Sequence record: MT446423.1
Direction: 5' to 3' (one strand)
From: Escherichia virus TH58
Length of the DNA stretch: 64,000 bases
Shown: positions 1 to 64,000 of the stretch, one piece after another
Layout of the letters: every line of letters starts with the position of its first letter
Position numbering within the stretch: the first letter of the stretch is position 1
Translations under genes and position numbers: made by a program
The notes under the pieces: generated by a model
Told to the model about the DNA's origin: nothing
The model's input: only the letters and a program-made list of their open reading frames with translations
Databases searched by the model: none

Positions 1-348
1 GTTCTCGTTAATATGGTAAAGAATTTGGTCTCCACCAGCATTTGCATATTTCTGAATAGACGCTTGATACGCTGCTTCCTGAGATGTAATCCAACCATAA
101 TACGGGTCATAGTTATCGTTACACATCAAAAGGACCCAGTATAATTGAGGGTTGCCATAAATTATGTTTGATAGTTCTTCAGGACGTGGAGAGCCTTTAA
201 TGTAATAAGAACGTAATCTATAATTGGCAGCCACACGCTTAAAGTACTCTTTATAGTTACGAAATATGTCTGTCATAGGAATAGTAGGTGCATTCTTATC
301 AACTGTTTTAGCACTATATCCTATTGGGTCGAAGAATGTAAATAACAA
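1..348 (-). CDS. 53: Baseplate wedge protein gp53, N-terminal 116 codons; gene continues beyond window start
   Basis: Minus-strand frame open from TTG at 348 (AAGGAG RBS upstream) to position 1; reads MLFTFFDPIGYSAKTVDKNAPTIPMTDIF...; matches T4 gp53 N-terminus from memory; divergent to gene 4 as in T4. Absent from ORF track because partial. Confidence 0.75.
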   Translation of the reverse strand, partial: MLFTFFDPIGYSAKTVDKNAPTIPMTDIFRNYKEYFKRVAANYRLRSYYIKGSPRPEELSNIIYGNPQLYWVLLMCNDNYDPYYGWITSQEAAYQASIQKYANAGGDQILYHINEN

Positions 349-375
349 AATAGTCTCCTTCCAATATTAAATTGG

Positions 376-383
376 TATAAATA
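376..383 (+). promoter_or_regulatory. T4-type late promoter TATAAATA upstream of gene 4
   Basis: Exact TATAAATA about 27 nt upstream of the gene 4 start codon. Confidence 0.5.
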
Positions 384-409
384 ATAATACTATTTATAAG
401 GAGGACAAC

Positions 410-859
410 ATGGCCTACTCTGGTAAATGGGTCCCGAAAAATTTAAAAAAATACCGTGGAGACCATACCAAAATAACGTATCGTTCAAACTGGGAAAAAT
501 TCTTTTTCGAATGGTTGGATAAAAATCCGGAAATTATTGCATGGGGTAGTGAAACAGCAGTAATTCCATATTTTTGTAATGCTGAAGGTAAGAAACGTCG
601 ATACTATATGGACGTATGGATGAAAGATGCATCAGGTCAAGAGTTCTTTGTAGAAATAAAACCAAAGAAAGAAACTCAACCGCCTATTAAGCCTGCAAAT
701 CTTACTACCGCAGCAAAGAAACGTTATATGAATGAAATATACACCTGGTCTGTGAACTGCGACAAATGGAAAGCTGCTTCTGCTGTCGCAGAAAAGAGAA
801 ATATAAAATTTCGAGTTCTAACCGAAGACGGACTTAGGAAACTCGGATACAAGGGGTAA
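410..859 (+). CDS. 4: Head completion protein gp4
   Basis: 149 aa, AGGAGG RBS; size and position (53 | 4-2-3-1) as in T4. Confidence 0.75.
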
Positions 860-861
860 TT

Positions 862-1683
862 ATGAGCATATTCCAAATTATATCTGAAGGCGTACAAGCC
901 ACTAAGATTGCTCAGTCTATGAATGAAAGAAAATGGATTGAGATAGGATTAGAGTACAAGAAAGCTAAAGAGAAAGGAATCACTGCAAAAGCATTTGCAG
1001 AATCAAAAGGAATAAAATACTCGTCGTTTACATCTGCAATGTCTAGATATGCATCATCTATTAAGATTGCACAGAAAATTGAAACGCTTGAATCTAAACC
1101 TAAAAATAAACTCAATAAGCAAGAACGTCAACTTCTGATGATAAACTCGTTTCGCAGTTCAATACGAGAAAAGATTAGAAATGAAGGCGCAGCAGTAAAC
1201 AACAAATCATCTAAGTGGTTTGTTGAAACAATTAAGAAAAGTGTAAAAGGTCATAAAGTAGTCAAGCCTATGCCAGGCAAAATTTATACTTACGTGTATG
1301 ATGCTAAACATAAAGATACTCTACCATACTGGGACCGATATCCTTTGATTATTTATTTAGGATTAGGTAAACATAATTTGATGTATGGGTTAAACTTGCA
1401 CTATATCCCACCTAAAGCACGACAACAGTTTCTTGAAGAATTGCTGAAGCAATATGCTAGCACAACTACTATTACTAATAACACAAAGTTGAAGATAGAC
1501 TGGAGCAAGGTGAAAGGATTTCAAGGTGCTGACAAAATGATTAAAGCATACCTGCCAGGCCACATTAGAGGAACAATAACAGAAATCGCTCCTAAAGACT
1601 GGGCTAACATAATCATGTTACCTACTCAGCAATTTATGTCAAAAGGAAAACGTTTCTCTGCGAATACTGTTTGGAAATCTTAA
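862..1683 (+). CDS. 2: DNA end protector protein gp2
   Basis: 273 aa (T4 gp2 274 aa), synteny between gene 4 and gene 3. Confidence 0.75.
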
Positions 1684-1785
1684 TTCTATTCTCTTCCGTT
1701 CTTCTGATATTCTGTTAAACCGGATTAATGGAAGAGACCTAAAACCATTATACTGCATTTTTATTAAAGCGTTTTTGAGGTGCTT

Positions 1786-2370
1786 ATGACTCGTCCAGCG
1801 AGACAGATTTTTAACCAAACAAATATAACAAACTTTGTTGTGGATATCCCGGATAGTACACGAACTTCAGGTTTTGTGCTCAATGCCCAAACGGCTCCAT
1901 TACCTGGTGTGAGAATTCCTGTTGTTGAAACTGTGACGGGCACAATGGGGTTAGGACGTGCAATGCGCGCAGGCACTACATTTGAATATGACCCTTTTAT
2001 TGTACGATTTATAGTTGATGAAGACATGACGTCCTGGATGAACATGTATAAATGGATGCTCAGCACTAATAACTATATAACCGGTCATAATACAGCCCAT
2101 GCTGATGGTCCTGAGTTTGTTACTTTGCACATTTTAAACAACAATAAGACTGAAGTAGTTTTGACGGCGAATTTCTATAAACCATGGATTTCTGATTTGA
2201 GTGAAATTGAATTTAGTTACACCGAAGACTCTGACCCTGCCGTTACGTGCGTAGCAACTATTCACTATGCGTATATGACGATAGAAAAGGATGGTGAAGT
2301 CATTGTATCTCAACAACCACGTCAAGCAGTCGAATCTAAATCCATTTCTAGACACCCTTCCTTGCGTTAA
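1786..2370 (+). CDS. 3: Tail completion / sheath stabilizer gp3 (by synteny)
   Basis: ATG at 1786 preceded by GAGG; track ORF begins at in-frame GTG 1780; position between genes 2 and 1. Confidence 0.55.
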   Translation: MTRPARQIFNQTNITNFVVDIPDSTRTSGFVLNAQTAPLPGVRIPVVETVTGTMGLGRAMRAGTTFEYDPFIVRFIVDEDMTSWMNMYKWMLSTNNYITGHNTAHADGPEFVTLHILNNNKTEVVLTANFYKPWISDLSEIEFSYTEDSDPAVTCVATIHYAYMTIEKDGEVIVSQQPRQAVESKSISRHPSLR

Positions 2371-2423
2371 TCGCTTCTAGCTCCGTATGTTATAATCACT
2401 CATAAATTATATGAGGAAAACCT

Positions 2424-3158
2424 ATGGAGCTAATCTTTTTAAGTGGCATCAAACGTAGCGGTAAAGACACTACTGCTGATTACATCAATTCAAACTTTAA
2501 GTCCGTAAAATACCAATTGGCATATCCGATTAAAGACGCTCTAGCAATAGCCTGGGGACGTAAACATGCTGAAAACCCTGATGTATTCACAGAGTTGAAA
2601 TACGAATACTTTGAAGGTGTTGGATACGACCGTGAAACACCATTAAATCTCAATAAGTTGGATGTTATTGAATTATTGGAAGAAGCGCTAATTTATTTAC
2701 AAAGTCAATATTTACCAATTAATAATGTTAAAGTATTATCATCATTAGAAGGTGGGTATTCATATCTAGATATTAAACCATATGAAGCCCTGCGTGAAGC
2801 TATAAATAATATCAACGACACATGGTCAATCCGCCGTCTTATGCAAGCCCTCGGTACGGATGTTGTCGTTAATTTATTTGACCGTATGTATTGGGTTAAA
2901 CTTTTTGCATTAAACTATATGGATTATATTGGAAGTGATTTCGATTACTATGTTGTAACCGATACACGCCAAGTCCATGAAATGGAAACCGCTAGAGCGA
3001 TGGGTGCTACAGTTATTCATGTGGTTCGCTCTGGTACGGAATCCACCGATAAACATATTACAGAAGCTGGGTTGCCTATTGAAGAAGGCGATTTAGTTAT
3101 TACAAACGACGGCTCTTTAGAAGAGCTTTATTCTAAAATTGAAACAATCTTAAGGTAA
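2424..3158 (+). CDS. 1: Deoxynucleoside monophosphate kinase gp1
   Basis: N-terminal P-loop LIFLSGIKRSGKDTTADYI; 244 aa; T4 gp1-like. Confidence 0.85.
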   Translation: MELIFLSGIKRSGKDTTADYINSNFKSVKYQLAYPIKDALAIAWGRKHAENPDVFTELKYEYFEGVGYDRETPLNLNKLDVIELLEEALIYLQSQYLPINNVKVLSSLEGGYSYLDIKPYEALREAINNINDTWSIRRLMQALGTDVVVNLFDRMYWVKLFALNYMDYIGSDFDYYVVTDTRQVHEMETARAMGATVIHVVRSGTESTDKHITEAGLPIEEGDLVITNDGSLEELYSKIETILR

Positions 3159-3162
3159 TAAA

Positions 3163-3848
<686 letters not shown>

Positions 3849-3862
3849 TTTTCACAAAACAG

Positions 3863-3891
3863 TTTACATAAGGATGATGGTGTGTTACTAT
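3863..3891 (+). promoter_or_regulatory. Early promoter (GTTTAC -35, TACTAT -10) inside inverted repeat AGGATGA/TCATCCT
   Basis: GTTTAC at 3863-3868, 17-nt spacer, TACTAT at 3886-3891; inverted repeat flanks the -10 element. Confidence 0.5.
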
Positions 3892-3926
3892 CATCCTATC
3901 AAATAAACAACCAAATGGAACCTAAA

Positions 3927-4190
3927 ATGAAAACTTTCAACGAATTCATCTCAGAATCGTCTGGTGTGAAAATTAACAAAGCGGTTAATCAGGTTATTGC
4001 TGATATTCTTAATTTGTATAACATTGACTTAACTCCGCATATCACGCTTGGTAACAAACGAAACTTTTTTATATTTGACACATCCGAACTTGATGAAAAC
4101 CAGTTCAATAACATTCAACGTTTTGCGAATGATAAAGGTCTTCGACACGAGCCTGGCGGCTATAAAAAATACGCAATATATTTGAAATAA
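3927..4190 (+). CDS. Internal-protein-like ORF with capsid targeting sequence (IPI position)
   Basis: Starts MKTFNEFISE, matching the T4 IP capsid targeting signature MKTYQEFIAE; sits at the ipI position between 57B and the tRNAs. Confidence 0.55.
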   Translation: MKTFNEFISESSGVKINKAVNQVIADILNLYNIDLTPHITLGNKRNFFIFDTSELDENQFNNIQRFANDKGLRHEPGGYKKYAIYLK

Positions 4191-4192
4191 AG

Positions 4193-4222
4193 GTATACAA
4201 ACCTATAGGGATATGTTATAGT
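4193..4222 (+). promoter_or_regulatory. Early promoter variant (GTATAC -35, TATAGT -10) with flanking inverted repeat
   Basis: Motif ...GGGATATGTTATAGTAGTCCTATC, shared with several other intergenic sites. Confidence 0.45.
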
Positions 4223-4259
4223 AGTCCTATCAAAACAAATGAGTAAATGGAGAAATAAA

Positions 4260-4445
4260 ATGAAACGCGCTGAACTGATTCGTAATGTTGCTGTAGTAAT
4301 TGCTTCAGTAGCTTTTAGTTTTTCGATGTTTGTAGGATTCATTTGTGGACTACTGACAACAACAGAAAATTCTATCTCATTGGTAGTAGCATTTCTAATC
4401 GGCTTAATCGCTATCGTTATGGATAAAATTGCAAAAGGTGAGTAA
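4260..4445 (+). CDS. Small membrane protein
   Basis: ATG 4260 with GGAG RBS; hydrophobic stretch VAVVIASVAFSFSMFVGFICGLL. Confidence 0.45.
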   Translation: MKRAELIRNVAVVIASVAFSFSMFVGFICGLLTTTENSISLVVAFLIGLIAIVMDKIAKGE

Positions 4446-4446
4446 A

Positions 4447-4809
4447 ATGAAATATCATGTATATGCGGATTTTGAAGCAAATCCTTCTAAAGACCCTGAT
4501 TGTCGTTTGATACGCGAACCATTTGATTCAGCAGCTCAAGCATGGGCTTGGATTAAATCTAAATCGCCTGGTTATATGTTCTTTGAAGTAGTCGATGACA
4601 ATGGTACACTGCATCCAGAACCTACAGAAACTATTAATTTCCTTCTGTTTGCTGGTTACGACTGTTATCCTCTTGGTGGTATTGACGACCTTGTTGCTAC
4701 AGGAAAAACCGTTGAGGCTCTTCGCGAAATTTATAAAAACGCAGAAGAAAATTTTGACTGGTATCATATTGTTGATGCTCACACCTTTGAAGTGGTGGAA
4801 CACTCATGA
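4447..4809 (+). CDS. Hypothetical protein
   Basis: ATG 4447 after AAGGTGAG; 120 aa. Confidence 0.55.
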   Translation: MKYHVYADFEANPSKDPDCRLIREPFDSAAQAWAWIKSKSPGYMFFEVVDDNGTLHPEPTETINFLLFAGYDCYPLGGIDDLVATGKTVEALREIYKNAEENFDWYHIVDAHTFEVVEHS

Positions 4810-5096
4810 TTCTTTATGCTAAAGTAAAATCTGTTGAGAATGGATATGAAAGCGATCGACGTGCAGCTAAAGCACTAGTCGATGACTATGGTATTTTGAC
4901 CCACTTTGAGGTTGAAAAGGTTTACGTCGACCGTTCATCTTCACAGGTTAAATTACTTTGGGAAGACCGCAAATTTAATAGTGTGAACTTTGATTTCTTT
5001 ATTGAAACAGAAAAAGGCCCTCTTGAATATGATATTTTCAAGAATCCTTTGAAATTACGTTGCATTGAATATAATTACATTAATATGGTACGGTGA
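4806..5096 (+). CDS. Hypothetical protein
   Basis: Start overlaps upstream stop (ATGA coupling); 96 aa. Confidence 0.5.
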   Translation: MILYAKVKSVENGYESDRRAAKALVDDYGILTHFEVEKVYVDRSSSQVKLLWEDRKFNSVNFDFFIETEKGPLEYDIFKNPLKLRCIEYNYINMVR

Positions 5097-5100
5097 GTAA

Positions 5101-5616
5101 ATGAATATTTGTTTAGGCAGTACAATTCCTAAAGGTTACGTAATTGATGTCACTACTTGGGAAAATGATGGCGACAATTATAAAACCAAAACATTATTTG
5201 GTGTAGAAGAGCATGAGCTCCAACAGTTTAAATATCTCTTGAAGAAATTTAAGAGTCGCCATTCTAGCACTAAAGCTGAACGTTACTGTGGTAATACACC
5301 ATTCAGTGATTGCTCGCTTTTAATCTATGAATACTTGGTTGAAGGACTGTTCTCAGACCAGCTTTATCCAGAATTCATTAAAAAGGTCTTTGATATTGAA
5401 GTCGACCTCGGTAATAAATCTGAAGAAGACGAATCACGTGTATTTGACCTGTTCCGTGAGAATGGATATTTGGTATCAGAAGGTCTCACTGATATTCTTG
5501 GCCATGCTTCTGAATATTATGATTATGATTTCTTGCGTGTAGTTGAACGTGTTGAATTCGCTTATATTGAAGAAGAAATTGTTTTGCCGACTGTTAAAAT
5601 GATTGATTTGCTTTAA
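5101..5616 (+). CDS. Hypothetical acidic protein
   Basis: 171 aa ORF in the operon frame series. Confidence 0.55.
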   Translation: MNICLGSTIPKGYVIDVTTWENDGDNYKTKTLFGVEEHELQQFKYLLKKFKSRHSSTKAERYCGNTPFSDCSLLIYEYLVEGLFSDQLYPEFIKKVFDIEVDLGNKSEEDESRVFDLFRENGYLVSEGLTDILGHASEYYDYDFLRVVERVEFAYIEEEIVLPTVKMIDLL

Positions 5617-5695
5617 GAATTATGTGTTATTATTAATTCATACCCTCTATTACCAAAGGTGCTCTAAAGTGCCTTTCATAATAGAAAGTTATTTA

Positions 5696-5769
5696 GGCCC
5701 TGTAGCTCAATGGTTAGCAGCAGTCCCCTCATAAGGGAAAGGTTACCAGTTCGAATCTGGTCTGGGCCA
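5696..5769 (+). tRNA. tRNA with CAU anticodon (Met or Ile-type)
   Basis: Hand-folded cloverleaf: acceptor GGCCCTG/CTGGGCC (one T-T mismatch), T-arm ACCAG-TTCGAATC-TGGT, anticodon loop CTCATAA; no encoded CCA. Confidence 0.65.
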
Positions 5770-5775
5770 TATATT

Positions 5776-5852
<77 letters not shown>

Positions 5853-5870
5853 ACTTCAAATGAGGAAAAT

Positions 5871-6215
5871 ATGAAAGGCAATATTTATTTGGTAGTTCAT
5901 GATTTAACGTTTTATTTTAACGAACAGGATACAGTTATTTCCGACCGGTTGATTAATTCGTTATATCAACACGCTGATTACGTTTATTTTAAAAATGAAT
6001 TCGGACATTGGAAGTTTCTTAAAAACCGTTCCGGGTTAACTAGTTTTGAATACTTTGACCGTAAAGACCTTTTAAACGAAATCCCATTGCAACATCGGTT
6101 CCAGAAACGCGAATCATTATATTATTGCCGTCATATACCAAACGCAGAATGTGCTTATGAAGCGATTAATCTATGGCGTCGGCGTCGAGAACAAATTGAT
6201 GATATGCCAAAATAA
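5871..6215 (+). CDS. Hypothetical protein
   Basis: ATG 5871 with GAGGA RBS; the upstream part of track ORF 5823..6215 overlaps tRNA-Arg and is discounted. Confidence 0.5.
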   Translation: MKGNIYLVVHDLTFYFNEQDTVISDRLINSLYQHADYVYFKNEFGHWKFLKNRSGLTSFEYFDRKDLLNEIPLQHRFQKRESLYYCRHIPNAECAYEAINLWRRRREQIDDMPK

Positions 6216-6522
6216 GAAACCGGGTCGCTACCGGTAAGTCGTCGGACTGATGTTCCCTGGAGTATAGTTCCTCCCACAGTTTTACTGTGTTCTGGTTCTT
6301 TACTATCACAGCTGAAACGGCGCACAGAATTATCGATTCGAGGAAATATCTTTGCCGTAAGCCGAGTAGCGTTTTTGACGGAACGTTCGGATATGGTCGA
6401 GATATGGCCTTTTAAAAATATTGAGTAGCGTCAACTGCTTAATAACCGGGTTCGAATCCCGGCGTTTCGTACAAACACTTGCCTTAGCAGGTGGAACCCC
6501 GACAAGGTTGCCGCAAGGCATA
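6216..6522 (+). ncRNA. Candidate structured small RNA region (positional analog of T4 tRNA-associated stable RNAs)
   Basis: About 300 nt with no credible + strand ORF, GC-richer than surroundings, tRNA-like T-arm CCGGG-TTCGAAT-CCCGG at 6446-6462, ends at a strong terminator. Confidence 0.3.
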
Positions 6523-6554
6523 GCCCCTTCCGAAAGGTTGGGGCTTTTTTTTTT
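6523..6554 (+). terminator. Rho-independent terminator
   Basis: GCCCCTTCCGAAAGGTTGGGGC hairpin followed by T10. Confidence 0.8.
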
Positions 6555-6596
6555 GGCATAATAAATAGATAAGTTAATTAACTTAGGAAAAGCAAC

Positions 6597-7061
6597 ATGA
6601 AATCATACGCTGAATTTTTGACTGAACAATCTAGTTCAGATGTAAAAGCCGCTGCGATTGCAGCAATTCGAGCAGGTAAATATTCTTACAAAGACGCCTC
6701 TGATGAAGAACGTTTCCGTTTTATTAGAGATTTTAAAGCCGAAGGTTTTACTAATGCTAATACTGTTAGCCGAGTTTTTAAAAGCCTAGCTGCATCAGGT
6801 GAATTGTTCCAGAAAGCTACAGGTAAAGCACCTGCGCCAAAAGCGGACCCTAAAGCCGCTCAAGAAAAAAATATCGCCAAAGGAATTATTTCTAAGTATG
6901 AAGCAATTCTTAAAGAGCTTTTAGTAATCAAATCAGAAGGCCAGAAACTGGCACGAGCACATAGCTTCAAAGATAATCCTCACGCTCATAGCCTTGAGTA
7001 TGTTGAAGATATCCAAAAACTTATTAAAGACCGTATCTGGTCTGCTAAACAAATTAAATAA
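6597..7061 (+). CDS. Internal-protein-like ORF with capsid targeting sequence
   Basis: Starts MKSYAEFLTE (CTS-like); 154 aa; terminator directly downstream. Confidence 0.5.
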   Translation: MKSYAEFLTEQSSSDVKAAAIAAIRAGKYSYKDASDEERFRFIRDFKAEGFTNANTVSRVFKSLAASGELFQKATGKAPAPKADPKAAQEKNIAKGIISKYEAILKELLVIKSEGQKLARAHSFKDNPHAHSLEYVEDIQKLIKDRIWSAKQIK

Positions 7062-7067
7062 TAGAAT

Positions 7068-7095
7068 GCCCCTTCCTTACGGTTGGGGCTTTTTG
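7068..7095 (+). terminator. Rho-independent terminator
   Basis: GCCCCTTCCTTACGGTTGGGGC hairpin plus T5. Confidence 0.7.
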
Positions 7096-7184
7096 GTATC
7101 TAGGGCATAAAAATATTTCATAAAGATGTTTACTTCTTCTAAGGACATGATACTATAGACTTATCAACCACATAGGAAAATGTT

Positions 7185-7688
7185 ATGAGTCTTTATACTG
7201 AACTGAATAAAAAATCTGAAGAATCTGCTGAAACTATTTTTAAAAACGTGCAAAAACGTATTTTAGAAAAGATGTATAACGCTGCATCTAAAGGTGAAAA
7301 ATCTTGCCGGTTCCCGATGAGGTGTTCCTCCGATTTATGCGCAAATACTATTGAATGGCTGGAAAGTGAAGGTCTTACGGTAGAGAAAAACCCGGCGACT
7401 TCTATTGACAGCGAATCATATATTAGTATTTCTTGGGATAAATCAAGGGTAGAAGAGAAAGATGGTGATTGGGTTGTAGATGTTAAAACTTCTGATGGTG
7501 GACGTTCTGTTGAAGTTTCAGCTGTAGTTAAAGGTACCCACGAACAAAGGACTTGGGGTTGGGGTGGTGAAGAAAAAGAAATTGTTCTTAGTGTGATTGC
7601 CAGGTCAACTAGTAATAAAATTGCACAAAGCATCATTGACGCTGCAATTGCTGAAGCAGAAAAAATTTGCAAAATTAAAAATAAATGA
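7185..7688 (+). CDS. Hypothetical protein
   Basis: 167 aa, RBS AGGAAAA; bracketed by a terminator upstream and a promoter downstream. Confidence 0.55.
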   Translation: MSLYTELNKKSEESAETIFKNVQKRILEKMYNAASKGEKSCRFPMRCSSDLCANTIEWLESEGLTVEKNPATSIDSESYISISWDKSRVEEKDGDWVVDVKTSDGGRSVEVSAVVKGTHEQRTWGWGGEEKEIVLSVIARSTSNKIAQSIIDAAIAEAEKICKIKNK

Positions 7689-7745
7689 TGTACAAACGCC
7701 AAGGATGGTGATATGATTACTCCACCAACAAATGAGGAAAACAAA

Positions 7746-7994
7746 ATGTTTAAGTCTGATATCGAACAAGCTAAAGAAATCGCCTCAGAATACTTTGGTT
7801 CATTCTTACGTCTTTTTGGAGAAATTCCTGAATTTAATTCTGCATCAGAATCTGCGGAAGCTTTAAAGGCCATTGAAAATATTATTTTGGAAGACCTTAA
7901 ATCTTTCGACGGTTCTAATCTTTCGGCACTTCCTCGTATAATCGATATCCATGTTCTGGATAAAATGGAAGAGATTATTAATTCGTACAAATAA
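7746..7994 (+). CDS. Hypothetical acidic protein
   Basis: ATG 7746 with GAGGAAA RBS; the track start at 7713 lies inside the promoter-like cassette. Confidence 0.45.
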   Translation: MFKSDIEQAKEIASEYFGSFLRLFGEIPEFNSASESAEALKAIENIILEDLKSFDGSNLSALPRIIDIHVLDKMEEIINSYK

Positions 7995-8024
7995 GTGTAC
8001 AAACTCTTGAGAGCAGAGTATAAT
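7995..8024 (+). promoter_or_regulatory. Early promoter inside hairpin GAGAGC...GCTCTC (cassette repeated at 40344)
   Basis: ACAAACTCTTGAGAGCAGAGTATAATGCTCTC; near-identical copy at 40344-40380. Confidence 0.5.
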
Positions 8025-8066
8025 GCTCTCGTTGGATAATAAAACCACCAATTGAAAGGTAATAAT

Positions 8067-8660
8067 ATGAACACACTAAAGAAACTTGTTGAATTCATCC
8101 GCACTAAACTGGGTACTGCTATGGCTAAAAATCTGACTGTCGAAGAACAGTATAACGCAGCCGCAGATAAGTTGATTACCCAAATCAAAGAACTAAAAAC
8201 GGCTTCTGTTAAATCTATTAATGAAGAAAAACGTATTCGCGAACTTGCTAATGAAAAGAACAAGCAAGCTGCTTCTAAGGAACGTGAAATTCGTAAGCTC
8301 CTGGCTGAAGGACAAGATGTTACCATGCATGCTAAGCTTGGTCTTCTGTATCGTCGAACTGCCGAACAACTTAATACAAAAGCTGCCGGGTATGCCGCTA
8401 TGCGAATTGAAATTGCTCGTAAGGTGGTTGAACTTGATGATGCTCGTCAGAATCTGGCAATCAAACTCGAATACATTCGTGAAACTCGAGCAGCTAATGC
8501 CCTTGGTATCTCTACGGCTGATGATGTAATTGAAATCGCTGCACTGACTAAGGTTGATATCGAAGACACTCTGACTCGTGTTGAAACGTTCAATGGCACT
8601 CCAACCGGTGTCGAAACCACTTCTGCTGATGTACAAGAATATATTAACTCTTTGAAATAA
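8067..8660 (+). CDS. Coiled-coil protein, function unknown
   Basis: ATG 8067 after AAAGG; heptad-rich, K/E-rich sequence; 197 aa. Confidence 0.5.
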
Positions 8661-8709
8661 AATAATACGGAGGACTCCGGTCCTCCTTTTGGATAATAAA
8701 GGAGTTAAC

Positions 8710-9306
8710 ATGCGAAACCAAAATAATGATATTGACTCGATGTTCGAAGAGTTCCGAAATAAGGTAAATCCACCTACGTCTTTAGTTGATTCATTACGAT
8801 ATATTGCAACTGGACGTAAATGGTACTGGTCGTCTTCTTATGAGACAACTGAATATGCAAATAACCGAAAATCTTTATTAGCCCCAGGTATTATGATTCA
8901 TGATATCGGAGCTATTGCTAAACTAGTTGCAGACCATGATATTAGATTCACTGATTTCGTTGCTCCTACGTGGTCTGTTTGTTGTTTAAACACTGAATGG
9001 GACTATATCAGTGAACGCTCTGAAGATTATTATGGTTTTAGAGATAAGCTCTTAAGGTCTAACATGTTTTATATCGATACTGAAGTCCTAGTCGATAATA
9101 AAAAATATTACTTTACGTTAATCGTCGATTCTGAAACTATGTATGAAGGCAAGCCTTTGCTTAAAAGAGTTGATGCTTTAAGTGCTATTGATGCGCTTTA
9201 TGAAACTATGGTTGTTAGTCCTAATTTCACTAACAATTTAATCCTTGAGCAATTTATTATGGAATGTAGAGAATATGTCAAAGCCAACCCTATACATGCC
9301 AAGTAA
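8710..9306 (+). CDS. Hypothetical protein with C-terminal QFIMECR motif
   Basis: ATG 8710 after AAGGAG; C-terminal region shares the motif of the junction-cassette family. Confidence 0.55.
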   Translation: MRNQNNDIDSMFEEFRNKVNPPTSLVDSLRYIATGRKWYWSSSYETTEYANNRKSLLAPGIMIHDIGAIAKLVADHDIRFTDFVAPTWSVCCLNTEWDYISERSEDYYGFRDKLLRSNMFYIDTEVLVDNKKYYFTLIVDSETMYEGKPLLKRVDALSAIDALYETMVVSPNFTNNLILEQFIMECREYVKANPIHAK

Positions 9307-9670
9307 GCCCTGGGCATACGAATACAAACGTAAATTAATTCCTAATGAAGTGTTGTTTGGTCCTATTTTAGCTTTAGCATTTTTAATCTTTATGATTATA
9401 GGAGCTATTTTAGATTCCAATAAAGTTATATCGTCTGATGCAGTGTTTTTACTTATTATAGTCGGGTCGTTTATTGTACCATTTTTATTAATGCCTATTA
9501 ACTGGGTGGGATATTGGTACCAAGGACGTCATCATAGAGCCCGATTAAGAGAATGGAAAGTTCAGTGCGCAAAAGCCCAAGCTCAGTATGACGAAGCTGT
9601 TAAAAAGTATGAATATGAAGAAGCTATGGAATTCGTTAAGGAAATAAGATGCAAAAGCCTCAACTCTTAA
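9275..9670 (+). CDS. Small membrane protein with C-terminal EFVKEIRCK motif
   Basis: Two predicted TM helices; start assignment uncertain (ATG 9275 chosen). Confidence 0.45.
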   Translation: MSKPTLYMPSKPWAYEYKRKLIPNEVLFGPILALAFLIFMIIGAILDSNKVISSDAVFLLIIVGSFIVPFLLMPINWVGYWYQGRHHRARLREWKVQCAKAQAQYDEAVKKYEYEEAMEFVKEIRCKSLNS

Positions 9671-10008
9671 CCGTATGGCCTTCTCTTGGTGAGAACATTC
9701 TAATTTTTATTATGAGTATTGGCATGGGATTTGCCTTTGGACTAGTTGGATTTCTTATTGACGGTGTTGTGTTAGGATTTATAGGGAACACCGGTGGATT
9801 CACAGACCAATGGCAGGACTTACGGTATACCCAAGCCTTTGCATCCATCGCATCCTTTTGTACTGTAGTCTATTTTTACTATGATTTTATAAGCCATAAC
9901 AAGAAAAATAAAAAGGTTTACGCTTCTCAAATGATTAGTTATAATGAACTCCTAGCTAGACGTGAAAATGAAACAATAGAAAACTTTATTAAGGAATGTA
10001 GAAAATGA
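9649..10008 (+). CDS. Small membrane protein ending ENFIKECRK
   Basis: AAGGA RBS; two hydrophobic helices; conserved C-terminal tail. Confidence 0.55.
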   Translation: MQKPQLLTVWPSLGENILIFIMSIGMGFAFGLVGFLIDGVVLGFIGNTGGFTDQWQDLRYTQAFASIASFCTVVYFYYDFISHNKKNKKVYASQMISYNELLARRENETIENFIKECRK

Positions 10009-10310
10009 GTAAGATTATTGAAATTAAAGTACCAGAGTTTAATGATGCCAAATCCGCTTCAGATGCAATTTATAAACTTCTGAATCAAGCTGAACGTATC
10101 GAAGAAGAGGCAACAAAGATCGCAGACCAATACGCCGTATCATTTTCTGTAGGTGATTATGGTAGCGGTCGTACTTATTATCCTAAGGGTGAAATCGTAT
10201 CCCAGTGGATGAAAGATGAAATTGAAAATAATGGTGGCGATGTTAAGCGTGAAGGTAATGGTTACGTTATTACTGAAGGTGCTTGGGTTTCGTCTTCTGC
10301 GTTGTGCTAA
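10005..10310 (+). CDS. Small acidic protein, paralog 1 of 3 (C-terminal GAWVSSSALC)
   Basis: Start overlaps upstream stop; shared C-terminal motif with the next two ORFs. Confidence 0.55.
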   Translation: MSKIIEIKVPEFNDAKSASDAIYKLLNQAERIEEEATKIADQYAVSFSVGDYGSGRTYYPKGEIVSQWMKDEIENNGGDVKREGNGYVITEGAWVSSSALC

Positions 10311-10321
10311 GGGGAATCATT

Positions 10322-10594
10322 ATGTCTAAAGAACAAACCGAACTGGCTGAAGCTGTAGCAAAAATCTATGCAGCTATTGAGGCTGCCAAAGAAATTGCTG
10401 ATAAACAAAACACAACATTCGACTTGTGTCCAGCTTATGGTATGGGCGGAACCTATCATTCACCCGGACAACTTAAAGCCGATCTTGAACGTTGTACAAA
10501 AAACGGCTATGCTGAATGGGCTGACGTTTACCAATACGACTACAATCTGAGCCTCGAAACTGGTGGTTGGATTGCATCTTCTCACACTTGTTAA
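10322..10594 (+). CDS. Small acidic protein, paralog 2 of 3 (C-terminal GGWIASSHTC)
   Basis: ATG 10322 after AAGGGG RBS. Confidence 0.55.
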   Translation: MSKEQTELAEAVAKIYAAIEAAKEIADKQNTTFDLCPAYGMGGTYHSPGQLKADLERCTKNGYAEWADVYQYDYNLSLETGGWIASSHTC

Positions 10595-10603
10595 GGAAAC
10601 CAT

Positions 10604-10801
10604 ATGTCTCGTGAATTAGATTGTGCTGTACGTACGGCAGTAGCTGCTCTGGAAAACCTGTTCCAAATTGCAACAGAAGAACGCGAAGAAGTTACATTAT
10701 GGATTGAAGATAACGCAGGTCTGAATCTCCAGAACGCAATCTCGGTATCAAATAATAGTATTACTGTTCAAGGCTGGGTATCATCTAGTTATTCTTGCTA
10801 A
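10604..10801 (+). CDS. Small acidic protein, paralog 3 of 3 (C-terminal QGWVSSSYSC)
   Basis: AAGGAAA RBS; same C-terminal signature. Confidence 0.55.
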   Translation: MSRELDCAVRTAVAALENLFQIATEEREEVTLWIEDNAGLNLQNAISVSNNSITVQGWVSSSYSC

Positions 10802-10805
10802 AACA

Positions 10806-10835
10806 GTTTACAACAAGATAGGGCTATGTTATAGT
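10806..10835 (+). promoter_or_regulatory. Early promoter GTTTAC / TATAGT with inverted repeat GGACTAT...TAGTCC
   Basis: GTTTAC 10806-10811, 18-nt spacer, TATAGT. Confidence 0.5.
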
Positions 10836-10863
10836 AGTCCTATCAAATTAAATGGAGTCCACA

Positions 10864-11103
10864 ATGATTTATTACGAAAGTGTTGGAACCAAAGTGGTTG
10901 GTAAAACCATTACTCGTGAAAAGTTTGCTAAGATATTCGATATGCGTTATAAAAAATCTGAACACAAAGGCATTCGATTCGAAGATGCGCACTGTACAAT
11001 TTGCCCTTATAATGAAGACATAAATGGTACAATCGTTCCATTGGTAGAGGCTTCACACGATGACCTCTGGGATGAATATGATATCGCATGTCGTGAAATT
11101 TAA
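10864..11103 (+). CDS. Hypothetical protein
   Basis: ATG 10864 after GGAG; 79 aa. Confidence 0.45.
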   Translation: MIYYESVGTKVVGKTITREKFAKIFDMRYKKSEHKGIRFEDAHCTICPYNEDINGTIVPLVEASHDDLWDEYDIACREI

Positions 11104-11131
11104 GTTAATGAATTAATCCGAGGAAAATATT

Positions 11132-12088
11132 ATGATGTTAGTTATTGGTTCTCGTGCACTTCACTATCACGGTCTTATTGATTCTAATGCTATCAAAAAT
11201 AGTGACTGGGACTTTATTGCAGACCAAGGTTCTTGGAATGCATTTAAAAATCAAATGATGGGTGTATATGTTCATCAAGATAACCCTGATGTCCAAGTTT
11301 TCAAATGCTTCCATAACGGACGCGAAACTCATTTTGAAGCATATATTGTTCCGGCAATCACTAATGTCCGTGAATTAGTAGGTGAACTCACTCCTGAAGA
11401 TTTCACGTCTTCTTATGACCTTTTAAAATACGCCAAGAAAAATTTGTCTAAAGATCATTTGAACGGGTTTTACTGGGCAACTCCTGAGATGTGTCTTGCA
11501 ATTAAGATGTCTCATCGTTTCAAGAAAAATAATCCATTCTTTTTAAAGACTATGAACCATATTCAGTATCTTCGTGGTAAAGGTGTTACACTGAACGATG
11601 AACTTACTGAAATTATGCTGAAACGCCAGAAAGAAACCTTGAACTATGCTCACCCAGTTCTTGACACTTCTAAAAGTGCGTTCTTTAAAGATGACATCTA
11701 TACTTATGACCATGATACTATTCATGAAGCCATTGCACTAACAGACCGTCCAGCGTATACATTTTATATGAAAGACGGTTCTGAAGTCATGACCTCACGT
11801 GAGAAGTTCGAATCATTACCAGAAATGGTCAAATTGGCCGGTGTATATGAAGAATCATGTGTACTAGCATTAGAACGTTCTCAGATTCCTAATGACTTTA
11901 AAATTAACCCTGAAGCCAGTTTTATGATGGCATTGGAAAAAGTCTGTACAAGCATCACCTCCGGTTGGTTCCGTGAGTACGCATACGAGAACTATTATGA
12001 AGTAGTGGCTATGTATCATAAGCTCGGCAAAAATGATTACGTCAAACGTTTCAAACAAAATTTCCATATGGTAAAACCTTTCAAATAG
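11132..12088 (+). CDS. Putative nucleotidyltransferase-fold protein
   Basis: N-terminal VIGSRALHYHGL...SDWDF resembles the GS-x(n)-DhDh signature of pol-beta-superfamily nucleotidyltransferases; GAGGA RBS; 318 aa. Confidence 0.45.
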   Translation: MMLVIGSRALHYHGLIDSNAIKNSDWDFIADQGSWNAFKNQMMGVYVHQDNPDVQVFKCFHNGRETHFEAYIVPAITNVRELVGELTPEDFTSSYDLLKYAKKNLSKDHLNGFYWATPEMCLAIKMSHRFKKNNPFFLKTMNHIQYLRGKGVTLNDELTEIMLKRQKETLNYAHPVLDTSKSAFFKDDIYTYDHDTIHEAIALTDRPAYTFYMKDGSEVMTSREKFESLPEMVKLAGVYEESCVLALERSQIPNDFKINPEASFMMALEKVCTSITSGWFREYAYENYYEVVAMYHKLGKNDYVKRFKQNFHMVKPFK

Positions 12089-12100
12089 TTTCGCAAAGCT

Positions 12101-12130
12101 GTTTACAACATGATAGGACTATGTTATAGT
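12101..12130 (+). promoter_or_regulatory. Early promoter GTTTAC / TATAGT with inverted repeat
   Basis: GTTTACAACATGATAGGACTATGTTATAGTAGTCCTAT. Confidence 0.5.
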
Positions 12131-12158
12131 AGTCCTATTAAAACATGAGGAGAATATT

Positions 12159-12464
12159 ATGAAATTAGGCGAAACCAACCGAATTGGTCTTTTAACAATA
12201 TTTGCATCACCTTTTTACGCAGCTCTTTCTGTTGCAGTATTACAAAAGGCTTACGATATGGATGGTGTTCCTGGTTTTGTATTCTTATCGCCGTTTTTGC
12301 TATTCGTTGGAGCATTGTTATTATATGCCACGACTAGTTTCGACCATAATGTCTGGGTCAATTATAAATGTAAATTGTCTGAAGAAGAACACGCGGAAGC
12401 TCGTAAAAAAGCTATTGAATCTACCAATCTAGAAAATTTCATTAAAGAATGTCGAGGAAAATAA
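12159..12464 (+). CDS. Small membrane protein ending ENFIKECRGK
   Basis: Two TM helices; conserved C-terminal tail. Confidence 0.55.
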   Translation: MKLGETNRIGLLTIFASPFYAALSVAVLQKAYDMDGVPGFVFLSPFLLFVGALLLYATTSFDHNVWVNYKCKLSEEEHAEARKKAIESTNLENFIKECRGK

Positions 12465-12465
12465 T

Positions 12466-13152
12466 ATGAATAGTTCTAAAGTGTTTAATAGTCAAGCTCG
12501 TGCAGTAGGTGGTTTTGCTCATGCGATTAAAAACGACCAGATTAAAAACGAGCCTATGTTCTTTAACTGTGATTTGAATTTTGCTTTTGATAATGGCGGC
12601 CCAATTACTCGTAGCTTTATCCAAAATCTTCCCGACGATTGGAAAGACTCGGATGTAGTATTTGATTCACGAGTTCACATGCTGATGCCTGGTTGGTATC
12701 CTGCTATTCCTGGATATCACCATGATGATGTTCCTCGCCCTGATATTCCAGTTGGTCAACACTTTATTACTGCAGGACAACCTGATTATGACAACCCTCG
12801 TTACCATTCTGAACATATTCTTGGTCTTGTTAACGCTGATGTGTGTCCTACTCATTTTGCAACAGGAACTGCAGAGTTCAGTCAGATTCCTGATGGCGAA
12901 CTTATCTATCGCCAGTGGCACAAAGAAGTCCTCGAAAAAATCGAAAAAGGCGAACTAGAGAAATGGGAAGCTCCAGATCATACTCTTCTTCAGTTTGATT
13001 GGCAAACATGGCACACTGGTTCTCGTGCAATTAGTAATGGATGGCGTTGGTTCGGCCGTGTATCTCGTAATACAGACCGAGTTAAAAAGATTACCAATGA
13101 AATTCGTGTCAACGCTCAAGTTTATCTGGAATTCCCTATGGAAGGCTGGTAA
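12466..13152 (+). CDS. Hypothetical protein
   Basis: 228 aa, start 2 nt after upstream stop. Confidence 0.55.
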   Translation: MNSSKVFNSQARAVGGFAHAIKNDQIKNEPMFFNCDLNFAFDNGGPITRSFIQNLPDDWKDSDVVFDSRVHMLMPGWYPAIPGYHHDDVPRPDIPVGQHFITAGQPDYDNPRYHSEHILGLVNADVCPTHFATGTAEFSQIPDGELIYRQWHKEVLEKIEKGELEKWEAPDHTLLQFDWQTWHTGSRAISNGWRWFGRVSRNTDRVKKITNEIRVNAQVYLEFPMEGW

Positions 13153-13631
13153 TGATTAACAATAATATAGACGATGGCAATGAAGGTATTTCATACTATT
13201 CAGTAGATTGGACAGGATGTCCATCCTACTTAGTGAAACATATTTGCCAAGAATTTAAAATCGACCAGCCAGCAGGTATTATCGTGAACAGATACATTAA
13301 TGGATATCAACCTATCGATGAAGTAATACGAACAACTCAAGCTGAGCTTGAAAGGTTTTTCAATAAGTGCCAATGGATAACAGGATGGATTATATTTGTA
13401 CCATCTATATGGTTTTTCAGTACTAAGGTGAGTTCTTTCGGTTTTGTTGATATTATTGCTATCTTATTAGCATCTAGTATCATAAGTGTTGTTGGTGGCA
13501 TCATCGGCGGCGGTACCGCCGCCATCATTATTAATCTTATTAAAAGTAGTTTACAAGAACATAAAGACAAGATAAAGGCCAAGAATAATGAAGTTGAACG
13601 TTTTATTACCGAATGCAGGAATTTGAGATGA
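13152..13631 (+). CDS. Membrane protein ending ERFITECRNLR
   Basis: Hydrophobic and Gly-rich TM region; conserved C-terminal tail. Confidence 0.55.
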   Translation: MINNNIDDGNEGISYYSVDWTGCPSYLVKHICQEFKIDQPAGIIVNRYINGYQPIDEVIRTTQAELERFFNKCQWITGWIIFVPSIWFFSTKVSSFGFVDIIAILLASSIISVVGGIIGGGTAAIIINLIKSSLQEHKDKIKAKNNEVERFITECRNLR

Positions 13632-13864
13632 GTATAGCAATTTACATTAAATCAGAATCATGTGATTCTTATCTGTATTCCTATGATACCGGAACGTCAG
13701 AAGAGAAAATCAAAGAAGATTTAGAAAGCGACTTGGATATGTTCCGACCTATTTCTGATTATATGGTCCAAATATCTGATAGTGAAAGTCCGTCAACAGA
13801 AACATGTGTTGAAATTATTATACGAGATATCTTTAAACGATCATGGGACCGAGATGATGAGTAA
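13628..13864 (+). CDS. Small acidic hypothetical protein
   Basis: ATG overlapping upstream stop; 78 aa. Confidence 0.4.
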   Translation: MSIAIYIKSESCDSYLYSYDTGTSEEKIKEDLESDLDMFRPISDYMVQISDSESPSTETCVEIIIRDIFKRSWDRDDE

Positions 13865-14312
13865 GAAAAATAAAGTGAAAGAACTATCAGCCGGTATTAT
13901 TTTCCTTACCGAAGATAAAGAATTATTCATGGGGCGTGTAACTGGTTCTCGTCCTAAAGGTTCTTTAGCTCATCGGTGGGATATTCCTAAAGGTCATGTC
14001 GAGCCCGGCGAATCTCCTATTGAAGCCGCTATTCGTGAATGCGAAGAAGAAACTGGGTTTACACAATATGACCCTGCCTTCCTGAAAGACCTAGGTGAAC
14101 ATCGTTACTCAGACAATAAGAATATTCATCTGTTCCTATATACCATCCCTGTAGAGCACGAGCAATTCAGAAACAGTGTTTGTAATTCCTATCATACGTT
14201 CCCAGATGGTCGACAGATTCCTGAATTTGATGCATTCGCTTTAATTAAACCTTCTCAATGGGAATATGTAATGGGCAAATCATTATATAAGGTGCTCACT
14301 ACCATCCTATAA
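13857..14312 (+). CDS. nudE: Nudix hydrolase NudE
   Basis: Nudix box GHVEPGESPIEAAIRECEEETGF; 151 aa; adjacent to e as in T4. Confidence 0.8.
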   Translation: MSKKNKVKELSAGIIFLTEDKELFMGRVTGSRPKGSLAHRWDIPKGHVEPGESPIEAAIRECEEETGFTQYDPAFLKDLGEHRYSDNKNIHLFLYTIPVEHEQFRNSVCNSYHTFPDGRQIPEFDAFALIKPSQWEYVMGKSLYKVLTTIL

Positions 14313-14346
14313 GTAATAAATACCTCCTATAAACGTGGGAGGTATT

Positions 14347-14835
14347 ATGAATATATTTGAAATGCTTCGTAATGACGAAGGTCTTAGACTGTCTTTATAC
14401 AAAGACACTGAAGGCTTTTGGACGATTGGCATAGGTCATTTAGTAACAAAGAACCCGTCTTTAGCCGTAGCTAAAGCTGAACTTGACAGAATGATCGGAC
14501 GTAAATGCAATGGTACAATTACCCTTGATGAGGCTGAAAAGCTATTTAATGAAGACGTTGATAAAGCCGTTCGCGGAATCTTGGGTAATGCTAAACTTAA
14601 ACCGGTATATGATTCTTTAGATGCAGTTCGTCGATGTGCATTGGTCAATATGGTCTTCCAAATGGGTGTAGCAGGCGTCGCTGGTTTTACTAATTCTCTT
14701 CGTATGCTTCAACAGAAACGTTGGGACGAAGCGGCAGTAAATCTAGCCCAATCTAAATGGTATCGTCAGACACCTAATCGCGCGAAACGCGTAATCTCAA
14801 CATTTAAAACAGGAACTTGGAAAGCGTATATATGA
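14347..14835 (+). CDS. e: Endolysin (T4 lysozyme)
   Basis: [32 protein letters not shown]... is the T4 lysozyme N-terminus; 162 aa; GGGAGG RBS. Confidence 0.9.
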
Positions 14836-15113
14836 AAACATATAGTGAATTTTTATCAGAATCTATTCTTAACGAAGCTACTGACACATTTGCAACTAAG
14901 CTAGGTGCAGCTTTGGTTGAAGCTGAAAGTCTATTAGCACGTATTTCTGAACTTGCTAGTAAGATAGATACTCGCAAATTTGAGCGCACCAGTGATATCG
15001 TTAAGCTTGAAGCCTTGTTGCGTATGTGCGATAAACCGGAAGAAATCGCTAAGAACGGCTCGCTGATGAAACAACGTCTTGAAAAATATATTTCAGGCGC
15101 TTCAGAAAAATAG
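14832..15113 (+). CDS. Internal-protein-like ORF with capsid targeting sequence
   Basis: Starts [11 protein letters not shown]; 93 aa; ATGA overlap with e stop. Confidence 0.5.
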
Positions 15114-15114
15114 T

Positions 15115-15144
15115 GTTTACTTCCTCCAAGGACTTTGATACTAT
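15115..15144 (+). promoter_or_regulatory. Early promoter upstream of denV
   Basis: GTTTAC 15115-15120, TACTAT about 18 nt downstream. Confidence 0.45.
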
Positions 15145-15171
15145 ACATTCATCAACTACTTGGAGGAAATT

Positions 15172-15585
15172 ATGACTCGTATCAATTTAACACTTGTTTC
15201 TGAACTGTCCGACCAACATCTTATGGCTGAGTATCGTGAATTACCACGCGTATTTGGTGCAGTCCGTAAACATGTTCAAAACGGTAAATGTGTAAAGGAT
15301 TTTAAAATCTCCCCGACATTTATCTTAGGCACAGGTCATGTAACATTCTTTTACGACAAACTCGAATTTTTACGTTTACGTCAAATCGAGCTAATCGCTG
15401 AATGCTTGAAACGTGGTTTCAAAATCAAGGACACGACTGTCCAAGATATTTCCGACATCCCTGCCGAATTTCGTAATAATTATGTCCCGACCGAAGCGTC
15501 CATTGCGATAAGTCAAGCTCGTTTAGATGAAAAAATTGCTCAACGTCCTACTTGGTACAAATACTATGGTAAATCAATTTACTAA
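15172..15585 (+). CDS. denV: Endonuclease V (pyrimidine dimer DNA glycosylase)
   Basis: [34 protein letters not shown]... matches T4 endonuclease V; 137 aa. Confidence 0.9.
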
Positions 15586-15616
15586 GGAAAAAGGTTGCGA
15601 TGGTAAAGCTTAAACA

Positions 15617-15646
15617 GTTTACGCTTAAGTATTAATATGGTATAAT
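15617..15646 (+). promoter_or_regulatory. Early promoter (GTTTAC, TATAAT)
   Basis: GTTTAC 15617-15622, 18-nt spacer, TATAAT 15641-15646. Confidence 0.55.
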
Positions 15647-15676
15647 TACTCTATCAAAACAAACAAGGAAACAAAA

Positions 15677-15979
15677 ATGAAAACATATCAAGAATTTATT
15701 ACTGAAGCGCGAGTGAGTGCAGGTAAATTAGAAGCCGCTATAAATAAAAAGGCCTATTCATTTCACGATTTGTCCGATAAAGACCGTAAGAAACTTGTAA
15801 GCCTTTATATTGACAAAGAGCGTATTCTCGCTCTTCCTGGCGCTAATGAAGGTAAACAGGCCAAGCCTTTGAATGCTGTCGAAAAGAAAATTGATAACTT
15901 TGCTTCTAAATTCGGTATGTCTATGGATGACCTTCAGCAAGCGGCTATCGAAGCAGCTAAAGTAATTAAAGGTAAATAA
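15677..15979 (+). CDS. ipII: Internal protein II-like
   Basis: Starts MKTYQEFITEA (capsid targeting sequence); 100 aa as T4 IPII; follows denV. Confidence 0.65.
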   Translation: MKTYQEFITEARVSAGKLEAAINKKAYSFHDLSDKDRKKLVSLYIDKERILALPGANEGKQAKPLNAVEKKIDNFASKFGMSMDDLQQAAIEAAKVIKGK

Positions 15980-16061
15980 CAGTTTACTTTCTCCTAGAAT
16001 TGTGATAGTATATTCATAATTACTTGGATGGGTAAAATGACTCAATGAAAAAATTTTAATG

Positions 16062-16100
16062 AAGCCACACTGGTATAAGTATTACGGCAAAAATATTTAC
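16062..16100 (+). pseudogene. Remnant of a denV-like 3' end
   Basis: Encodes KPHWYKYYGKNIY, similar to the denV C-terminus [12 protein letters not shown]; no upstream coding body. Confidence 0.3.
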
Positions 16101-16153
16101 ATTCAAATAACATGGGAACAACCTGGACCTCATGATTCTATGAGGGATTCCCG

Positions 16154-16250
16154 CCAACCTGTAATAAGGTCGAGCCCAAGTGCGGTAATGGGTAAATACA
16201 GAAATGGACAATTCATGTGCCATGGAATGGCCCAAACCTAGAGAGAACAA
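16154..16250 (+). repeat. Copy A of a roughly 100 bp intergenic direct repeat
   Basis: Blocks CCAACCTGTAATAAGGTCGAGC..TGCGGTAATGGGT and ATGTGCCAYGGAATGGCCCAAACCT shared with 16651-16750. Confidence 0.6.
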
Positions 16251-16251
16251 A

Positions 16252-16581
16252 ATGAAAACATATCAAGAGTTTATCACTGAAGTTACATTATCTGCGGAAC
16301 AGAAAGCTGCTATCGAAGAAGCTAAAAATCCCAAAGTAACATATAAAGTAAATAGTAAAGGCGTTTTTGATGACTTGGTTCAAGACCCTGAATTGAAAAA
16401 AGCTCTTTCTAAAACTAATGCGTACTTTGCTCCTAAATTTAACACAGCCGGCGTACTTATTGGATTGGATGTATTCAACTCTAAAGGTGTTCTATCTAGT
16501 GCCTTTGGTTATGCCGCTAACAAAATTACCAAAGCCGCATGGGAATCCAATACCAAACAAGCTCAAAAGCCTAGAGTATAA
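16252..16581 (+). CDS. Internal-protein-like ORF with capsid targeting sequence (ipIII position)
   Basis: Starts MKTYQEFITEV; 109 aa. Confidence 0.55.
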   Translation: MKTYQEFITEVTLSAEQKAAIEEAKNPKVTYKVNSKGVFDDLVQDPELKKALSKTNAYFAPKFNTAGVLIGLDVFNSKGVLSSAFGYAANKITKAAWESNTKQAQKPRV

Positions 16582-16650
16582 TTCTTGCCTAATAAAGGGA
16601 AACGCAACCTCTCCTTATGAACGTCGAGTCCTCTAAGTGATGTACCTTTT

Positions 16651-16750
16651 CCAACCTGTAATAAGGTCGAGCGCAATGCGGTAATGGGTTTACATAGCGA
16701 GTCGAAGGACCTAACATGTGCCACGGAATGGCCCAAACCTTAAGAGAAAT
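16651..16750 (+). repeat. Copy B of the roughly 100 bp intergenic direct repeat
   Basis: See copy A; ends immediately upstream of the ATG at 16754. Confidence 0.6.
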
Positions 16751-16753
16751 AAT

Positions 16754-17293
16754 ATGAGAACATTTTTAACTGGACCTTATCTATCCCTGATGAATGCTTT
16801 TACACACCATTCTGATGCTAGAGTAGAAGAAATTTGTAAGAACGGTTATGTCCCGCCGTTTGAAGACGTACTCAAGCAGTACTGTACACTTCGTTTAGAC
16901 GGCGGCCGACAATCAGGTAAATCAATTGCTGTGACTAACTTTGCTGCTAATTGGCTGTATGACGGTGGAACAGTTATTGTTCTTTCTAATACTTCAGCTT
17001 ATTCTAAAATTTCTGCCTGCAACATTAAAAAAGAATTTTCTCGTTATTCTAGCGATGATATTCGATTCCGTTTATTTACTGATTCTGTCCGTAGTTTTAT
17101 TGGCAATGAAGGTTCTAAATTCCGTGGATTAACGCTTTCTCGTATTCTGTATATAATTGACGAGCCTATTAAAGCTCCTGATATGGATAAGATTTACAAT
17201 GTCCATATTAAATCAGTACAGCACTGCTGCAAAAGCAAATATTGCATCGGCGGTAATGCTCGTCCTCAATTTTTTGTGATTGGAATGCAATGA
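16754..17293 (+). CDS. Small P-loop NTPase
   Basis: Walker A LDGGRQSGKS and Walker B-like ILYIIDE; 179 aa. Confidence 0.5.
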   Translation: MRTFLTGPYLSLMNAFTHHSDARVEEICKNGYVPPFEDVLKQYCTLRLDGGRQSGKSIAVTNFAANWLYDGGTVIVLSNTSAYSKISACNIKKEFSRYSSDDIRFRLFTDSVRSFIGNEGSKFRGLTLSRILYIIDEPIKAPDMDKIYNVHIKSVQHCCKSKYCIGGNARPQFFVIGMQ

Positions 17294-17598
17294 TGACAAC
17301 TATTGAAGTTTTTGAATATTGTTATAATAGCCCAGTATGCAATAAAAGGGCCCTTGTAGAAAATTACGAGATTTACCATTTTAAACCTAAACGATATCGT
17401 TTGACTAAAGGCCCGTTCGCAGGGCAGCAGGTTCTTTGTACTGCTCCTAATGAGCGGTTGATGACTAGTATTCCGCATTTCAAAATGGAATTTATTGATG
17501 GGCCATTTAAGGGATTAATCACTCAAAGTTTAATGGCGTTTAATTCCGACCCATTTTTGATTAAAGAAAAAACTTGGATAAATTTATTTTCTAATTGA
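17290..17598 (+). CDS. Hypothetical protein
   Basis: 102 aa; ATGA overlap. Confidence 0.45.
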   Translation: MMTTIEVFEYCYNSPVCNKRALVENYEIYHFKPKRYRLTKGPFAGQQVLCTAPNERLMTSIPHFKMEFIDGPFKGLITQSLMAFNSDPFLIKEKTWINLFSN

Positions 17599-17604
17599 GG
17601 TTAT

Positions 17605-17967
17605 ATGAAAGCATATCAAATTCTTGAAGGTGCACATAAAGGCACTATTTATTTTGAAGACGGTACTCAAGCCCGGATTATCGTCTCTAAGACTTTTAAA
17701 GAAGACGCTATTGTAGACCCGGAAATTTTCTACGGTTTGAATGCCCGTGAAATTGAAATTGAACATCAACCTAAAGTTAAAATTGAAGGTGGTCAACACC
17801 TGAACGTTAACGTTCTGCGTCGTGAAACTCTGGAAGATGCAGTTAAGCATCCAGAAAAATATCCGCAGCTGACCATCCGTGTATCCGGTTATGCGGTTCG
17901 CTTTAACTCTCTGACTCCAGAACAGCAGCGCGACGTTATCGCTCGTACCTTTACTGAGAGTCTATAG
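17605..17967 (+). CDS. Autonomous glycyl radical cofactor (GrcA/YfiD-like; T4 Y06I-type)
   Basis: C-terminal glycyl-radical motif [29 protein letters not shown]; 120 aa. Confidence 0.85.
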
Positions 17968-18191
17968 TGGCTAAATTGATTATAGAAGGGTCTGAAGATG
18001 TTTTAAAATGTTTTGCCGCCTGGTTTAGTTGCTCAGGCGAGCAATCATTCACTGAAGCATTTAGAATGGGTGATATTACTGGAAACTATCCGACAACTGA
18101 TATCACTGTACGTGGATATGGTATTAATGAGCCTATCCAATTGGTCGAATATGACCTTGCCACCGATGAGGAAATTCCTTATGTCGATTGA
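17967..18191 (+). CDS. Hypothetical protein
   Basis: 74 aa; overlapping start. Confidence 0.45.
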   Translation: MAKLIIEGSEDVLKCFAAWFSCSGEQSFTEAFRMGDITGNYPTTDITVRGYGINEPIQLVEYDLATDEEIPYVD

Positions 18192-18447
18192 AGATATTAA
18201 AGGTTACAAACCGCTCACCGATGACAAAATCGGCAAAGTGAACGCTATTAAAGATGCAGAAGTCCGTCTTGGATTGATGTTTGATGCTCTGATTGAAGAA
18301 GCATATATCTTGAAAGAAAATGAATCAGAGCAACAAACCAAAGAAGATATGGATGCAGTGCAGGCTCTTAAGTATGCTAAGCAACATCTAAAAGAAGCCA
18401 GTATGTGGGCATGTCGTGCAGTATTTCGACCTGAGGAAAAATACTAA
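18181..18447 (+). CDS. Hypothetical protein
   Basis: ATG 18181 after GAGGAA; in frame with track ORF 18013..18447. Confidence 0.4.
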   Translation: MSIEDIKGYKPLTDDKIGKVNAIKDAEVRLGLMFDALIEEAYILKENESEQQTKEDMDAVQALKYAKQHLKEASMWACRAVFRPEEKY

Positions 18448-18662
18448 TGGCTTCTACTATTACTGGGTTATTGGACTTTCAAGAAAAGGTCAACAAAATT
18501 TGTAGTGAATACTTAAAGTATCTTGAAGAAGACCTTGAAGATTGTAAGGAAGAAGGCGAAGAAGACTATGCTGACCAGCGTCGTCGCCAAATCGAAGAGA
18601 TGAGGCATTTCACCGATATAGTATCTAAAGAATCTTGGGCTTTAACTCCATTTTATCAATAA
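18447..18662 (+). CDS. Hypothetical acidic protein
   Basis: 71 aa; ATGA-type overlap. Confidence 0.45.
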   Translation: MASTITGLLDFQEKVNKICSEYLKYLEEDLEDCKEEGEEDYADQRRRQIEEMRHFTDIVSKESWALTPFYQ

Positions 18663-18666
18663 AGTA

Positions 18667-18695
18667 GTTTACTTCTCCTCTAGTTGTGTTACTAT
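18667..18695 (+). promoter_or_regulatory. Early promoter inside 10-bp inverted repeat CCTCTAGTTG/CAACTAGAGG
   Basis: GTTTAC 18667-18672, TACTAT 18690-18695; palindrome flanks the -10. Confidence 0.5.
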
Positions 18696-18723
18696 AGAAC
18701 TGTCAACTAGAGGAGAAATCAAA

Positions 18724-19182
18724 ATGACTATCAATTCAGACGTTTTTATCCGCCGTAATAAACTCCGTCGAATCTTTGAAACGGAGTTCCGCAAAATAAA
18801 TGCCGGTATAAAAGATGCTGCAAAGTCTCTTGGACTACCAGGCTTTCATATCAAGTATTCTCAACATCTCTTAGATCGTGCCATCCAGAGAGAAATAGAT
18901 GAGAACTACGTTTTTGAATTATTTCATAAAGTAAAAAATCATGTTAAAGAAGTTGCAGAATTTTTATCAATGCCGGCACGTCCGGATGTTGATGAAGATT
19001 TTGACGAAGGTGTCGAATATCGCCCAGGCCGTTTAGAAATAACTGATGGAAATCTTTGGTTAGGACTTACAGTTTGTCGCGAAAATCCGGCATTCAAAAT
19101 GAAGACTCTTCAATGCAGAATGGCTATTATTAACAGTAAACGATTACCAGGAAAAGCTTCTAAAGCAGTGATTAAAATCTAG
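18724..19182 (+). CDS. regB: RegB endoribonuclease
   Basis: MTINSDVFIRRNKLRR...SQHLLDRAIQREIDE...LPGKASKAVIK matches T4 RegB; 152 aa. Confidence 0.9.
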   Translation: MTINSDVFIRRNKLRRIFETEFRKINAGIKDAAKSLGLPGFHIKYSQHLLDRAIQREIDENYVFELFHKVKNHVKEVAEFLSMPARPDVDEDFDEGVEYRPGRLEITDGNLWLGLTVCRENPAFKMKTLQCRMAIINSKRLPGKASKAVIKI

Positions 19183-19190
19183 AGGTAAAC

Positions 19191-19733
19191 ATGAGAAAAG
19201 CACTACTCGCTGGTCTATTTGCTCTTTCATTATCAGCACATAGCTCCGAGCATACTTTTAGTAATGTCCAACTCGATAACTTGAATTATGCTTATCAGTT
19301 TGGGGAACAGTTTTCTAAGGACGGAAAATTTAAAACGCATGAAAATATGCATAAGAAAGGACTTGGATACATAATGGCCGCAATACTATGGCAGGAATCA
19401 TCTGCCGGTATTAATCTTAAAGATAAGAAAGGTCACCATGCGTATGGAATGTTCCAAAATTATCTACCAACAATGAGGGCAAGAATTAACCAGCTTGGTT
19501 ATAATATGTCTGATGCCCAAATTAAGAAAATGCTATCTAAGCGGTCTAATTCAGCCAGATGGGCTTATATCGAATTTTCTTATTGGTTAAATATACATAA
19601 CGGGGATATAAGAAAAGCTATATCCTCATATAATGCGGGATGGAAGACAAGTGCTGGAAGTAAATATGCTTCTGAAGTCCTAGAAAAGGCTAATTACCTT
19701 AAATCAAATAAACTACTGGAAATAAAAGAATGA
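19191..19733 (+). CDS. Secreted lytic transglycosylase-like protein (SLT domain)
   Basis: N-terminal signal peptide; SLT-like motifs WQESS, AYGMFQ, SYNAGW. Confidence 0.55.
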   Translation: MRKALLAGLFALSLSAHSSEHTFSNVQLDNLNYAYQFGEQFSKDGKFKTHENMHKKGLGYIMAAILWQESSAGINLKDKKGHHAYGMFQNYLPTMRARINQLGYNMSDAQIKKMLSKRSNSARWAYIEFSYWLNIHNGDIRKAISSYNAGWKTSAGSKYASEVLEKANYLKSNKLLEIKE

Positions 19734-20077
19734 CCAAAATGTTGGCTTTAATAGTTGGCTTGGTTTCATTTAACGCTCTTGCTAATACTACATATACTGA
19801 TGTAACGGAGTATACAAACAGAACGGCGTCTGATTATTGTGGTCAAAGTCAAGAGTGTAAAGTAGATTTTTCACAAAAATTGTTATATGCGTATAAAGAC
19901 GGAGAAAAAGATGGGGCGTCTAGTAGGTTCAAGGCGTCTACCTTAATTAAAAGATACTATAAAAAATGGCAAATATTAGAATGCTCGGTGGCGGAACCTA
20001 AAGATAAGGCAGCATGCAATTCTATGGTGGACCGTCTAGTTGACTCTTATACTAGAGGACTTGCAGCAAGTGATTAA
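19730..20077 (+). CDS. Secreted protein, function unknown
   Basis: Signal peptide MTKMLALIVGLVSFNALA; 115 aa. Confidence 0.5.
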   Translation: MTKMLALIVGLVSFNALANTTYTDVTEYTNRTASDYCGQSQECKVDFSQKLLYAYKDGEKDGASSRFKASTLIKRYYKKWQILECSVAEPKDKAACNSMVDRLVDSYTRGLAASD

Positions 20078-20537
20078 AAACTATATCAAGGGCGATATTG
20101 TCGCCCTGTTTTCTAAAGGTAATAATATTGCTCATGGGTGTAATTGTTTTCATACAATGGGCGCCGGCGTGGCAGGACAATTAGCAAAGGCTTATCCAAA
20201 AATTTTAGAAGCCGATAAACTTCAAACCGAATTCGGAGACGAGTCTAAACTCGGGACTTATTCGGTTTATGAAAAATATTTTAAGACACATAAAGCTTAT
20301 TGCTTTAATCTTTATACACAGTTTGAGCCGGGACCTAATTTTGAGTACTCTGCTTTAATGAATTGTATAATAGAATTAAATGAATTCGGAAAGAATAAGA
20401 TAACAAAGCCTGTAATTTATATGCCAAGAATTGGTGCAGGTATCGGTGGTGGAAACTGGGATGTCATCGAAGAGATTTTAGATACGTATTCCACTAAACT
20501 AGAAATTGTGATTGTTGATTGGGAACCATTATTATGA
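20070..20537 (+). CDS. Macro-domain protein (ADP-ribose binding or processing)
   Basis: Motifs NIAHGCNCFHTMGAGVAGQLAKAYP and MPRIGAGIGGGNW resemble macrodomain glycine-rich loops; start uncertain (GTG 20070 or TTG 20040). Confidence 0.5.
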   Translation: MIKNYIKGDIVALFSKGNNIAHGCNCFHTMGAGVAGQLAKAYPKILEADKLQTEFGDESKLGTYSVYEKYFKTHKAYCFNLYTQFEPGPNFEYSALMNCIIELNEFGKNKITKPVIYMPRIGAGIGGGNWDVIEEILDTYSTKLEIVIVDWEPLL

Positions 20538-20746
20538 ATATACATTATCCGCATCCATATGACCCAAAGAATAAGGCAGTAATTATTCGACAATGGGAAC
20601 GCATTTGTCGTACCAAATGTCCAATTAATAGTCCACATGATGTAGATAAAGACTACATCGGAACATTCGTTGAATATACCTTTATTGATAAGAAAGGTCG
20701 TAAACAGCATGTAGAAGAATACTGCTTAAAGGTGACATGGTTATGA
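20534..20746 (+). CDS. Hypothetical protein
   Basis: ATG 20534; 70 aa. Confidence 0.4.
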   Translation: MNIHYPHPYDPKNKAVIIRQWERICRTKCPINSPHDVDKDYIGTFVEYTFIDKKGRKQHVEEYCLKVTWL

Positions 20747-20928
20747 GTTTAAGCAAAGAACAAAAAGACAAACTCTTTTCTCTTATCCACGAAGTTATGG
20801 ATAAAAACAGTGAATTGGAAAAAGTTTGTGATGAATGCGGTCCTTTTAATGCAAACGAGTACGAAGAACTTTCTAAAGAATTCGATAATAAAGAACAAGA
20901 ACTTATTAATTATATAAATTCCTTATGA
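20737..20928 (+). CDS. Small acidic protein (tandem paralog A)
   Basis: 63 aa; similar in size and charge to the next ORF. Confidence 0.45.
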   Translation: MVMSLSKEQKDKLFSLIHEVMDKNSELEKVCDECGPFNANEYEELSKEFDNKEQELINYINSL

Positions 20929-21122
20929 TTACTCGCGAACAAAAGAACGAAATATTATTTTTAGTTGGTGAAATTATTAGTTTAGAAAAGGATTTGTCTT
21001 TTGAATTATCTTCTGATTATGGAGATGCCGAAACATATTACGAATTAGTAAAATCTATCGATAAAGCTGAAAATGATTTAGAAACATATTTAGAAAATTT
21101 AACTAAGGACTCTTATGGCTAG
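20925..21122 (+). CDS. Small acidic protein (tandem paralog B)
   Basis: 65 aa; REQK..L...E motif shared with 20737..20928. Confidence 0.45.
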   Translation: MITREQKNEILFLVGEIISLEKDLSFELSSDYGDAETYYELVKSIDKAENDLETYLENLTKDSYG

Positions 21123-21696
21123 TTTAATTTTTACATATGCCGCTATGAATGCTGGTAAGTCTGCTTCATTACTTACTGCCGCACATAACTATAAAGAACG
21201 TGGCATGGGTGTATTAGTTCTTAAACCGGCTATTGATACTCGCGATTCAAAAGGTGAAATAGTCTCTCGTATTGGTATTCGTCAAGACGCCAATATAATT
21301 ACAAAAGACATGGATATCTTTGAATTCTATAAATGGGCTGCAGCACAAAAGGATATTCATTGTGTATTTGTTGACGAAGCTCAATTCTTAACTACTGAAA
21401 AGGTGTATCAACTTAGTCGTATTGTTGACGTATACAATGTGCCGGTAATGGCATATGGACTACGAACAGATTTTAAAGGTAATCTATTTGAAGGTTCTCA
21501 AGCATTAATGGCTATTGCCGATAAGCTTGTTGAACTTAAAGGTGTCTGTCATTGTGGTAAAAAGGCCACAATGGTAGCTAGAGTCACGGAAGACGGACTT
21601 CCAATTACAGATGGCAGTCAAATTGAAATTGGTGATACTGATAGATATGTGTCATTATGCCGGAAGCATTGGAATGATTTGACAGGGTTGTTATAA
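21115..21696 (+). CDS. tk: Thymidine kinase
   Basis: P-loop AMNAGKS, zinc-ribbon CHCGKKA...CRKH; 193 aa. Confidence 0.9.
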   Translation: MASLIFTYAAMNAGKSASLLTAAHNYKERGMGVLVLKPAIDTRDSKGEIVSRIGIRQDANIITKDMDIFEFYKWAAAQKDIHCVFVDEAQFLTTEKVYQLSRIVDVYNVPVMAYGLRTDFKGNLFEGSQALMAIADKLVELKGVCHCGKKATMVARVTEDGLPITDGSQIEIGDTDRYVSLCRKHWNDLTGLL

Positions 21697-21723
21697 ATAC
21701 TAATATCTAACCAAGAGGTATAT

Positions 21724-21936
21724 ATGCAGCAATTAAACGAAAGACAACTTCGTAATCTTACTGTAACCCAATTGGATGAAATCCGAAGAGAATTAGGACA
21801 TTCTATTTCTCATTTAAACGAGGATATCCGTCAAACTGGTTCTAAAGCTGATTATACACGCAAGCGCAAGCTGGAAAAATACCTCACAGATGTTAAGGCC
21901 GTCCAAAGGCGAAAAATAAATACTGGCCAAAATTAA
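21724..21936 (+). CDS. Hypothetical basic protein (rI.-1 position)
   Basis: 70 aa; AAGAGG RBS. Confidence 0.5.
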
Positions 21937-21948
21937 CAGGAGGCCTAT

Positions 21949-22252
21949 ATGGCCTTAAGAGCGATAGCTGTCATGGCGATGCTGGGGTTTTTTTGCAGCA
22001 ACAACTCCTATCGTTGGTACTGCACATATTGACCCATATTTTGATAACTTTATGGAATCAGGGATTAAAAACGTATATACTTTGTTTGAAATTCAAAATG
22101 TCGAGAATTCTGAAAAATTCTATAAGTATATGGCAAAGCATTACAAAAATAGCCCCTGTGATGATGCATTTGAATGTCATGAACAAGGCATAAAAACTGC
22201 CAGACAATTTGCCGAGTTCATGAAAATAAAATTAGAGCCTACATCTATCTAA
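21949..22252 (+). pseudogene. rI: rI lysis-inhibition regulator (antiholin), reading frame broken at a T7 tract
   Basis: AGGAGG-ATG at 21949 encodes signal-anchor MALRAIAVMAMLGFF, then stops at 22030; frame +1 from 21995 continues AATTPIVGTAHIDPYFDNFMESGIK...KIKLEPTSI, which matches T4 RI; frames join if the T run 21988-21994 had 6 rather than 7 T. Confidence 0.6.
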
Positions 22253-22259
22253 TTTACCT

Positions 22260-22287
22260 GCCCCTTCCGAAAGGTTGGGGCTTTTTG
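22260..22287 (+). terminator. Rho-independent terminator
   Basis: GCCCCTTCCGAAAGGTTGGGGC plus T5. Confidence 0.75.
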
Positions 22288-22295
22288 TATAAATA
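22288..22295 (+). promoter_or_regulatory. Late promoter TATAAATA
   Basis: Exact TATAAATA 25 nt upstream of the ATG at 22320. Confidence 0.5.
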
Positions 22296-22319
22296 TCCTT
22301 GTAAACTAAGAGAGGATAT

Positions 22320-22877
22320 ATGAAATTTTTAAAATATGTAAGTTGGGTTGTTCTTGTTCCTATAGATTGGATCGCAGCGATTTTAGCAATTATTCTAGCG
22401 CCATTTGTAGTTCCATTCCATAGTGAAAAAACCGGTAAACTACCTTATGGCTTTAACTGGATGATGACTTACGATAATCCTATCGATGGTGACCGCGGCC
22501 ATGTTGAACGTTGGTCTAAAATACGTAAAATTCCTGTTATAGGTAAATATGCTCAACGCGTAGCTTGGCTATGGCGCAACAAAGCATATAATTTTTCGTA
22601 TCATGTTTTAGGTCGCGAAGCTTCATCAGAATGGCATTATAAAGGCAACGCCGAAACTAAATCTGGATCTCCTGATCCAGCACATCATGGATATCTTTTA
22701 GTTTGGAACGAGTCGGCATGGGGATTATTCGCTGCTATACCTTATCTTAAGGTTGGTGGTATTACATTTTATCTGCGTGTTTACTGTGGTTGGAAACTTA
22801 AGAGTCTTTTGAGTCGTCCTATTCCACGCGCAATGCTTTCATTCCATATCAACCCTTTACGATATTACAAAAACTAA
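22320..22877 (+). CDS. Membrane protein, likely late-expressed (rI.1 position)
   Basis: N-terminal TM helices; 185 aa; flanked by two terminators and preceded by a late promoter. Confidence 0.55.
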   Translation: MKFLKYVSWVVLVPIDWIAAILAIILAPFVVPFHSEKTGKLPYGFNWMMTYDNPIDGDRGHVERWSKIRKIPVIGKYAQRVAWLWRNKAYNFSYHVLGREASSEWHYKGNAETKSGSPDPAHHGYLLVWNESAWGLFAAIPYLKVGGITFYLRVYCGWKLKSLLSRPIPRAMLSFHINPLRYYKN

Positions 22878-22882
22878 TCAAA

Positions 22883-22910
22883 GCCCCTTCCGAAAGGTTG
22901 GGGCTTTTTG
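22883..22910 (+). terminator. Rho-independent terminator
   Basis: Same hairpin GCCCCTTCCGAAAGGTTGGGGC plus T5. Confidence 0.75.
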
Positions 22911-22920
22911 GCATCTATCA

Positions 22921-22950
22921 GTTTACTTCTCCTCAGGTTGTGTTATAGTA
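22921..22950 (+). promoter_or_regulatory. Early promoter GTTTAC / TATAGT
   Basis: GTTTAC 22921-22926, 18-nt spacer, TATAGT 22945-22950. Confidence 0.5.
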
Positions 22951-22976
22951 GTCCTTACTTAATAGAGGAGAATGTT

Positions 22977-23156
22977 ATGACACGTAAAGAAAAAATTTCT
23001 AAGTTAATGTTTTTGATTGAAGAGTATGCTAATGCGGTGTCTGATTGGGAAAATGCTCATGGTTGTGAAGATGGAGACATCGACATTAACAGAGCTATGA
23101 AAAAGATGGCTGAAGCCCACACCGAATTGCAAATGTATGTTAACGAGATTATGTGA
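22977..23156 (+). CDS. Small hypothetical protein
   Basis: ATG 22977 after AGAGGAG; 59 aa. Confidence 0.45.
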   Translation: MTRKEKISKLMFLIEEYANAVSDWENAHGCEDGDIDINRAMKKMAEAHTELQMYVNEIM

Positions 23157-23163
23157 GGATATT

Positions 23164-23328
23164 ATGCTTTACGATTATACTGGAAAATCTGAAGACGGTG
23201 TACTTGAACTTTTACCTGAAAGCGCTGAAGATGATATGGTGGTGATATATTGTGTTGGTTGTCAATCAATGCATGATGAAATTTTTAAACGTGAACCAAG
23301 AAACTGTTGGCACAGGAGCATGAGATGA
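23164..23328 (+). CDS. Small Cys-containing protein (paralog A; MLYDYTGKSEDGVLEL)
   Basis: GAGGA RBS; CVGC motif. Confidence 0.45.
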   Translation: MLYDYTGKSEDGVLELLPESAEDDMVVIYCVGCQSMHDEIFKREPRNCWHRSMR

Positions 23329-23419
23329 TTTATTATCTTGAACCTTGGGCTTGGTTAACAATGGCTGTAGGACCTGTTTTAATTGGTTTATTCTTTTCAT
23401 GGTTAGCGAGGAAACTGTA

Positions 23420-23635
23420 ATGTTATATGACCCAAGCGGTTGTTCTGAAGATGGTGTGATTGTTCTGGAGCCTGAGCATCCAGTTGGTGATGTATATCGC
23501 ACCGTTGAAGTATGCGAATGTAATTTCGTTGAAGGTAATACTGGCGGAATTTCCATTGAGCAAGATGATGATGTTATTTACCTGGATGCAAGCCAAGTTG
23601 AAGAGCTTTATCAACATTTAAAACACAATCGGTAG
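23420..23635 (+). CDS. Small protein (paralog B; MLYDPSGCSEDGVIVL)
   Basis: GAGGAAA RBS; N-terminus homologous to 23164 ORF. Confidence 0.5.
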   Translation: MLYDPSGCSEDGVIVLEPEHPVGDVYRTVEVCECNFVEGNTGGISIEQDDDVIYLDASQVEELYQHLKHNR

Positions 23636-23664
23636 TTTACGTTTTGGTAGGACTATGATATAGT
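23635..23664 (+). promoter_or_regulatory. Early promoter GTTTAC / TATAGT with inverted repeat TAGGACTAT...TAATCCTA
   Basis: GTTTAC 23635-23640; TATAGT 23659-23664. Confidence 0.5.
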
Positions 23665-23692
23665 AATCCTACCAAAACAAATGGAGAACAAA

Positions 23693-23803
23693 ATGAAACT
23701 TTTGCTTATCGCTTATGTTGTAGTACAATACAATTATCCGATGTTTACTTATAACATGGTAAACGGCATAGTGAATCTTATTGAAACGAGTATGGTAAAA
23801 TGA
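23693..23803 (+). CDS. Small hydrophobic peptide (36 aa)
   Basis: GGAG RBS then ATG; MKLLLIAYVVVQYNYPMF...; below the track length cut-off. Confidence 0.3.
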   Translation: MKLLLIAYVVVQYNYPMFTYNMVNGIVNLIETSMVK

Positions 23804-23979
23804 CCCGTGAACAAGCTAATAAATTGATGGACCTTATCCATGACTTACGTGAAGCTGATTCAGATTTGAATGATGTAGCTTATCATGCGGTAAATGATAA
23901 CGGAGATTTTTATGAAAATCAGGTTGATGCTTGCCAGAATGCTTTGGTGAATTTTGTTGAAACTTTAATTGGTGAATAA
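23800..23979 (+). CDS. Small acidic protein (59 aa)
   Basis: ATGA overlap with preceding peptide; below the track length cut-off. Confidence 0.3.
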   Translation: MTREQANKLMDLIHDLREADSDLNDVAYHAVNDNGDFYENQVDACQNALVNFVETLIGE

Positions 23980-23980
23980 T

Positions 23981-24511
23981 ATGAAAACTGTAATTGAAAC
24001 AACCGAGTTGTTTGGTGATTTATGTATCGAAAAACGTGGTTATGTGTATGTTCTAACACAAGAAGATGATGCTGCTACTATTCTTCCTATGGAACTGGAC
24101 AAGATTTTGAAACTCAATCCACCAGGTCATGCATCTGTAATTAACATCGGTGAAGACCTCCAAGTTCGTTTTTATCATGGACTTTATAGTGGGGTTAATA
24201 TCGAAACTGAAGACGAATGTTTTTCTATTAATAATTGGAAAACATTCGTCACTAAGGTGAAAGAATTAATGGAATCTGAAACAGCCAAAAAGGCCAAACT
24301 TCAATGGGCTAAATGCCGTAATGCTTTTATTACAAATCAGGACCGCCCTGACTATACAACAGTCCTAGGCGTTAATCCTTCTTATGAAGATGGTGATGTC
24401 GTAGTTATTCGTCAAATTGATGACCTTCGTCAACATATCATTACATTAGACAAAGATGAAGCAGTTGCTCTTAAAGCTTATCTTGATTCTATTATCCCGA
24501 CTTTGAAATAA
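23981..24511 (+). CDS. Hypothetical protein
   Basis: ATG 23981; 176 aa. Confidence 0.5.
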   Translation: MKTVIETTELFGDLCIEKRGYVYVLTQEDDAATILPMELDKILKLNPPGHASVINIGEDLQVRFYHGLYSGVNIETEDECFSINNWKTFVTKVKELMESETAKKAKLQWAKCRNAFITNQDRPDYTTVLGVNPSYEDGDVVVIRQIDDLRQHIITLDKDEAVALKAYLDSIIPTLK

Positions 24512-24520
24512 GGAATTATT

Positions 24521-24994
24521 ATGATTATCAATGAAAACTCTTGGCACTTTAAAATTTATGCCGCGTTCAATAGTACATGGAATCGCCCTAAAACATTATG
24601 TGCTTATTTTTGGAAAACGTTAATCCCGGTATTGTCTGTTTCAATTATCGGATTTGCGATTTTAGCAGCAGTAACAATCATTGGCCAGGAAATTTTAACT
24701 AAATTCTTTGTTTTTAGCAGTCTATGGACATTAGTTCCAGCCTCAATTGGCGTAGGCATTTTAATGACATCGGTCATGGCTTTTATTTCTGCCGGGTTGA
24801 TAATTGGTCCGTCTTGGTTGTTAGACAAATATAACGACAGAAAATATTATAAAGAAATTGAGTTCATTGCGAAAAACCAAGAACGAATTAAAAATGGACT
24901 TGAGCCTATTGAACGTAAGAAATCATTAATAGGTGAATACCTTAAAGCTCGTAAAGAAAAAGTCTGTCCTACTCTTGAATATAAGGCTAAATGA
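24521..24994 (+). CDS. Membrane protein
   Basis: Three predicted TM helices; 157 aa. Confidence 0.55.
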   Translation: MIINENSWHFKIYAAFNSTWNRPKTLCAYFWKTLIPVLSVSIIGFAILAAVTIIGQEILTKFFVFSSLWTLVPASIGVGILMTSVMAFISAGLIIGPSWLLDKYNDRKYYKEIEFIAKNQERIKNGLEPIERKKSLIGEYLKARKEKVCPTLEYKAK

Positions 24995-26004
24995 TGAAAA
25001 CAATTGTGAAAACTTATTTTGGTAGCCACCTTTATGGAACGTCTACCCCAGAATCTGACGTCGATTTTAAAGAAATTTATGTCCCTCATGCTCGTGATAT
25101 CTTGACCGGTAACGTTAAAGAACACATGAGCAAGAACACGAATAACACATCTTCTAAGAACACAAAAGACGACGTGGACCATGAGTTGTATAGTCTCAAA
25201 TATTTCTTTAAACTAGCTGCTGAAGGCGAAACCGTTGCTCTGGACATGATTCACACACCGGCTGAAATGGTGGTTAAATCTGATTTACCTGATGTATGGA
25301 AATTTATCCAAGACAATCGTTCACGCTTCTATACAACTAACATGAAAGCCTATTTAGGGTACGTCCGTAAGCAAGCTTCTAAATATGGTGTTAAGGGTTC
25401 TCGTCTGGCTGCTCTGCGTGGTGTACTGGCTATCGTTAACCAGATTCCTGAACAATGGGTTGATTATCAAGAAGGAATCCCTGATAGACTTCGTCGTACT
25501 AAAGTAGAAGATATCAAACACAGACTCCCTGAAAACGAGTTCTGTGAATGGGTATTCCATAACCATGAGAAAACAGGCCCACAAACGTTCTATACTGTTC
25601 TCGGACGTAAGTACCAAACAACGTTATCAATTACAGAGCTCAAGCAATCTCTGAATAAGCTTGATGCTGAATATGGTGAACGTGCTCGTAAGGCAGAAGC
25701 TAACGAAGGTATTGACTGGAAAGCATTGAGTCATGCATGTCGTGGTGGACTTCAACTATTAGAAATTTACAAAACCGGCGACCTGGTTTACCCACTTCAG
25801 GATGCTCCATTTATTCTCGATGTTAAGCTTGGTAAACATACGTTTAAAACTGTACAAGAATTCCTAGAAGATATCGTTGACCAAGTTGAACATGCGTCAG
25901 AACAAGCTGCCAAGAATGGTATGCAGCAAAAAGTAGATATGAGTTTCTGGGATGACTTCCTTGAACAAGTTTACTTAGAAAACCACAATTCGTACTATAA
26001 ATGA
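24991..26004 (+). CDS. Putative nucleotidyltransferase-fold protein
   Basis: N-terminal YFGSHLYGTSTPESDVDF (GS...DhD signature); 337 aa; hairpin GGGCCTTCGGGCCC downstream. Confidence 0.5.
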   Translation: MMKTIVKTYFGSHLYGTSTPESDVDFKEIYVPHARDILTGNVKEHMSKNTNNTSSKNTKDDVDHELYSLKYFFKLAAEGETVALDMIHTPAEMVVKSDLPDVWKFIQDNRSRFYTTNMKAYLGYVRKQASKYGVKGSRLAALRGVLAIVNQIPEQWVDYQEGIPDRLRRTKVEDIKHRLPENEFCEWVFHNHEKTGPQTFYTVLGRKYQTTLSITELKQSLNKLDAEYGERARKAEANEGIDWKALSHACRGGLQLLEIYKTGDLVYPLQDAPFILDVKLGKHTFKTVQEFLEDIVDQVEHASEQAAKNGMQQKVDMSFWDDFLEQVYLENHNSYYK

Positions 26005-26051
26005 TAAGGGCCTTCGGGCCCTTTAGGGGGTCAAAATATTTTTAAAAAGTA

Positions 26052-26080
26052 GTGTACATGCTTTTAGGATATGTTATTAT
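26052..26080 (+). promoter_or_regulatory. Early promoter variant (GTGTAC, TATTAT) with AGGTCTAT-type hairpin
   Basis: GTGTAC 26052-26057, TATTAT 26075-26080. Confidence 0.4.
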
Positions 26081-26118
26081 AGACCTATCGAAACGAAATG
26101 AGTAAATTGGAGAATAAA

Positions 26119-27099
26119 ATGTTCAACGTTCAAATCAAAAAAGGTATCTATCGTAATAACGAAATCTCTGGTTCTTATGTTGCCACAAAGACATGGTTCC
26201 CGGCAAAGCTTAATCCTGAATGTTCCCACTTAGGTGACGGTAAAATTTTCGTTATGATCGATGGTTCTGAACGTGGAGTATGGGTCTTCAAATCAGACAT
26301 CGTAATGGAAGGAGTTGAGACGTCACCAGTTGCAGTTGTTGAAAGCACTGAAGATATGAAAACTCGTATCAACAAACGCTTTAAAGTAATGAACATGATG
26401 ACGAACGGCATTATCGATGGCAAAATTCGTTCACTCATTATTTCAGGTGCAGCTGGTATTGGTAAGACGTATTCTCTGGATAAAGCACTTAATAATGCTA
26501 ATGATAATGGTTTCATCAAATACAAAAGCATTAATGGTAAAATCTCCGGTATTGGCCTTTACGAACAACTTTGGCTCAACCGTGATGCAGACAGCGTTCT
26601 CTTAATCGACGACGTTGACGTATTCTCGGATATGGACATCTTGAACCTTCTTAAAGCAGCATTAGATACCGGTGATAAACGCAAAGTTTGTTGGAGCACT
26701 GCGTCATCTTATCTCGATGATAAGGGTATTGATAAAGAATTTGAGTTTGAAGGTACTATCGTTTTCATTACAAACGTTGATATCGATAAAGAGTTAGAAC
26801 GTGGTTCGAAACTTGCTCCACACCTTCAAGCTTTAGTATCTCGTTCAGTGTATCTCGACCTTGGAGTACACTCTAATGAAGAGATTATGGTTCGAGTTGA
26901 AGATGTAATATTATCTACTGACATGATGCAGAAACGTGGTCTGACGGATGCAGAAACGTATAAAGCATTGTCCTGGATGAAGGCTAACGTATCTCGTCTT
27001 CGCAATGTATCATTACGTACGGCTCTTTATGTAGCAGATTTTATTTCAACTGATAAAGATGGTTGGGAAGAAATCTCGGAAGTTACTTTACTGAAATAA
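26119..27099 (+). CDS. AAA-type ATPase
   Basis: Walker A GAAGIGKT, Walker B VLLIDDVD; ATG 26119 after GGAG. Confidence 0.6.
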   Translation: MFNVQIKKGIYRNNEISGSYVATKTWFPAKLNPECSHLGDGKIFVMIDGSERGVWVFKSDIVMEGVETSPVAVVESTEDMKTRINKRFKVMNMMTNGIIDGKIRSLIISGAAGIGKTYSLDKALNNANDNGFIKYKSINGKISGIGLYEQLWLNRDADSVLLIDDVDVFSDMDILNLLKAALDTGDKRKVCWSTASSYLDDKGIDKEFEFEGTIVFITNVDIDKELERGSKLAPHLQALVSRSVYLDLGVHSNEEIMVRVEDVILSTDMMQKRGLTDAETYKALSWMKANVSRLRNVSLRTALYVADFISTDKDGWEEISEVTLLK

Positions 27100-27237
27100 G
27101 CTTATAGGAAGTTCTGAGGTAACAAAAGCCATAAAGATGAATAATCATATGGCTTACCTCAAAGAAGGACACCAGGAACCTACTGAGGGCATAGAAATAT
27201 TTAAAAATAATGATGTACAAATCAAAGAGGATATGTT

Positions 27238-27525
27238 ATGGATTTTATGCAAAAAATTAAAGCCGCAGTCGAACTGTATGCTCATCGTATGGTTAGTTCT
27301 ACGATGCAATATAGCGAGGATGTTCGCCAGGACTCTTCCTTGAAAGGAAAAACTAAAGCCTTAATTACCTTAGATCGTTTGCAAAAGAATGCCATAGAGA
27401 TGCTCCAGTACGACAAGGATGCATATAAGAAAGAACAGGAAGAGAAACTTAAATCTGAAAAATTACAGAAAATTCCGAAATCGGTTTGGTTCAGTGGAAA
27501 AAATACCGAAAAAAGTTTCTTTTAG
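27238..27525 (+). CDS. Hypothetical basic protein
   Basis: AGAGGA RBS; 95 aa. Confidence 0.5.
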   Translation: MDFMQKIKAAVELYAHRMVSSTMQYSEDVRQDSSLKGKTKALITLDRLQKNAIEMLQYDKDAYKKEQEEKLKSEKLQKIPKSVWFSGKNTEKSFF

Positions 27526-27527
27526 TT

Positions 27528-27556
27528 GTTTACAAGGTCTATGGTTATGTTATTAT
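27528..27556 (+). promoter_or_regulatory. Early promoter GTTTAC / TATTAT with hairpin AGGTCTAT...ATAGACCT
   Basis: GTTTAC 27528-27533, 17-nt spacer, TATTAT 27551-27556. Confidence 0.5.
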
Positions 27557-27583
27557 AGACCTATCAACTACTGGAGGTAAAAC

Positions 27584-28112
27584 ATGAACGCTAAAGATAT
27601 TTTCAACCTGGTAAATTATAACGACGGTAAATTTAAATCTGAAGCACAAAGCAAGTTCTTTAACGACGTTGCTTATGGTAACGAGATTACCGTGGACGGA
27701 GGTCAGATTTTCAAATCTCGCTGGAATTGGATTGCTATCATCGATTCAGTTGGAATTGTGGAAGTCTACAAAAACACTAGCAAAAAAACGTACATTATTC
27801 TGGTCTCGTGAAACTAACGAGCAGTACAAAAAGGATAAAGCATCTCGTTTATCCAAAGTAACCCAGGAAGATATCGAGTTTATCAAGAAAGATATCGAGA
27901 TGTACGAAAATTTAATCGCTGAAGACCAGGCAGTACTCGATAAGTTTGATGAAATTAAAGCTTCTCGTGAAATCCCTGACTTCATGAAAGAAACAGTAAA
28001 CGAACGATACGCTCTCACTTCAGAACGTATTGCAAACTATACAAAACAGAAAGCAGAACGTATTAGTACTCTTCGGAAATTTGAAGAACGTTTAAAGACG
28101 GTTCACGCATAA
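27584..28112 (+). CDS. Hypothetical protein, apparently split by a +1 frame change at an A7 tract
   Basis: ORF 27584..27811 (GGAGG RBS) and ORF continuing to 28112 overlap across the A run 27782-27788; the downstream segment has no credible own start. Confidence 0.4.
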
Positions 28113-28174
28113 ACGCTTTACCCAAGGACGGGTTATAATGGTTTTGAGTTCCAATTCAATCTGAGGAAATAGTT

Positions 28175-29170
28175 ATGAGCATTACATCTGATGCGGTAAA
28201 ACATGAAATTAACGGTTTATGTGCTTCACAGATTAAAGTGTGGTTTAAAGACCATAATGATCGCAGAGCACTTAATTATGAGCAAATTGCTATCCAAGTT
28301 CATCAATTACTGACTAGTAAATTTGATTTTCATATGCCATCTGAAATCTATACTAATCTACCGCGAGCGCTTATTAAAGCGTGTAAAGGTTACGGAAAAT
28401 CAATGGCCGATGGAATCTTCAGCGCGCTGAATAAACTTAACGTTCTATCGATGATTAACTCTAACAACATCCTGCGTAATCTAGGACGTACTGATTTGTT
28501 CGGTCGTGAACAGTGTAAAATGCCTTTGAAATGGATTGTTGCTCATCTTAACGAGAACCAAACACGTTTTCTGGCCGTATCAGCACGCTTACAAATGGGC
28601 CTAGATCGTCAGATGAACTTTAAAACTCATCCACGTTATTCAGGTTCAACAGACTTTTATAAATGTGAGCTTCAAAAGGTTGCAGGTAAAACTGTCTTAG
28701 TAGTTCGTGTAACGTTTGAAGGACGACGTCAAGGATATTTTGACCTAATCGGCTCCGGTCTTAAACATTGTGGATTTATTGTCGAAGTTGATATCAAGCG
28801 AGACGGCATTGGATACCGTATTGGATATGTTTGTACTCTTAAAGAAGAGATTTCAGGACCAGCACCAGGACTAAAAGACGTTAGATATAAAGACGAGCTC
28901 GTTGAAGAAATAAAAGAAGTTGAATATGATATCAACCAAGAAGATGCTCTTAAAGACCTTATTGATGAACTAAACCAAGACGTTATTCCGGTTCAGAAAT
29001 TTGAATCAAAACATGCTGAGCAAATCAAATACTTTGAAGCTTTGATTAACGAACTTAATGTAACTATTCAACAGACTGACGACGAAATCTCACGATTAGC
29101 AGGCTTAAACGGTAAAAATAAAACAGAACGAGCTAATCTTATTCAAGTAGTAAAACTTCTTAAGGAATGA
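28175..29170 (+). CDS. Hypothetical protein
   Basis: 331 aa; GAGGAAA RBS. Confidence 0.55.
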   Translation: MSITSDAVKHEINGLCASQIKVWFKDHNDRRALNYEQIAIQVHQLLTSKFDFHMPSEIYTNLPRALIKACKGYGKSMADGIFSALNKLNVLSMINSNNILRNLGRTDLFGREQCKMPLKWIVAHLNENQTRFLAVSARLQMGLDRQMNFKTHPRYSGSTDFYKCELQKVAGKTVLVVRVTFEGRRQGYFDLIGSGLKHCGFIVEVDIKRDGIGYRIGYVCTLKEEISGPAPGLKDVRYKDELVEEIKEVEYDINQEDALKDLIDELNQDVIPVQKFESKHAEQIKYFEALINELNVTIQQTDDEISRLAGLNGKNKTERANLIQVVKLLKE

Positions 29171-29199
29171 TGTACAACCAAGGATGGTTGGAGTATAAT
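29171..29199 (+). promoter_or_regulatory. Early promoter cassette ACAACCAAGGATGGTTGGAGTATAAT (hairpin CCAACC/GGTTGG)
   Basis: Near-identical cassette repeated at 30163 and in variant form at 7690. Confidence 0.5.
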
Positions 29200-29225
29200 A
29201 AATTTTTCAACATGAGGAATATAAA

Positions 29226-30158
29226 ATGGCTTCTATTACACGTAGAGAACTTATCAAAGAATTTACCTCGAACGCATATACCCCAGGTCCTAATCCTATC
29301 CGTATGCCTGTAAAGACTCCTGAAGAGATTGAGGAAGTCTGTTCATATTATGGGATTACTTCTCGTAAGTTTACTCAATTTGAATGCGTTACTAACACAC
29401 CCGTTAAAGAGTTCATTAAAAATGGTGAGTTCAGCCGTTTATTAGCCAAACAGAAACTTCGTAATTTTTGTATCGGCGGCTACGGACAATATTTTGCTAA
29501 ACAGTTCAGAAATAACCTTAACAATCTGATGGCCATTGCTTCTCGTATTCGTCCTCAAGCAATTAACATGAAACATTTGAAATATACTTACGATAAGTTA
29601 GAAATCATGGTTATCAGTGAGAATGAGTTCACTCTTACGTATAAACCTAAGAATGATAACGTTGCTCGTGTATTCCACCAAGCGTTGGAAGTTTTAGGTG
29701 ATAATATCCACCAGATTAAAGCAATTTATTCTCGTGAGCTTAATATTATCGACCCTATCAAGAATAAGGGCCATATCGCTATCCAGGCTCGTGTATCTGT
29801 TGGTAAAAAGGTTCCTGCTCCATGGTGGCACAAAGACTCTGAATACTATCAAAATCTTAAAAAGGAAAATGCAACGTTCGAAGCGTCAATTATTGTTGCC
29901 CCAACTATCGGTAAGATTAATGCAGCTTCAGCACAACCTGTTATGTTTAATGGCACGCCGTCGACTAAACTGGAAATCTCTAATGGTCTTCTTCCTGCCG
30001 AAGATTACTATTATAATCAAATCAAAGCCACTGTGGACCAACTGTCTGTTGAACTTGACAAAGCACAAGCTAAACTTCGTGATGCTCAACAAGTAGTTAC
30101 CAAGCTCCAGTTGCAGTACTCTAAACTTTTTACCGCAATGAATGCGTTAAAATCATAA
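29226..30158 (+). CDS. Hypothetical protein with C-terminal coiled coil
   Basis: 310 aa; GAGGAA RBS. Confidence 0.55.
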   Translation: MASITRRELIKEFTSNAYTPGPNPIRMPVKTPEEIEEVCSYYGITSRKFTQFECVTNTPVKEFIKNGEFSRLLAKQKLRNFCIGGYGQYFAKQFRNNLNNLMAIASRIRPQAINMKHLKYTYDKLEIMVISENEFTLTYKPKNDNVARVFHQALEVLGDNIHQIKAIYSRELNIIDPIKNKGHIAIQARVSVGKKVPAPWWHKDSEYYQNLKKENATFEASIIVAPTIGKINAASAQPVMFNGTPSTKLEISNGLLPAEDYYYNQIKATVDQLSVELDKAQAKLRDAQQVVTKLQLQYSKLFTAMNALKS

Positions 30159-30162
30159 ATCA

Positions 30163-30192
30163 GTTTACAACCAAGGATGGTTGGAGTATAAT
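30163..30192 (+). promoter_or_regulatory. Early promoter cassette (GTTTAC...TATAAT), repeat of 29171 cassette
   Basis: GTTTACAACCAAGGATGGTTGGAGTATAAT. Confidence 0.55.
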
Positions 30193-30220
30193 CTTTCTAT
30201 CTTAACGAGAGGAAAATATT

Positions 30221-31171
30221 ATGACACGTTCACATTACATTGATTATTTTGCAGGTCTTATCGCTAACGTTCATGCCCAACGTGCTTCTGGTTCATTAGG
30301 ATTTGATGTTCCACACCGAGTTGTAGTAAGTGGTATTCTTCGCGATTTTTGTACATACACAGGCCAAGAAAATCATATCTGTAAAGATACTCAGAATGCG
30401 TATTCTCATTCATTAGGGACACTGCTTCAATGGTTCAAACGTTCTCGTTTATTATCTTCTACTGTAGCTCGCGATAACATTAAAAACTTTATGAAGCCTA
30501 GCTTTATTAAATCTGTGACATCTAAAACCGATTTGGTTGAATTCACTATTGTTAATGATGTTAAAAAGACTCATTTGGCTGATTGGTTATCTACCATTCC
30601 TGAAACTAAATTCGCTGATAAATTTGCTTGTGAATTCAATAACCAAGTGAATATGCTTTTTAAACATTCTCGTAAATTATTCACTGGCGGTGATGGCCGT
30701 ACAAATAAAGTTCATGTTAAAGATTGGGTTACTGCAGTATTCAAACCAACTGGTAATGGTAACGCATCATTGTCAATTGATATCCAGGTTCCTTATTACT
30801 ACTCACGTAATCTCGGTACCATGAAAGCCGAAGAAATTAATAAGCACAACAAAACCGTTCGTTCGCTGTCTTATAAACTTCGTATGATGTTACAGACTAT
30901 GGATGTTGTTGAAATGTTCAGCGAAACCGAAGATAACGGTTCAATGTTATTCAGTTCTCGTATTCAAATTAAGCTGAAGAACCCTAACGAGTATAAGCCT
31001 AAGCCTATTAAAGAGCCTAAAGCAGAAAAAGTTGATAACTTAAGAGAAGAACGCGAATATCTCAAATCTCGTCTGAAAGAAGTCGAAGCCCAGATTGCAG
31101 AACAAACTAAATCATTAAAAGCTCTGAATGCAAAAGCTGATGGTTTACGAAATGCCATTGAGGTGTTATAA
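30221..31171 (+). CDS. Hypothetical protein with C-terminal coiled coil
   Basis: 316 aa; GAGAGGAAA RBS. Confidence 0.55.
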   Translation: MTRSHYIDYFAGLIANVHAQRASGSLGFDVPHRVVVSGILRDFCTYTGQENHICKDTQNAYSHSLGTLLQWFKRSRLLSSTVARDNIKNFMKPSFIKSVTSKTDLVEFTIVNDVKKTHLADWLSTIPETKFADKFACEFNNQVNMLFKHSRKLFTGGDGRTNKVHVKDWVTAVFKPTGNGNASLSIDIQVPYYYSRNLGTMKAEEINKHNKTVRSLSYKLRMMLQTMDVVEMFSETEDNGSMLFSSRIQIKLKNPNEYKPKPIKEPKAEKVDNLREEREYLKSRLKEVEAQIAEQTKSLKALNAKADGLRNAIEVL

Positions 31172-31476
31172 TGAAACTACGTCTTTTAGAGGATATTGAC
31201 ATGAGCACTAATCACAGCTTGGTTAAGTTTATTGACTATAGTTCAAAGATTGAATTTGTTCAGCGAGATAAAATCCACGGTGAAGAAGAGTTCGTTCCTC
31301 CGGCATGGAACGAAATAATGAAAATGGTTGAACGACGTGAAAATGCTGCCAAATCGGCAGCAAAACATCCATGTCCGGAATGTGGAACTATCCAAGTCCA
31401 ACTGGTTAACTGGACCACTGATAACTTGAAATTGAAATGCCGTAAATGCTTCCACAAATTTGAGAGAACATTATAA
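31171..31476 (+). CDS. Zinc-ribbon protein
   Basis: CPEC...CRKC four-cysteine motif; 101 aa. Confidence 0.5.
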   Translation: MKLRLLEDIDMSTNHSLVKFIDYSSKIEFVQRDKIHGEEEFVPPAWNEIMKMVERRENAAKSAAKHPCPECGTIQVQLVNWTTDNLKLKCRKCFHKFERTL

Positions 31477-31889
31477 TGAGATATAGCCTTCGTTGTTTTA
31501 TTGCAGCTTTAGTTTTTGCCATAATTCCATTCATTTGGAATAGCCAGAATACTTACATGGAAACTAAAGTAATTCCTGTGGAGGTAGTGGAATTAATCTC
31601 AGGCCAATCTACAGGAAAATATTCTAAATTAGAATTTATTGCCGTCTATAAAGATGAGCAAGGACGAGTTTTTGACAGGCATGTATCACCGTCGTTTTAT
31701 ACGCTTCTGAATAAAGGTGATACGATAGCTATAGAAATTCGTGAGATGGATATCAAACAAACTACTAAAGATAACTTGATTTGGTTCTTTGGTACAGTGT
31801 TGTTGGTTTCTATCTGTATCACAGGTTTTATTACATGTATTGTATTTGGCGTTGCATATTTAATCGATGAAAGGAAAAATAATGTTTAA
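31476..31889 (+). CDS. Membrane protein
   Basis: N- and C-terminal TM helices; 137 aa. Confidence 0.5.
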   Translation: MRYSLRCFIAALVFAIIPFIWNSQNTYMETKVIPVEVVELISGQSTGKYSKLEFIAVYKDEQGRVFDRHVSPSFYTLLNKGDTIAIEIREMDIKQTTKDNLIWFFGTVLLVSICITGFITCIVFGVAYLIDERKNNV

Positions 31890-32145
31890 AGTGTACGGGT
31901 ATGACTCTACTATTCATAAATGCATTTATTGCGATAATGCGAAACGATTGCTGACTGTTAAGAAACAGCCATTTGAATTCATTAATGTTATGCCAGAAAA
32001 AGGTGTGTTCGACGATGAGAAAATTACTGAGCTTCTGGTTAAGCTTGGTCGTGAATCACAAGTCGGATTGACTATGCCTCAAGTGTTTGCTCCTGATGGA
32101 ACTTCGATCGGTGGCTTTGACCAACTACGAGAATATTTTAAATGA
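31882..32145 (+). CDS. nrdC: Glutaredoxin NrdC
   Basis: MFKVYGYDSTIHKCIYCDNAKRLL... with CxxC active site; 87 aa as T4 NrdC. Confidence 0.85.
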   Translation: MFKVYGYDSTIHKCIYCDNAKRLLTVKKQPFEFINVMPEKGVFDDEKITELLVKLGRESQVGLTMPQVFAPDGTSIGGFDQLREYFK

Positions 32146-32489
32146 CATATTCATTAAATCTTAAAGATTTCCAAGATGTATACGAAGTTTGTGCCAATGA
32201 ACTTGGTCCTGATGCTCCAACTATTATTGAAGTTTTAAATGTGCTCCCTTCATCATTAGCTTACGAAGCCAAATCATGGGGTTGGAACGACACTGTCGTT
32301 CGTGATGACCTTTACGTCCTGATGAACGATATGATGGTTAAAAAGCCTGAAACAATGGTTACTATTACTGTTGAAGAATATAATCGCCTGCAAGCCATTG
32401 AAGAGCTTCTGTGGAACATTGAATGTGACCTGCCGTCAGGGCTAGAATCCTGGATTGATTATGAAGAGCTCAATAAACTCCGGGGCTAA
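32142..32489 (+). CDS. Hypothetical acidic protein
   Basis: 115 aa; ATGA overlap. Confidence 0.5.
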   Translation: MTYSLNLKDFQDVYEVCANELGPDAPTIIEVLNVLPSSLAYEAKSWGWNDTVVRDDLYVLMNDMMVKKPETMVTITVEEYNRLQAIEELLWNIECDLPSGLESWIDYEELNKLRG

Positions 32490-32617
32490 ACCGTGGTATT
32501 CGGCTCGATGGGAGACAGTCGAGCCAGACGTCGAAACAGTTTACAATGACGAAGAAACGTGTTATGATGAACCTTCAATAAATGAATTAATTGATATGGA
32601 AATGGGAAGAGATTATT

Positions 32618-32788
32618 ATGCAAGTTAAATTATTGTACCGTTTATTAAAAAATGGCAAGCATGATTGGTATTTGCTTATTAAAACCGATCCGAATTTTTT
32701 CTCTGGACAACCATTTACAGTTCGTCCTACTAAACGTCAGCTTCGCAAAGCTAAACGTTCTCATCGTAACTTTTATAGAGAATATTGA
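32618..32788 (+). CDS. Small basic protein
   Basis: ATG 32618 after GGGAAGAG; 56 aa. Confidence 0.4.
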   Translation: MQVKLLYRLLKNGKHDWYLLIKTDPNFFSGQPFTVRPTKRQLRKAKRSHRNFYREY

Positions 32789-32789
32789 T

Positions 32790-33215
32790 ATGAATATTTC
32801 TGAAACTCGCGGTAAATGGTTCAAGATTGTTAAAGAAGACGAAGAACTCCAATATAAGTTTCCTGAATTAAAGAAAGATACGATCATCAAGGTAATTGGT
32901 ACTACTGCCGAAGATGGTTATGGCGACCATGGAATTATCGAAGTGATGTTGAACACAGGTGAGAAACTTTGCATCTATGACCGTGATACTTCTCTTTGGT
33001 GCTTCTGGGAATCCCATTCAATAGATGAACTCGAAGAAATTGATTCGGCTGATATTGCTGGTGTGCTAGGTAGTAAACTTGGCGAATTCGAAGGTGAACG
33101 TATTTCTTATGCATTAGCTAAATTAGCCGGACAAGAAAATAACGACGGCTATGAAGGTAATCTGATGCAAGCCGCAGCGGAATACATTGAATATTTAGAA
33201 AGACGTTTAAGTTAA
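32790..33215 (+). CDS. Hypothetical acidic protein (at the T4 pin position)
   Basis: 141 aa immediately upstream of gene 49; identification by position only. Confidence 0.45.
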   Translation: MNISETRGKWFKIVKEDEELQYKFPELKKDTIIKVIGTTAEDGYGDHGIIEVMLNTGEKLCIYDRDTSLWCFWESHSIDELEEIDSADIAGVLGSKLGEFEGERISYALAKLAGQENNDGYEGNLMQAAAEYIEYLERRLS

Positions 33216-33250
33216 TAAATACCCTTATCTATTTAAGGTAAGGGTTTATC

Positions 33251-33724
33251 ATGTTATTATCAGGCGCAAAATATAAAGAAGAAAAACAAAAATTTTATGA
33301 TGCACAGAATGGTAAGTGTCCTATTTGCCACCGTGAATTAGACCCTGATGTTCAAGGTAACCATCTTGACCACGACCACGAATTAAACGGGCCAAAAGCA
33401 GGTAGAGTTCGTGGGTTACTCTGTAATCTGTGCAACGCAGCAGAAGGTCAAATGAAGCATAAGTTCAACCGTTCCGGTCTTAAAGGACGTGATGTTGACT
33501 ACCTCGAATGGCTTGAAGCTCTTCTTGCTTATTTGAAACAAGATTATTCTGATAATAATATCCATCCTAATTTTGTTCCAGACAAAACTAAAGAGTTCTC
33601 AAGACTAGGTAAAGAGGAAATGATGGCTGAGATGCTTCAAAGAGGATTTGAATATAATGAATCTGATACCAAAACACAATTAATAGCTTCATTCAAAAAG
33701 CAGCTTAGAAAGAGTTTAAAATGA
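33251..33724 (+). CDS. 49: Endonuclease VII (Holliday junction resolvase gp49)
   Basis: CPICHREL...HLDHDHELNGPKAGRVRGLLCNLCN zinc and HNH-like motif of T4 endo VII; 157 aa. Confidence 0.9.
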   Translation: MLLSGAKYKEEKQKFYDAQNGKCPICHRELDPDVQGNHLDHDHELNGPKAGRVRGLLCNLCNAAEGQMKHKFNRSGLKGRDVDYLEWLEALLAYLKQDYSDNNIHPNFVPDKTKEFSRLGKEEMMAEMLQRGFEYNESDTKTQLIASFKKQLRKSLK

Positions 33725-34258
33725 AAATTGAAAAAGAAATTGAAGGATTAATTCATAAAACTAATAAAGATCTTTTGAACGAGAATGCTAATAAAGATTC
33801 TCGTGTTTTTCCAACTCAACGGGACCTTATGGCTGGTATTGTGTCTAAGCACATTGCTAGAAATATGGTCCCGTCTTTTATTATGAAAGCACATGAAAGC
33901 GGAATTATCCATTTCCATGATATTGATTATTCCCCTGCTCTTCCGTTTACTAATTGCTGTTTAGTAGATTTAAAAGGAATGCTTGAGAATGGATTTAAAT
34001 TAGGCAATGCTCAAATTGAAACGCCTAAATCTATTGGCGTTGCTACTGCAATTATGGCACAAATTACTGCACAAGTTGCTTCACATCAGTACGGCGGAAC
34101 GACTTTTGCTAATGTAGATAAAGTACTTTCTCCTTATGTTAAACGCACCTATGCAAAACATATTGAGGATGCAGAAAAATGGCAAATCGCTGATGCGTTG
34201 AATTATGCCCAATCTAAAACAGAAAAAGACGTATACGATGCATTCCAAGCTTATGAGT
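33721..34258 (+). CDS. nrdD: Anaerobic ribonucleotide reductase NrdD, exon 1
   Basis: Frame continues to predicted 5' splice site after T34258 (P1: exon ATGAGT pairs with intron GCTCAT 34272-34277, U-G at splice site); in-frame TAA follows in intron. Confidence 0.75.
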
Positions 34259-34469
34259 TAATTTAATTCAGGCTCATGTAAAACCGGTCTAAACGGGGAA
34301 CCTCTCTAGTAGACAATCCCGTGCTAAATGTTCTTTTGAACTAAATGCCTAACGACTAACCGTGATGAATGTAGCGGTGTAGAATAGAAGCTAATGCTAT
34401 TCGAAACGGCCGGCATCGAAAGATGAAGATATAGTCTAATCTGCATGGCGACATGCAGCAGTCATCTTG

Positions 34470-34477
34470 TATAAATA
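34470..34477 (+). promoter_or_regulatory. Late promoter TATAAATA inside the intron, upstream of the homing endonuclease ORF
   Basis: Exact TATAAATA about 30 nt before the ATG at 34507. Confidence 0.45.
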
Positions 34478-34506
34478 AGATTATCTTATGAATACGAGGT
34501 GAAACA

Positions 34507-35277
34507 ATGAAATGGATAAAAAGACGTTGTACTAAAATAAAAGATAAAGACGCATTTACATACTTAGTTAAGTTTTCTAATGGCGACATTTATATCGGTT
34601 ATAAAAAATTTAGAACAATTAAAAACAAGCCCACAAACTGGAAAACTTACACAACGTCATCTAAGTATATAAATGAACGCTTAAAAACTGATACACCTAC
34701 TAAATGGATAATTTTAAAAACATTTGATAGTTATAAAGACGCATTAAAACATGAAGAAGAGGTCATACGTAAATATTTTTATAACAAAAAATGTTTAAAT
34801 AAATCCATAGGCGGTAAAAAGTTTTATAAGCATCCGGATACTGAAGAACATATTCAAAAATTAAGAGATGCTCATAAGGGTAAAGTGTTATCCGAATCTC
34901 ATAAAAACAATATAAAATCTTCTGTAGCTGAATATTATGCTAAAAACGGAAGATCTAAGGAACATGTGCAAAATAATATCAATAGTCGAAAAAGTAAAAA
35001 ACAAGTATCGATAAAGCTTAAAAATAAAACTTTTAGAAGTTTTAAAAAAGCGGCGGAATATTTAAATTGCACTGAAAGTGAAGTCGAAACTCATCCTCTT
35101 GTTTTGAGTATTAAGACTACTATTCATAAAGTTCCTGAATATGTGGTTGTTGACGGTATTAAGTATACGTCTTATATAGAAGCAGCTAAAGCGCTAAATT
35201 TTCATCCTAGCACTATAAAAGAACGTTGCATATCTATGGACTATCCAAATTTTGTTGTTTCATATAAACGGGCATGA
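34507..35277 (+). CDS. Intron-encoded GIY-YIG homing endonuclease (I-TevII-like)
   Basis: N-terminal FTYLVKFSNGDIYIGYKK (GIY-YIG), NUMOD-like repeats, C-terminal HTH-like tail; 256 aa; GAGGTGA RBS. Confidence 0.75.
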   Translation: MKWIKRRCTKIKDKDAFTYLVKFSNGDIYIGYKKFRTIKNKPTNWKTYTTSSKYINERLKTDTPTKWIILKTFDSYKDALKHEEEVIRKYFYNKKCLNKSIGGKKFYKHPDTEEHIQKLRDAHKGKVLSESHKNNIKSSVAEYYAKNGRSKEHVQNNINSRKSKKQVSIKLKNKTFRSFKKAAEYLNCTESEVETHPLVLSIKTTIHKVPEYVVVDGIKYTSYIEAAKALNFHPSTIKERCISMDYPNFVVSYKRA

Positions 35278-35291
35278 ATTTGCGACTCATG

Positions 35292-36583
35292 CTGAATATA
35301 ATGATGAAGTAAATACACTTTTCAGCTCTAATGGACAAACGCCTTTTGTAACAATTACATTTGGAACAGGAACTGACTGGACTGAACGAATGATTCAAAA
35401 AGCAATTCTGAAAAATCGTATTAAAGGTCTTGGACGTGACGGGATAACTCCTATTTTCCCTAAACTTGTTATGTTCGTTGAAGAAGGTGTTAATCTTTAT
35501 AAAGACGACCCGAACTACGATATTAAGCAGCTTGCTCTAGAGTGTGCAAGCAAAAGAATGTATCCTGATATTATTTCGGTTAAGAATAATAAAACTATCA
35601 CCGGTTCTTCAGTTCCTGTTTCTCCAATGGGCTGCCGTAGTTTCTTGAGCGTATGGAAAGATTCGACTGGTAATGAAATTCTTGATGGACGTAATAATCT
35701 TGGCGTTGTAACACTGAATCTTCCTCGTATTGCATTAGATTCTTATATTGGAACACAATTCAATGAACAGAAATTTGTTGAGTTATTTAATGAACGAATG
35801 GATCTGTGTTTTGAAGCCTTGATGTGTAGAATTAGTTCCTTAAAAGGAGTTAAAGCGACTGTTGCTCCTATTCTTTATCAAGAAGGTGCATTTGGGGTTC
35901 GTCTTAAACCTGATGATGACATAATTGAGTTATTTAAAAACGGTAGAAGTTCGGTGTCTTTAGGATACATTGGTATTCATGAATTGAATATTCTTGTCGG
36001 ACGTGATATTGGGCAAGAAATTTTAACTAAAATGAATGCTCGTCTTAAGCAGTGGACTGAAAGAACTGGTTTTGCTTTTAGCTTGTATTCTACTCCCGCT
36101 GAAAACCTTTGTTATCGCTTCTGTAAACTTGATACCGAGAAATATGGAAGTGTAAAAGATGTTACTGATAAAGGCTGGTACACTAATAGTTTCCATGTTT
36201 CAGTAGAAGAAAATATCACTCCGTTTGAAAAGATTTCTCGCGAAGCACCATATCATTTCATTGCGACCGGCGGACACATTTCTTATGTTGAACTTCCTGA
36301 TATGAAAAATAACTTAAAAGGACTTGAGGCTGTATGGGATTATGCCGCACAACATTTAGATTATTTTGGTGTTAATATGCCAGTAGATAAATGTTTTACA
36401 TGTGGAAGTACCCATGAAATGACTCCTACCGAAAACGGATTTGTTTGTTCTATTTGTGGAGAAACTGATCCTAAAAAGATGAACACAATAAGAAGAACAT
36501 GCGGTTATCTCGGAACTCCTAGCGTTGTTCCGTGGAATTTAGGTAAAATGAAAGAAATGGTAAAACGAGTAAAACATGCATAG
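35292..36583 (+). CDS. nrdD: Anaerobic ribonucleotide reductase NrdD, exon 2
   Basis: Contains C-terminal glycyl-radical motif RRTCGYLG and Cys-rich zinc site CFTCGSTHEMTPTENGFVCSICG; spliced product about 609 aa. Confidence 0.8.
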
Positions 36584-37406
36584 GTATTATATAATTTATA
36601 AAATAACAAATATAATTAATTCAAAGGAATATATCGGTGCGCATAGCACCGATAACATAAATGACGGTTATATGGGGTCAGGAACATTGATTCGTGCCGC
36701 TTTATTAAAATATGGTAGAAAAAATTTTAATAAAGAAATTTTACATGTTTTTGATAATGAAAAACAAATGTATGATAAAGAAGCTGAACTTGTAACCGAA
36801 GAGTATTGTCTAAAAGAAAATACATATAATATTAAACCTGGTGGAAAAGGTGGAACTGCCTATGAACAGACACTTGAACATCGCCGCAAAAATAGTTTAG
36901 CAAATAAAGGTAAAAAGAGAACAGAAGAAACTAAAATAGCTATTTCACGTGCTTTAAAGAAATATAAACGTACGCCAGAGCATCAAGCAAATTTAAATAA
37001 AGCCGTAAGCATAGCTATGAAGCGAAAAGATGTTAGAAGTAAATTAGCTGGAGAGCGGTCTGAGAAAGATAAATTATCTATATCAAACGGTGTTAAAAAA
37101 TATTACAATTCTTTGAGTGAAGAAGAACGCGAACTTCATCGCAAGCGAATTATTGAAGGTAAAAAGAATTCTCCCATGTCATTGGAATCTAGACAAAAGC
37201 TTTCAAAAGCTTTAAAAGGACTTCAAGTTGGTTCAAAAAATCCAATGTATGGAAAAATTTCTCCGACTAGCAAAACCGTTTCAGTTGACGGTATTAAATA
37301 TGATTCAATTAAAAAGTGCTCAAATGCCATAAAAGTTTCTAGACATCTTATACTAAAACGCTGTAATTCTACTGATGAAGCTTGGAAAAATTGGGTATTA
37401 TTATGA
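36576..37406 (+). CDS. Free-standing GIY-YIG homing endonuclease (seg-like)
   Basis: YYIIYKITNIINSKEYIGAHS...YMGSGTLIRAALLKYGRKNF; NUMOD3-like repeats; overlaps nrdD stop and nrdG start (ATGA at both ends). Confidence 0.75.
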   Translation: MHRYYIIYKITNIINSKEYIGAHSTDNINDGYMGSGTLIRAALLKYGRKNFNKEILHVFDNEKQMYDKEAELVTEEYCLKENTYNIKPGGKGGTAYEQTLEHRRKNSLANKGKKRTEETKIAISRALKKYKRTPEHQANLNKAVSIAMKRKDVRSKLAGERSEKDKLSISNGVKKYYNSLSEEERELHRKRIIEGKKNSPMSLESRQKLSKALKGLQVGSKNPMYGKISPTSKTVSVDGIKYDSIKKCSNAIKVSRHLILKRCNSTDEAWKNWVLL

Positions 37407-37873
37407 ATTATGATAGATTTTATCCTTGCGATTTTGTGAATGGTCCTGGTTGCAGGGTTGTTCTTTTCGTTACAGGGTGTTTGCATAAATGCGAAGGGTG
37501 TTATAATAAATCAACATGGAATGCTAGAAATGGTATTCCATTCACTGGTGAAACACTAGAGCAATTAATTGAATGTTTGAATAATGATTATATAGAAGGA
37601 TTAACTATAACTGGAGGAGACCCTCTCTATCCTGATAACCGAGATGTTGTTCATTGCATCGTTCAAACAGTAAAAAATCTTTGTCCCAATAAAAGCATTT
37701 GGTTATGGACAGGATATAAGTTTGAAGATATTAAACAACTAGAAATGCTTAAATATGTTGATGTTATTATTGATGGGAAGTATGAGAAAAATCTTCCGAC
37801 CAAAAAACTGTGGCGAGGATCAGATAATCAGCGACTTTGGTCAAATACCGATGGGGTGTGGAAACATGATTAA
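37403..37873 (+). CDS. nrdG: Anaerobic ribonucleotide reductase activating protein NrdG
   Basis: Radical-SAM-like CxxxCxxC (CLHKCEGC) near the N-terminus; 156 aa. Confidence 0.85.
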   Translation: MNYDRFYPCDFVNGPGCRVVLFVTGCLHKCEGCYNKSTWNARNGIPFTGETLEQLIECLNNDYIEGLTITGGDPLYPDNRDVVHCIVQTVKNLCPNKSIWLWTGYKFEDIKQLEMLKYVDVIIDGKYEKNLPTKKLWRGSDNQRLWSNTDGVWKHD

Positions 37874-37987
37874 ATTGAATTATATTATGGATACTATAAA
37901 TGATATGATTTTTCATTTTGGTCCAGAATTTTATTCGCAGTATAGTTTGGTGTTTATCAATGTTTGGTTAATCAATTAAGGGTAAAT

Positions 37988-38203
37988 ATGTATAAATTTC
38001 GTAAAGGTTTAGCTGATTTTCTTACAACTGTAACGTTCTTTTTGTTTATGGCAGTTGGAGCTATTTTTCTTATTCCTTTTACTGTTGTATTTTTCGTGAT
38101 TAGTTTAATTTCTCCTGAAAAGGGTTTATCCTCCAGCGAATTCAATGAACGTTTGGACAAAATTACTAATAAACTGAATTCTGTTCTTGATAAAAAGGCT
38201 TAA
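37988..38203 (+). CDS. Small membrane protein
   Basis: ATG 37988 after AAGGG; single long TM segment. Confidence 0.5.
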   Translation: MYKFRKGLADFLTTVTFFLFMAVGAIFLIPFTVVFFVISLISPEKGLSSSEFNERLDKITNKLNSVLDKKA

Positions 38204-38205
38204 TT

Positions 38206-38517
38206 ATGATTAGATTTGAAGAATATGTTGTAACAAAATGGAATGAATGGGACAAGTTCGGTGATGAATGGTATTTCCATGATTGTGACCTGAACCCAGA
38301 GTTCTTTGTCGGTAAAGAAGACGACCTTAAAGACATCTATGCGTTGTCTGAGATTCATGGTATTAAGCCTACGGTTTATTTCAGCTTCGACGATACCGGA
38401 TTCCTTATCCAGGTTTATGTTCCTTATGAAACCGTTGATGAAGAAGCTGTTTGCGAAGAAGTTCTAAAAACCTGGAACTATCAAGGGGTAATTTCCTGTG
38501 GGTCAAAACTTAATTGA
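38206..38517 (+). CDS. Hypothetical acidic protein
   Basis: 103 aa. Confidence 0.5.
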   Translation: MIRFEEYVVTKWNEWDKFGDEWYFHDCDLNPEFFVGKEDDLKDIYALSEIHGIKPTVYFSFDDTGFLIQVYVPYETVDEEAVCEEVLKTWNYQGVISCGSKLN

Positions 38518-38806
38518 AATTTATGGCATCCCTGAAGAAGTAGGACGTTGTCCAGGATGTTATACTGTTACAAAACTTTTAAAGGAGCTCAATGCTCCTT
38601 ATACATTTTATAAAGTCCTCACTAATAATGGTAAGATTGAATATGACCGTCCTTTAATCGTATCTCTTGCTAAACGTGCAGGATTCACTTCACTTAATAT
38701 TCGTTATCCTGTCATATTTTTAAATGGTAAGAAACAAAAGAATATTGCAGAGTTTAAAAAGTCCTTGATTTCATTAGGATACGACTCTGATATCATAGAA
38801 GATTGA
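38498..38806 (+). CDS. Glutaredoxin-like protein (NrdH-like)
   Basis: GTG start after AAGGGG; CPGC redox motif near the N-terminus; 102 aa. Confidence 0.5.
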   Translation: MGQNLIEIYGIPEEVGRCPGCYTVTKLLKELNAPYTFYKVLTNNGKIEYDRPLIVSLAKRAGFTSLNIRYPVIFLNGKKQKNIAEFKKSLISLGYDSDIIED

Positions 38807-38830
38807 CCAGGTGCCGCCTGGTCTTCTTTA
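38807..38830 (+). terminator. Putative terminator hairpin
   Basis: CCAGGTGCCGCCTGG followed by T-rich TCTTCTTT. Confidence 0.4.
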
Positions 38831-38971
38831 TCCCATTTCTAATATAATCCATTGGAATCTTCATTTCACTATCTCCTTGTGCCCCTCTCAAATCAAAAAT
38901 ATTTTCATAAAACAGTTTACATCCTCAATAGATGTGTTAAGATTAAACCATCTACTATAGAGGAAAACAAA

Positions 38972-39154
38972 ATGACAATTGAAGATAAAGAAATTAAGGT
39001 CGACCAGTACTATTCTGTCAACGGTAATGCAGTACAGATAACCAGAGTTTCAAGCCTGGATGTTTGGTACCGTTCGATCAAACATCCAGAAATTGGTGAA
39101 ATGCTTTGTGACCGTAGTATCTTCTGTTCAATTGCGAAGGAAATTAAGCCATGA
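38972..39154 (+). CDS. Small hypothetical protein
   Basis: ATG 38972 after AGAGGAAA; upstream GTTTAC promoter at 38915. Confidence 0.45.
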   Translation: MTIEDKEIKVDQYYSVNGNAVQITRVSSLDVWYRSIKHPEIGEMLCDRSIFCSIAKEIKP

Positions 39155-39399
39155 CTAGTTTAGATTCAAAGAAAGTTGTTCTAACTCTTAATGTAAACAA
39201 CGAACGTCTGATATTCATTACCATTTCCGATTTGAACGTTGAAATTGCTAATGGCGTCCGTACTTATCAAACGTCTAAAACACAATGGGACTATATCCCA
39301 ATGTTGACGCTTACTCAGCGTTTAGAATCAATCGGTCTTAAAGACCTTTCAGTAAGTGAAGTGAATTTTATCAAACGCATTGTATCAATCAACCTCTGA
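39151..39399 (+). CDS. Hypothetical protein
   Basis: 82 aa; ATGA overlap. Confidence 0.5.
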   Translation: MTSLDSKKVVLTLNVNNERLIFITISDLNVEIANGVRTYQTSKTQWDYIPMLTLTQRLESIGLKDLSVSEVNFIKRIVSINL

Positions 39400-39406
39400 G
39401 GTACTT

Positions 39407-39700
39407 ATGGGTAAAACGTATCGTCGTAAAGATTTGAAAGTTCGTGATTACGACTATTTTGGTAAACGTAAAGCTCCTGACGGTGTTAGCCACAAAGACA
39501 TGGTTGAAAATATTTTCCGCTCAGATAAATGGAAACGTATGAAAGGTGTTGATTCTGAAGTCAAGAACGAAATGAATCGACAACTTCGCAAAGAAGTTCG
39601 TAAGTTGAAAAAAGATGTTTACAGTAAAGAAGAGTATGATTATAATACTTCTCATACTGAAGCCAAACGTAAAGCTAACGAATGTTATCGTTACAGTTGA
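39407..39700 (+). CDS. Small highly basic protein
   Basis: ATG 39407 after GAGG; K/R-rich. Confidence 0.5.
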   Translation: MGKTYRRKDLKVRDYDYFGKRKAPDGVSHKDMVENIFRSDKWKRMKGVDSEVKNEMNRQLRKEVRKLKKDVYSKEEYDYNTSHTEAKRKANECYRYS

Positions 39701-39707
39701 GGAAATT

Positions 39708-39842
39708 ATGAATATCAAACGAATGCTTTTTAAGCAGGGATTATATACTTTAAATGTTAATCCAAAGGGTGATACAACTAAATGGTCTGTAAATGACTGG
39801 ATTAAGTTCATCGATGAAAATGGGGCGTGGAACACAAAATGA
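39708..39842 (+). CDS. Small protein (44 aa)
   Basis: ATG 39708 after GAGGAAA. Confidence 0.35.
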   Translation: MNIKRMLFKQGLYTLNVNPKGDTTKWSVNDWIKFIDENGAWNTK

Positions 39843-40039
39843 ATCCTGAAAATATTGTGTCATGGCAACTTCGTGAAGAACGTGCCGAATTCTTTGCCAA
39901 TATGAAACTCAACGGCGTTGAGGACGAAGACTTCTTACGCTGGTTCTGGATTTACAAATACAAAGAATGCCAGCACGCTGTACTACTGACTTGTGCAGTT
40001 ATGTATGAAGGCTGGAAAGGCGCTAAAAAGTTCGGTTAA
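39839..40039 (+). CDS. Small hypothetical protein
   Basis: ATG 39839 overlapping upstream stop. Confidence 0.4.
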   Translation: MNPENIVSWQLREERAEFFANMKLNGVEDEDFLRWFWIYKYKECQHAVLLTCAVMYEGWKGAKKFG

Positions 40040-40102
40040 TAATGTACAACGATAGGAAGATAATAACATGTCTTCCTATCGTCTTAAAATGAGGAAAATA
40101 TC

Positions 40103-40342
40103 ATGACCCAAGAATTAGATTTTATCAAATTCAAAAAACACCTCGACGTTAAAATTGGGGATTCAAATGTTAGGATTGAGTATGACATTTTAACAGATGC
40201 TATTACTGTTAGTTGTGATGGAAATAGTTTCAGCTTCGATACAACCGAAAACAAATACCCAATCTATAAAGGCATCTTTGATATGGGTGTTGATATTACT
40301 CCACGTGATACAAATTACTTACTTTTCATGCTTAAAAAATAG
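40103..40342 (+). CDS. Hypothetical protein
   Basis: GAGGAAA RBS; upstream hairpin ATAGGAAGA...TCTTCCTAT. Confidence 0.5.
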   Translation: MTQELDFIKFKKHLDVKIGDSNVRIEYDILTDAITVSCDGNSFSFDTTENKYPIYKGIFDMGVDITPRDTNYLLFMLKK

Positions 40343-40343
40343 T

Positions 40344-40372
40344 ATAACAAACTCTTGAGAGCAGAGTATAAT
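40344..40372 (+). promoter_or_regulatory. Early promoter cassette, repeat of the 7995 cassette
   Basis: ACAAACTCTTGAGAGCAGAGTATAAT identical to 7998-8024. Confidence 0.5.
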
Positions 40373-40411
40373 TCTCTCTCATTGGATAATAAAATAACCG
40401 AGGAAAATAAT

Positions 40412-40744
40412 ATGTCTACTAAAATCAAAAACGTAGTTAATTCTTTCGCTTTCGATAAAGTTGTTGCTCTTCTGGAATCCGGCAATATTGTTACTCCTCA
40501 AGTTCTTGACGCGTGGGAATTCCGTCTTTATGAAAACATGCAAAAACACGATCAGAAAATTGGACGTAATTCTATTCGTGAAATTCTAGTACAATATATT
40601 CTTTCTGAATTTGACGTTGCTGCATTTGGTGTTGAATCTAAAGCTTATCAGAAACATGAAATCTCTGAAAAGACTATCCGTCGTATGAAAAATCAACGTA
40701 AGAAAAAATTCGTTGACCTGAAAATTGTTAAGGCGGTAAAATGA
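40412..40744 (+). CDS. Hypothetical protein
   Basis: ATG 40412 after GAGGAAAA; 110 aa. Confidence 0.5.
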   Translation: MSTKIKNVVNSFAFDKVVALLESGNIVTPQVLDAWEFRLYENMQKHDQKIGRNSIREILVQYILSEFDVAAFGVESKAYQKHEISEKTIRRMKNQRKKKFVDLKIVKAVK

Positions 40745-40968
40745 GCGTATTAACAGAAGCTTTGATTAATGACCTGCGTCTAGCTGGTTACGAAGTTGGT
40801 ACAAATAGCCTAGGTCTTCCTCAGATTGAAGGTCCTGGATTTATCCTAGAATATGAATTCAAACAATGGTGGTTATATGCTACGGTTGACGATGCGTTGA
40901 ATATTGATTTCGTTGACCAATTTGATTCGCTGGATGCTGCTCTTGAAGCAGCAAAGGAACTAGAATGA
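40741..40968 (+). CDS. Small acidic protein
   Basis: 75 aa; ATGA overlap. Confidence 0.5.
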   Translation: MSVLTEALINDLRLAGYEVGTNSLGLPQIEGPGFILEYEFKQWWLYATVDDALNIDFVDQFDSLDAALEAAKELE

Positions 40969-41059
40969 AACCATCTCGAATCACTATAACCGAATAAAAG
41001 TTTAGGTGAATTTTAAGTCGTCAACTTTATGAAAGTTACGTATCTTTGATAGTATCTCG

Positions 41060-41096
41060 TGCTTTAAGATAGGTCTCTAAATATTATGATATAATA
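41060..41096 (+). promoter_or_regulatory. Candidate MotA-dependent middle promoter upstream of gene 55
   Basis: MotA-box-like TGCTTTA at 41060-41066 followed by an AT-rich -10 region. Confidence 0.3.
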
Positions 41097-41124
41097 GACC
41101 TATGAATTGAGCTAAGAGGTACTT

Positions 41125-41682
41125 ATGACTGAACAAAAACCTAAAAATAATTATGTGAATAATAAAGAGCTTCTCGCCGCTATAATCGAGTGGAAAAAGG
41201 AGCTCTTAAATAATAAAGACCCAAACAAAATTATTCGTCAGAATGATACCATCGGTTTAGCAATTATGCTTATCGCCGAAGGCCTGTCCAAACGTTTCAA
41301 CTTTTCAGGATATACCCAGTCTTGGAAGCAGGAGATGATTGCAGATGGGATTGAAGCCTCTATTAAGGGACTTCATAATTTCGACGAAACTAAGTACAAT
41401 AACCCACATGCATACATAACTCGAGCTTGTTTTAATGCTTTTGTCCAACGTATCAAAAAAGAACGTAAGGAAGTTGCAAAGAAATATAGTTACTTCGTTC
41501 ATAATGTCTACGACAGTCATGACGATGATATGGTAGCGTTGGTAGATGAAACGTTTATTCAAGACATCTACGATAAAATGACGCATTATGAAGAATCCGC
41601 TTATAAAGCTCCTGGGGCTGAAAAGAAGGAAGTTGTTAGCGATTCGCCTAGTTTGGATTTTTTATATGAGGATGACAATTGA
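41125..41682 (+). CDS. 55: Late transcription sigma factor gp55
   Basis: 185 aa; [26 protein letters not shown]... matches T4 gp55 from memory. Confidence 0.85.
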
Positions 41683-41881
41683 CATCTCTAACTACTTAGA
41701 AGAACCTTTTGACGAAGCAATCCCTTATTTGGTAAAACTGTTGGGTCGTGAATTTAAAATTAATTTTGACATCGACCCTTTGAACCCACATGACGTGTCA
41801 TTTTCGATAAATGGGACTCCAGTTGAGTATGAGTTCCGTATTGAAGAGGATGGACGTTTTTATTTTAATTTAATGAGATAA
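41666..41881 (+). CDS. Small hypothetical protein
   Basis: Overlaps the end of gene 55; start uncertain. Confidence 0.35.
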
Positions 41882-41882
41882 T

Positions 41883-42206
41883 ATGACTACCGAGATTATT
41901 GAAAATAAAGAAGCAGAAGATGCAGTAGCTAAAATGCTACAAGAAATCCAAAAGAAAAATGAAGCTGAAGCACGTAAAAAATCTGAAAAGATTCTTAAAA
42001 AGAATCGTTTTGAACTAAACCGTCTTTATGCTCATGCTCAAGAAGCAGCAATTCAAAACAACTTCGAAGCTTACGAATATGCTATTAAGAAATCTCGGGA
42101 TATTCTACGACAACCATATAATGACAAGTTAATTAAAATCCAGTGGATTACTACTCGTCAGGCTATTGAGGACATCATTAATGGCGCTAGTTCAAACAAA
42201 GTTTAA
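41883..42206 (+). CDS. Hypothetical coiled-coil protein
   Basis: 107 aa. Confidence 0.5.
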   Translation: MTTEIIENKEAEDAVAKMLQEIQKKNEAEARKKSEKILKKNRFELNRLYAHAQEAAIQNNFEAYEYAIKKSRDILRQPYNDKLIKIQWITTRQAIEDIINGASSNKV

Positions 42207-42387
42207 ACGTCTTAATCTGAACGCAGGATTCTCCCTTAAATTGGGAGGTCCTCTTTGTGTTAAAATCTCTGAAAAGGAATATCACGACGGTTCTATTACA
42301 GAAATTTGTCCGCCTATTGTAAAGGCAGACCCAAAACAACTCGTGTGGGTTGATTCATTTCAAGTTAAGAAATGGTGGAAACGATGA
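42181..42387 (+). CDS. Small hypothetical protein
   Basis: ATG 42181; 68 aa. Confidence 0.4.
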   Translation: MALVQTKFKRLNLNAGFSLKLGGPLCVKISEKEYHDGSITEICPPIVKADPKQLVWVDSFQVKKWWKR

Positions 42388-42426
42388 GAGAAATCGATTT
42401 AGGTATTTTCTGAGAGGTGATTATGC

Positions 42427-42600
42427 ATGACGAACGACCTGACCTCTGAAAATTTCGATAAAATCCGTAAAGGCAAAGCAGAAAGAATGAGACGTTTTAA
42501 AGAGTCTTATGATAAAGCTAAAGCCGAAGGAACTATTACATACAAGCCTATTCGATTTAAAAGTTCAAATGAGCCTCTGTATGGTGTACTATGTGGATAG
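42427..42600 (+). CDS. Small basic protein (57 aa)
   Basis: GAGAGGTGA RBS; followed directly by a strong terminator. Confidence 0.4.
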   Translation: MTNDLTSENFDKIRKGKAERMRRFKESYDKAKAEGTITYKPIRFKSSNEPLYGVLCG

Positions 42601-42627
42601 GAACTCTTCGGAGTTCCTTTTTTTTTG
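42600..42627 (+). terminator. Rho-independent terminator
   Basis: GGAACTCTTCGGAGTTCC hairpin plus T9. Confidence 0.75.
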
Positions 42628-42673
42628 CTTTATATTTGGGATGATAAAATGAACCAACTAATGAGGAAAACAT

Positions 42674-42817
42674 ATGATTATATTTTTAGGTGTGACTATA
42701 TTGATATTAGCCTTCTATCTATTCACTAGGGCGTGTTGGATAGGTTTCTTTAGTACCCCAGATGGATTAATTTCTATGGTTTTATTTTGCATTGCGATAA
42801 TGGCGTTAGACTTATGA
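42674..42817 (+). CDS. Small membrane peptide (47 aa) coupled to gene 47
   Basis: GAGGAAAA RBS; two hydrophobic segments; ATGA overlap with gene 47 start. Confidence 0.4.
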   Translation: MIIFLGVTILILAFYLFTRACWIGFFSTPDGLISMVLFCIAIMALDL

Positions 42818-43833
42818 AAATTTTGCACTTAGGCGACTTCCATATCGGAGTCAAACAAGACGACCCATGGGTTCAAGATATTCAACGTGATGGTATTCGT
42901 CAAGCAATTGAATACTCTAAGAAACATGGGATTAAAACTTGGATTCAGTACGGTGATTGGTTTGACGTCCGTAAAGCAATAACACATCGTACAATGGAAT
43001 TCAATCGTGAAATCGTTGATATGATTTCTAAAGCAGGCATTCACGTTCATGTCACGATAGGAAACCATGACATGGCGTTTAAGAATACAATAACACCTAA
43101 CACTGTTTCTGAATTGTTAACTCAATTTGAAAACTTTACTATTTACGAGCATCCAACTACTGTAGATTTTGACGGATGTCTGATTGATATCGTTCCATGG
43201 ATGTGTGAAGAAAATACAGGTGAAATCTTAGAGCACATCAAGACTTCTTCCGCAGCGTATTGTGTTGGGCACTGGGAACTGAATGGCTTTTATTTCTATA
43301 AAGGAATGAAGTCTCATGGGCTTGAACCTGATTTCTTAAAGACCTATAAACAAGTCTGGTCCGGCCACTTCCACACAATCTCTGAAGCTGCTAACGTCAA
43401 ATATATTGGGACACCATGGACCCTTACTGCAGGCGATGAGAACGACCCTCGAGGATTCTGGGTATTTGACACTGATGTTGAACGTATGGAATTTATTCCT
43501 AATGAAACAACATGGCATCGACGAATCACTTATCCGTTTAAAGGCAAAATCAATTATTCTGATTATACTAATCTAGCCATACGTGTTATAGTATCAGAAA
43601 TTGATTCAGAGTTGACTAAGTTTGAATCTGAACTTGAAAAAGTAGTTCACTCTCTTCGTATGGTTTCTAAAGTTGATAACAGTGTTGAATCTGATGATGA
43701 CCAGGAAATCGAGATTAAATCACTTCAAGATATCATTAAAGAATATATTGACGCGATTCCAGATATCTCAGATGAAGATAGAGAAGCGCTGGTCAAATAT
43801 TCCAACGAACTTTATATTGAGGCAACACAATGA
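42814..43833 (+). CDS. 47: Recombination endonuclease subunit gp47 (Mre11/SbcD-like)
   Basis: MKILHLGDFHIGV... phosphoesterase motifs; 339 aa as T4 gp47. Confidence 0.9.
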   Translation: MKILHLGDFHIGVKQDDPWVQDIQRDGIRQAIEYSKKHGIKTWIQYGDWFDVRKAITHRTMEFNREIVDMISKAGIHVHVTIGNHDMAFKNTITPNTVSELLTQFENFTIYEHPTTVDFDGCLIDIVPWMCEENTGEILEHIKTSSAAYCVGHWELNGFYFYKGMKSHGLEPDFLKTYKQVWSGHFHTISEAANVKYIGTPWTLTAGDENDPRGFWVFDTDVERMEFIPNETTWHRRITYPFKGKINYSDYTNLAIRVIVSEIDSELTKFESELEKVVHSLRMVSKVDNSVESDDDQEIEIKSLQDIIKEYIDAIPDISDEDREALVKYSNELYIEATQ

Positions 43834-44087
43834 CTTTAGATGAATTTAACAATGCTGGTCTCAGGCTTGAAGTCGAAATGGACGTTAAAGATGATGATGG
43901 ATTCGAGAACACTATCAAGTATTGGATTGAGCCGTTACGCGTTGAAGGCAATGAAGTTAAAGCAGTTCATGTCTGCACCGACTGGGCTATTGAATTTAGC
44001 TTTAATATAATGGACAACGATACTCCTGGCTCTATTCTTAAAATGGCTGAAGCATGTATTGAGGACGCGTATAATGACGAAGACTGA
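43830..44087 (+). CDS. Small acidic protein
   Basis: 85 aa; between genes 47 and 46. Confidence 0.5.
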   Translation: MTLDEFNNAGLRLEVEMDVKDDDGFENTIKYWIEPLRVEGNEVKAVHVCTDWAIEFSFNIMDNDTPGSILKMAEACIEDAYNDED

Positions 44088-44313
44088 TTATGAAATCCAT
44101 CGTCATGAATTTAGTATTGGTGACGGTTATATTGGTGTCGTTGAATGGACTGAGAATTACGAGGAATCAACTCCTCGTTTCTTTGGAACAATGTATGTTA
44201 CCTGTGAGTACGCACCGGGTGTTGTTATGTATGCAGAACTAGATGAATATTTTGCTGATAGAGATGTCATGTTAAAATATGTAGAGGACTTCATTCGAAG
44301 AGAATACATATGA
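44074..44313 (+). CDS. Small hypothetical protein
   Basis: ATG 44074; 79 aa. Confidence 0.45.
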   Translation: MTKTDYEIHRHEFSIGDGYIGVVEWTENYEESTPRFFGTMYVTCEYAPGVVMYAELDEYFADRDVMLKYVEDFIRREYI

Positions 44314-45998
44314 AATCATTTAAATTAAATCGTGTTCGTTATCAAAACATCATGTCGGTAGGTGGGAATCCTATTGATATCCAATTAGATAAAGTCCAAA
44401 AGACATTAATCACTGGTAAAAATGGCGGTGGTAAATCTACGATGTTAGAAGCCATTACTTTCGGACTTTTCGGTAAACCATTTCGTGATGTTAAGAAAGG
44501 GCAAATCATTAATAGCACGAACAAGAAAGAGCTCTTAGTTGAGCTTTGGATGGAATTCGATGGTAAAAAATACTTCATTAAACGTGGCCAAAAGCCCAAT
44601 ATTTTCGAAATCTCCGTTGACGGTGTTCGTCTTGATGAATCTGCCAGCAGTCGTGACTTCCAAGAAGAATTTGAACGTAGCATCGGAATGTCATACGCGT
44701 CTTTTAAACAAATCGTTGTGCTTGGGACGGCAGGGTATACCCCTTTCATGGCTCTTAGCACCCCTGCTCGCAGAAAACTGGTCGAAGACCTTTTAGAAGT
44801 CGGCACACTCGCTGAAATGGATAAAATCAATAAGTCTCTAGTTCGAGAACTTAATTCCCAGGGACAAGTTCTCGATGCCAAGAAAGATGGTGTTATCCAA
44901 CAAATTAAGATTTATAACGAGAATATCGAACGTCAAAAGAAATTATCTGGTGATAATGTAGCGCGTCTACAGAATATGTATGACGACCTAGCCAAAGAAG
45001 CTCGTTCATTAAAAGCAGAAATCGAAGAAGCTAATGAGCGACTACTTAATATCGTTCTTGATGAAGACCCTACTGAGGCATTCAACAAGATCGGACAAGA
45101 AGCATTCTTGATTAAATCTAAAATCGACTCATATAACAAAGTTATTAAGATGTATCATGATGGTGGCACATGTCCTACTTGTGCATCACAGTTGCACCAG
45201 GGTGATCCTATTGTCTCTAAGATTACCGATAAGCTTCACGAATGTAATCACTCATTCGAGCAACTTACATGTCACAGAGATAATCTGAGTGTCCTAGTGG
45301 ACGAATATAGAGCTAATGTTAAGACTAAACATGACCTTGCATCCGATATTCGTACCAAGAAACAAGCAATGATTGCCACTATTGATAAAGCTAAGAAAGT
45401 TAAAGCTGCAATAGAACAAGCCTCAGCTGAATTTATCGACCATGCCGATGAGATAGCTTTGCTTCAAAAAGAACTTGATAAAATCATTAAAACAAAATCT
45501 GATATCGTTCTTGAAAAATACCATCGTGGTATTATCACAGATATGTTAAAAGATTCTGGTATTAAAGGTGCTATCATTAAAAAATATGTGCCTCTGTTCA
45601 ACAAGCAGATTAACCATTATCTTAAAATCATGGAAGCTGATTATGTGTTTTCTATTGACGAAGAATTCAATGAATCTATAAAATCACGTGGTCGTGAAGA
45701 TTTTAGTTATGCTTCATTTAGTCAAGGTGAAAAGGCACGTATCGATATCGCATTGTTGTTTACATGGCGAGATATTGCTGAAAAGGTCTCTGGTGTTAGA
45801 ATCAATACATTAATTATGGACGAAGTCATGGATTCCGCTACTGATTCTGAAGGTATTAAAGCTATTTCAACAATTCTTAACTCTCTAACCGATGCAAACG
45901 TGTTTATAATTAGTCATAGAGACCATGACCCACAAGCTTATGGACAACATCTTCAAATGAGCAAAGTTGGACGATTTACAGTAATGACTGTTTCATAA
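44310..45998 (+). CDS. 46: Recombination endonuclease subunit gp46 (Rad50/SbcC-like ATPase)
   Basis: Walker A GKNGGGKST, zinc-hook CPTC, signature and Walker B (LIMDEV); 562 aa. Confidence 0.9.
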   Translation: MKSFKLNRVRYQNIMSVGGNPIDIQLDKVQKTLITGKNGGGKSTMLEAITFGLFGKPFRDVKKGQIINSTNKKELLVELWMEFDGKKYFIKRGQKPNIFEISVDGVRLDESASSRDFQEEFERSIGMSYASFKQIVVLGTAGYTPFMALSTPARRKLVEDLLEVGTLAEMDKINKSLVRELNSQGQVLDAKKDGVIQQIKIYNENIERQKKLSGDNVARLQNMYDDLAKEARSLKAEIEEANERLLNIVLDEDPTEAFNKIGQEAFLIKSKIDSYNKVIKMYHDGGTCPTCASQLHQGDPIVSKITDKLHECNHSFEQLTCHRDNLSVLVDEYRANVKTKHDLASDIRTKKQAMIATIDKAKKVKAAIEQASAEFIDHADEIALLQKELDKIIKTKSDIVLEKYHRGIITDMLKDSGIKGAIIKKYVPLFNKQINHYLKIMEADYVFSIDEEFNESIKSRGREDFSYASFSQGEKARIDIALLFTWRDIAEKVSGVRINTLIMDEVMDSATDSEGIKAISTILNSLTDANVFIISHRDHDPQAYGQHLQMSKVGRFTVMTVS

Positions 45999-46000
45999 AC

Positions 46001-46024
46001 GCTTTAACACGATGTGGTTATAAT
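46001..46024 (+). promoter_or_regulatory. Promoter with hairpin GTGGTTATAATGACCAC
   Basis: GCTTTA...TATAAT with inverted repeat flanking the -10. Confidence 0.45.
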
Positions 46025-46052
46025 GACCACATCAAATTAAATGGAGAACAAC

Positions 46053-46241
46053 ATGGAGTATTCAACCGGCCAACATCTTCTCGTTGTCCCTGAAATTAAA
46101 AAATATGTTTTGACCAATACTTTTTCAGGTGAAGAACATATTGTTACTGAACAAATGCTCAAATCTGCTTTTAAAGATGAGTATAATAAAATAATGTCTA
46201 ATCGCAATTCCGCATGGACAGTTACCGACTTCTACGAATAA
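46053..46241 (+). CDS. Small hypothetical protein
   Basis: ATG 46053 after GGAG; 62 aa. Confidence 0.45.
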   Translation: MEYSTGQHLLVVPEIKKYVLTNTFSGEEHIVTEQMLKSAFKDEYNKIMSNRNSAWTVTDFYE

Positions 46242-46253
46242 GAGAGAAATAAT

Positions 46254-46670
46254 ATGTTTACTACTGCTAAAGGTTTCACTGCTGCTGATCTGAAAGTTAC
46301 TTCTATCCGTACTGACGCTAACCCACATAACCATAATCGTGTTCGTAAAGCATGGGTCCTGCATTGTGATGACGCAAGTGCTAAAAAACTCCAATCTTTG
46401 CCACAAGAAACTCGTTTTATGATTTATGGTTTTATTGATAACGATGTATCTGATATGTGGATTCATCTGATGCGTAAGCACTATAAAGATTCTATTGAAG
46501 CCGGCGGAAAAATCGTTCTTGATAAAGATGGTTCTGAGCGTCTGGAAGATTTCTACTGTGTTGATGCAGACGAACAACTAATTGCAGCCGGCGAAATTGT
46601 TGCTTCTAAAATTCCAGAATATATTGAATCACTGCCTGAAGCTATTAAAAAGCAGATGGTTTCTGCTTAA
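46254..46670 (+). CDS. Hypothetical protein at the T4 rpbA position
   Basis: 138 aa immediately upstream of gene 45; assignment by position only. Confidence 0.45.
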   Translation: MFTTAKGFTAADLKVTSIRTDANPHNHNRVRKAWVLHCDDASAKKLQSLPQETRFMIYGFIDNDVSDMWIHLMRKHYKDSIEAGGKIVLDKDGSERLEDFYCVDADEQLIAAGEIVASKIPEYIESLPEAIKKQMVSA

Positions 46671-46712
46671 TAAATTTGTTATAAACTTTGAATTGTCTTG
46701 AAAGGAAATAAA

Positions 46713-47399
46713 ATGAAACTGTCTAAAGATACTATCGCTATTCTGAAAAACTTTGCCTCTATTAACTCCGGCATTCTGCTGAGTCAAGGTAAATTTATTA
46801 TGACTCGTGCAGTTAATGGCACCACTTATGCGGAAGCAAATATCTCTGATGAAATTGATTTTGACGTAGCACTTTATGATTTGAATAGCTTCTTAAGCAT
46901 TTTGAGTCTAGTGTCTGATGATGCTGAAATTTCAATGCACACCGATGGCAATATTAAAATTGCAGATACACGTTCCACGGTTTATTGGCCTGCCGCTGAC
47001 AAGAGCACCATTGTTTTTCCTAATAAGCCAATTCAATTCCCAGTGGCTTCTGTGATTACTGAAATTAAAGCTGAAGACCTTCAACAATTGCTTCGAGTTT
47101 CACGTGGACTTCAGATTGATACAATTGCTATTACAAATAAAGATGGCAAAATTGTTATCAATGGTTATAATAAAGTTGAAGATTCTGGACTAACTCGTCC
47201 TAAGTATTCTTTGACTCTTACCGATTATGATGGTTCTAACAATTTTAACTTCGTAATCAATATGGCTAATATGAAAATCCAGCCAGGTAACTATAAAGTA
47301 ATGTTGTGGGGAGCTGGTGATAAAGTTGCAGCCAAGTTTGAAAGCTCTCAAGTAAGTTATGTTATTGCGATGGAAGCTGATTCTACTCACGACTTCTAA
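46713..47399 (+). CDS. 45: Sliding clamp gp45
   Basis: ATG 46713 after AAAGGAAA; MKLSKDTIAILKNFASINSGILL...; 228 aa as T4 gp45. Confidence 0.9.
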   Translation: MKLSKDTIAILKNFASINSGILLSQGKFIMTRAVNGTTYAEANISDEIDFDVALYDLNSFLSILSLVSDDAEISMHTDGNIKIADTRSTVYWPAADKSTIVFPNKPIQFPVASVITEIKAEDLQQLLRVSRGLQIDTIAITNKDGKIVINGYNKVEDSGLTRPKYSLTLTDYDGSNNFNFVINMANMKIQPGNYKVMLWGAGDKVAAKFESSQVSYVIAMEADSTHDF

Positions 47400-47474
47400 G
47401 TCAAAGCTTTACGTTTAATGTAGTACTATTATGGAGGAGAAATCCTCCAGTTTAATGATAATGAGGAAAATTAC

Positions 47475-48437
47475 ATGATTACTATCAATTCCAAAGAACA
47501 CATTCTAGAACAGAAATATCGTCCTTCTTCCATTGACGAATGTATTCTGCCTGCGTATGACCATGAAACATTCAAGTCTTTAGTATCTAAAGGAAAACTT
47601 CCTCATATTATTTTACACTCTCCATCTCCTGGTACAGGTAAAACAACCGTAGCAAAAGCATTATGTAACGATATCAACGCCGAAATGATGTTCGTCAACG
47701 GTTCTGATTGTAAAATTGATTTTGTACGCGGCCCGTTAACCGCATTCGCTCGTTCAGTCTCAATGGAAGGCAAGCCGAAAGTTATCGTTATCGATGAATT
47801 TGACCGTAGTGGCCTTGCTGAATCACAACGGCACCTTCGTACATTCATGGAAGAATTCTCTAGTAACTGTTCTATTATTATTACTGCTAACAACATCGAT
47901 GGAATTATTGAACCATTACGTAGTCGTTGTCGAGTTATCGAATTCGGACGTCCAACCGAAGAAGATAAAATCTCGATGATGAAGAAGATGATTCATCGTA
48001 TGGTTGAAATCTGTAAGAACGAAAATATCGAAATCGCTGATATGAAAGTTGTTGCAGCTCTGGTTAAAAAGAACTTCCCGGACTTTCGTCGTACAATTGG
48101 TCAATTAGACCGGTACTCGTCTAAAGGTGTTCTTGATGCAGGTATTTTGTCGATTGTAACCAATGATCGTGGCACGGTAGATGATGTCATAGAAGCAATG
48201 AAAAATAAAGATATCAAACAGCTTCGTGCATTAGCTCCAAAATACGCCGCAGATTATTCATGGTTCATCGATAAATTAGTTTCAGAATGTTATGACAAAG
48301 TTGCACCTGGTAAAAGTATTATTTCACTTTACGAAATTGCAGGCGAAAACAATAAGTTTCATGGATTAGCAAGTAATATTGAATTACATGTTATGTATAT
48401 GCTTCTTCAACTAACCTGCGAACTGACTTGGAAATAA
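47475..48437 (+). CDS. 44: Clamp loader large subunit gp44
   Basis: Walker [14 protein letters not shown] box, SRC motif; 320 aa. Confidence 0.9.
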
Positions 48438-48438
48438 T

Positions 48439-49002
48439 ATGAACTTATTCGATGATGACGTCCGGCTTAACGAGCACCAAATTGCATGGAAGTCTAATGA
48501 CGCTGATGCGATTCAAAAATGTGCTGATATGTTTAAAGAAAAACCTGAGAATGAATTCTTTAAAATCATTAATGCTATTAATGAAAAGAAATCTATGTCA
48601 ATTGCTCAGGTCGACTACTCAAAATTTATGGTTGAGAACTCATTATCCCAGTTCCCAGAATGTATGCCAGCTGTTTACATGATGAACTTAGTCGGTTCTG
48701 AATTAAGTGATGAAGCGCACTTCAACTATATGATGGCGGCAATTCCGCGTGGTCGTCGATTCTCTAAATGGGCTAAACTAGTCGAAGACACTTCAGAGTT
48801 ACTAGTTATCAAACTGTTGATGAAACATTACACAATCAACATGAATGATGCTACCGAGTATAAGCGGCTCCTTGAAAAAAATAACAAGTTGCCAATAGTC
48901 CTTAAAGAACTGAAGGCCATGGTCACTGATGAGTTTCTCAAAGAAGTTACAAAAAATGTGAAAGAACAAAAACAATTTAAAAAAATAGCATTGGAATGGT
49001 AA
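48439..49002 (+). CDS. 62: Clamp loader small subunit gp62
   Basis: 187 aa directly after gene 44. Confidence 0.85.
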
Positions 49003-49004
49003 AA

Positions 49005-49373
49005 ATGATTGAAATTAAATTGAAGAACCCTGAAGATTTTCTGAAAGTCAAAGAGACTTTGACCCGTATGGGCATCGCTAATAACAAGGATAAAGTCCTT
49101 TACCAGTCTTGTCATATCCTCCAAAAGCAAGGTAAGTACTATATCGTCCACTTTAAAGAAATGTTGCGTATGGATGGACGTCAGGTTGATATTGACGGTG
49201 AAGATTATCAGAGACGTGATTCGATTGCCCAGTTGCTTGAAGACTGGGGATTGATTGTTATTGAAGACTCTGCTCGTGAAGATCTATTTAGCCTGACTAA
49301 TAACTTCCGAGTTATCTCTTTTAAACAGAAAGATGTCTGGACTTTGAAAGCAAAATATACAATTGGTAATTAA
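49005..49373 (+). CDS. regA: Translational repressor RegA
   Basis: MIEIKLKNPEDFLKVKETLTRMGIANNKDKVLYQSCHILQK... matches T4 RegA; 122 aa. Confidence 0.9.
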   Translation: MIEIKLKNPEDFLKVKETLTRMGIANNKDKVLYQSCHILQKQGKYYIVHFKEMLRMDGRQVDIDGEDYQRRDSIAQLLEDWGLIVIEDSAREDLFSLTNNFRVISFKQKDVWTLKAKYTIGN

Positions 49374-49455
49374 AGCAATGGGACTTCGGTCCCATTTGGA
49401 GTATAATAAGTTCCATCAACAAACAAAAGACAATAACTCGTCTAAAGGAAATTAA

Positions 49456-52167
49456 ATGAAAGAATTTTACCTAACGGTTGAACAGATTGGTGATTCAATT
49501 TTTGAACGTTACATCGATTCTAATGGCTGTGAACGTACTCGTGAAGTAGAGTATAAGCCATCATTGTTTGCACATTGTCCTGAAAGTCAGGCCACGAAAT
49601 ATTTTGATATCTACGGTAAACCTTGTACTCGTAAACTGTTCGCTAACATGCGTGATGCCTCCCAATGGATTAAACGCATGGAAGATATCGGACTTGAAGC
49701 ACTTGGTATGGACGATTTCAAATTGGCGTATTTGTCTGACACTTATAACTATGAAATCAAATACGACCATACAAAAATTCGTGTGGCTAACTTCGACATC
49801 GAAGTAACATCTCCGGATGGGTTCCCTGAGCCGTCGCAAGCAAAACATCCGATTGATGCTATCACCCATTATGACTCAATTGACGACAGGTTCTACGTAT
49901 TTGATCTATTGAATTCTCCATATGGTAATGTGGAAGAATGGTCTATCGAAATTGCAGCTAAGCTTCAAGAACAAGGTGGTGATGAAGTTCCATCCGAAAT
50001 TATCGACAAAATCGTTTATATGCCGTTCGATAACGAAAAAGAATTGTTGATGGAATATCTCAACTTCTGGCAACAGAAAACTCCTGTCATTTTGACTGGA
50101 TGGAACGTTGAGTCATTTGATATTCCATATGTGTATAACCGAATCAAGAATATTTTTGGCGAATCTACTGCGAAACGTTTATCACCACATCGTAAAACTC
50201 GTGTTAAAGTTATCGAAAACATGTATGGTTCTCGTGAAATCATTACATTGTTCGGTATCTCTGTTCTTGATTACATTGACCTTTACAAAAAATTCTCTTT
50301 TACCAATCAACCGTCGTATTCTCTGGATTACATTTCAGAATTTGAATTGAACGTTGGTAAACTGAAATATGACGGCCCTATTTCTAAGCTTCGTGAAAGC
50401 AATCACCAACGATATATTTCTTATAACATTATCGACGTGTATCGTGTATTGCAAATTGATGCTAAGCGTCAGTTCATCAACTTGAGTTTGGACATGGGTT
50501 ATTATGCTAAGATACAGATTCAATCTGTGTTTAGTCCAATTAAAACATGGGATGCTATTATTTTTAATAGCCTTAAAGAGCAGAACAAGGTGATTCCACA
50601 AGGTCGTTCTCATCCGGTTCAACCTTATCCTGGCGCTTTTGTTAAGGAACCTATTCCAAATCGATACAAATATGTAATGAGTTTCGACCTTACATCTCTG
50701 TATCCAAGTATTATTCGCCAAGTGAATATTAGCCCAGAAACAATAGCAGGAACGTTTAAAGTAGCTCCATTGCATGATTATATTAACGCTGTTGCTGAAC
50801 GTCCTTCTGATGTGTACAGTTGTTCTCCTAACGGCATGATGTATTATAAAGACCGTGATGGTGTAGTTCCAACTGAAATCACTAAAGTCTTTAATCAACG
50901 TAAAGAACATAAAGGTTACATGCTTGCAGCTCAACGTAATGGTGAAATAATTAAAGAGGCATTGCATAATCCTAATCTTTCTGTCGACGAACCATTAGAT
51001 GTTGATTATCGTTTCGACTTCAGTGATGAGATTAAAGAAAAGATTAAAAAGTTGTCTGCTAAATCTCTTAATGAAATGTTGTTTAGAGCTCAACGTACTG
51101 AAGTTGCAGGTATGACTGCCCAAATTAACCGTAAATTGCTTATCAACTCACTTTATGGTGCACTTGGCAACGTTTGGTTCCGTTATTATGATTTGCGTAA
51201 TGCTACCGCAATCACAACATTTGGTCAAATGGCTTTACAGTGGATTGAACGTAAAGTTAATGAATATCTGAATGAAGTTTGTGGTACAGAAGGTGAAGCT
51301 TTCGTTCTATATGGTGATACAGACTCTATTTACGTATCTGCTGATAAAATTATCGATAAGGTTGGTGAATCTAAATTCCGTGATACCAACCATTGGGTAG
51401 ACTTCTTAGATAAGTTTGCACGTGAACGTATGGAACCAGCTATTGATAGAGGTTTCCGTGAAATGTGTGAATACATGAACAATAAACAACACTTAATGTT
51501 CATGGACCGAGAAGCTATCGCTGGTCCTCCGCTCGGTTCTAAAGGTATTGGTGGATTCTGGACTGGTAAGAAACGTTATGCATTAAACGTGTGGGACATG
51601 GAAGGTACTCGTTACGCTGAGCCTAAACTCAAAATAATGGGTCTAGAGACTCAGAAATCTTCGACTCCTAAAGCAGTACAGAAAGCTCTTAAAGAATGTA
51701 TTCGTCGTATGCTTCAAGAAGGTGAAGAATCATTACAAGAATATTTTAAAGAGTTTGAAAAAGAATTCCGTCAATTGAATTATATTAGCATCGCGTCGGT
51801 ATCTTCTGCGAATAACATTGCTAAATATGAAGTAGGTGGATTCCCGGGTCCTAAATGCCCGTTCCATATTCGTGGAATTCTGACGTATAACCGGGCTATC
51901 AAAGGTAATATCGATGCACCGCAAGTTGTAGAAGGTGAAAAAGTATATGTTCTGCCTTTACGTGAAGGAAACCCATTCGGTGATAAATGTATCGCATGGC
52001 CTTCTGGTACTGAAATCACAGATTTAATTAAAGACGACGTACTTCATTGGATGGACTACACTGTTCTCCTTGAGAAGACATTTATTAAACCACTTGAAGG
52101 ATTCACATCAGCAGCGAAACTCGATTACGAGAAGAAAGCATCTCTGTTCGATATGTTCGATTTTTGA
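49456..52167 (+). CDS. 43: DNA polymerase gp43 (family B)
   Basis: 903 aa; exonuclease motifs FDIEV and YNIIDV, polymerase motifs DLTSLYPSII, KILINSLYGALG, YGDTDS; N-terminus RB69-like from memory. Confidence 0.95.
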   Translation: MKEFYLTVEQIGDSIFERYIDSNGCERTREVEYKPSLFAHCPESQATKYFDIYGKPCTRKLFANMRDASQWIKRMEDIGLEALGMDDFKLAYLSDTYNYEIKYDHTKIRVANFDIEVTSPDGFPEPSQAKHPIDAITHYDSIDDRFYVFDLLNSPYGNVEEWSIEIAAKLQEQGGDEVPSEIIDKIVYMPFDNEKELLMEYLNFWQQKTPVILTGWNVESFDIPYVYNRIKNIFGESTAKRLSPHRKTRVKVIENMYGSREIITLFGISVLDYIDLYKKFSFTNQPSYSLDYISEFELNVGKLKYDGPISKLRESNHQRYISYNIIDVYRVLQIDAKRQFINLSLDMGYYAKIQIQSVFSPIKTWDAIIFNSLKEQNKVIPQGRSHPVQPYPGAFVKEPIPNRYKYVMSFDLTSLYPSIIRQVNISPETIAGTFKVAPLHDYINAVAERPSDVYSCSPNGMMYYKDRDGVVPTEITKVFNQRKEHKGYMLAAQRNGEIIKEALHNPNLSVDEPLDVDYRFDFSDEIKEKIKKLSAKSLNEMLFRAQRTEVAGMTAQINRKLLINSLYGALGNVWFRYYDLRNATAITTFGQMALQWIERKVNEYLNEVCGTEGEAFVLYGDTDSIYVSADKIIDKVGESKFRDTNHWVDFLDKFARERMEPAIDRGFREMCEYMNNKQHLMFMDREAIAGPPLGSKGIGGFWTGKKRYALNVWDMEGTRYAEPKLKIMGLETQKSSTPKAVQKALKECIRRMLQEGEESLQEYFKEFEKEFRQLNYISIASVSSANNIAKYEVGGFPGPKCPFHIRGILTYNRAIKGNIDAPQVVEGEKVYVLPLREGNPFGDKCIAWPSGTEITDLIKDDVLHWMDYTVLLEKTFIKPLEGFTSAAKLDYEKKASLFDMFDF

Positions 52168-52207
52168 TATAATGACATGGACGGTAAACTAATTAAATGA
52201 GAGAAAT

Positions 52208-52843
52208 ATGAAAACTACTCCTATTACTATCGCTATTGACGCAATCATAAAACAAGCTTCTTCTTTGGCCGCTATGGCCAAAGTAATTAGTCAAAACCCT
52301 GCTCGTTATAATGCTATTCTAGAAACTCTTCGACGCCCAGGACTTAGTAATTATGAAAGTCGTGTAATTATTACAGGTGTTGGTAAGAACGCTAATATCG
52401 CAACTAAAGCTTCTGAGACTTTTGCTTCATTAGGTATTCCTAGCATGTATTTGAACACCGGGCATTATTCTCACGGCGATGCAGGATTCATTGCGCCTAA
52501 TGATGTGTTGATTCATATTAGTCGTTCTGGTAAAACTGAAGAAATGATAGGCGTGGCTAAGCATCTTAAAATGATTCGTCCGAACGTCAAACAGATTCTG
52601 TTGCATTGTAACCCAGACATTCCACAAGAAAATGAAGCCCTTTTTGATTACTCTTTCTGTACAGGCATCGCAGTAGAGGTTGATGAGAATTCTCTGGCTC
52701 CGACTATGTCCACTACATTGTTGTTAGCGCTTATCGATACGTTTGCTATCAACCTTTCGTCTGAACGTGGATTTACCTCTAATGACTTCCTTAAGTTCCA
52801 CCCTGGTGGTGCACTAGGTGCCATGTTACGAGGCGAACAATGA
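52208..52843 (+). CDS. SIS-domain sugar-phosphate isomerase (KdsD/GutQ-like, probable arabinose-5-phosphate isomerase)
   Basis: ITGVGKNANIATKASETFASLGIPSMYLNTGHYSHGDAGF...HISRSGKTEE...HPGGALG follows the KdsD SIS pattern; 211 aa, no CBS domains. Confidence 0.65.
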   Translation: MKTTPITIAIDAIIKQASSLAAMAKVISQNPARYNAILETLRRPGLSNYESRVIITGVGKNANIATKASETFASLGIPSMYLNTGHYSHGDAGFIAPNDVLIHISRSGKTEEMIGVAKHLKMIRPNVKQILLHCNPDIPQENEALFDYSFCTGIAVEVDENSLAPTMSTTLLLALIDTFAINLSSERGFTSNDFLKFHPGGALGAMLRGEQ

Positions 52844-52983
52844 AAGCAATAACAATAGGACTTTTACTATTGATGCTTGTCATGACTATCTACTGGAGCT
52901 TAACGGCTCCAGTAATGATTCCAACACTTGTAATCGGATGGATTATGATTGGACTACAAGCAAAGTATGAATGCTTTAACTAG
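52840..52983 (+). CDS. Small membrane peptide (47 aa)
   Basis: ATGA overlap with SIS gene stop; GAGG RBS; two hydrophobic segments. Confidence 0.35.
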   Translation: MKAITIGLLLLMLVMTIYWSLTAPVMIPTLVIGWIMIGLQAKYECFN

Positions 52984-52996
52984 AATAGTGTACAAT
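52972..52996 (+). promoter_or_regulatory. Candidate MotA-dependent middle promoter
   Basis: TGCTTTA at 52972-52978, 12-nt spacer, TACAAT 52991-52996; upstream of ATG 53025. Confidence 0.45.
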
Positions 52997-53024
52997 ACTC
53001 CTACTTACCAATGAGGACCACAAC

Positions 53025-54710
53025 ATGAAAAAAGCTGTTATTCTTGGTGCTGGACTGGCAACTCGTTTGTATCCAATAACGCATCATATTCCTAAGGTGC
53101 TTGTTAACTATAAACAAGACACTATTCTGAGCAATTTGTATACAATTTATTCTGACCTTGGCGCAGATGAAATTATTGTAGTAGTTCATTCAAAATTTGC
53201 TGAAACCGTTCGAGCTTATTGTGAGCAAGAAGGGTTCAATGTGACTATTCGTACAGTTGATGAAGCATATGGTTCTGCTTATGCTCTTGCTAAATTGCAC
53301 AAAGATTTAGACGGTCATAATGTAATTGTTAACTGGTGTGATATTATTCCCGATTTTGGTTCATGGTCTTGGAATGTTAACGCAATCTATGTTAAGGGTG
53401 ACGAATGTCGATATAATTTCGACGGTGAAAATATCACTAACGTAGGTTCAACAGGTGGTAATGTTGTAGGAATTTATCAGTTCAAAGACTGGGAATTCTA
53501 TATGGGTTCTACTGATGAGGAAATTCATGAATACTGCAAAGGACGTGATTTCGTAGAATTCCTTTACGGCAGCGCATTCAATAAATCAGAGCTTATGAAT
53601 CTAATTGATTTAGGTGATATGCCTAAACTTGAAAAGGCTCATGAAGTTCGTGAACTTAATCGTAGTTTTAATGCGGTTGAAATTGGTGAAGAAACTGTAA
53701 CTAAATTCGCATTAACCGAACAGGGCCGATCTCTTCAGAAAGATGAGATTTCATGGTATCTTAAAGTGAAATCAGATTCAGTTCCTCAGTTAGTTTCTGT
53801 TAATGAAAATAACTTTGAAATGGAACGCATTAAAGGTAAGCCGGCATTTGAATATATTAAATCCAAATCGAGTCTTGCTCGTCCACAAATTGTTGATGCA
53901 ATTTTAGATGCACTGAAATTCAGCACAGACACTTATTTTGTAAGTCCTGAAACTGTTCGTCGTGATTTCACTAAAGAATTCTATACTAAAGTCATCGATC
54001 GTTGTGAAAGTATTCAACCATTGATTGATTCATTTGGTAAAATCACACATGTGAACTACACTAAGATTGGACGTCTGAAGCCAATGTTGAAACAAGCTTT
54101 AGAACACCTTATTCGTTATCATAACCGTTCTCAGGGACAGTACTCTGTTATTCATGGTGACCCGAACTTCAGTAATACTATGATTACTGATAATGGTGAA
54201 GTAAAGTTTATCGACCCTCGTGGATATTTTGGTGAAACCAAGATTTACGGGCCAAAATTGTATGACGAAGCTAAAGTGCTTTACGCTGTTTCAGGTTATG
54301 ATGAATTCAACGCCAATCCGACCTGGGGACAGTTTACTATTGATGAAATAACCTGTAATGTGACTATTAACATCAATCCATTAGTTTACAAATATGGAAA
54401 GATGAGTTCGTTTAACGTGTATCATCATTTGGCAGTGGCAATTATCTGGATTGCATTAGGTGGTTATTTCAAGAATAATCCACTTAAAGCGGTAGCCGCA
54501 TATTATAAAGGTATGGAACTTCTGACTAAGCAATTACGTAACATGGGCCGTGTACTTCAGGACGGCACTATTAGTTATGATGTAGCAGAACCTGTAACGG
54601 CTACTCTGATTACAAAAAATCCTGGTAAATGGGTACTAACTGATAAAGAAACTGGTGTTTCTTATCGTCCAATCGGTGGCGATAACACTCATCAATGGGA
54701 ACGAATCTAA
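53025..54710 (+). CDS. Bifunctional sugar-1-phosphate nucleotidyltransferase / sugar kinase
   Basis: N-terminal MKKAVILGAGLATRLYPIT (NDP-sugar pyrophosphorylase G-loop); C-terminal HGDPNFSN and FIDPRG (APH/choline-kinase-like motifs); 561 aa. Confidence 0.65.
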   Translation: MKKAVILGAGLATRLYPITHHIPKVLVNYKQDTILSNLYTIYSDLGADEIIVVVHSKFAETVRAYCEQEGFNVTIRTVDEAYGSAYALAKLHKDLDGHNVIVNWCDIIPDFGSWSWNVNAIYVKGDECRYNFDGENITNVGSTGGNVVGIYQFKDWEFYMGSTDEEIHEYCKGRDFVEFLYGSAFNKSELMNLIDLGDMPKLEKAHEVRELNRSFNAVEIGEETVTKFALTEQGRSLQKDEISWYLKVKSDSVPQLVSVNENNFEMERIKGKPAFEYIKSKSSLARPQIVDAILDALKFSTDTYFVSPETVRRDFTKEFYTKVIDRCESIQPLIDSFGKITHVNYTKIGRLKPMLKQALEHLIRYHNRSQGQYSVIHGDPNFSNTMITDNGEVKFIDPRGYFGETKIYGPKLYDEAKVLYAVSGYDEFNANPTWGQFTIDEITCNVTININPLVYKYGKMSSFNVYHHLAVAIIWIALGGYFKNNPLKAVAAYYKGMELLTKQLRNMGRVLQDGTISYDVAEPVTATLITKNPGKWVLTDKETGVSYRPIGGDNTHQWERI

Positions 54711-55096
54711 TGCACCGTGTAAAAAACATGCTTAATCTTTGTTTTGACGTCGATGATTGTATAACAGAGTGGAATAACAATCGTGATTACGTGAACTTCA
54801 AACCGGACGTCGAAATGGTGTCTGCCATTAATGCCCTGTATGATGCAGGGCATACCATAACGCTTTACACTGCTCGCGGTATGAAGTCAGTCGGTCCTGG
54901 TCGTATAGCAATTGACATTCTCCCAAGTCTGATTCAGAACTTGGCAAACATTGGATTGAAGTACCATAATTTGCTAACACATAAACCAGTATATGATTGG
55001 ATTATCGACGACAAAGCTATGCGTCCTGACGAATTCAAAGCTCTTATGAATAAAGGCGAATTCGAAACATTTAAATCATATAAACCGAATCTATAA
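54710..55096 (+). CDS. Small HAD-superfamily phosphatase
   Basis: Motif I LCFDVDDCIT, motif II TLYTARG, motif IV WIIDDK; 128 aa. Confidence 0.55.
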   Translation: MHRVKNMLNLCFDVDDCITEWNNNRDYVNFKPDVEMVSAINALYDAGHTITLYTARGMKSVGPGRIAIDILPSLIQNLANIGLKYHNLLTHKPVYDWIIDDKAMRPDEFKALMNKGEFETFKSYKPNL

Positions 55097-55150
55097 TAAT
55101 TTAAGTAAGACCTGCAAAAACCATCGCAACAATTAACGCGAGATGCAAAA

Positions 55151-56311
55151 ATGAATACCTTTAAAATCGGAACGAATTTTGATTTAGCTCTTCTTGATAA
55201 AATCGTAGAGCTCAATAAAACTTATCCTAATAGCTTGATAAACGAAGTATACGGCTCTACAAGAGAAATGGCTTTTGTAGCAGCCAGACCTGATTTTAGG
55301 CTTCCTGACGTTGACAAAAAGATGTTAGAAGATTACGTTAAACGTTGTAACGAATTAGGTATTTGCTTTAACTATACACTCAACACGATAAATCCTGGTT
55401 CAAAAAGAGAACTAGTTGAGTGGAAGAAGAAAGCTATTCAGGATTATGTTCAGTATCTTTGGTCAATAGGTGTATGGCGTATTACTATCGCTAACCCTGT
55501 TGTTATGGAAATTGTTCGTGAAGTCAATAAAGACATTGAGATTGAAGTTTCAACAATTCTACATGTCGATGCTGTAACTCAAATCAAATACTTGCATGAC
55601 CAATATAATATCAAAAAGGTCTGCTGTGGAATTCACAAGAACCGTTCAGTTTCTTTCCTGAAGCGTGCAGCAGAGTTTTGCAATAAGAACAATATAATAT
55701 TTGAAGTTCTTGTAAATGAGTTCTGTTCTAATGCTGGTAAAGGGTATACAACACATTGTAGTTATCGTGACTCTTGCTATATTTTCCATAGCACCGATGT
55801 TACAGTAGATGATGCCAAATCCTTAAATGGATATCCAATGCAACACTGTATTAAAGCTCGTGATACAGATCCATTTAACTGGTTGAGAACTCGTTTTGTT
55901 CGTCCTCAAGATTTGAAACTTTATAATGATATTGGTATCACTCAATTCAAAGTTTCAGGACGTACAGGTAGCACAGACTACATTTTGAAAGTTCTTGAAG
56001 CATACGCTTCTGAAAAGTTTGAAGGTAATTTGTTAGAACTGTGGAAGCCTTTAGAGACTATTTTCACTCTTGAAAACGAAACTGAGTTTTCACATACAGT
56101 AAATATTGAAACCTCTTTGTTAGATGGCTTTTTAGAAAAAAGGTGGTTCAAACATCCAGATTTCGATTGTGCTAATGAAATCTGCGGGACGACGTGTACA
56201 TATTGTGAAAGATATTATAAACGTCAGTTATCTAAAAATGGGTTATCAGAAAACTCTATATCTATTATTGATATAACTAACTCTGACGACGCTTTGAGGT
56301 ACCCAGAATGA
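55151..56311 (+). CDS. Uncharacterised protein with C-terminal 4-Cys cluster (possible metal or Fe-S site); weak U32-family resemblance
   Basis: C-terminal CANEICGTTCTYC (C-x4-C-x3-C-x2-C); GITQFKVSGR resembles a U32-family K-I-E-G-R segment; the U32 signature itself is not matched; 386 aa. Confidence 0.35.
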   Translation: MNTFKIGTNFDLALLDKIVELNKTYPNSLINEVYGSTREMAFVAARPDFRLPDVDKKMLEDYVKRCNELGICFNYTLNTINPGSKRELVEWKKKAIQDYVQYLWSIGVWRITIANPVVMEIVREVNKDIEIEVSTILHVDAVTQIKYLHDQYNIKKVCCGIHKNRSVSFLKRAAEFCNKNNIIFEVLVNEFCSNAGKGYTTHCSYRDSCYIFHSTDVTVDDAKSLNGYPMQHCIKARDTDPFNWLRTRFVRPQDLKLYNDIGITQFKVSGRTGSTDYILKVLEAYASEKFEGNLLELWKPLETIFTLENETEFSHTVNIETSLLDGFLEKRWFKHPDFDCANEICGTTCTYCERYYKRQLSKNGLSENSISIIDITNSDDALRYPE

Positions 56312-56457
56312 TTTCTAGAAAAACTTTTAACCACCAACTTAATGAAGAGATTTTGACTACGAAAATTAACAGCAACGAACAAATTCTTAAAAAGGCCCTT
56401 ATTGGCCTGTTTGAAACTAAAGCGGCTAAAGTGATTAAAGAACCTGTTCAATTGTAA
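56308..56457 (+). CDS. Small ORF (49 aa) ending at an in-frame TAA followed by 30 more open codons
   Basis: ATGA overlap with upstream gene; frame stays open after the TAA at 56455-56457 until 56546. Confidence 0.3.
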   Translation: MISRKTFNHQLNEEILTTKINSNEQILKKALIGLFETKAAKVIKEPVQL

Positions 56458-56589
56458 TACTACGCTGATGCATTTCTTCATAGTGTTCTTGGAAATATCG
56501 ATGCTGAAGCTTTACGTTATATCAACACCGCTAAGAAATTCAAATAAGCTTTATGAATTGAGTATATAATAAATTGTATTGAGGTAAAC

Positions 56590-57306
56590 ATGGGAAAACA
56601 TAACACAATGAAATATATTAAAGCCGCAGATTTTCAATCCGCATTTAAAGCTGTCAATCGTGAAATTTTAGAAAACCCGGAATTCGTTACTGATTCTCGT
56701 ATTGGACGTTGTAATGAAATTGGGTCTATGACAGTAGTTGTTGACACTCCATCATCATTCAAAATGACCGACCCACGTATTAACCGCATCTCTTATGAAT
56801 ATGCTGAAGATTTCTGGAAGTTTATGATTTCTGGCGGTACCGACGCAGAAGAAGCATTTAAGGCATATCCTAATGTCGCTAAATTTATTTCTAAACCAAA
56901 ATCAGATGCTTTGCCTGCGAACTTCAACACTTTCTATGGTCCACGAATTGCGGCCCAGTTACCAGCTCTTCTCAAAGAACTTAAAGAGAAACCTAATTCA
57001 CGAAGAGTTGTGTTCCAAATTCTAGAAAGTTCAGATCAGGCTTTGCTTGATTCGGACGAAACACTTGAATATCCATGTACTGACTCAGTGACTTATTATA
57101 TTCGTGATGGTAAGCTTTATACCCACTGTCATATGCGTTCTCAGAACTGTGCTGTTGTTATGCAGTTGGATTTTTATCTCCAAGGAAAATTACTTCATTA
57201 TATCGCTAACGAATGTGGTGTAGAAGTTGGTGATTATACTCATACCATGGTAAGTGCCCATGTGTTTGAACGTGATTTTGATTATGTTAAAGGATTCCTT
57301 GACTAA
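56590..57306 (+). CDS. Thymidylate-synthase-fold pyrimidine hydroxymethylase (divergent gp42 analog)
   Basis: Catalytic-Cys region EYPCTDSVTYYIRDGKLYTHCHMRSQN parallels TS and dCMP hydroxymethylase; downstream Asp (MQLDF) at the specificity position; 238 aa. Confidence 0.6.
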   Translation: MGKHNTMKYIKAADFQSAFKAVNREILENPEFVTDSRIGRCNEIGSMTVVVDTPSSFKMTDPRINRISYEYAEDFWKFMISGGTDAEEAFKAYPNVAKFISKPKSDALPANFNTFYGPRIAAQLPALLKELKEKPNSRRVVFQILESSDQALLDSDETLEYPCTDSVTYYIRDGKLYTHCHMRSQNCAVVMQLDFYLQGKLLHYIANECGVEVGDYTHTMVSAHVFERDFDYVKGFLD

Positions 57307-58205
57307 TGGCTATTTTCCGCGTACCTATCTTGAGTATGCGGTCTTATGAAACTGGTCAGTATGCTATCCTTAAGGATGGTAACTTCCAACTTCATTTGCA
57401 CCGTGCTAATCCAGGTGATGTGATTACATATCCACGTAATGCATCTGATATTAAAGAATGTGAACGTCTTTTCCCAGAATTTAAGTTTGTTCCATTATGG
57501 TATAAAGATAACGCGTATAACACTCGTAAATATTTCTGGTCTGAAAATGAATTTGTGGTTGATTCATTAATTGCTTATTATGATTGTGATTTTCTAATCA
57601 CAGATATCACTGGATATGACGGCGCTTTTGATGTGGAATTCAATTTCAATATCACTGCAGACCCTAATAAACCGCGTTTTTATATTGACGAATTCTTAAA
57701 AACCGACATGTTGTCGGTTAATCGTTCACTTCAAACTACTGTGTTGAATGAACGTCAAAAGGAAGTGCTGGTTAACGCTGGTGCGGATGGTAATAAGATT
57801 ATCGTAACGCAGAAAGTTATACGTCCTTCCATCATGCAGCGTCTTGTAGGTGATTTGGCTCCTATTCATCTAGATGGTATTTTTCATCCATTTCGAATTA
57901 GTGACCCGTGCTATCGTTTTGAACAAGTGGTTGAATGTGCAATTCAATTAGGTCAACCGCTTTATATAACCGATCCAAATAATAGCTTCGACAGAAATAA
58001 GTATCCTGAAGAAGCGCTGATTCGAATTTTTAAACCAACTAAAACTGAGTACTATCAAATTCTTAAAGGTCGGCCGAAGATTCAATATTTCGAAAATCCT
58101 GAAGAAGTATTCCATCCAGGTCTTGGCGAGTTCATCTACTTTAACGCTTTAATTTCTTCGCCGTATAATATACCTAAATATGAAGATGTCGTAATCGAGG
58201 AATAA
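57306..58205 (+). CDS. Uncharacterised protein (candidate DNA sugar transferase by context)
   Basis: 299 aa; no motif recognised; sits between the hydroxymethylase and a kinase where T4 has beta-gt. Confidence 0.4.
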   Translation: MAIFRVPILSMRSYETGQYAILKDGNFQLHLHRANPGDVITYPRNASDIKECERLFPEFKFVPLWYKDNAYNTRKYFWSENEFVVDSLIAYYDCDFLITDITGYDGAFDVEFNFNITADPNKPRFYIDEFLKTDMLSVNRSLQTTVLNERQKEVLVNAGADGNKIIVTQKVIRPSIMQRLVGDLAPIHLDGIFHPFRISDPCYRFEQVVECAIQLGQPLYITDPNNSFDRNKYPEEALIRIFKPTKTEYYQILKGRPKIQYFENPEEVFHPGLGEFIYFNALISSPYNIPKYEDVVIEE

Positions 58206-58206
58206 A

Positions 58207-58755
58207 ATGGCTAAAATTATTTTAGTAGATGGCCCGGATAATGCTGGTAAAACAACTTTCATTAATGACATAATGGAAATTAGTGAAAGATATGTAAAGA
58301 TTGATTTCCCTAAACGAACAGTTGACGGACGTTTCGATGTTAAGTCTCGAAATGAAGTTGGTTGTTTCGAAACGATGTTGAATTATTTAGATCCTACTAA
58401 GATTTATCTGTTAGACCGTGGATATATTAGTAACTGGGTTTATGGACGTATTCGTCAAGATGCTGACTCGGTTCTTGACGTTTATGAACAGGATTATGTT
58501 CGTCTTTGCCAAAACCACGATGTGTTCACAATTATTTTAACACGTAACGAAATGACTGAAAGTTTTGAAGACGACCTTATTACTTTGTCTTCATTCGGTT
58601 TTAATACAGTAATTTCATATTTTGAAGAGTTTGCAATCCATAACGAAATCCAAACGTATCAATTACTTAATCATGATGGTGCTAACAAAGTTATAGGATT
58701 TAATGCAAGCGAACGTAATAATTTGATTACAGAAATTATCAAATGGGCTCGTTAA
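58207..58755 (+). CDS. P-loop nucleoside/nucleotide kinase-like protein
   Basis: Walker A ILVDGPDNAGKTT and LLDRGYIS (dNK/TMPK-like DR(Y/S) motif); 182 aa. Confidence 0.5.
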   Translation: MAKIILVDGPDNAGKTTFINDIMEISERYVKIDFPKRTVDGRFDVKSRNEVGCFETMLNYLDPTKIYLLDRGYISNWVYGRIRQDADSVLDVYEQDYVRLCQNHDVFTIILTRNEMTESFEDDLITLSSFGFNTVISYFEEFAIHNEIQTYQLLNHDGANKVIGFNASERNNLITEIIKWAR

Positions 58756-58777
58756 GAGCCTGTTTAAAGTTTTAAAT

Positions 58778-58802
58778 GCTGTATAACCCTTAGTATATAA
58801 TC
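58778..58802 (+). promoter_or_regulatory. Candidate MotA-dependent middle promoter for uvsX
   Basis: TGCTGTA (MotA-box-like) 58778-58784, 12-nt spacer, TATAAT 58797-58802. Confidence 0.45.
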
Positions 58803-58854
58803 GTCTTATCTTTTAAACATGAGTAAAATATAATGATGCCTATGGAAAAATACA

Positions 58855-60027
58855 ATGTCTGATTTAAAATCTCGTCTGATTAAAGCTTCTACTTCTAAAA
58901 TGACTGCAGACTTGACTAAGTCTAAGTTGTTTAATAATCGTGATGAAGTCCCTACTCGTATTCCGATGTTGAATATTGCATTAGGTGGTGCACTGAATGC
59001 TGGGTTGCAATCAGGCTTAACTATTTTTGCTGCTCCTTCTAAACACTTTAAAACGTTGTTTGGACTGACCATGGTTGCAGCATATATGAAGAAATATAAA
59101 GATGCAATTTGTTTGTTCTATGATTCAGAATTTGGTGCTTCAGAATCTTATTTTCGTTCAATGGGTGTTGATTTAGACCGTGTAGTTCATACTCCTATTC
59201 AATCTGTCGAACAACTTAAAGTTGATATGACTAATCAGCTTGACGCGATTGAACGCGGTGATAAAGTTATTATCTTTATCGATTCAATCGGTAATACTGC
59301 ATCTAAGAAAGAAACTGAAGATGCATTGAACGAGAAAGTCGTAGGTGATATGTCTCGTGCTAAGGCACTTAAATCTCTTTTCCGCATTGTGACTCCTTAT
59401 CTGACTATTAAAGATATTCCGTGTGTTGCAATTAACCATACCGCAATGGAAATCGGTGGATTGTATCCTAAAGAGATTATGGGTGGTGGTACAGGTATTC
59501 TTTACTCTGCTAACACTGTATTCTTTATCTCTAAACGTCAGGTTAAAGAAGGTACAGAATTGACGGGTTATGACTTCACGTTGAAAGCAGAAAAATCTCG
59601 CACCGTTAAAGAAAAATCTACTTTCCCAATCACGGTTAATTTTGATGGCGGTATTGACCCATTCAGTGGCTTGTTAGAAATGGCAACTGAAATTGGTTTT
59701 GTAGTTAAGCCTAAAGCTGGTTGGTATGCTCGTGAATTCCTTGACGAAGAAACAGGCGAAATGATTCGTGAAGAGAAATCGTGGCGTGCTAAAGCTACTG
59801 ATTGTGTAGAATTCTGGGGACCATTGTTTAAACACAAACCTTTCCGAGATGCAATTGAAACTAAATATAAACTAGGTGCTATCTCTTCTATTAAAGAAGT
59901 TGATGATGCTGTTAACGACCTTATTAATTGCAAAGCAACAACTAAAGTTCCGGTTAAAACTTCTGATGCTCCGTCTGCAGCAGATATTGAAAACGACCTT
60001 GACGAAATGGAAGATTTCGATGAATAA
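58855..60027 (+). CDS. uvsX: RecA-like recombinase UvsX
   Basis: Walker A region and RecA core; 390 aa. Confidence 0.9.
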   Translation: MSDLKSRLIKASTSKMTADLTKSKLFNNRDEVPTRIPMLNIALGGALNAGLQSGLTIFAAPSKHFKTLFGLTMVAAYMKKYKDAICLFYDSEFGASESYFRSMGVDLDRVVHTPIQSVEQLKVDMTNQLDAIERGDKVIIFIDSIGNTASKKETEDALNEKVVGDMSRAKALKSLFRIVTPYLTIKDIPCVAINHTAMEIGGLYPKEIMGGGTGILYSANTVFFISKRQVKEGTELTGYDFTLKAEKSRTVKEKSTFPITVNFDGGIDPFSGLLEMATEIGFVVKPKAGWYAREFLDEETGEMIREEKSWRAKATDCVEFWGPLFKHKPFRDAIETKYKLGAISSIKEVDDAVNDLINCKATTKVPVKTSDAPSAADIENDLDEMEDFDE

Positions 60028-60361
60028 TCTCGATGATTTGAATCTAGAAATCGTTGATGAATCCCCTTCTTCGGAAGGGGAAGACATTCGCAAAGAACGA
60101 GTGTTTAATGAATCTCTTAAAATTATCCGTTCAGCAATGGAAAATGTCATTCAAGAGATTCTGATTACACTTGAAGACGGTTCCCATCATATAGTCTATA
60201 TTACAAAACTAGACTGGGTTGATGGTAAAATCGTAATGGACTTTGCAGTTCTTGACCAGGACAGAAAAGCAGAACTTGCACCACATGTTGAAAAATGTGT
60301 TACAATGCAAGTACAACAAGCTTTTAATGAACGGACCAAGAAAAAATTTAAATTCTTTTAA
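60020..60361 (+). CDS. Hypothetical protein at the T4 gene 40 position
   Basis: ATG 60020 overlapping uvsX stop; 113 aa; assignment by synteny only. Confidence 0.45.
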   Translation: MNNLDDLNLEIVDESPSSEGEDIRKERVFNESLKIIRSAMENVIQEILITLEDGSHHIVYITKLDWVDGKIVMDFAVLDQDRKAELAPHVEKCVTMQVQQAFNERTKKKFKFF

Positions 60362-60370
60362 GGAGTTATC

Positions 60371-61813
60371 GTGGTAGAAATTATTTTGTCTCATCTAGTA
60401 TATGACCAGGCTTATTTTTCTAAGGTCTGGCCTTATATGGATTCTGAGTATTTTGAGCGTGGACCGGCAAAAAATGTCTTTAAAATTATAAAGAGCCACG
60501 TTAACGAATATAATGCAATGCCATCTATTAATGCGTTAAAGGTGGCTTTAGATAACAGTTCTTTAACTGAAGCCGAATACAAAGGAACTTCAGACCTAAT
60601 TGAAAAATTGGCTGATACTCCTGAAGACCACGAATGGTTGGTTAAAGAAACTGAGAAATATGTCCAGCAAAAAGCGATGTATAATGCTACATCCAAAATC
60701 ATTGAGATTCAGTCTAATGCTGAACTACCTCCAGAACAACGTAACAAGAAAATGCCTGACGTAGGAGCTATTCCTGATATTATGCGTCAAGCACTTTCAA
60801 TTTCGTTTGATAGTTATGTTGGGCATGACTGGATGGAAGACTACGAAGCACGCTGGCTTTCTTATCTAAATAAAGCACGTAAGGTCCCGTTCAAATTAAA
60901 CATTCTGAATAAAATCACTAAAGGTGGTGCTGAAACCGGTACGCTGAATGTTTTAATGGCCGGTGTTAACGTTGGTAAATCTTTAGGCCTTTGTTCACTT
61001 GCTGCAGATTATCTTCAAACAGGTCATAATGTTCTTTATATTTCCATGGAAATGGCCGAAGAAGTTTGTGCTAAGCGTATAGATGCAAACATGCTTGACG
61101 TATCACTCGATGATATCGATGATGGTAACGTATCTTATGCTGAATATAAAGCTAAGATGGAAAAATGGCGTTCAAAATCCACATTAGGACGTTTAGTAGT
61201 TAAACAGTATCCTACTGGCGGAGCTAATGCTAATACATTCCGTGCGTTGCTTAATGAATTGAAACTCAAGAAGAACTTTGTGCCATCTGTAATCATGGTT
61301 GATTACTTAGGTATTTGTGGGTCTTGTCGTATCAGAGTTTACACTGAAAATAGCTACACATTAGTTAAAGCTATCGCAGAAGAACTTCGTGCATTAGCAG
61401 TAGAATCTGAAACAGTTCTATGGACTGCAGCTCAAGTAGGACGTGCAGCATGGGATGCTTCAGACATGAACATGAGCGATATTGCAGAATCAGCAGGTTT
61501 ACCAGCAACTGCAGATTTCATGTTGGCCGTAATTGAAACCGAAGAACTTGCACAAGCTGAACAACAACTTATCAAACAAATCAAATCACGATACGGTGAT
61601 AAGAATAAGTGGAATAAATTCCTGATGGGTGTACGCAAAGGCAACCAGAAATGGGTTGAGATTGAGCAAGAAGGCATGAACACACCTAACACAGTAAATG
61701 AAAACGCAGGTGCTCAGATGCGTCAGGCAGAGGTGAATCGTACGGAACGCGTAGGTAAAGCCAAAGCAACACGTGCTGACCTAGATAGCTTAGCCAATGA
61801 GTTAAAATTTTAA
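60371..61813 (+). CDS. 41: Replicative DNA helicase gp41 (DnaB family)
   Basis: GTG start after AAGGAG; Walker A GVNVGKS; 480 aa. Confidence 0.9.
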   Translation: MVEIILSHLVYDQAYFSKVWPYMDSEYFERGPAKNVFKIIKSHVNEYNAMPSINALKVALDNSSLTEAEYKGTSDLIEKLADTPEDHEWLVKETEKYVQQKAMYNATSKIIEIQSNAELPPEQRNKKMPDVGAIPDIMRQALSISFDSYVGHDWMEDYEARWLSYLNKARKVPFKLNILNKITKGGAETGTLNVLMAGVNVGKSLGLCSLAADYLQTGHNVLYISMEMAEEVCAKRIDANMLDVSLDDIDDGNVSYAEYKAKMEKWRSKSTLGRLVVKQYPTGGANANTFRALLNELKLKKNFVPSVIMVDYLGICGSCRIRVYTENSYTLVKAIAEELRALAVESETVLWTAAQVGRAAWDASDMNMSDIAESAGLPATADFMLAVIETEELAQAEQQLIKQIKSRYGDKNKWNKFLMGVRKGNQKWVEIEQEGMNTPNTVNENAGAQMRQAEVNRTERVGKAKATRADLDSLANELKF

Positions 61814-61819
61814 TAAAAA

Positions 61820-61838
61820 GGAGACTTCGGTCTCCTTT
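61820..61838 (+). terminator. Putative terminator hairpin
   Basis: GGAGACTTCGGTCTCC followed by TTT. Confidence 0.4.
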
Positions 61839-61842
61839 CGGG

Positions 61843-61872
61843 GTTTACATCTTCCTCTAGGCATGGTATGAT
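61843..61872 (+). promoter_or_regulatory. Early promoter GTTTAC / TATGAT
   Basis: GTTTAC 61843-61848, 18-nt spacer, TATGAT 61867-61872. Confidence 0.5.
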
Positions 61873-61901
61873 AGACTTACACCAACCAAGAGGAGAACAA
61901 A

Positions 61902-62219
61902 ATGAAAACCATCGATTGTAAAGCAGAATTTAAGATTTTTTATCACGGTTCAAGTAGTTCAGCTAACATCGAAAACATGCTTTGCCCTCCTGAAGAAACA
62001 GGAGTTCTGTCTGAAACTGGACGTAAGAAAAACTTGGATCGTGTATTCTTTACTGAAGATATCGGTTTAGCAAAGATTTATGCAGGACGAGCAGCACGCT
62101 CTTATGGAGGTGAACCACGTCTCTATCGAGTAATTTCTCCGGTGGACGTAGTTCAAATGAATAATACTAAAGGTGCTACAGTTTATCACGCTGAATGGGC
62201 ATTTTGCGAGGAAATATGA
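61902..62219 (+). CDS. Hypothetical protein with F-Y-H-G-S motif
   Basis: 105 aa; AAGAGGAG RBS; FYHGSSSS is reminiscent of H-Y-E class ADP-ribosyltransferases but the protein is short. Confidence 0.45.
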   Translation: MKTIDCKAEFKIFYHGSSSSANIENMLCPPEETGVLSETGRKKNLDRVFFTEDIGLAKIYAGRAARSYGGEPRLYRVISPVDVVQMNNTKGATVYHAEWAFCEEI

Positions 62220-62407
62220 GCAAATTAACTAAAGTTACTTTTATCGGTTGGTTTAAAAGCGGCGAGATGTTCACTAAAGATATCATGTTATCAGGTGATC
62301 GCGAAGAAATCGAGTGGGTTGCGGTACAACTTGCTGAAGTGAACAACGCATTAGTTAAAGCATTTGTTAATGACGAGAAAGTTTTTGAAGCTGATTTCAG
62401 AGGATAA
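62216..62407 (+). CDS. dmd: Dmd (discriminator of mRNA degradation; antitoxin against RnlA/LsoA)
   Basis: MSKLTKVTFIGWFKSGEMFTKDIM...EVNNALVKAFVNDEKVFEADFRG resembles T4 Dmd from memory; 63 aa. Confidence 0.65.
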   Translation: MSKLTKVTFIGWFKSGEMFTKDIMLSGDREEIEWVAVQLAEVNNALVKAFVNDEKVFEADFRG

Positions 62408-62408
62408 T

Positions 62409-62621
62409 ATGTATTCAACTGTGTTTAAACCATCAACATACGAATTTGCATCAACTACACAATGGAAAGCTCTTATTCTGGAAGGATGGGAACTAATGAT
62501 GGACTGTGAAGCATCTGAAAAGTTTCCACACGGCAAAGTGGACTTCGTTAAATTTGCTGTACGTCCGACTAAACGACAGATTCGTCAAGAAAAACGCAAA
62601 TTTCGCAAAAGTTTAAAATAA
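62409..62621 (+). CDS. Small hypothetical protein with basic tail
   Basis: ATG 62409 after AGAGGA; 70 aa. Confidence 0.45.
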   Translation: MYSTVFKPSTYEFASTTQWKALILEGWELMMDCEASEKFPHGKVDFVKFAVRPTKRQIRQEKRKFRKSLK

Positions 62622-62623
62622 CT

Positions 62624-62653
62624 GTTTACAAGCATCGCATACTGTGTTACTAT
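62624..62653 (+). promoter_or_regulatory. Early promoter GTTTAC / TACTAT
   Basis: GTTTAC 62624-62629, TACTAT about 18 nt downstream. Confidence 0.45.
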
Positions 62654-62681
62654 CTTTCTATCAACTACAGAGGAAATTGAA

Positions 62682-63050
62682 ATGAAAAAATTAATCGCTT
62701 TAGCAATGGTATTTGGATTAACCGGATGTGGTGCCCATGGCTTTATCCCTAATAACGTTGGCCAACTGATTTACAATCCGAATGTTAAACAGTATGACCA
62801 ACCTAAAGTTGAAGTGGAAGACCCGGTTACTGTAGGTAATCGAATGATTCAAGCTGATGCTCATGCTCAACGTTATCGTGACTCTGATACTGTAGCATTG
62901 TCAAAAGAACAACGCGTTAAAGAACATTGTCTACAGGCTACTGAAATCGCATTCATTCGCTATGTTGAAACAACTGGTAAAGAGCCTACCCAGAAACAAA
63001 TCGCGAATAACTACGTCCAGTGTATTGAACGTTTAAACAAATTTAATTAA
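62682..63050 (+). CDS. Lipoprotein
   Basis: Signal peptide with lipobox LTGC; 122 aa. Confidence 0.55.
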   Translation: MKKLIALAMVFGLTGCGAHGFIPNNVGQLIYNPNVKQYDQPKVEVEDPVTVGNRMIQADAHAQRYRDSDTVALSKEQRVKEHCLQATEIAFIRYVETTGKEPTQKQIANNYVQCIERLNKFN

Positions 63051-63111
63051 TTGGTTTACACCAAAGTTAAAATAAGATATTATAAACATAACAAATCAAG
63101 AGGAAATTAAC

Positions 63112-63360
63112 ATGGAATTATTCGTAGCTAGTTCAGTAGCAGTTTTAATCGCAGGTATTGGTTCAATCATCATTTACATGTTGCCTTGGGTAATCGCACT
63201 TATTCGTGGCACAAAAAGCACAACAGCAATCTTCTTTGTATCTTTACTCTTTAACTGGACGATGATTGGTTGGATTGGAACTTTAATTTGGTCTATCGTT
63301 GCCGAAAAGAAATCTGCTCAGCAGCCTCAACAAGTAATTATTATTCGCGAAAAAGAATAA
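63112..63360 (+). CDS. Small two-TM membrane protein (possible superinfection-immunity-like)
   Basis: 82 aa; two long hydrophobic helices; AAGAGGAAA RBS. Confidence 0.5.
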   Translation: MELFVASSVAVLIAGIGSIIIYMLPWVIALIRGTKSTTAIFFVSLLFNWTMIGWIGTLIWSIVAEKKSAQQPQQVIIIREKE

Positions 63361-63364
63361 ACTT

Positions 63365-63394
63365 GTTTACATTATAGATGGACTATGGTATAGT
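63365..63394 (+). promoter_or_regulatory. Early promoter GTTTAC / TATAGT with GGACTAT...TAGTCC hairpin
   Basis: GTTTACATTATAGATGGACTATGGTATAGTAGTCCTATC. Confidence 0.5.
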
Positions 63395-63423
63395 AGTCCT
63401 ATCAAATCAACTAAGGAGTTAAA

Positions 63424-63717
63424 ATGAAAAAGTTATCATTGGCAGCAATCTTACTTGCAGTATCATGTGCACCAGCTCCAGTTACGGCAGGTTATGATAA
63501 AGACCTCTGTGAGTGGTCAATGACTGCAAATCAAGAAGATGTTGAACAACAAATCTTCTCTGATATCATGAACATCACTAAACGAGACCGTCCTAATATG
63601 GTTAATAAAGTTGTTGGACAACTTAAGTCTGGCGGTATCATGCAGTACAACTATGTTTTGTATTGTGACCCTAATTTCGATAACAAAGATATCGTAACCG
63701 AAATCACAGGTGAATAA
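63424..63717 (+). CDS. sp: Spackle-like periplasmic protein (superinfection exclusion; T4 gene 61.3)
   Basis: Signal peptide; 97 aa, same length as T4 Sp; ...GYDKDLCEWSM...YNYVLYCD... resembles T4 Sp from memory. Confidence 0.5.
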   Translation: MKKLSLAAILLAVSCAPAPVTAGYDKDLCEWSMTANQEDVEQQIFSDIMNITKRDRPNMVNKVVGQLKSGGIMQYNYVLYCDPNFDNKDIVTEITGE

Positions 63718-63718
63718 T

Positions 63719-64000
63719 ATGATTTATTATATGCACAAAAATGCACCGTTTAAATATGGTAAATTTCCTAATGCACAATGTTATAATATAACGCCGAATG
63801 AAAATAATAACGGATATCATATTGGTGTAATTTTTGTAATTGTTAAAGATAACGAAATCGTTGCCTGGGCAGATTTTAAAGGTACAACATATGATGTTAA
63901 TCCTGTGCCTTTCACATATTACAATATAATGGATTTGGCATATGATTATAATTGGTTTACTCATGACACGTTGGATCATATTGAAGGTGTAGGATTTGAC
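63719..64000 (+). CDS. Hypothetical protein, 5' part (continues beyond window end)
   Basis: ATG 63719; frame open to the last base of the window. Confidence 0.45.
   Translation, partial: MIYYMHKNAPFKYGKFPNAQCYNITPNENNNGYHIGVIFVIVKDNEIVAWADFKGTTYDVNPVPFTYYNIMDLAYDYNWFTHDTLDHIEGVGFD

Follow-up and report, generated by a model that had tools for sequence, protein, structure and literature searches.

Recurrent early-promoter cassettes with inverted repeats in an RB69-like phage and their likeness to PeSL elements

The early region of Escherichia virus TH58 (MT446423.1) carries promoters of very similar build at many distant sites, several of them overlapped by inverted repeats, and the question is what these elements are and what the repeats may do. 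The initial annotation had described about 20 early promoters embedded in hairpins and had likened them to the promoter-early stem-loop elements (PeSLs) proposed to mediate modular gene shuffling in T4-type phages. The whole stretch analysed, referred to here as the window, measures 64,000 nucleotides and represents the early-gene strand of an RB69/JS09-like Mosigvirus, with about 97% identity to JS09-type Mosigviruses in sequence comparison; by this comparison, the phage is a T4-type, RB69-like member of the T-even group.

A recurrent early-promoter cassette

A T4-type early-promoter weight matrix finds 31 sites at 10 bits or more and 28 at 12 bits or more on the + strand of the 64-kb window and none on the - strand at either threshold, a strand bias (+ only, - zero) that recurs in JS09, RB69, SQ17 and T4 each. 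A simple -35/-10 motif scan gives 26 matches on + and nine weak ones on -. Twenty-five of the promoter sites are intergenic, spanning 3862 to 63365 on the + strand in agreement with the range 3863-63394 of the initial annotation, and their GTTTAC-type -35 elements are combined with TATAGT, TATAAT, TATTAT or TACTAT as -10; the recurrence of this combination, as initially claimed for the first three -10 variants, is thereby borne out. A generic sigma-70 (TTGACA) scan of the window was barely above background (83 versus 66 +/- 9 in shuffles), which identifies the T4-type motif as the specific signal. In motif, in orientation and in lying upstream of early genes, the sites match both the T4 'über' early promoters with their UP/-35/TGn/-10 elements (Hinton 2010, PMC2988021) and the 57 early promoters predicted in RB69 (Nolan et al. 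2006, PMC1524935). Several cassettes, among them those of regB, tRNA.4 and nrdC.8, are orthologous by position to T4 promoters. Judging from the motif and from orthology to T4 promoters such as PregB, the cassettes would fire as sigma-70 early promoters.

The cassette is a fixed unit of 60-70 nt, present in about 25 copies in the window, whose 5' edge usually lies 0-13 nt past the stop codon of the preceding gene. It consists, in this order, of an A-rich UP tract (A content 0.42 versus 0.33), GTTTAC as -35, a 17-18-nt spacer, TGn (T and G each at least 90% conserved), TAtaaT as -10, a leader of about 20 nt, the Shine-Dalgarno sequence (SD) and ATG, with 56-60 nt from -35 to ATG in most cassettes. 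The near-identity reported for distant cassettes was confirmed, since 7995 and 40343 have 26 consecutive bases in common and 29170 and 30163 about 27. Identity within these pairs is limited to a core promoter of about 30-45 nt, and the flanks are unrelated. A family sharing TAGGACTA numbers at least five copies in the window. Tandem gene duplication was also considered as the source of the near-identical cassettes and was ruled out because the neighbouring nrdC proteins are not paralogues.

Stem layouts and selection on pairing

About half of the cassettes have a spacer complementary to sequence farther 3', and three stem layouts were separated. In class A, the spacer pairs with the last -10 base and the discriminator, the arms directly flanking the immutable TGn/-10 block, which forms the loop. 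In the spacer-internal layout, one part of the spacer pairs with another. In class B, for example at regB, the spacer pairs with the downstream SD through helices that span about 40 nt, enclose loops of 25-30 nt and end in the SD. Folding z-scores against shuffles were obtained from 20 cassettes, z <= -2.6 being taken as strong. The cassettes and promoter-like sites are the following:

3862..3929, +, class A cassette, internal-protein-like gene downstream; stem AGGATGATGGT/ACTATCATCCT around the -10; 23.1 bits; MFE -17.1, z -3.27
4193..4262, +, tRNA.4 cassette, class A stem decayed; 28.5 bits; z +0.49
7128..7187, +, cassette without significant stem; 25.4 bits; z +1.36
7688..7748, +, weak cassette (-35 ATGTAC) without significant stem; 12.4 bits; z +0.77
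7995..8069, +, e.6 cassette, class A; GAGAGCA/TGCTCTC, -10 in the loop; z -1.95
10806..10866, +, class A cassette; GATAGGGCTA/TAGTCCTATC; 35.1 bits; MFE -16.1, z -2.93
12101..12161, +, class A cassette; TGATAGGACTA/TAGTCCTATTA; 35.8 bits; z -4.80
15617..15679, +, cassette of an internal-protein-like gene, without stem; 24.7 bits; z -0.28
15982..16050, +, IP-locus cassette; AATTGTGA/TCATAATT plus outer helix; 14.5 bits; MFE -15.9, z -2.78
18667..18726, +, regB cassette, class B; spacer TTCTCCTCTAGTT pairs with SD-covering AACTAGAGGAGAA; MFE -22.1, z -5.03
22921..22979, +, mobD.2a cassette, class B; TTCTCCTC pairs with GAGGAGAA; 28.7 bits; z -1.76
23635..23695, +, class A cassette; TTTTGGTAGGACTA/TAATCCTACCAAAA; MFE -19.4, z -5.45
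26052..26121, +, nrdC.10 cassette, stem decayed; 29.9 bits; z +1.68
27213..27240, +, marginal promoter-like site, ATGTAC ... TATGGA; 10.6 bits; SD-ATG not found by script; doubtful as a cassette
27528..27586, +, nrdC.8 cassette, class A; AGGTCTATGGT/ATTATAGACCT; 30.0 bits; MFE -13.6
29170..29228, +, spacer-internal cassette, weak -35 (ATGTAC); CCAACC/GGTTGG; z -1.67
30163..30223, +, spacer-internal cassette; CCAACC/GGTTGG; z -1.39
31143..31203, +, promoter-like site without stem, overlapping the 3' end of the upstream nrdC gene; 12.6 bits; kept in relatives, but inside coding sequence
32539..32620, +, weak promoter-like site without stem; 12.3 bits; MFE -8.0
38915..38974, +, 55.6 cassette, class B; TCCTC pairs with GAGGA, inner helix TAGATG/CATCTA; 24.1 bits; z -2.93
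40343..40414, +, 55.2 cassette, copy of 7995 with degenerate -35 (TATAAC); z -1.42
61820..61904, +, terminator plus class B cassette, the latter from 61843; 30.7 bits; z -2.67
62624..62684, +, imm.1 cassette without stem; 18.6 bits; MFE -4.1
63054..63114, +, imm cassette without stem; 26.6 bits; MFE -1.2
63365..63426, +, sp cassette, class A; GGACTA/TAGTCC; 30.4 bits; MFE -11.9, z -1.38

The description as promoters embedded in hairpins about 20 times held for the recurrence, but the hairpin fails at about half of the sites. Only 8 of the 20 folded cassettes are strong and seven are modest (z -1.4 to -2.0), whereas five (4193, 7128, 7688, 15617 and 26052) show no structure beyond shuffles, so that the hairpin is not obligatory; the mean z is about -1.85. 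Outside this z-score run, 62624 and 63054 are essentially without stem. Inverted repeats of at least 9 pairs occur at 4 of 25 sites versus 0.8% of random 42-nt windows. The four inverted repeats originally named are all present where they had been placed: TAGGACTA/TAGTCCTA at 10806, 12101, 23635 and 63365, AGGTCTAT/ATAGACCT at 27528, CCAACC/GGTTGG at 29170 and 30163, and GAGAGC/GCTCTC at 7995 and 40343.

Where stems exist, the pairing patterns show that they are selected and not accidental. Duplex energies with a cassette's own partner were compared with those with partners from other cassettes, both among 64 non-redundant cassettes and in the window alone. Among the 64, own partners pair more strongly in class A (-7.5 versus -4.6), in class B (-6.45 versus -5.4) and in both combined (-10.3 versus -6.8; p <= 5e-5 in each case). 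Among 83 unselected cassettes aligned on the -10 only, the -4:+5 register around the -10 is 52.5% paired versus 26-43% when slid, a value reached by 0 of 500 shuffles, and at least 7 of 8 pairs are formed in this register by 21 cassettes versus 0-4 in ten other registers. This dominant register is common to at least six different stem sequences.

The inverted repeats, whose absence from relatives had been named as a reason to abandon the PeSL reading, persist in other lineages, T4 included; compensatory changes are found in the orthologous stems of regB, 23635, tRNA.4 and nrdC.8. The regB helix is kept in four lineages (89% paired, 6 of 14 pairs altered on both sides, covariation 0.34 versus 0.125), and the T4 orthologue of 23635, GTTGACAAGATTA/TAATCTTGTCAAC, differs by compensatory pairs. 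The tRNA.4 stem, decayed here, is intact as ATAGGACTA/TAGTCCTAT in JS09 and ATAGGGTA/TACCCTAT in SQ17/T4. The T4 counterparts of 15982 and 30163 have GAATTGTGA/TCACAATTC and AGCC/GGCT, respectively, and the 40343 stem is kept with changes in its JS09, RB69 and SQ17 orthologues (for example GGGAGC/GCTCTC and GAGAGA/TCTCTC). At nrdC.8, class A here is replaced by class B helices in the T4 and L034 lineages, and although the downstream sequence is common between lineages the spacers pair with different targets. These observations bear on the view that the hairpins are unselected, one palindromic ancestral promoter having spread by duplication or gene conversion. The repeated TAGGACTA family would fit such a spread, but the differing stem sequences in one register, the compensatory changes, the changing nrdC.8 targets and the matched-versus-mismatched test, which stays at p <= 5e-5 despite being conservative with regard to common descent, render it very improbable indeed, close to negligible.

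Gene exchange at the cassettes

Flanking gene content, which the initial annotation had proposed to compare among related phages, supports its link to gene shuffling. When the window is compared with JS09, RB69 and SQ17, 17 of 53 breakpoints fall inside cassette intervals covering 4% of the window, an enrichment that is not significant among junctions with a spacer of at least 40 nt only (OR 2.4, p=0.11); many breakpoints derive from homing endonucleases or are distant from cassettes. The 3862 cassette is the left edge of an ipI-type gene swap versus JS09/RB69 (breakpoint 3954), and the IP-like genes at 3927 and 15677 are exchanged between cassettes, with breakpoints at 15597 and 15706 versus all three relatives for the 15617 cassette. 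Further breakpoints lie at 4208, 4249 and 4265 (tRNA.4 cassette), at the 5' edge of 7128 for JS09 (7122) and at its ATG for RB69 (7179), at 7989 (7995 cassette), at 22882, 39 nt upstream of the mobD.2a cassette, and at 26005, 26059 and 26123 (nrdC.10 cassette). An SQ17 deletion begins at the ATG of the 55.6 cassette (38975), and an SQ17 deletion end, 62596, lies 28 nt upstream of the imm.1 cassette.

At two indels the remaining cassette is a chimera; one junction lies in the -35 box, the other at the SD. The cassette at 12101, site of the JS09_048 module indel, combines the two JS09 cassettes and has its junction in GT(T/G)TACAA. The one at 61843 combines the JS09/RB69 cassettes on either side of ORF041c, joined at the SD. 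The JS09_048 module itself, a cassette-ORF-cassette unit, resides at different cassette junctions in JS09 and in Yersinia phage phiD1, which holds it at the nrdC.10 junction. The cassettes mark points where small genes were swapped, lost or inserted and, as read from the genome comparison, they are short dispersed homologies at which ORF modules have been deleted or inserted, or have moved from one locus or genus to another. If the hairpins were unselected, the link to indels would merely reflect that gene-sized indels must break intergenically; the weaker enrichment among spacer-bearing junctions agrees with this, while the chimeric footprints and the presence of one module at two loci speak against it.

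Likeness to known elements and putative action on read-through RNA

PeSLs are defined by an AT-rich tract, a sigma-70-type early promoter and a stem-loop, mostly between -35 and -10 or over the -10, followed by the SD/ATG of the next gene; they favour hyperplastic regions and adjoin indels (Arbiol 2010, PMC2839356; Comeau 2014, PMC4122927). The cassettes share the element order, the intergenic position, the clustering in variable regions and the indels between close relatives, with crossovers between -10 and SD/ATG, and the likeness is thus supported at the sequence level, though no more than roughly half to three-quarters of the sites carry the stem-loop. PeSLs have been published by Arbiol et al. 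(2010) for RB49/phi1, the only ones with promoter, terminator and mini-circle assays, and by Comeau et al. (2014) for PST/T4 and nt-1/KVP40. The AGGA...TCCT stems found here agree with the AGNA-loop-TCNT consensus of the PST/T4 stems. The stems in the window are of AT-rich T-even type, whereas RB49 stems are GGGG/CCCC. The RB69/Mosigvirus lineage is absent from both papers (RB69, 0 occurrences), neither mentions translation or ribosomes, and the class B spacer-SD pairing and the covariation fall outside their description. Inverted repeats or hairpins are likewise unmentioned in the RB69 promoter description (0 occurrences; PMC1524935), and Hinton 2010 mentions neither for T4 early promoters, noting just 'additional regions of consensus' whose meaning is unknown. 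At the IP loci of T-even phages, early-promoter-based AT-rich stem-loops flanking variable internal-protein genes were described as polymorphism elements (Repoila et al. 1994, via Arbiol 2010); the cassettes similarly flank the IP-like genes at 3927 and 15677, but extend across about 40 kb of early genes instead of two IP loci. Overall, the elements are quite probably early-promoter cassettes of PeSL type in a T-even-group phage, with a recombination role and an RNA-level action of their hairpins. Other T4-like phages have already provided descriptions of this type, of which the cassettes are a real but mostly ordinary instance.

Because a cassette's promoter initiates transcription downstream of the 5' arm, the hairpin can form only in transcripts that enter from upstream. 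The hairpins may act as RNA, in such read-through transcripts, by attenuation or translational insulation. Class B stems would hide the SD in read-through RNA, restricting translation of the gene to RNA from its own promoter; in folding, the SD is unpaired at 0.00 in read-through RNA versus 0.82 in locally started RNA at regB, 0.00 versus 0.77 at mobD.2a and 0.00 versus 0.61 at 55.6. This logic would be that of T4 e, soc and I-TevI. In T4 (e, soc, 25, 26, I-TevI/II/III, segB) and in Aeh1 mobE, hairpins that sequester the RBS are known to contain an internal promoter (Edgell et al. 2010, PMC2988022): long transcripts pair the SD, and the short transcript of the internal promoter, without the 5' arm, frees it. 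The internal promoters of these known examples are late (or middle), and their genes 'are all late genes', whereas class B cassettes have an early promoter inside the hairpin, with its own spacer serving as 5' arm.

Class A stems could cap or attenuate the upstream cistron. That all stems are plain terminators or attenuators of the upstream gene, forming composite terminator-promoters as in the PeSL papers and affecting neither translation nor RNA stability, has a small but appreciable probability: one RB49 PeSL stem-loop lowered lacZ about as much as rrnB T1 (PMC2839356), the cassettes adjoin the upstream stop codon, and a canonical terminator lies just upstream of two of them, at 61820-61838 (GGAGAC-TTCG-GTCTCC-TTT, directly followed by the 61843 cassette) and at 26008-26024, before the nrdC.10 cassette. 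These true terminators, however, are separate hairpins upstream of the -35, and class B loops of 25-30 nt with helices ending in the SD do not suit the explanation. Downstream of class A stems lies CAAAACAAA-type sequence, not a U-tract, and none of these stems in the window was called by the terminator scan, which leaves the terminator role claimed for PeSLs without sequence support here.

RNA-level action is hinted at by an excess of G.T over A.C at imperfect stem positions (12 versus 4, shrinking to about 9 versus 4 once same-lineage repeats are removed), which suits one-strand RNA and not a cruciform. It is distinctly improbable that the repeats work in DNA, as a cruciform or hairpin baring TGn/-10 in single-stranded form to help the promoter open, as an endonuclease VII cut site starting recombination or as the palindromic operator of a dimeric regulator that turns off early promoters. 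Such a function would account for the stem register being fixed versus the promoter elements, with a loop of exactly TGn plus the first five -10 bases, and for the cassettes being recombination junctions; the early-promoter shut-off mechanism is, moreover, described as not fully understood. But the shortest RNA hairpin avoiding the immutable TGn/-10 bases would take a fixed register too, at least six unrelated stem sequences in one register mean that an operator consensus is absent, the class B helices of about 40 nt paired to the SD have no obvious DNA-level meaning, and the crossovers lie in the -35 box and SD, not in stems.

In the SD scan, sequestration at cassette genes was not commoner than at other genes (5 of 18 versus 9 of 71, p=0.12). 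The same scan recovers SD sequestration at the e gene and the intron endonuclease of the window.

T4-type early promoters and their distribution

The 64-kb window, most of which recurs in at least 138 sequence records, shares about 97% identity with JS09/phi25-307-type coliphages (genus Mosigvirus, RB69 group), and its + strand is the early-gene strand, with the following gene order.

Gene order in the window
First stretch, + strand: 4, 2, 3, 1, 57A, ipI, tRNA.x, e.x, e, denV, IP locus, vs.x, regB
Middle, + strand: tk, rI, mobD.x, nrdC.x, 49, nrdD, nrdG
End, + strand: 55.x, 55, 47, 46, 45, 44, 62, regA, 43, uvsX, 40, 41, dmd, imm, sp

A plain scan of the window for GTTTAC and TATAAT, each with at most one mismatch and separated by 16-18 nt, returned 26 sites on the + strand against 9 weak sites on the - strand. 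The strands separated completely when a T4-type weight matrix, seeded with 13 intergenic sites and controlled on the - strand, was employed: 31 (+) versus 0 (-) sites at a threshold of at least 10 bits, 28 versus 0 at 12 bits or more, and, at the latter threshold, 25-31 versus 0 in the corresponding regions of JS09, RB69, SQ17 (all Mosigvirus) and T4. This matrix replaced a generic sigma-70 scan (TTGACA consensus) that was not discriminating (83 sites versus 66 +/- 9 in shuffles), and the fact that the TTGACA scan barely exceeds its own shuffles indicates that the signal is specifically that of T4-type early promoters.

Twenty-five of the sites are intergenic, the first at 3862 and the last at 63365. 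These short early-promoter units (hereafter cassettes, named by their start coordinate) follow the consensus GTTTAC-N17/18-TAtaaT with a TGn element whose T and G are each kept in at least 90% of them. The 21 nt located 5' of the -35 are rich in A+T (0.74, with A alone at 0.42; 0.63 and 0.33 in the whole window), an upstream stop codon lies within 13 nt of the cassette start in 14/25, and in most cassettes 56-60 nt separate the start of the -35 from an ATG preceded by an SD. With their UP sequence, GTTTAC-type -35, TGn, -10 and position upstream of early genes they are predicted to be T4-type early promoters, and the T4 orthologue of the regB cassette is the regB promoter region, itself described as a typical early promoter. 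As in the promoter-early stem-loops (PeSLs) published for T4-like phages, a sigma-70-type early promoter with boxes about 17 nt apart follows an AT-rich tract and faces the downstream gene, whose SD and start codon form the 3' end of the element. Cassettes match no curated RNA family, the Rfam search of the whole window returning only two tRNAs; the two tRNA genes lie at 5696-5769 and 5776-5849, a position at which RB69 has two and T4 eight.

The distribution of the cassettes also follows the PeSL preference for hyperplastic regions over conserved core blocks. Their density is high in the ipI-e-ip-vs-tk-nrdC and dmd-imm-sp regions, and none was found between 40343 and 61843, a 21.5-kb stretch of replication and recombination genes that comprises 55, 47, 46, 45, 44, 62, regA, 43, uvsX and 41. 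Three + strand genes, each with its own cassette, are overlapped in antisense by a 377-aa ORF on the - strand (7193-8326); this ORF, unusually long at 37% GC, has no Pfam match and is probably spurious.

Stem layouts and selection on the stems

The initial annotation had counted about 20 promoters embedded in hairpins. The promoters do recur, at about 25 sites, but a clear hairpin accompanies only roughly half of them. When 20 cassettes were folded from the -35 to the ATG, each against 200 dinucleotide shuffles, z was -2.6 or lower in eight (23635, 18667, 12101, 3862, 10806, 38915, 15982 and 61843, the lowest values being -5.45, -5.03 and -4.80 for the first three), between -1.4 and -2.0 in seven, and no better than chance in five. 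Inverted repeats of at least 9 pairs occur at 4/25 sites versus 0.8% of random windows. Like PeSLs, about half to three-quarters of the sites therefore have a stable stem-loop within the promoter or overlapping it, and the stem positions, between -35 and -10 or overlapping the -10, match the published PeSL subclasses. Three layouts are distinguished by what the spacer pairs with.

Stem layouts of the cassettes
Class A, + strand: 3862, 7995, 10806, 12101, 23635, 27528, 40343, 63365; decayed at 4193 and 26052
Spacer-internal, + strand: 29170, 30163; arms CCAACC/GGTTGG, both between -35 and -10
Class B, + strand: 18667 (regB), 22921, 38915, 61843, perhaps 15982; an anti-SD in the spacer pairs with the downstream SD region

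In class A the spacer provides the 5' arm, TGn and the first five -10 bases form the loop, and the last -10 base together with the discriminator, to about the start site, makes up the 3' arm. Class B is exemplified by the spacer anti-SD TTCTCCTCTAGTT paired with the SD region AACTAGAGGAGAA. Because transcription from the cassette begins beyond the 5' arm in all three layouts, the stem can form only in read-through RNA.

All the inverted repeats quoted in the initial annotation are present, and the two pairs of distant cassettes that it named (7995/40343 and 29170/30163) are indeed near-identical. This identity spans only about 30-45 nt between unrelated flanks. A tandem gene duplication as the origin of the 29170/30163 pair was ruled out, the flanking nrdC proteins being without similarity and hence not paralogues.

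The stems are under selection, as four independent lines of evidence demonstrate. In the window, a class A spacer pairs better with the downstream arm of its own cassette than with the arms of others (-7.6 versus -4.6 kcal/mol, p <= 5e-5). Among 64 non-redundant cassettes from five genomes the corresponding values are -7.5 versus -4.6 for class A, -6.45 versus -5.4 for class B and -10.3 versus -6.8 for both combined (p <= 5e-5 in each case). The position of the pairing is also fixed. In 84 unique cassettes, unselected and aligned on the -10 hexamer alone, register -4:+5 shows at least 7/8 pairs in 21, by at least six unrelated stem sequences, versus 0-4 cassettes in each of ten other registers. 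The formal count, made on the 83 cassettes without N, gave 52.5% of positions paired in this register and 26-43% in slid registers, and 0/500 shuffles reached the observed pairing or covariation.

Compensatory changes were found between relatives. The 23635 stem reads GGTAGGACTA/TAATCCTACC in the window and GACAAGATTA/TAATCTTGTC in its T4 orthologue, and that of tRNA.4 reads ATAGGACTA/TAGTCCTAT in JS09 and ATAGGGTA/TACCCTAT in SQ17 and T4. The spacer-SD helix of regB, a well-studied T4 gene, is kept in four lineages whose inner sequences differ: 89% of cells are paired, both sides have changed in 6/14 pairs, and 0/500 shuffles reached the observed pairing. Covariation in this helix amounts to 0.34 versus 0.125 in shuffles and at most 0.06 in slid registers, values that come from a helix-derived register and only four independent lineages. 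The MAFFT alignment of the regB cassettes had put the helices out of register and was re-anchored on TCCT/AGGA, so that this register is structure-derived, a bias that the -10-anchored test on unselected cassettes avoids.

The nrdC.8 cassette reveals which side of the stem evolves. The downstream sequence TATAGACCTATCAACTACTGGAGGT is common to Mosigvirus and a third lineage (L034/35), and the spacer partner is ATAGACCT in Mosigvirus (class A) and CTACTGGAGGT in L034 (class B); T4 has another, different class B helix. Since these spacers pair with different targets beside one shared downstream sequence, the spacer is the evolving partner. The protein query used for this comparison was the JS09 orthologue, given that the frame of nrdC.8 in the window (27584-28112) is broken at about 27781 by one extra A (A7 versus A6 in JS09), which may reflect either a genuine frameshift or pseudogene or an error in sequencing. 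In T4, the 18 early promoters of the homologous region comprise 6 of class A, 3 of class B and 9 of neither, and the presence of both classes in this phage makes spacer pairing a T-even-wide property.

Level of action and sequestration of the SD

The stems could act in RNA, or in DNA as a cruciform or protein-binding palindrome. Where helix positions are imperfect, G.T is commoner than A.C (12 versus 4, p=0.04; about 9 versus 4 once same-lineage repeats are removed), an excess that weakly favors structure in the + strand RNA. A sequence-specific operator is made less likely by how diverse the stem sequences are. The fixed register alone is no argument for a DNA-level role, because the tightest RNA hairpin that spares TGn and the -10 would adopt the same register. 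As to transcription termination or attenuation, a role described for PeSL stem-loops, the intrinsic terminator criterion of a GC-rich hairpin with a U-run applies only to two separate hairpins, 61820-61838 and 26008-26024, each located upstream of a cassette. No U-run follows the class A and B stems, a terminator scan calls none of them as intrinsic terminators, and they were rejected as canonical terminators on these sequence grounds. A further hairpin, perfect and resembling a bidirectional intrinsic terminator (GGAGGACTCCGGTCCTCC, then TTTT), lies between e.6 and e.5 at 8669-8686, and no cassette is attached to it.

In class B, modelling predicts that the upstream arm hides the SD. At 18667, 22921, 38915 and 61843 the predicted probability that the SD is unpaired is 0.00-0.03 with the arm versus 0.6-0.9 without it; the 15982 cassette is less clear (0.03 versus 0.25). 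The same sequestration scan recovers the known T4-type cases of lysozyme e and the intron endonuclease, which serve as positive controls. In gene e (14347), full pairing of the lysozyme SD with upstream sequence is predicted (probability unpaired 0.00), apparently the classical T4 e hairpin conserved in this Mosigvirus. Class B was dropped as a general rule after two tests in the window, matched versus mismatched spacer-SD pairing (p=0.09) and SD sequestration in cassette genes versus other genes (5/18 versus 9/71, p=0.12). As both tests of generality failed, it is taken here as a few individually supported helices.

Hairpins that sequester a ribosome-binding site and contain an internal promoter have been described in T4, where the genes concerned "are all late genes" (PMC2988022). 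Class B resembles the e/soc/I-TevI type in two respects: pairing of the SD is predicted for the long transcript and not for the one begun at the internal promoter, and compensatory change preserves the helix (regB). Unlike in that type, the internal promoter is early here and late (or middle) there, which places class B outside that set in spite of the shared logic. Hairpins in early promoters are not described in the T4 reviews examined, and an older description may exist. A literature search found no genome-wide map of T4 transcription start sites or 3' ends.

The analysis contributes evidence for selection on the stems, for their fixed register around TGn and the -10, and for SD pairing in a subset; what the stems do is inferred. 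A tentative proposal, which we regard as possible rather than probable, is that T-even early-promoter spacers have been selected for RNA pairing with the segment just downstream, making the cassette an RNA switch that depends on promoter choice. Read-through transcripts would carry the hairpin and those started at the cassette would be open; the hairpin would either hide the SD or cap the upstream cistron, and in regB it would also cover the GGAG that RegB cleaves. The spacer could switch targets between lineages, as from the discriminator in Mosigvirus to the SD in T4 and the third lineage at nrdC.8. If true, this RNA switch would extend the T4 rule of hairpins with internal promoters from late to early genes and would account for the "additional regions of consensus" in T4 early promoters.

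Gene exchange at cassettes and relation to PeSLs

Chained blastn comparison of the window with JS09, RB69 and SQ17 yielded 53 distinct breakpoints, 17 of which fall in cassette intervals that make up 4.2% of the window (p=3e-11). The enrichment persists against a gene-boundary null (p=0.003) and at the level of junctions (OR 4.1, p=0.003). Restriction to junctions with a spacer of at least 40 nt gives OR 2.4 (p=0.11), and part of the signal is therefore due to mere intergenic location; several breakpoints, moreover, stem from homing endonucleases or lie off cassettes. An association with indels and replacements between close relatives, as described for PeSLs, is nevertheless evident.

Stronger evidence than these statistics comes from chimeric cassettes and a relocated module. 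The 61843 cassette of the window and SQ17 is chimeric, its 5' part corresponding to the JS09/RB69 cassette upstream of ORF041c and its 3' part to the one upstream of ORF040c, joined at the SD; ORF041c was cleanly deleted (or inserted) between two cassettes. At 12101, JS09 carries an extra ORF, JS09_048, between two cassettes, and the window and RB69 have a single chimeric cassette with its junction in GT(T/G)TACAA. Such chimeras would be evolutionary footprints of the recombination between neighbouring elements that is described as yielding mini-circles in PeSLs. The 352-nt JS09_048 module (cassette, ORF, cassette) is also found in Yersinia phage phiD1, a Tequatrovirus, with 90.6% identity (97% for the protein). 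There it occupies not the ORF134c|ORF133c junction but the one between nrdC.11 and nrdC.10, where the window has cassette 26052.

Other exchanges differ in their endpoints. Two IP-like genes share an N-terminal leader, MKTxxEFI (3927-3956 and 15677-15706), and homology with relatives stops 27-29 nt inside the ORF, which indicates that IP swaps use the cassette plus leader as left homology arm. SQ17 is without a 4.6-kb block at 5663-10268 (tRNAs through e.3-region ORFs). As no cassette lies at either end of this deletion, large indels do not always rely on cassettes.

The initial annotation's likening of these elements to PeSLs is thus supported: all the sequence-level features occur, the stem-loop at no more than about half to three-quarters of sites. 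The elements are PeSL-type cassettes in a Mosigvirus, an element type already known from RB49/phi1 (PMC2839356) and from PST/T4 and nt-1/KVP40 (PMC4122927). RB69, translation and ribosomes are not mentioned in these two papers, and the prediction of RB69 early promoters in 2006 left hairpins unmentioned (PMC1524935). The present analysis extends PeSL-type cassettes to the RB69/Mosigvirus group and adds to the PeSL papers the breakpoint-association statistics, chimeric junctions at nucleotide level, the occurrence of one module at different cassette junctions of two genera, and covariation that shows selection on the stems. Cassettes are natural module boundaries of use to annotation and phage engineering: small early genes can be swapped there and the adjoining genes left undisturbed.

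Further differences from relatives were observed in the window. nrdD carries a group I intron at 34223-35303 (a local search matched Rfam RF00028 with 72 bits at 34223-34458), unreported by the whole-window Rfam search at gathering threshold, present in SQ17 and absent from JS09 and RB69. It contains a GIY-YIG/NUMOD1 homing endonuclease ORF (34507-35277); upstream sequence is predicted to sequester the SD of this ORF fully, as in T4 I-TevII. Between nrdD and nrdG, a 276-aa ORF at 36576-37406 with NUMOD3, I-TevI DNA-binding and weak GIY-YIG matches is missing from JS09, RB69 and SQ17, and T4 has there the unrelated HNH endonuclease mobC. Cassette 22921 begins 39 nt beyond the right edge of a 185-aa DUF7338 gene (22320-22877) that all three Mosigvirus relatives compared lack; the SD of this gene is itself predicted to be sequestered.

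What the first reader, a model, noticed from the sequence alone, without database searches (positions are those of the whole stretch)
6216..6554. Roughly 340-nt non-coding stretch after the tRNAs with a tRNA-like T-arm and a strong terminator
No credible ORF on the + strand, locally GC-rich, contains CCGGG-TTCGAAT-CCCGG (a T-arm consensus) and potential acceptor pairing, but no acceptable anticodon arm. T4 encodes small stable RNAs of unknown function next to its tRNA genes; this may be an analog or a decayed tRNA.
Basis: partly seen in the sequence, partly recalled or inferred. Interest (0 to 1): 0.5.

Follow-up and report, generated by a model that had tools for sequence, protein, structure and literature searches.

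The report
T4-type stable RNAs rnaD and rnaC
This stretch holds the two small stable RNAs (rnaD and rnaC) that T4-like phages have long been known to encode beside their tRNA genes, plus the operon's terminator; the genes are ordinary for such a phage, their function is still unknown, and comparison of relatives gives a well-supported tRNA-like fold for rnaC.

Summary
The interval is non-coding and GC-rich (0.48 against about 0.35). It has an exact T-arm at 6446-6462 and ends in a strong terminator.

It is three adjacent things, not one:
- rnaD (species 2 RNA), about 6212-6326.
- rnaC (species 1 RNA), 6333-6471.
- A conserved 3' trailer with an intrinsic terminator, 6472-6554.

rnaC is 137/139 identical to the annotated T4-type rnaC. 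The window is a Mosigvirus-type T4-like phage. ARAGORN calls no tRNA or tmRNA here, and no Rfam family matches.

Twenty-eight distinct rnaC homologues support a four-way junction. It has an acceptor-like stem stacked on the T-arm, a long irregular arm and a 10-bp hairpin. The two 6-nt loops, UUGACG and CGUCAA, are exact complements and changed together once, which points to a kissing contact.

rnaC always sits inside tRNA arrays, so it is probably cut out by the tRNA-processing enzymes. rnaD is a rod-like hairpin with a conserved purine-rich internal loop. rnaD-like RNAs also occur in tRNA arrays of unrelated large phages.

The biological function remains unknown. A role as a tRNA mimic or protein-binding RNA is only an inference. 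The element is already known, and interest is modest.

The parts
6212..6326 (+). rnaD (species 2 RNA) homologue, about 115 nt. Its 5' end overlaps the TAA stop (6213-6215) of the upstream ORF.
   Evidence: Aligns to positions 1-117 of the 118-nt rnaD annotated in RB59. The core structure is counted on A6.
6219..6235 (+). rnaD 5' hairpin: ACCGG / loop GUCGCUA / CCGGU.
   Evidence: Predicted by RNAalifold. The stem becomes CAGGG/CCCUG in a Phapecoctavirus and AUAGGG/CCCUAU in PM2.
6238..6254 (+). rnaD 5' strands: closing stem P2 (GUCGUCG), conserved internal loop (GACUGA) and P3 (UGUU).
   Evidence: They pair with 6310-6325. On A6, 94.2% of cells are paired and 5 pairs have compensatory change.
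6255..6309 (+). rnaD distal arm, the 'type B' version that contains hairpin CACAG-UUUUA-CUGUG.
   Evidence: The arm differs from T4 (four arm types). It matches T2 and the rnaD-like RNAs of Phapecoctavirus and Certrevirus.
6310..6325 (+). rnaD 3' strands: P3 (AGCU), loop GAAA, and P2 (CGGCG-C-AC) with an invariant bulged C.
6333..6471 (+). rnaC (species 1 RNA) homologue, 139 nt, a tRNA-like four-way junction.
   Evidence: 137/139 identical to RB59 rnaC. Covariance model R1 scores it 157 bits. The structure is counted.
6334..6340 (+). rnaC acceptor-like stem, 5' strand CGAUUCG.
   Evidence: Pairs with 6463-6469. A4-U135 alternates with G-C (14 against 13 sequences). In PM2, C-G becomes A-U and both U.U become U-A.
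6341..6410 (+). rnaC helix 2 (AGG/CCU) carrying the long irregular arm (helices 3-6, 6346-6405).
   Evidence: In one search, helices 3-6 are 96-100% paired, with 11 of 14 pairs carrying compensatory changes. Helix 2 changes A-U to U-A in PM2.
6375..6380 (+). rnaC apical loop 1, UUGACG.
   Evidence: It is the exact reverse complement of loop 2. It is fully complementary in 27 of 28 homologues, and A-U becomes G-C in the Klebsiella-phage lineage.
6419..6444 (+). rnaC 10-bp hairpin (helix 8) with loop 2, CGUCAA (6429-6434).
   Evidence: 8 of 9 counted pairs have compensatory changes and 98% of cells are paired.
6446..6462 (+). rnaC T-arm CCGGG-UUCGAAU-CCCGG.
   Evidence: Read directly from the sequence. 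The middle pair covaries between U-A and G-C.
6463..6471 (+). rnaC acceptor-like stem 3' strand CGUUUCG plus a UA tail. No CCA is encoded.
   Evidence: The Klebsiella-phage homologues encode UCCA here.
6472..6521 (+). Conserved trailer with three small hairpins.
   Evidence: Fold. Nearly invariant in 20 true trailer variants, and kept even where rnaC or both RNAs are deleted. The third hairpin changes GCC/GGC to ACC/GGU in Dhakavirus.
6522..6554 (+). Intrinsic terminator: a 24-nt hairpin with a GAAA loop, followed by a run of nine T.
   Evidence: -15.5 kcal/mol. The stem has a compensatory C-G to G-C change in Dhakavirus.

Best explanation
The interval is the distal end of the phage tRNA operon. 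It holds two small stable non-coding RNAs, rnaD (species 2) and rnaC (species 1), then a structured trailer and a Rho-independent terminator that ends the transcript.

Shown here:
- rnaC is a tRNA-like four-way junction.
- A 7-bp acceptor-like stem continues without a linker into a canonical T-arm. Together they form the acceptor/T minihelix of a tRNA.
- There are no D and anticodon arms. In their place are a long irregular arm of about 26 bp and a 10-bp hairpin.
- The two 6-nt loops of that arm and that hairpin are exact complements.

Inferred:
- The minihelix makes rnaC a substrate for the host enzymes that mature tRNAs: RNase P at the 5' end and exonucleolytic trimming at the 3' end. rnaC would then be cut out of the polycistronic tRNA transcript and stabilised, like a natural 'tRNA scaffold'.
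- The same cuts would free rnaD, whose 3' end is protected by its closing stem.
- The loop-loop pairing locks the body of rnaC into two side-by-side helical stacks. The upward stack, helices 2-5, is about 20 bp. The downward stack, helix 6 plus the kiss plus helix 8, is about 22 bp.
- rnaC cannot decode, because it has no anticodon arm, and in most lineages no CCA is encoded.

The most likely role, at about 0.2-0.3 confidence, is an abundant tRNA-shaped RNA that binds or titrates a tRNA-recognising or double-strand-RNA-recognising protein during infection. rnaD is a separate rod-like RNA. Its conserved purine-rich internal loop is the probable binding site.
For: Identity:
- 816 phage records match the interval.
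- RB59 and ATK47 annotate rnaD and rnaC at the aligned positions.

Structure of rnaC, on 28 distinct sequences:
- 94.4% of cells are paired, and 24 of 44 pairs have compensatory changes.
- 0 of 500 shuffles reach the observed values, and the slid controls pair at 35-51%.
- The acceptor stem is a perfect Watson-Crick helix in PM2.

Kissing loops:
- Complementarity stops exactly at the loop ends.
- It is kept in 27 of 28 sequences, with one double change, UUGGCG/CGCCAA, in three sequences of one lineage.
- Loop-loop complementarity of 6 nt or more appears in 25 of 2000 shuffled sequences.
- Length stays at 138-142 nt although the long arm diverges in sequence.

Processing context:
- In Karamvirus, Gelderlandvirus and phage Ursula, rnaC lies between tRNA-Trp and tRNA-Gly. 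In the Karamvirus and Gelderlandvirus examples the spacers are 5-11 nt.
- In PM2 it lies just before tRNA-Trp.

Non-coding: no frame is open across the homologues.

Expression: in T4, RNAC and RNAD were detected as late RNAs by RNA-seq and validated by a Northern blot assay for which only an RNAC probe is described (PMC9697503). Their roles are stated to be unknown (PMC3014915).

Terminator.
Against: - No experiment was done on this phage. The transcript ends are carried over from the T4 annotation.
- The annotated 5' end, U1, lies one nucleotide outside the 7-bp stem. An RNase P cut is therefore not exactly predicted.
- The acceptor stem has a tandem U.U mismatch in 27 of 28 sequences.
- The kissing contact rests on a single evolutionary event. 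In PM2 it is reduced to GACG/CGUC plus a G.U.
- The same data fit an intermolecular (dimer) contact equally well.
- Nothing here bears directly on the biological role. rnaC and rnaD are each missing from some related phages, so neither is essential.
Confidence: 0.8

Rival explanations
1. A decayed tRNA pseudogene. The T-arm and acceptor remnant would be relics of a dead tRNA gene, and the rest would be drifting spacer.
For: Only the T-arm resembles a tRNA. ARAGORN and Rfam call no tRNA here. The element is lost in some lineages.
Against: Helices outside the T-arm are maintained by compensatory changes across nine or more genera. Length is constant. The RNA accumulates as a stable species in T4 (PMC9697503). 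It shows no similarity to co-resident tRNAs beyond the T-loop.
Confidence: 0.03
2. rnaC is a functional, chargeable tRNA-like molecule: an unusual tRNA with a long variable arm, or a tmRNA-like rescuer. It would use the alternative acceptor CGGAACG (6379-6385) pairing with CGUUUCG.
For: In phage PG7, both ARAGORN and GenBank call a 95-nt tRNA-Met(CAU) inside the rnaC homologue, using exactly this alternative stem. The window gives a weak tRNA-Sec match of 16.6 bits. The Klebsiella-phage homologues encode CCA after the stem.
Against: The alternative stem has no covariation support. It is 85.7% paired, every one of 500 shuffles does as well, and it is broken in the divergent lineages. It would destroy helix 6 and loop 1, which do covary. 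No anticodon stem can be drawn. ARAGORN finds no tmRNA. Most lineages encode UACA, not NCCA.
Confidence: 0.04
3. The interval encodes small proteins. Several GenBank records annotate hypothetical proteins over it.
For: ORFs of 42-63 aa exist on both strands. Many records list 'hypothetical protein' under the match.
Against: No frame is stop-free across the homologues. The window's 63-aa minus-strand ORF is interrupted in T4. The substitutions follow base-pairing, not codon positions.
Confidence: 0.02
4. rnaC and/or rnaD act as trans-acting base-pairing regulators of host or phage mRNAs through their conserved single-stranded segments. The loop complementarity would then reflect a shared target, or dimerisation, rather than an internal fold.
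For: The invariant loop sequences are more conserved than a kissing contact alone requires. One evolution study reports a convergent SNP in rnaD during host adaptation (PMC12685909). The rnaD hairpin loop CGCUAC is complementary to GUAGCG, which occurs twice in rnaC.
Against: No target was searched for or found. The interval has no match in 5,426 E. coli genomes at blastn level. rnaC and rnaD occur independently of each other in different phages. Most conserved nucleotides lie in helices.
Confidence: 0.1
5. The RNAs have no role of their own. They would be by-products of structured spacers that only direct processing, stability or termination of the tRNA operon transcript.
For: They lie at the end of the operon. 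The trailer and terminator are kept even where the RNAs are deleted. Both RNAs are dispensable in some phages.
Against: In other genera rnaC sits in the middle of tRNA arrays, not at the end. Its complex fold is conserved far beyond what a processing signal needs. rnaD-like RNAs have spread to unrelated phage families.
Confidence: 0.1

Closest known systems
Bacteriophage T4 rnaC (species 1 RNA) and rnaD (species 2 RNA)
   Same: Orthologous sequence and the same order, rnaD then rnaC then terminator, at the end of the tRNA cluster. rnaC is 137/139 identical. The rnaD 5' part is near-identical (one mismatch in about 46 nt) and the 3' 22 nt has two mismatches.
   Different: The rnaD distal arm is the T2-type version, not the T4 version. 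A 114-codon ORF separates tRNA-Arg from rnaD here, whereas in T4 they abut. Only two tRNA genes are called in the whole window.
Canonical tRNA
   Same: A T-arm with a UUCGAAU loop stacked directly on a 7-bp terminal stem; a four-way junction; a position inside tRNA arrays with tRNA-like spacers.
   Different: No D-arm, no 5-bp anticodon stem with a 7-nt loop, tandem U.U in the acceptor stem, no encoded CCA in most lineages, and 139 nt long. The tRNA detectors reject it.
tRNA-like domains used as processing or stability handles: the tmRNA tRNA-like domain, the MALAT1 mascRNA, and engineered 'tRNA scaffolds' (from my own knowledge)
   Same: An acceptor/T minihelix attached to a non-tRNA body. 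The host tRNA-maturation enzymes would be expected to define the ends.
   Different: No tag-peptide ORF and no pseudoknot ring, so it is not a tmRNA. The analogy concerns how it works and was not tested here.
Loop-loop 'kissing' complexes: ColE1 RNA I/RNA II, HIV-1 TAR/TAR* and DIS (from my own knowledge)
   Same: Two hairpin loops of 6 nt that are fully complementary to each other.
   Different: Here both loops lie in one 139-nt molecule. Whether the contact is within one molecule or between two is not known.
Kink-turn / box C-D type internal loops (compared with rnaD)
   Same: rnaD has CUGAUG on one strand and CUGA on the other, flanked by helices. Tandem G.A pairs are possible, and columns 12/46 of A6 swap G/A for A/G.
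   Different: Two extra purines separate the GA from the closing stem, so it does not fit the standard kink-turn layout. No Rfam C/D model matches rnaD. The comparison is inconclusive.

Membership tests
T4 rnaC (species 1 RNA) | Sequence homology over the full length to the annotated T4-type rnaC | tested here: met
   137/139 identical to RB59 rnaC. R1 scores it 157 bits, against 79-159 for other members and 22 or less for non-members.
T4 rnaC (species 1 RNA) | Location in the phage tRNA cluster, downstream of rnaD and upstream of the operon terminator | tested here: met
T4 rnaC (species 1 RNA) | Accumulates as a discrete stable RNA of about 140 nt in infected cells | not testable with these tools
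   Shown for T4 by Northern blot (PMC9697503), not for this phage.
T4 rnaD (species 2 RNA) | Sequence homology to the annotated T4/T2 rnaD, placed directly upstream of rnaC | tested here: met
   Aligns to 1-117 of 118 nt with a diverged central arm. The arm matches the T2L record annotated 'rnaD: species II RNA' (H270).
Canonical tRNA | Cloverleaf with D-arm, anticodon arm (5 bp plus 7-nt loop), T-arm and 7-bp acceptor stem, recognised by tRNA detectors | tested here: not met
   ARAGORN finds nothing in 6212-6554. The Rfam tRNA model does not match; the best clan hit is tRNA-Sec at 16.6 bits against 47. Only the T-arm and an acceptor-like stem are present.
tmRNA | tRNA-like domain plus tag-peptide reading frame and pseudoknots | tested here: not met
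   ARAGORN finds no tmRNA and Rfam gives no hit. At 139 nt it is too short.
Rho-independent terminator | GC-rich hairpin immediately followed by a U tract, at the end of a transcription unit | tested here: met
   Hairpin 6522-6545, -15.5 kcal/mol, followed by nine T. The next ORF starts at 6597. The stem shows a compensatory change in Dhakavirus.
Y RNA-like (YrlA) tRNA mimics | Terminal Ro-binding stem formed by the 5' and 3' ends, plus an internal tRNA-like module | tested here: not met
   The only YrlA hit is 17.7 bits against 69, and it lies over the true tRNAs, not this interval. In rnaC the two ends form the acceptor stem itself.
Kink-turn / box C-D motif (rnaD internal loop) | Three-nucleotide bulge followed by tandem sheared G.A pairs, next to a Watson-Crick stem | tested here: inconclusive
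   GA occurs on both strands and P3 covaries. Two extra purines break the standard register. No three-dimensional test or protein test was possible.

The most novel reading that the evidence does not exclude
rnaC is a distinct class of phage RNA. A tRNA acceptor/T minihelix would serve as a processing and stability handle for a body locked by a conserved 6-bp kissing contact. The whole would act as a molecular mimic or decoy that titrates a host tRNA-recognising factor during infection, such as a defence nuclease, a tRNA-processing or modification enzyme, or RNase III. rnaD would be a second, independently mobile protein-binding RNA module that moves between the tRNA arrays of unrelated phage families.
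Probability: 0.15. Interest if true: 0.7.

Novelty: already known. Interest (0 to 1): 0.33.

Why it matters
rnaC and rnaD have been known as abundant T4 RNAs since the 1970s. Reviews still list their roles as unknown (PMC3014915, PMC9697503), and Rfam has no family for either.

Finding them in this window is not news. The comparative results do make the old question easier to test:
- There is now a covariation-backed fold for rnaC, with a specific and mutable loop-loop contact.
- There is a defined conserved internal loop in rnaD.
- Natural deletion variants show where each module begins and ends.
- rnaD-like RNAs also sit in tRNA arrays of Phapecoctavirus and Certrevirus phages.

The results also expose recurring annotation errors over this locus, where it is called a 'hypothetical protein' or, in PG7, a 95-nt 'tRNA-Met'.

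Tried and rejected
1. My first acceptor guess, CGGAACG (6379-6385) with CGUUUCG. It looks good in the T4 group and is perfect in PG7, where ARAGORN calls a tRNA-Met. It has no covariation support and is broken in the divergent lineages.
2. tmRNA, a group I intron, or any Rfam family. Nothing reaches threshold. The space between the acceptor strands is too short for an intron.
3. A coding reading. No conserved frame exists.
4. A host or prophage origin. There is no match in 5,426 E. coli genomes. The 50 pattern hits in bacterial and archaeal genomes all score 22 bits or less with the rnaC model and are ordinary tRNA T-arms.
5. Recent descent from a neighbouring tRNA. Local alignments to 13 phage tRNAs match only the T-loop.
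6. Wider homologue hunts:
   - The loose pattern GGTTCGAGGA...GGCCTT returned mostly noise.
   - The metagenome scan returned only known lineages.
   - One viral hit, L163, was a real tRNA.
7. A hammerhead reading of rnaD (CUGAUG...GAAA). It lacks the third stem and the core A9.
8. T4 late-promoter motif TATAAATA. None occurs on the + strand in 4000-7500, so the promoter was not located.
9. Neighbouring ORFs. They have no Pfam hits and only unknown-function PHROGs.
10. Older primary papers on species 1 RNA are not in the library. From memory, and unverified here, Paddock, Abelson and colleagues sequenced species I RNA in the 1970s and showed that RNase III cleaves it in vitro. That would fit the long helical arm.

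Full report
**What is there**

The window is a T4-like phage of the Mosigvirus type. The 340-nt interval matches 816 phage records, and vB_EcoM-RPN187 is 100% identical over 335 nt.

In phage RB59, which belongs to the T4 species, the aligned DNA is annotated tRNA-Arg, then rnaD ('species II RNA', 118 nt), then rnaC (139 nt). ATK47 also annotates rnaC as 'small stable RNA; species 1 RNA'.

Mapping onto the window gives four segments:
- rnaD at about 6212-6326.
- A 6-nt spacer.
- rnaC at 6333-6471, 137/139 identical to RB59.
- An 83-nt trailer that ends in a hairpin of -15.5 kcal/mol followed by nine T.

So the finding covers two RNA genes and a terminator, not one RNA.

**Check of the observation**

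- The T-arm CCGGG-TTCGAAT-CCCGG is at 6446-6462.
- GC is 0.476 against about 0.35 around it.
- Only mechanical ORFs are present, and none is conserved.
- ARAGORN finds only tRNA-Met(CAU) and tRNA-Arg(UCU) upstream.
- Rfam finds nothing at gathering thresholds and only noise at E up to 10.
- The interval does not directly follow the tRNAs. An ORF of unknown function (5871-6215, phrog_3355) lies between, and its stop codon overlaps the rnaD 5' end.

**Structure of rnaC**

I collected homologues from GenBank phages, IMG/VR and metagenomes. They come from these genera and phages:
- Tequatrovirus, Mosigvirus and Gaprivervirus.
- Karamvirus, Kanagawavirus and Moonvirus.
- Gelderlandvirus, a Klebsiella-phage lineage and Mosugukvirus (PM2).
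- Phages EcS1 and Ursula.

On 28 distinct sequences, 94.4% of cells are paired and 24 of 44 pairs show compensatory changes. None of 500 shuffles reaches the observed values, and slid controls pair at only 35-51%.

The fold is a four-way junction:
- **Acceptor-like stem.** Seven base pairs, nt 2-8 with 131-137.
  - It carries a tandem U.U in 27 of 28 sequences.
  - In PM2 the stem is fully Watson-Crick and carries two further compensatory changes.
- **T-arm.** The stem runs without a linker into the T-arm (nt 114-130).
- **Long arm.** On the 5' side the stem runs directly into helix 2 (AGG/CCU), which carries a long irregular arm (nt 14-73).
- **Hairpin.** An A/U-rich linker of about 8 nt leads to a 10-bp hairpin (nt 87-112), one nucleotide before the T-arm.

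The apical loop of the long arm, UUGACG, and the loop of the 10-bp hairpin, CGUCAA, are exact reverse complements.
- The complementarity stops at the loop boundaries.
- It holds in 27 of 28 sequences.
- In the Klebsiella-phage lineage both loops changed together, to UUGGCG/CGCCAA.
- PM2 keeps only GACG/CGUC plus a G.U.
- Loop-loop complementarity of this length arises in 25 of 2000 shuffled sequences.

I read this as a kissing contact. The helix lengths allow it within one molecule: about 20 bp in one stack and about 22 bp in the other. That is an inference, and a dimer contact is not excluded.

**Why I think rnaC is processed like a tRNA**

This is inferred, not shown.
- In Karamvirus, Gelderlandvirus and phage Ursula, rnaC lies between tRNA-Trp and tRNA-Gly. 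In the Karamvirus and Gelderlandvirus examples the spacers are 5-11 nt.
- In PM2 it lies just before tRNA-Trp.
- An acceptor/T minihelix is the minimal RNase P substrate. This is established knowledge of RNase P and was not tested here.
- In the window the same cut would release the 3' side of rnaD.

**rnaD**

The consensus has four parts:
- A 5' hairpin whose stem covaries.
- A closing stem, GUCGUCG/CGGCG-C-AC, with an invariant bulged C that includes the 3' end.
- A conserved asymmetric purine-rich loop (GACUGA / GAAA).
- A short helix P3 that covaries, followed by a distal arm that comes in at least four unrelated versions.

The window has the T2-type arm.

The same core occurs between tRNA genes in Phapecoctavirus and Certrevirus phages, which are not T4-like, with a large insertion in the first hairpin. 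On a composite core alignment of 11 sequences, 94.2% of cells are paired and 5 pairs have compensatory changes.

The loop resembles a box C/D or kink-turn motif but does not fit the standard register.

**Dispensability**

- Dhakavirus-type phages keep rnaD and the trailer but lack rnaC, with a clean junction.
- Karamvirus and others keep rnaC without an adjacent rnaD.
- AV114 lacks both, through a deletion that joined a tRNA to the rnaC T-loop.

The two RNAs are therefore independent accessory modules.

**Function**

[quoted passage not shown] One evolution study reports a convergent SNP in rnaD during adaptation to a semi-permissive host (PMC12685909).

I found no cellular homologue. My best guess is a tRNA-shaped protein-binding RNA or decoy, and I hold it at low confidence.

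**Comparison and verdict**

The element is a member of the known rnaC and rnaD gene families, by sequence, synteny and structure. It is not a tRNA, tmRNA, Y-RNA-like RNA or any Rfam family.

The element is already known. What this analysis adds is the covariation-supported fold, the candidate kissing contact, and the wider distribution of rnaD-like RNAs.

Noticed in passing
L003 (phage AV114) 1951-2023: The annotated 'tRNA-Asn' is a chimera. The 5' part of a GTT-anticodon tRNA is joined, inside the shared T-loop GGTTCGAATCC, to the 3' T-stem, acceptor strand and trailer of rnaC. tRNA-Arg, rnaD and most of rnaC are deleted. Its acceptor stem cannot pair, so it is probably a dead tRNA.
   Followed up: partly
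L008 (IME08) about 1497-1700; also L031, L034, L035, L036, L039: In Dhakavirus-type phages rnaD is joined directly to the trailer (…GGCGCACCGAA|CACUUGCC…). The whole rnaC cassette is absent with a clean boundary, like gain or loss of a tRNA gene.
   Followed up: partly
L009 1497-1611; L174 1128-1292; L176, L177, L178 about 396-570: rnaD-like RNAs sit between tRNA genes in Phapecoctavirus and Certrevirus phages, which are not T4-like. They share the closing stem, the purine-rich loop and, in part, the window's 'type B' arm. The Certrevirus versions have an insertion of about 55 nt in hairpin 1. This suggests horizontal movement of the module between tRNA arrays.
   Followed up: partly
L229 (phage PG7) 236-330: Both GenBank and ARAGORN call a 95-nt 'tRNA-Met(CAU)' that is really the 3' two-thirds of the rnaC homologue. 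The call uses an alternative stem that is perfect in PG7 but has no covariation support. Many other records annotate 'hypothetical protein' over rnaC or rnaD.
   Followed up: yes
window 5871-6215: A 114-codon ORF (phrog_3355, unknown function, RB69ORF150c-like) lies between tRNA-Arg and rnaD. In T4 and RPN187 those two abut. Its stop codon overlaps the rnaD 5' end, and the CCAAA motif before rnaD is retained.
   Followed up: partly
window 6226-6231 against 6366-6371 and 6425-6430: The rnaD hairpin loop CGCUAC is complementary to GUAGCG, which occurs twice in rnaC as part of a 9-nt direct repeat GAGUAGCGU. This could be chance, since the two RNAs occur independently in other phages.
   Followed up: no
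window 6472-6521: The trailer between rnaC and the terminator is almost invariant across 20 true trailer variants. It is retained even where rnaC or both RNAs are deleted, and its third hairpin shows a compensatory change in Dhakavirus. It may be a processing or stability element, or a further small RNA.
   Followed up: partly
window 5696-5769: The tRNA called Met(CAU) is annotated tRNA-Ile in some close relatives (H19 and H25), and as Ile2(CAT) for a CAU tRNA in phage Ursula. It is probably the lysidine-modified tRNA-Ile2 known from T4 (from my own knowledge).
   Followed up: no
L175 (phage PM2) about 1195-1480: The PM2 rnaD-like region starts with the conserved hairpin and AAGUCGUCC. It is then interrupted by a long insertion that contains its own T-arm-like GGAGTTCGAATCTCC. 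The 3' closing strand was not identified.
   Followed up: no
window 6338-6339/6465-6466, 6528-6529/6538-6539, and the rnaD arm 6266-6271/6293-6298: Tandem U.U mismatches flanked by G-C pairs recur in three helices of this interval: the rnaC acceptor stem, the terminator stem and the rnaD arm. In relatives the terminator copy varies (GA or AG opposite UU), so this may be coincidence.
   Followed up: no

What the first reader, a model, noticed from the sequence alone, without database searches (positions are those of the whole stretch)
8710..13631. Small-ORF family joined by a conserved junction cassette encoding a ...NFIKECR C-terminus
Five ORFs (ending at 9306, 9670, 10008, 12464, 13631), mostly small membrane proteins with otherwise unrelated bodies, end in (E/Q)(N/R)FI(K/T/M)ECR. 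The encoding about 30 nt (GAA AAY TTY ATT AAR GAA TGY AGR...) also supplies the RBS and start for the next gene. This looks like a recombination linker that lets ORF modules be shuffled while preserving translational coupling.
Basis: seen in the sequence. Interest (0 to 1): 0.6.

Follow-up and report, generated by a model that had tools for sequence, protein, structure and literature searches.

The report
Shared C-terminal tail of T-even e-cluster proteins
Five neighbouring early genes of this T4-like (RB69-type) phage encode proteins ending in the same short peptide (…F-I-x-E-C-R), which marks a gene family kept in a row in T4 relatives; the peptide looks selected as protein, and its codons also carry the ribosome-binding site of the next gene.

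Summary
In the 64 kb window FIxECR occurs four times in six frames against 0.03 expected. All four lie within 11 codons of the stops at 9306, 10008, 12464 and 13631. The ORF ending at 9670 has a degenerate copy, FVKEIR.

The window is a Mosigvirus. The ORFs are homologs of T4 e.5, e.4, e.3 and e.2, plus an extra paralog D.

The tail phi-[E/N]-x-F-[I/V]-x-x-C-R recurs on 3-6 genes, mostly consecutive, upstream of nudE in six Tevenvirinae genera (27 tails). Five Arg codons, both Cys codons and both Phe codons are used, so selection acts on the peptide.

The next gene's Shine-Dalgarno sequence lies inside or just after the motif in most junctions, in two registers, and biases codon choice towards AGR and AAG.

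The 2-TM bodies appear to be remote paralogs, not unrelated. As DNA the junctions share only 7-10 nt words, which is background level.

One natural deletion, loss of e.2 in many Tequatroviruses, has its crossover inside the tail codons (TGCAGGAAA). The "recombination linker" idea is therefore a demonstrated side effect, not the reason for conservation. The tail's biochemical role is unknown. My best guess is a cytoplasmic amphipathic docking or assembly helix.

The parts
8710..9306 (+). ORF A, homolog of T4 e.5 (198 aa, soluble), the leading gene of the array
   Evidence: Matches phrog_2607 at E 4e-95. No TM segment. T4 e.5 ends ...LEKFVKECREYVKAITIPSK. The AF2 model has pLDDT 62 and puts the tail in helix 177-192.
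9253..9270 (+). Tail motif FIMECR of ORF A. The start of ORF B (ATG 9275) lies 4 nt after the Arg codon.
   Evidence: GAATGTAGAGAATATGTCAAAGCC is identical in T4 because two reading frames overlap here.
9275..9670 (+). ORF B, homolog of T4 e.4 (131 aa, 2 TM)
   Evidence: Matches phrog_2604 at E 6.5e-62. TM segments at 27-45 and 57-75. T4 e.4 ends ...MKFVKESRCKSQS.
9632..9649 (+). Degenerate tail FVKEIR of ORF B. The SD TTAAGGAA (9636-9643) serves ORF C, and the last base of the Arg codon is the A of ORF C's ATG (9649).
9649..10008 (+). ORF C, homolog of T4 e.3 (119 aa; one TM segment passes the hydropathy threshold, and a second hydrophobic stretch at about residues 62-80 is read by eye from the sequence)
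   Evidence: Matches phrog_2330 at E 9.9e-50. One TM-like segment at 17-35. tblastn identity is 97-99% in Mosigvirus, 35-39% in Tequatrovirus and about 30% in Dhakavirus.
9985..10002 (+). Tail FIKECR of ORF C. It contains the SD TTAAGGAA (9989-9996) for the gene starting at 10005, with an ATGA stop/start overlap.
10005..13151 (+). Block of about 3.1 kb lying between e.3 and e.2. It is absent from T4, where e.3 abuts e.2. It holds three W-x-S-S-x-x-C-ending ORFs, two PeSL-like repeats, a DUF7277/DUF7275 gene, ORF D and ORF 12466-13152.
   Evidence: Dhakavirus IME08 has a comparable block.
12159..12464 (+). ORF D, an extra tail-bearing 2-TM paralog (101 aa); all database homologs found here come from Mosigvirus-like phages
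   Evidence: Matches phrog_9798 at E 4e-68, with a weak cross-hit to phrog_2203 (the e.2 family) at E 0.0019. hhalign against e.3 gives 84% probability. IME08 has a different gene at this position.
12438..12455 (+). Tail FIKECR of ORF D. The Arg-Gly codons CGA GGA form the SD (12453-12458) for the gene starting at 12466.
13152..13631 (+). ORF E, homolog of e.2 (159 aa): an N-terminal soluble domain, then 2 TM segments, then the tail
   Evidence: Matches phrog_2203 at E 8e-49. RB69 annotates the ortholog as e.2. Full-length Tequatrovirus e.2 ends ...NNFITECRKLK.
13602..13619 (+). Tail FITECR of ORF E. The Cys-Arg-Asn codons TGC AGG AAT give the SD CAGGAA (13616-13621) for the gene starting at 13628, with an ATGA overlap.

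Best explanation
The 'junction cassette' is the 3' end of a gene family kept mostly in tandem: the T4 e.5-e.4-e.3-e.2 cluster plus extra paralogs such as ORF D. The members keep one short C-terminal peptide, phi-[E/N]-x-F-[I/V]-x-x-C-R, followed by 0-15 residues.

Shown:
- The peptide is conserved by selection on the amino-acid sequence across six Tevenvirinae genera.
- It sits on soluble leader proteins of 180-270 aa and on small 2-TM proteins.
- In this window and in the T4 genome it is confined to this one cluster upstream of nudE.
- Because genes here abut or overlap, the same 18-24 nt also hold the Shine-Dalgarno sequence and sometimes the start of the next cistron. There are two registers: [I/V]-[K/E]-E read as TT(A/G)AGGAA, and C-R-x read as CAGGAA or CGAGGA. 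Codon choice in the tail is skewed accordingly.

Inferred:
- The C-termini of the membrane members are cytoplasmic, because basic residues follow the last TM segment.
- The tail forms an amphipathic helix with phi(-3), F, I and C on one face.
- The tail serves as a common docking or assembly element. It either ties the products of the operon into one membrane-associated complex or presents them all to one partner.
- The family grew by tandem duplication of a unit running from start codon to start codon. That would explain why every copy keeps its tail next to the following initiation region.
- The short in-phase repeats occasionally mediate microhomology deletions or fusions that keep frame and coupling. 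This is a by-product.
For: Non-random and local:
- FIxECR occurs 4 times against 0.03 expected, all near stops in 9253-13619.
- In the whole T4 genome F[IV]x[ED]CR occurs 3 times, and e.4 adds FVKESR. All four are in e.5, e.4, e.3 and the frameshifted e.2 remnant.

Deep conservation as protein:
- 27 tails were collected from Mosigvirus, Tequatrovirus, Dhakavirus, Jiaodavirus, Karamvirus and Kagamiyamavirus.
- Residue counts are F 25/27 (plus 2 W), I/V 27/27, C 20/27 and R/K 27/27.
- Codons used are Arg AGA 9, CGT 5, AGG 4, CGA 3, CGC 2; Cys TGT 10 and TGC 10; Phe TTT 17 and TTC 8.

Possible paralogy of the bodies:
- hhalign gives e4-e3 full length E 7e-5, e3 to the e2 C-half E 4e-7 (93%), and e3-D 84%.
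- e.3 and e.4 share the N-terminus M-x-K-P-x-L.
- 2-TM members of other genera cross-hit phrog_2203.

Double duty of the codons:
- The SD lies inside the motif, or overlaps its Arg codon, in 11 of 12 junctions first examined, and starts within it in about 20 of 25 overall.
- AGR codons are 13/23 against 21.5% genome-wide (p = 2.7e-4). AAG for Lys at position x1 is 7/12 against 26% (p = 0.017).

Other:
- The tail is predicted helical in the e.5 model, residues 177-192.
- There is no RNA structure at the junctions; z runs from +1.0 to -0.8.
Against: - No experiment or structure shows what the tail binds.
- The e.2 model failed (pLDDT 38). The e.5 model is only moderate (pLDDT 62) and has no informative fold match.
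- The paralogy calls rest on 1-4-sequence alignments of TM-rich proteins, where compositional bias can inflate scores. Probabilities are 63-93%, not 99%.
- e.5-type soluble proteins share only the tail with the membrane members. Two bodies, Dhakavirus phrog_8788 and Karamvirus phrog_29231, have no detectable relatives among the others. The tail must therefore have moved onto new bodies at least sometimes.
- Codon bias shows that part of the constraint is at nucleotide level.
- e.4 lacks the Cys at the canonical position.
Confidence: 0.6

Rival explanations
1. Selected recombination linker. The repeated roughly 24-nt cassette is maintained because it lets gene modules be inserted, deleted or swapped in frame while keeping translational coupling. 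It would be a coding-region analogue of the PeSL cassettes.
For: - Loss of e.2 in many Tequatroviruses has its crossover inside TGCAGGAAA, the Cys-Arg-Lys codons. It removes exactly 485 nt and keeps the ATGA overlap with nudE.
- 23 of the 40 best-listed records carry the joined form.
- The number of tail genes varies from 3 to 6 between genera.
- The same tail sits on bodies with no detectable homology, phrog_8788 and phrog_29231.
- The Mosigvirus/Dhakavirus block starts exactly after the e.3 tail.
Against: - Conservation is at amino-acid level with free synonymous variation.
- Junction pairs in the window share exact words of only 7-10 nt, equal to background.
- Only one breakpoint inside a tail was found. 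Other rearrangements seen, the e.3 body deletions in LF82-1 and FL31 and the OLB35 duplication, have breakpoints outside the motif.
- The e.2-less form may be one event spread by descent.
- A DNA joint does not need F, I, C and R to be kept across six genera.
Confidence: 0.12
2. RNA-level translation-initiation or coupling element. The sequence is conserved mainly as the ribosome-binding region of the next gene (U-rich tract plus SD plus spacer), and the peptide is incidental.
For: - The SD of the next gene is inside the motif, or overlaps its Arg codon, in most junctions.
- AGR and AAG codons are enriched.
- The distance from the motif to the downstream start is narrow, -1 to +10 nt in most cases, whereas the distance to the gene's own stop varies from 0 to 15 codons.
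- Natural e.3 body deletions keep the last 30 codons, including the tail.
Against: - The SD occupies two different registers, and lies outside the motif in the leader genes of Dhakavirus, Karamvirus and Kagamiyamavirus, yet F-I-x-x-C-R is kept.
- Arg is kept with CGT or CGC, which add nothing to an SD.
- Cys and Phe third positions vary freely.
- The junctions have no RNA structure.
- In tightly packed T-even operons any C-terminal motif would overlap the next SD. This is established knowledge of T4 gene packing; ATGA overlaps are visible.
Confidence: 0.12
3. Co-translational (nascent-chain) regulator. The tail pauses the ribosome while it covers the next gene's SD and start. Membrane insertion of the last TM segment, which lies 25-45 residues upstream, relieves the pause and so sets the hand-over to the next cistron.
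For: - The architecture resembles monitoring substrates such as MifM and SecM (own knowledge): an N-terminal TM region, a conserved C-terminal peptide and a downstream cistron immediately after.
- The TM-to-tail spacing of about 25-45 residues is read.
- Position is fixed relative to the downstream start.
Against: - No stem-loop sequesters the downstream SD.
- Soluble e.5-type proteins carry the same tail.
- The distance to the gene's own stop codon is variable.
- There is no sequence similarity to any known arrest peptide, and no pausing data were available.
Confidence: 0.05

Closest known systems
T4 genes e.5, e.4, e.3 and e.2 (also deposited as msp4-msp7, GenBank L13089): early genes of unknown function upstream of nudE and e
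   Same: Window ORFs A, B, C and E are their homologs by profile match and gene order. The T4 proteins end in the same tail.
   Different: The window has about 3.1 kb inserted between e.3 and e.2, including a fifth tail-bearing paralog, D. The T4 reference e.2 is frameshifted and its tail is unannotated. I found no paper describing the shared tail. The precomputed Pfam tags put e.4, e.5 and e.2 in three separate families: PF26873, PF26876 and PF26896.
[quoted passage not shown] 2010, PMC2839356; Comeau et al. 2014, PMC4122927)
   Same: Both are short repeated sequences at gene boundaries in hyperplastic regions of T4-type genomes, and both end with the SD and start of the next gene. Recombination between copies removes or moves gene modules. 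One such deletion is seen at the tails.
   Different: PeSLs are intergenic and consist of a sigma-70-type promoter plus a stem-loop. They are long enough for homologous exchange. The tails are coding, have no promoter or hairpin, share at most 10-nt exact words, and are conserved as peptide. PeSL-like repeats do occur in the same window, at 10800-10847 and 12095-12142.
Translationally coupled, overlapping cistrons (ATGA overlaps, SD inside the upstream ORF)
   Same: All five junctions have the downstream SD inside the upstream coding sequence, with stop/start overlap or close proximity.
   Different: Ordinary coupling does not require a conserved peptide. Here the same peptide recurs at 27 junctions in six genera.
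Shared C-terminal docking tails of T4 proteins, for example the clamp (gp45)-binding C-termini of gp43, gp33 and gp55 (own knowledge, not tested here)
   Same: A short C-terminal peptide shared by otherwise different proteins of one phage, presumably to reach one common partner.
   Different: The sequences are unrelated. The partner for the F-I-x-x-C-R tail is unknown, and most carriers are membrane proteins.
Arrest or monitoring peptides (SecM, MifM, VemP; own knowledge)
   Same: The upstream ORF has an N-terminal membrane or secretory segment and a conserved C-terminal peptide just before the regulated cistron.
   Different: No SD-sequestering RNA structure, no sequence similarity, soluble carriers exist, and stalling has not been tested.

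Membership tests
T4 e.5 / e.4 / e.3 / e.2 orthologous groups (PHROGs 2607, 2604, 2330, 2203) | Full-length match to the family profile | tested here: met
   A matches phrog_2607 at 4.2e-95, B phrog_2604 at 6.5e-62, C phrog_2330 at 9.9e-50 and E phrog_2203 at 8.2e-49. D matches a separate family, phrog_9798, at 4.1e-68.
T4 e.5 / e.4 / e.3 / e.2 orthologous groups | Position between the e.6 homolog and nudE / e (lysozyme), same strand and order | tested here: met
   The e.6-like ORF is at 8052-8660, then come A, B and C, then E, with the Nudix hydrolase ORF ending at 14312 and lysozyme at 14335-14835. RB69 labels the ortholog of E as e.2.
Paralogous 2-TM + tail superfamily (proposed here) | Similarity between members that extends beyond the tail | tested here: inconclusive
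   hhalign gives e4-e3 over 1-125/1-118 (E 7e-5, 63%), e3-e2 over 32-119/76-157 (E 4e-7, 93%) and e3-D over 46 residues (84%). PHROG cross-hits to phrog_2203 are at E 1e-4 to 7e-3. The alignments are small and TM-rich. An exhaustive HMM search found only the same four families.
PeSL recombination cassettes | Sigma-70-type -35/-10 promoter within the repeat | tested here: not met
   no promoter-like site coincides with any tail. The 10/12 matches with TG are at 10807-10835 and 12102-12130, which are the PeSL-like repeats.
PeSL recombination cassettes | Stable stem-loop (terminator or attenuator) in the repeat | tested here: not met
   MFE of the 75-nt junction windows is -2.3 to -11.5 kcal/mol, with z from +1.0 to -0.8 against shuffles.
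PeSL recombination cassettes | Intergenic repeat long and similar enough for homologous exchange | tested here: not met
   The tails are coding. The longest shared exact words are 7-10 nt against a background mean of 7 and 95th percentile of 9. The PeSL-like pair is 48 nt at 90% identity.
PeSL recombination cassettes | Indel breakpoints between related genomes fall in the repeat | tested here: inconclusive
   One clear case: the e.2 deletion with its crossover in TGCAGGAAA. Other rearrangements have breakpoints elsewhere. No genome-wide breakpoint statistics were possible.
Translationally coupled operon | Downstream SD and start inside or overlapping the upstream ORF | tested here: met
   One search covers the 5 window junctions and one search covers 25 junctions in six genera. 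No promoter is annotated between T4 e.5 and nudE in L13089.
Translationally coupled operon | Downstream translation depends on upstream translation | not testable with these tools
   Needs reporter fusions with premature stops in the upstream gene.
Ribosome-arrest / monitoring peptides (SecM, MifM type) | Downstream SD sequestered in an RNA structure that a stalled ribosome opens | tested here: not met
   no significant structure. The SD lies under the ribosome that decodes the tail.
Ribosome-arrest / monitoring peptides (SecM, MifM type) | Peptide-dependent elongation or termination arrest | not testable with these tools
   Needs toeprinting or ribosome profiling.

The most novel reading that the evidence does not exclude
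The F-I-x-x-C-R tail acts while still in the ribosome. Decoding it places the ribosome exactly over the next cistron's SD and start, and a peptide-dependent pause sets a stoichiometric hand-over of ribosomes along the e.5-e.4-e.3-e.2 operon. For the membrane members the pause would be relieved by insertion of the last TM segment, 25-45 residues upstream. For the e.5-type proteins it would be relieved by folding. This would be a phage-encoded, repeated arrest or coupling peptide. It would explain why the motif is fixed relative to the downstream start and not to its own stop.
Probability: 0.05. Interest if true: 0.8.

Novelty: new member of a known kind. Interest (0 to 1): 0.35.

Why it matters
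The e.2-e.5 genes are among the many conserved early genes of T-even phages with no known function. Protein databases split them and their relatives into at least 13 PHROG families and several separate Pfam families. A single conserved C-terminal peptide that unites soluble and membrane members across six genera gives a concrete experimental handle. One can use the tail as bait to find the partner, mutate F, I, C or R, or delete the whole array.

It is also a clean natural example of dual coding, where a selected peptide and the next gene's ribosome-binding site share the same 18 nt in two alternative registers. It further shows how an in-phase coding repeat can give frame-preserving and coupling-preserving gene loss. 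It does not establish a new recombination mechanism.

Tried and rejected
- **Tail-centred profile search** of the 5.8-billion-protein database: only 117 candidates, all fragments of the same e.x families.
- **Exhaustive HMM search** of 1.84 billion representatives with the 2-TM + tail module: 10 hits, all the same families. It did not reach even the Dhakavirus members, so it says little about distant relatives.
- **IMG/VR locus search** with e.3: only 5 loci.
- **Pfam, NCBIfam and PDB sequence searches**: nothing for the tail-bearing ORFs.
- **AF2 of e.2**: failed, pLDDT 38.
- **RNA hairpin at the junctions**: rejected.
- **An in-frame ATG inside GAA-TGY as an alternative start of the next gene**: true for e.2 to the next gene, but not for the other junctions (read), so rejected as a general feature.
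- **Chimera P0017 (phage OLB35) as a second tail-mediated recombinant**: the record is UNVERIFIED, the junction lies upstream of the motif, and it looks like a mixed assembly, so it was not used.
- **Literature searches** for e.2-e.5 or msp4-7 function: nothing found, and the T4 genome review is not held.
- **Slopekvirus and Pseudotevenvirus**: no tail array upstream of nudE.

Full report
**What the window is**

The region is 95.9% identical to Escherichia phage HX01 and similar Mosigvirus (RB69-type) genomes. Gene order and profile matches identify the ORFs:
- ORF A (8710-9306) is T4 e.5.
- ORF B (9275-9670) is e.4.
- ORF C (9649-10008) is e.3.
- ORF E (13152-13631) is e.2; RB69 annotates it so.

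A small ORF, nudE and the lysozyme gene e follow. In T4, e.3 abuts e.2. In this window about 3.1 kb (10005-13151) lies between them and contains ORF D (12159-12464).

**Checking the observation**

FIxECR occurs four times in the six-frame translation of the 64 kb, all on the + strand between 9253 and 13619. Each is at most 11 codons from a stop. Randomised sequences give 0.03 on average and never more than 1. ORF B has the degenerate FVKEIR. ORFs B, C, D and E have predicted TM segments and A has none.

**The motif outside the window**

T4 e.5, e.4 and e.3 end ...LEKFVKECREYVKAITIPSK...MKFVKESRCKSQS and ...MKEFVIDCRKIK. In the whole T4 genome F[IV]x[ED]CR occurs three times:
- in e.5,
- in e.3,
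- in an unannotated 45-codon frame between e.2 and nudE (...NNFITECRKLK*).

Other Tequatroviruses have an uninterrupted e.2 of 154-162 codons ending in that tail. The T4 reference e.2 is therefore a frameshifted copy.

Dhakavirus IME08 and phage LQ5 carry the tail on three genes. Between the e.6 homolog and nudE, the more distant genera carry it on more:
- Jiaodavirus on four genes,
- Karamvirus on six,
- Kagamiyamavirus on four plus one frameshifted copy.

Slopekvirus and Pseudotevenvirus RB43 have no such array upstream of nudE.

Over 27 tails the pattern is phi-[E/N]-x-[F/W]-[I/V]-x-x-[C]-[R/K], followed by 0-15 residues. Counts are F 25 (plus 2 W), I/V 27, C 20 and R/K 27.

**Peptide or nucleotide conservation?**

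Among the 27 tails Arg is written AGA (9), CGT (5), AGG (4), CGA (3) and CGC (2). Cys is TGT (10) or TGC (10), and Phe is TTT (17) or TTC (8). ORFs C and D differ at 4 of 24 nt, all synonymous.

Nucleotide identity between the window's junctions is 42-83% in the 24-nt core and 17-44% in the flanks. The longest exact words they share are 7-10 nt. Random 120-nt pairs from the window share 7 nt on average, with a 95th percentile of 9.

The junctions have no significant RNA secondary structure. The primary constraint is therefore on the amino-acid sequence.

**The link to the next gene**

At all five window junctions and in T4 and IME08, the best anti-SD match for the downstream gene lies inside the 18-nt motif or overlaps its Arg codon, in 11 of 12 cases. 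Two registers exist:
- Register 1: TT(A/G)AGGAA, from the [I/V]-[K/E]-E codons, with the start -1 to +4 nt after the Arg codon.
- Register 2: CAGGAA or CGAGGA, from the C-R-x codons, with the start +8 to +10 nt after it.

The pattern holds for about 20 of 25 junctions across six genera. The exceptions are mostly the leader (e.5-position) genes, whose tails continue for 7-15 residues.

Codon usage shows the double duty. AGR codons make up 13 of 23 Arg codons against 21.5% genome-wide (p = 2.7e-4). AAG makes up 7 of 12 Lys codons at position x1 against 26% (p = 0.017).

In these tightly packed operons, however, any C-terminal motif would overlap the next initiation region. Arg is kept even when it is written CGT or CGC and the SD lies elsewhere.

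**Are the bodies unrelated?**

Pairwise BLAST finds only the tails. Profile comparison goes further:
- e.4 aligns to e.3 over the full length (E 7e-5).
- e.3 aligns to the C-terminal half of e.2 (E 4e-7, 93%).
- e.3 aligns to D (84%).

e.3 and e.4 also share the N-terminus M-x-K-P-x-L. 2-TM members from other genera cross-hit the e.2 family profile weakly. These scores come from small, TM-rich alignments and are suggestive, not conclusive.

The soluble leader proteins of Tequatrovirus/Mosigvirus, Jiaodavirus, Kagamiyamavirus and Karamvirus cross-hit one another. The Dhakavirus leader (phrog_8788) and a Karamvirus 131-aa protein (phrog_29231) share only the tail with anything else.

The tail thus marks at least 13 PHROG families. 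Most are plausibly divergent paralogs kept mostly in tandem, and a few probably acquired the tail by fusion.

**Recombination at the tail**

One Tequatrovirus locus, L007, which is identical to Yersinia phage ZN18, lacks e.2. Its e.3 reads ...EFVIDCRKLK* and then runs directly into nudE. Comparison with T4 shows the crossover lies within TGCAGGAAA, the Cys-Arg-Lys codons shared by the e.3 and e.2 tails. The deletion removes 485 nt and keeps both the frame and the ATGA overlap.

The joined form is common: 23 of the 40 best-listed records have it in one piece. Because e.2 is present at this position in Mosigvirus, Dhakavirus and other Tequatroviruses, this is a deletion and not an insertion.

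Other rearrangements do not use the motif. LF82-1 and FL31 have an internal deletion of the e.3 body that leaves the last 30 codons. The odd OLB35 duplication is in an UNVERIFIED record and its junction lies upstream of the motif.

The window also contains PeSL-type cassettes at 10800-10847 and 12095-12142. They are 48 nt long and 90% identical, and hold TTTACA-17-TATAGT plus a hairpin. This is the known recombination and regulatory element of T4-type hyperplastic regions (PMC2839356).

The tails fail the three structural PeSL criteria tested here (promoter, stem-loop, long intergenic repeat). The breakpoint criterion is inconclusive.

**What the tail probably does**

Basic residues follow the last TM segment in the membrane members (sequences). 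Their C-termini should therefore be cytoplasmic, the same compartment as the soluble e.5-type carriers.

On an alpha-helix, phi(-3), F, I and C fall within a 100-degree arc and the charged residues lie opposite. This follows from the sequence. The e.5 model places the tail in a terminal helix, residues 177-192.

I infer a shared cytoplasmic amphipathic helix. It would either assemble the operon's products with one another or dock them all onto one partner. Nothing tested here identifies that partner. Pfam, NCBIfam, PDB sequence and fold searches gave nothing usable.

**Verdict**

The feature is real and non-random. It is the conserved C-terminal peptide of the T-even e.2-e.5 gene family, doubling as the ribosome-binding region of each following gene.

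The recombination-linker reading captures a real but secondary property. I found no description of the shared tail in the searchable literature. It is a modestly interesting, testable handle on a set of function-unknown early genes. It is not a new kind of genetic element.

Noticed in passing
window 10005-10310, 10322-10594, 10604-10801: Three tandem small ORFs (phrog_899 twice, phrog_4882) all end in G-W-[V/I]-x-S-S-x-x-C*: ...GAWVSSSALC, ...GGWIASSHTC and ...QGWVSSSYSC. Karamvirus L020 4147-4431 and 4440-4673 end ...GVWLSSSDMC and ...GSVWYTSSC. This is a second tandem family recognisable mainly by its C-terminus.
   Followed up: partly
window 10800-10847 and 12095-12142: A 48-nt direct repeat, 90% identical, containing TTTACA-17-TATAGT with a TG and a hairpin (TAGGACTA...TAGTCCTA) overlapping the -10. 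This is a PeSL-type early-promoter/stem-loop cassette. The pair brackets ORFs 10852-11103 and 11132-12088 (DUF7277 + DUF7275).
   Followed up: partly
L002 / T4 genome about 67491-67651 (- strand), between e.2 and nudE: The T4 reference e.2 (102 aa) is a frameshifted copy. The unannotated downstream frame encodes ...KIFDEKKYAQNLNNFITECRKLK*, the normal C-terminus of the e.2 of 154-162 codons seen in other Tequatroviruses. The T4T record lists e.2a and e.2b.
   Followed up: yes
L007 8334-8363 (same as Yersinia phage ZN18 and many other Tequatroviruses): e.2 is precisely deleted (485 nt) by a crossover within TGCAGGAAA, shared by the e.3 and e.2 tails. The e.3 product now ends ...FVIDCRKLK* and overlaps the nudE start.
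   Followed up: yes
L008 about 2470-2590 (LF82-1); L009 about 2480-2600 (FL31): Natural Mosigvirus variants have most of the e.3 body deleted and frameshifted (MQKPQLKLCCLRFSND*). They retain the last 30 codons, including the tail and the RBS of the next gene.
   Followed up: partly
L018 2440-2790 (phage OLB35, UNVERIFIED record): The e.4 3' end and the e.3 3' end are duplicated, giving a chimeric ORF (P0017) with an e.3 fragment fused to the e.4 tail. The junction is at ...ATCGAA|GCTGTT..., upstream of the motif. This is probably a mixed-population assembly.
   Followed up: partly
window 13341-13373 (ORF E residues 64-74): The internal sequence AELERFFNKCQ, just before the first TM segment, resembles the C-terminal tail VERFITECR (BLAST E 0.73). 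It could be a relic of a fusion of two tail-bearing genes. It is not conserved in T4 or Dhakavirus e.2.
   Followed up: partly
window 8669-8686: A terminator-like hairpin, GGAGGACTCCGGTCCTCC followed by TTTT, sits between the e.6 homolog and ORF A. The T4 record L13089 annotates a stem-loop at the same place, after msp3 (e.6).
   Followed up: no
L020 7457-7768; L021 7461-7766: The gene following the tail array in Karamvirus and Kagamiyamavirus ends ...DFKLSDFLEEKV* or ...DFNLYNFVEAF*. This is an acidic/hydrophobic C-terminus of a different type.
   Followed up: no
L021 6178-6568: In Kagamiyamavirus EcS1 one array member is split. The body is in ORF 6178-6516, and the tail (...ISDALEFITYVKK*) is in another frame ending at 6568. 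This is either a frameshift or a sequencing error.
   Followed up: no
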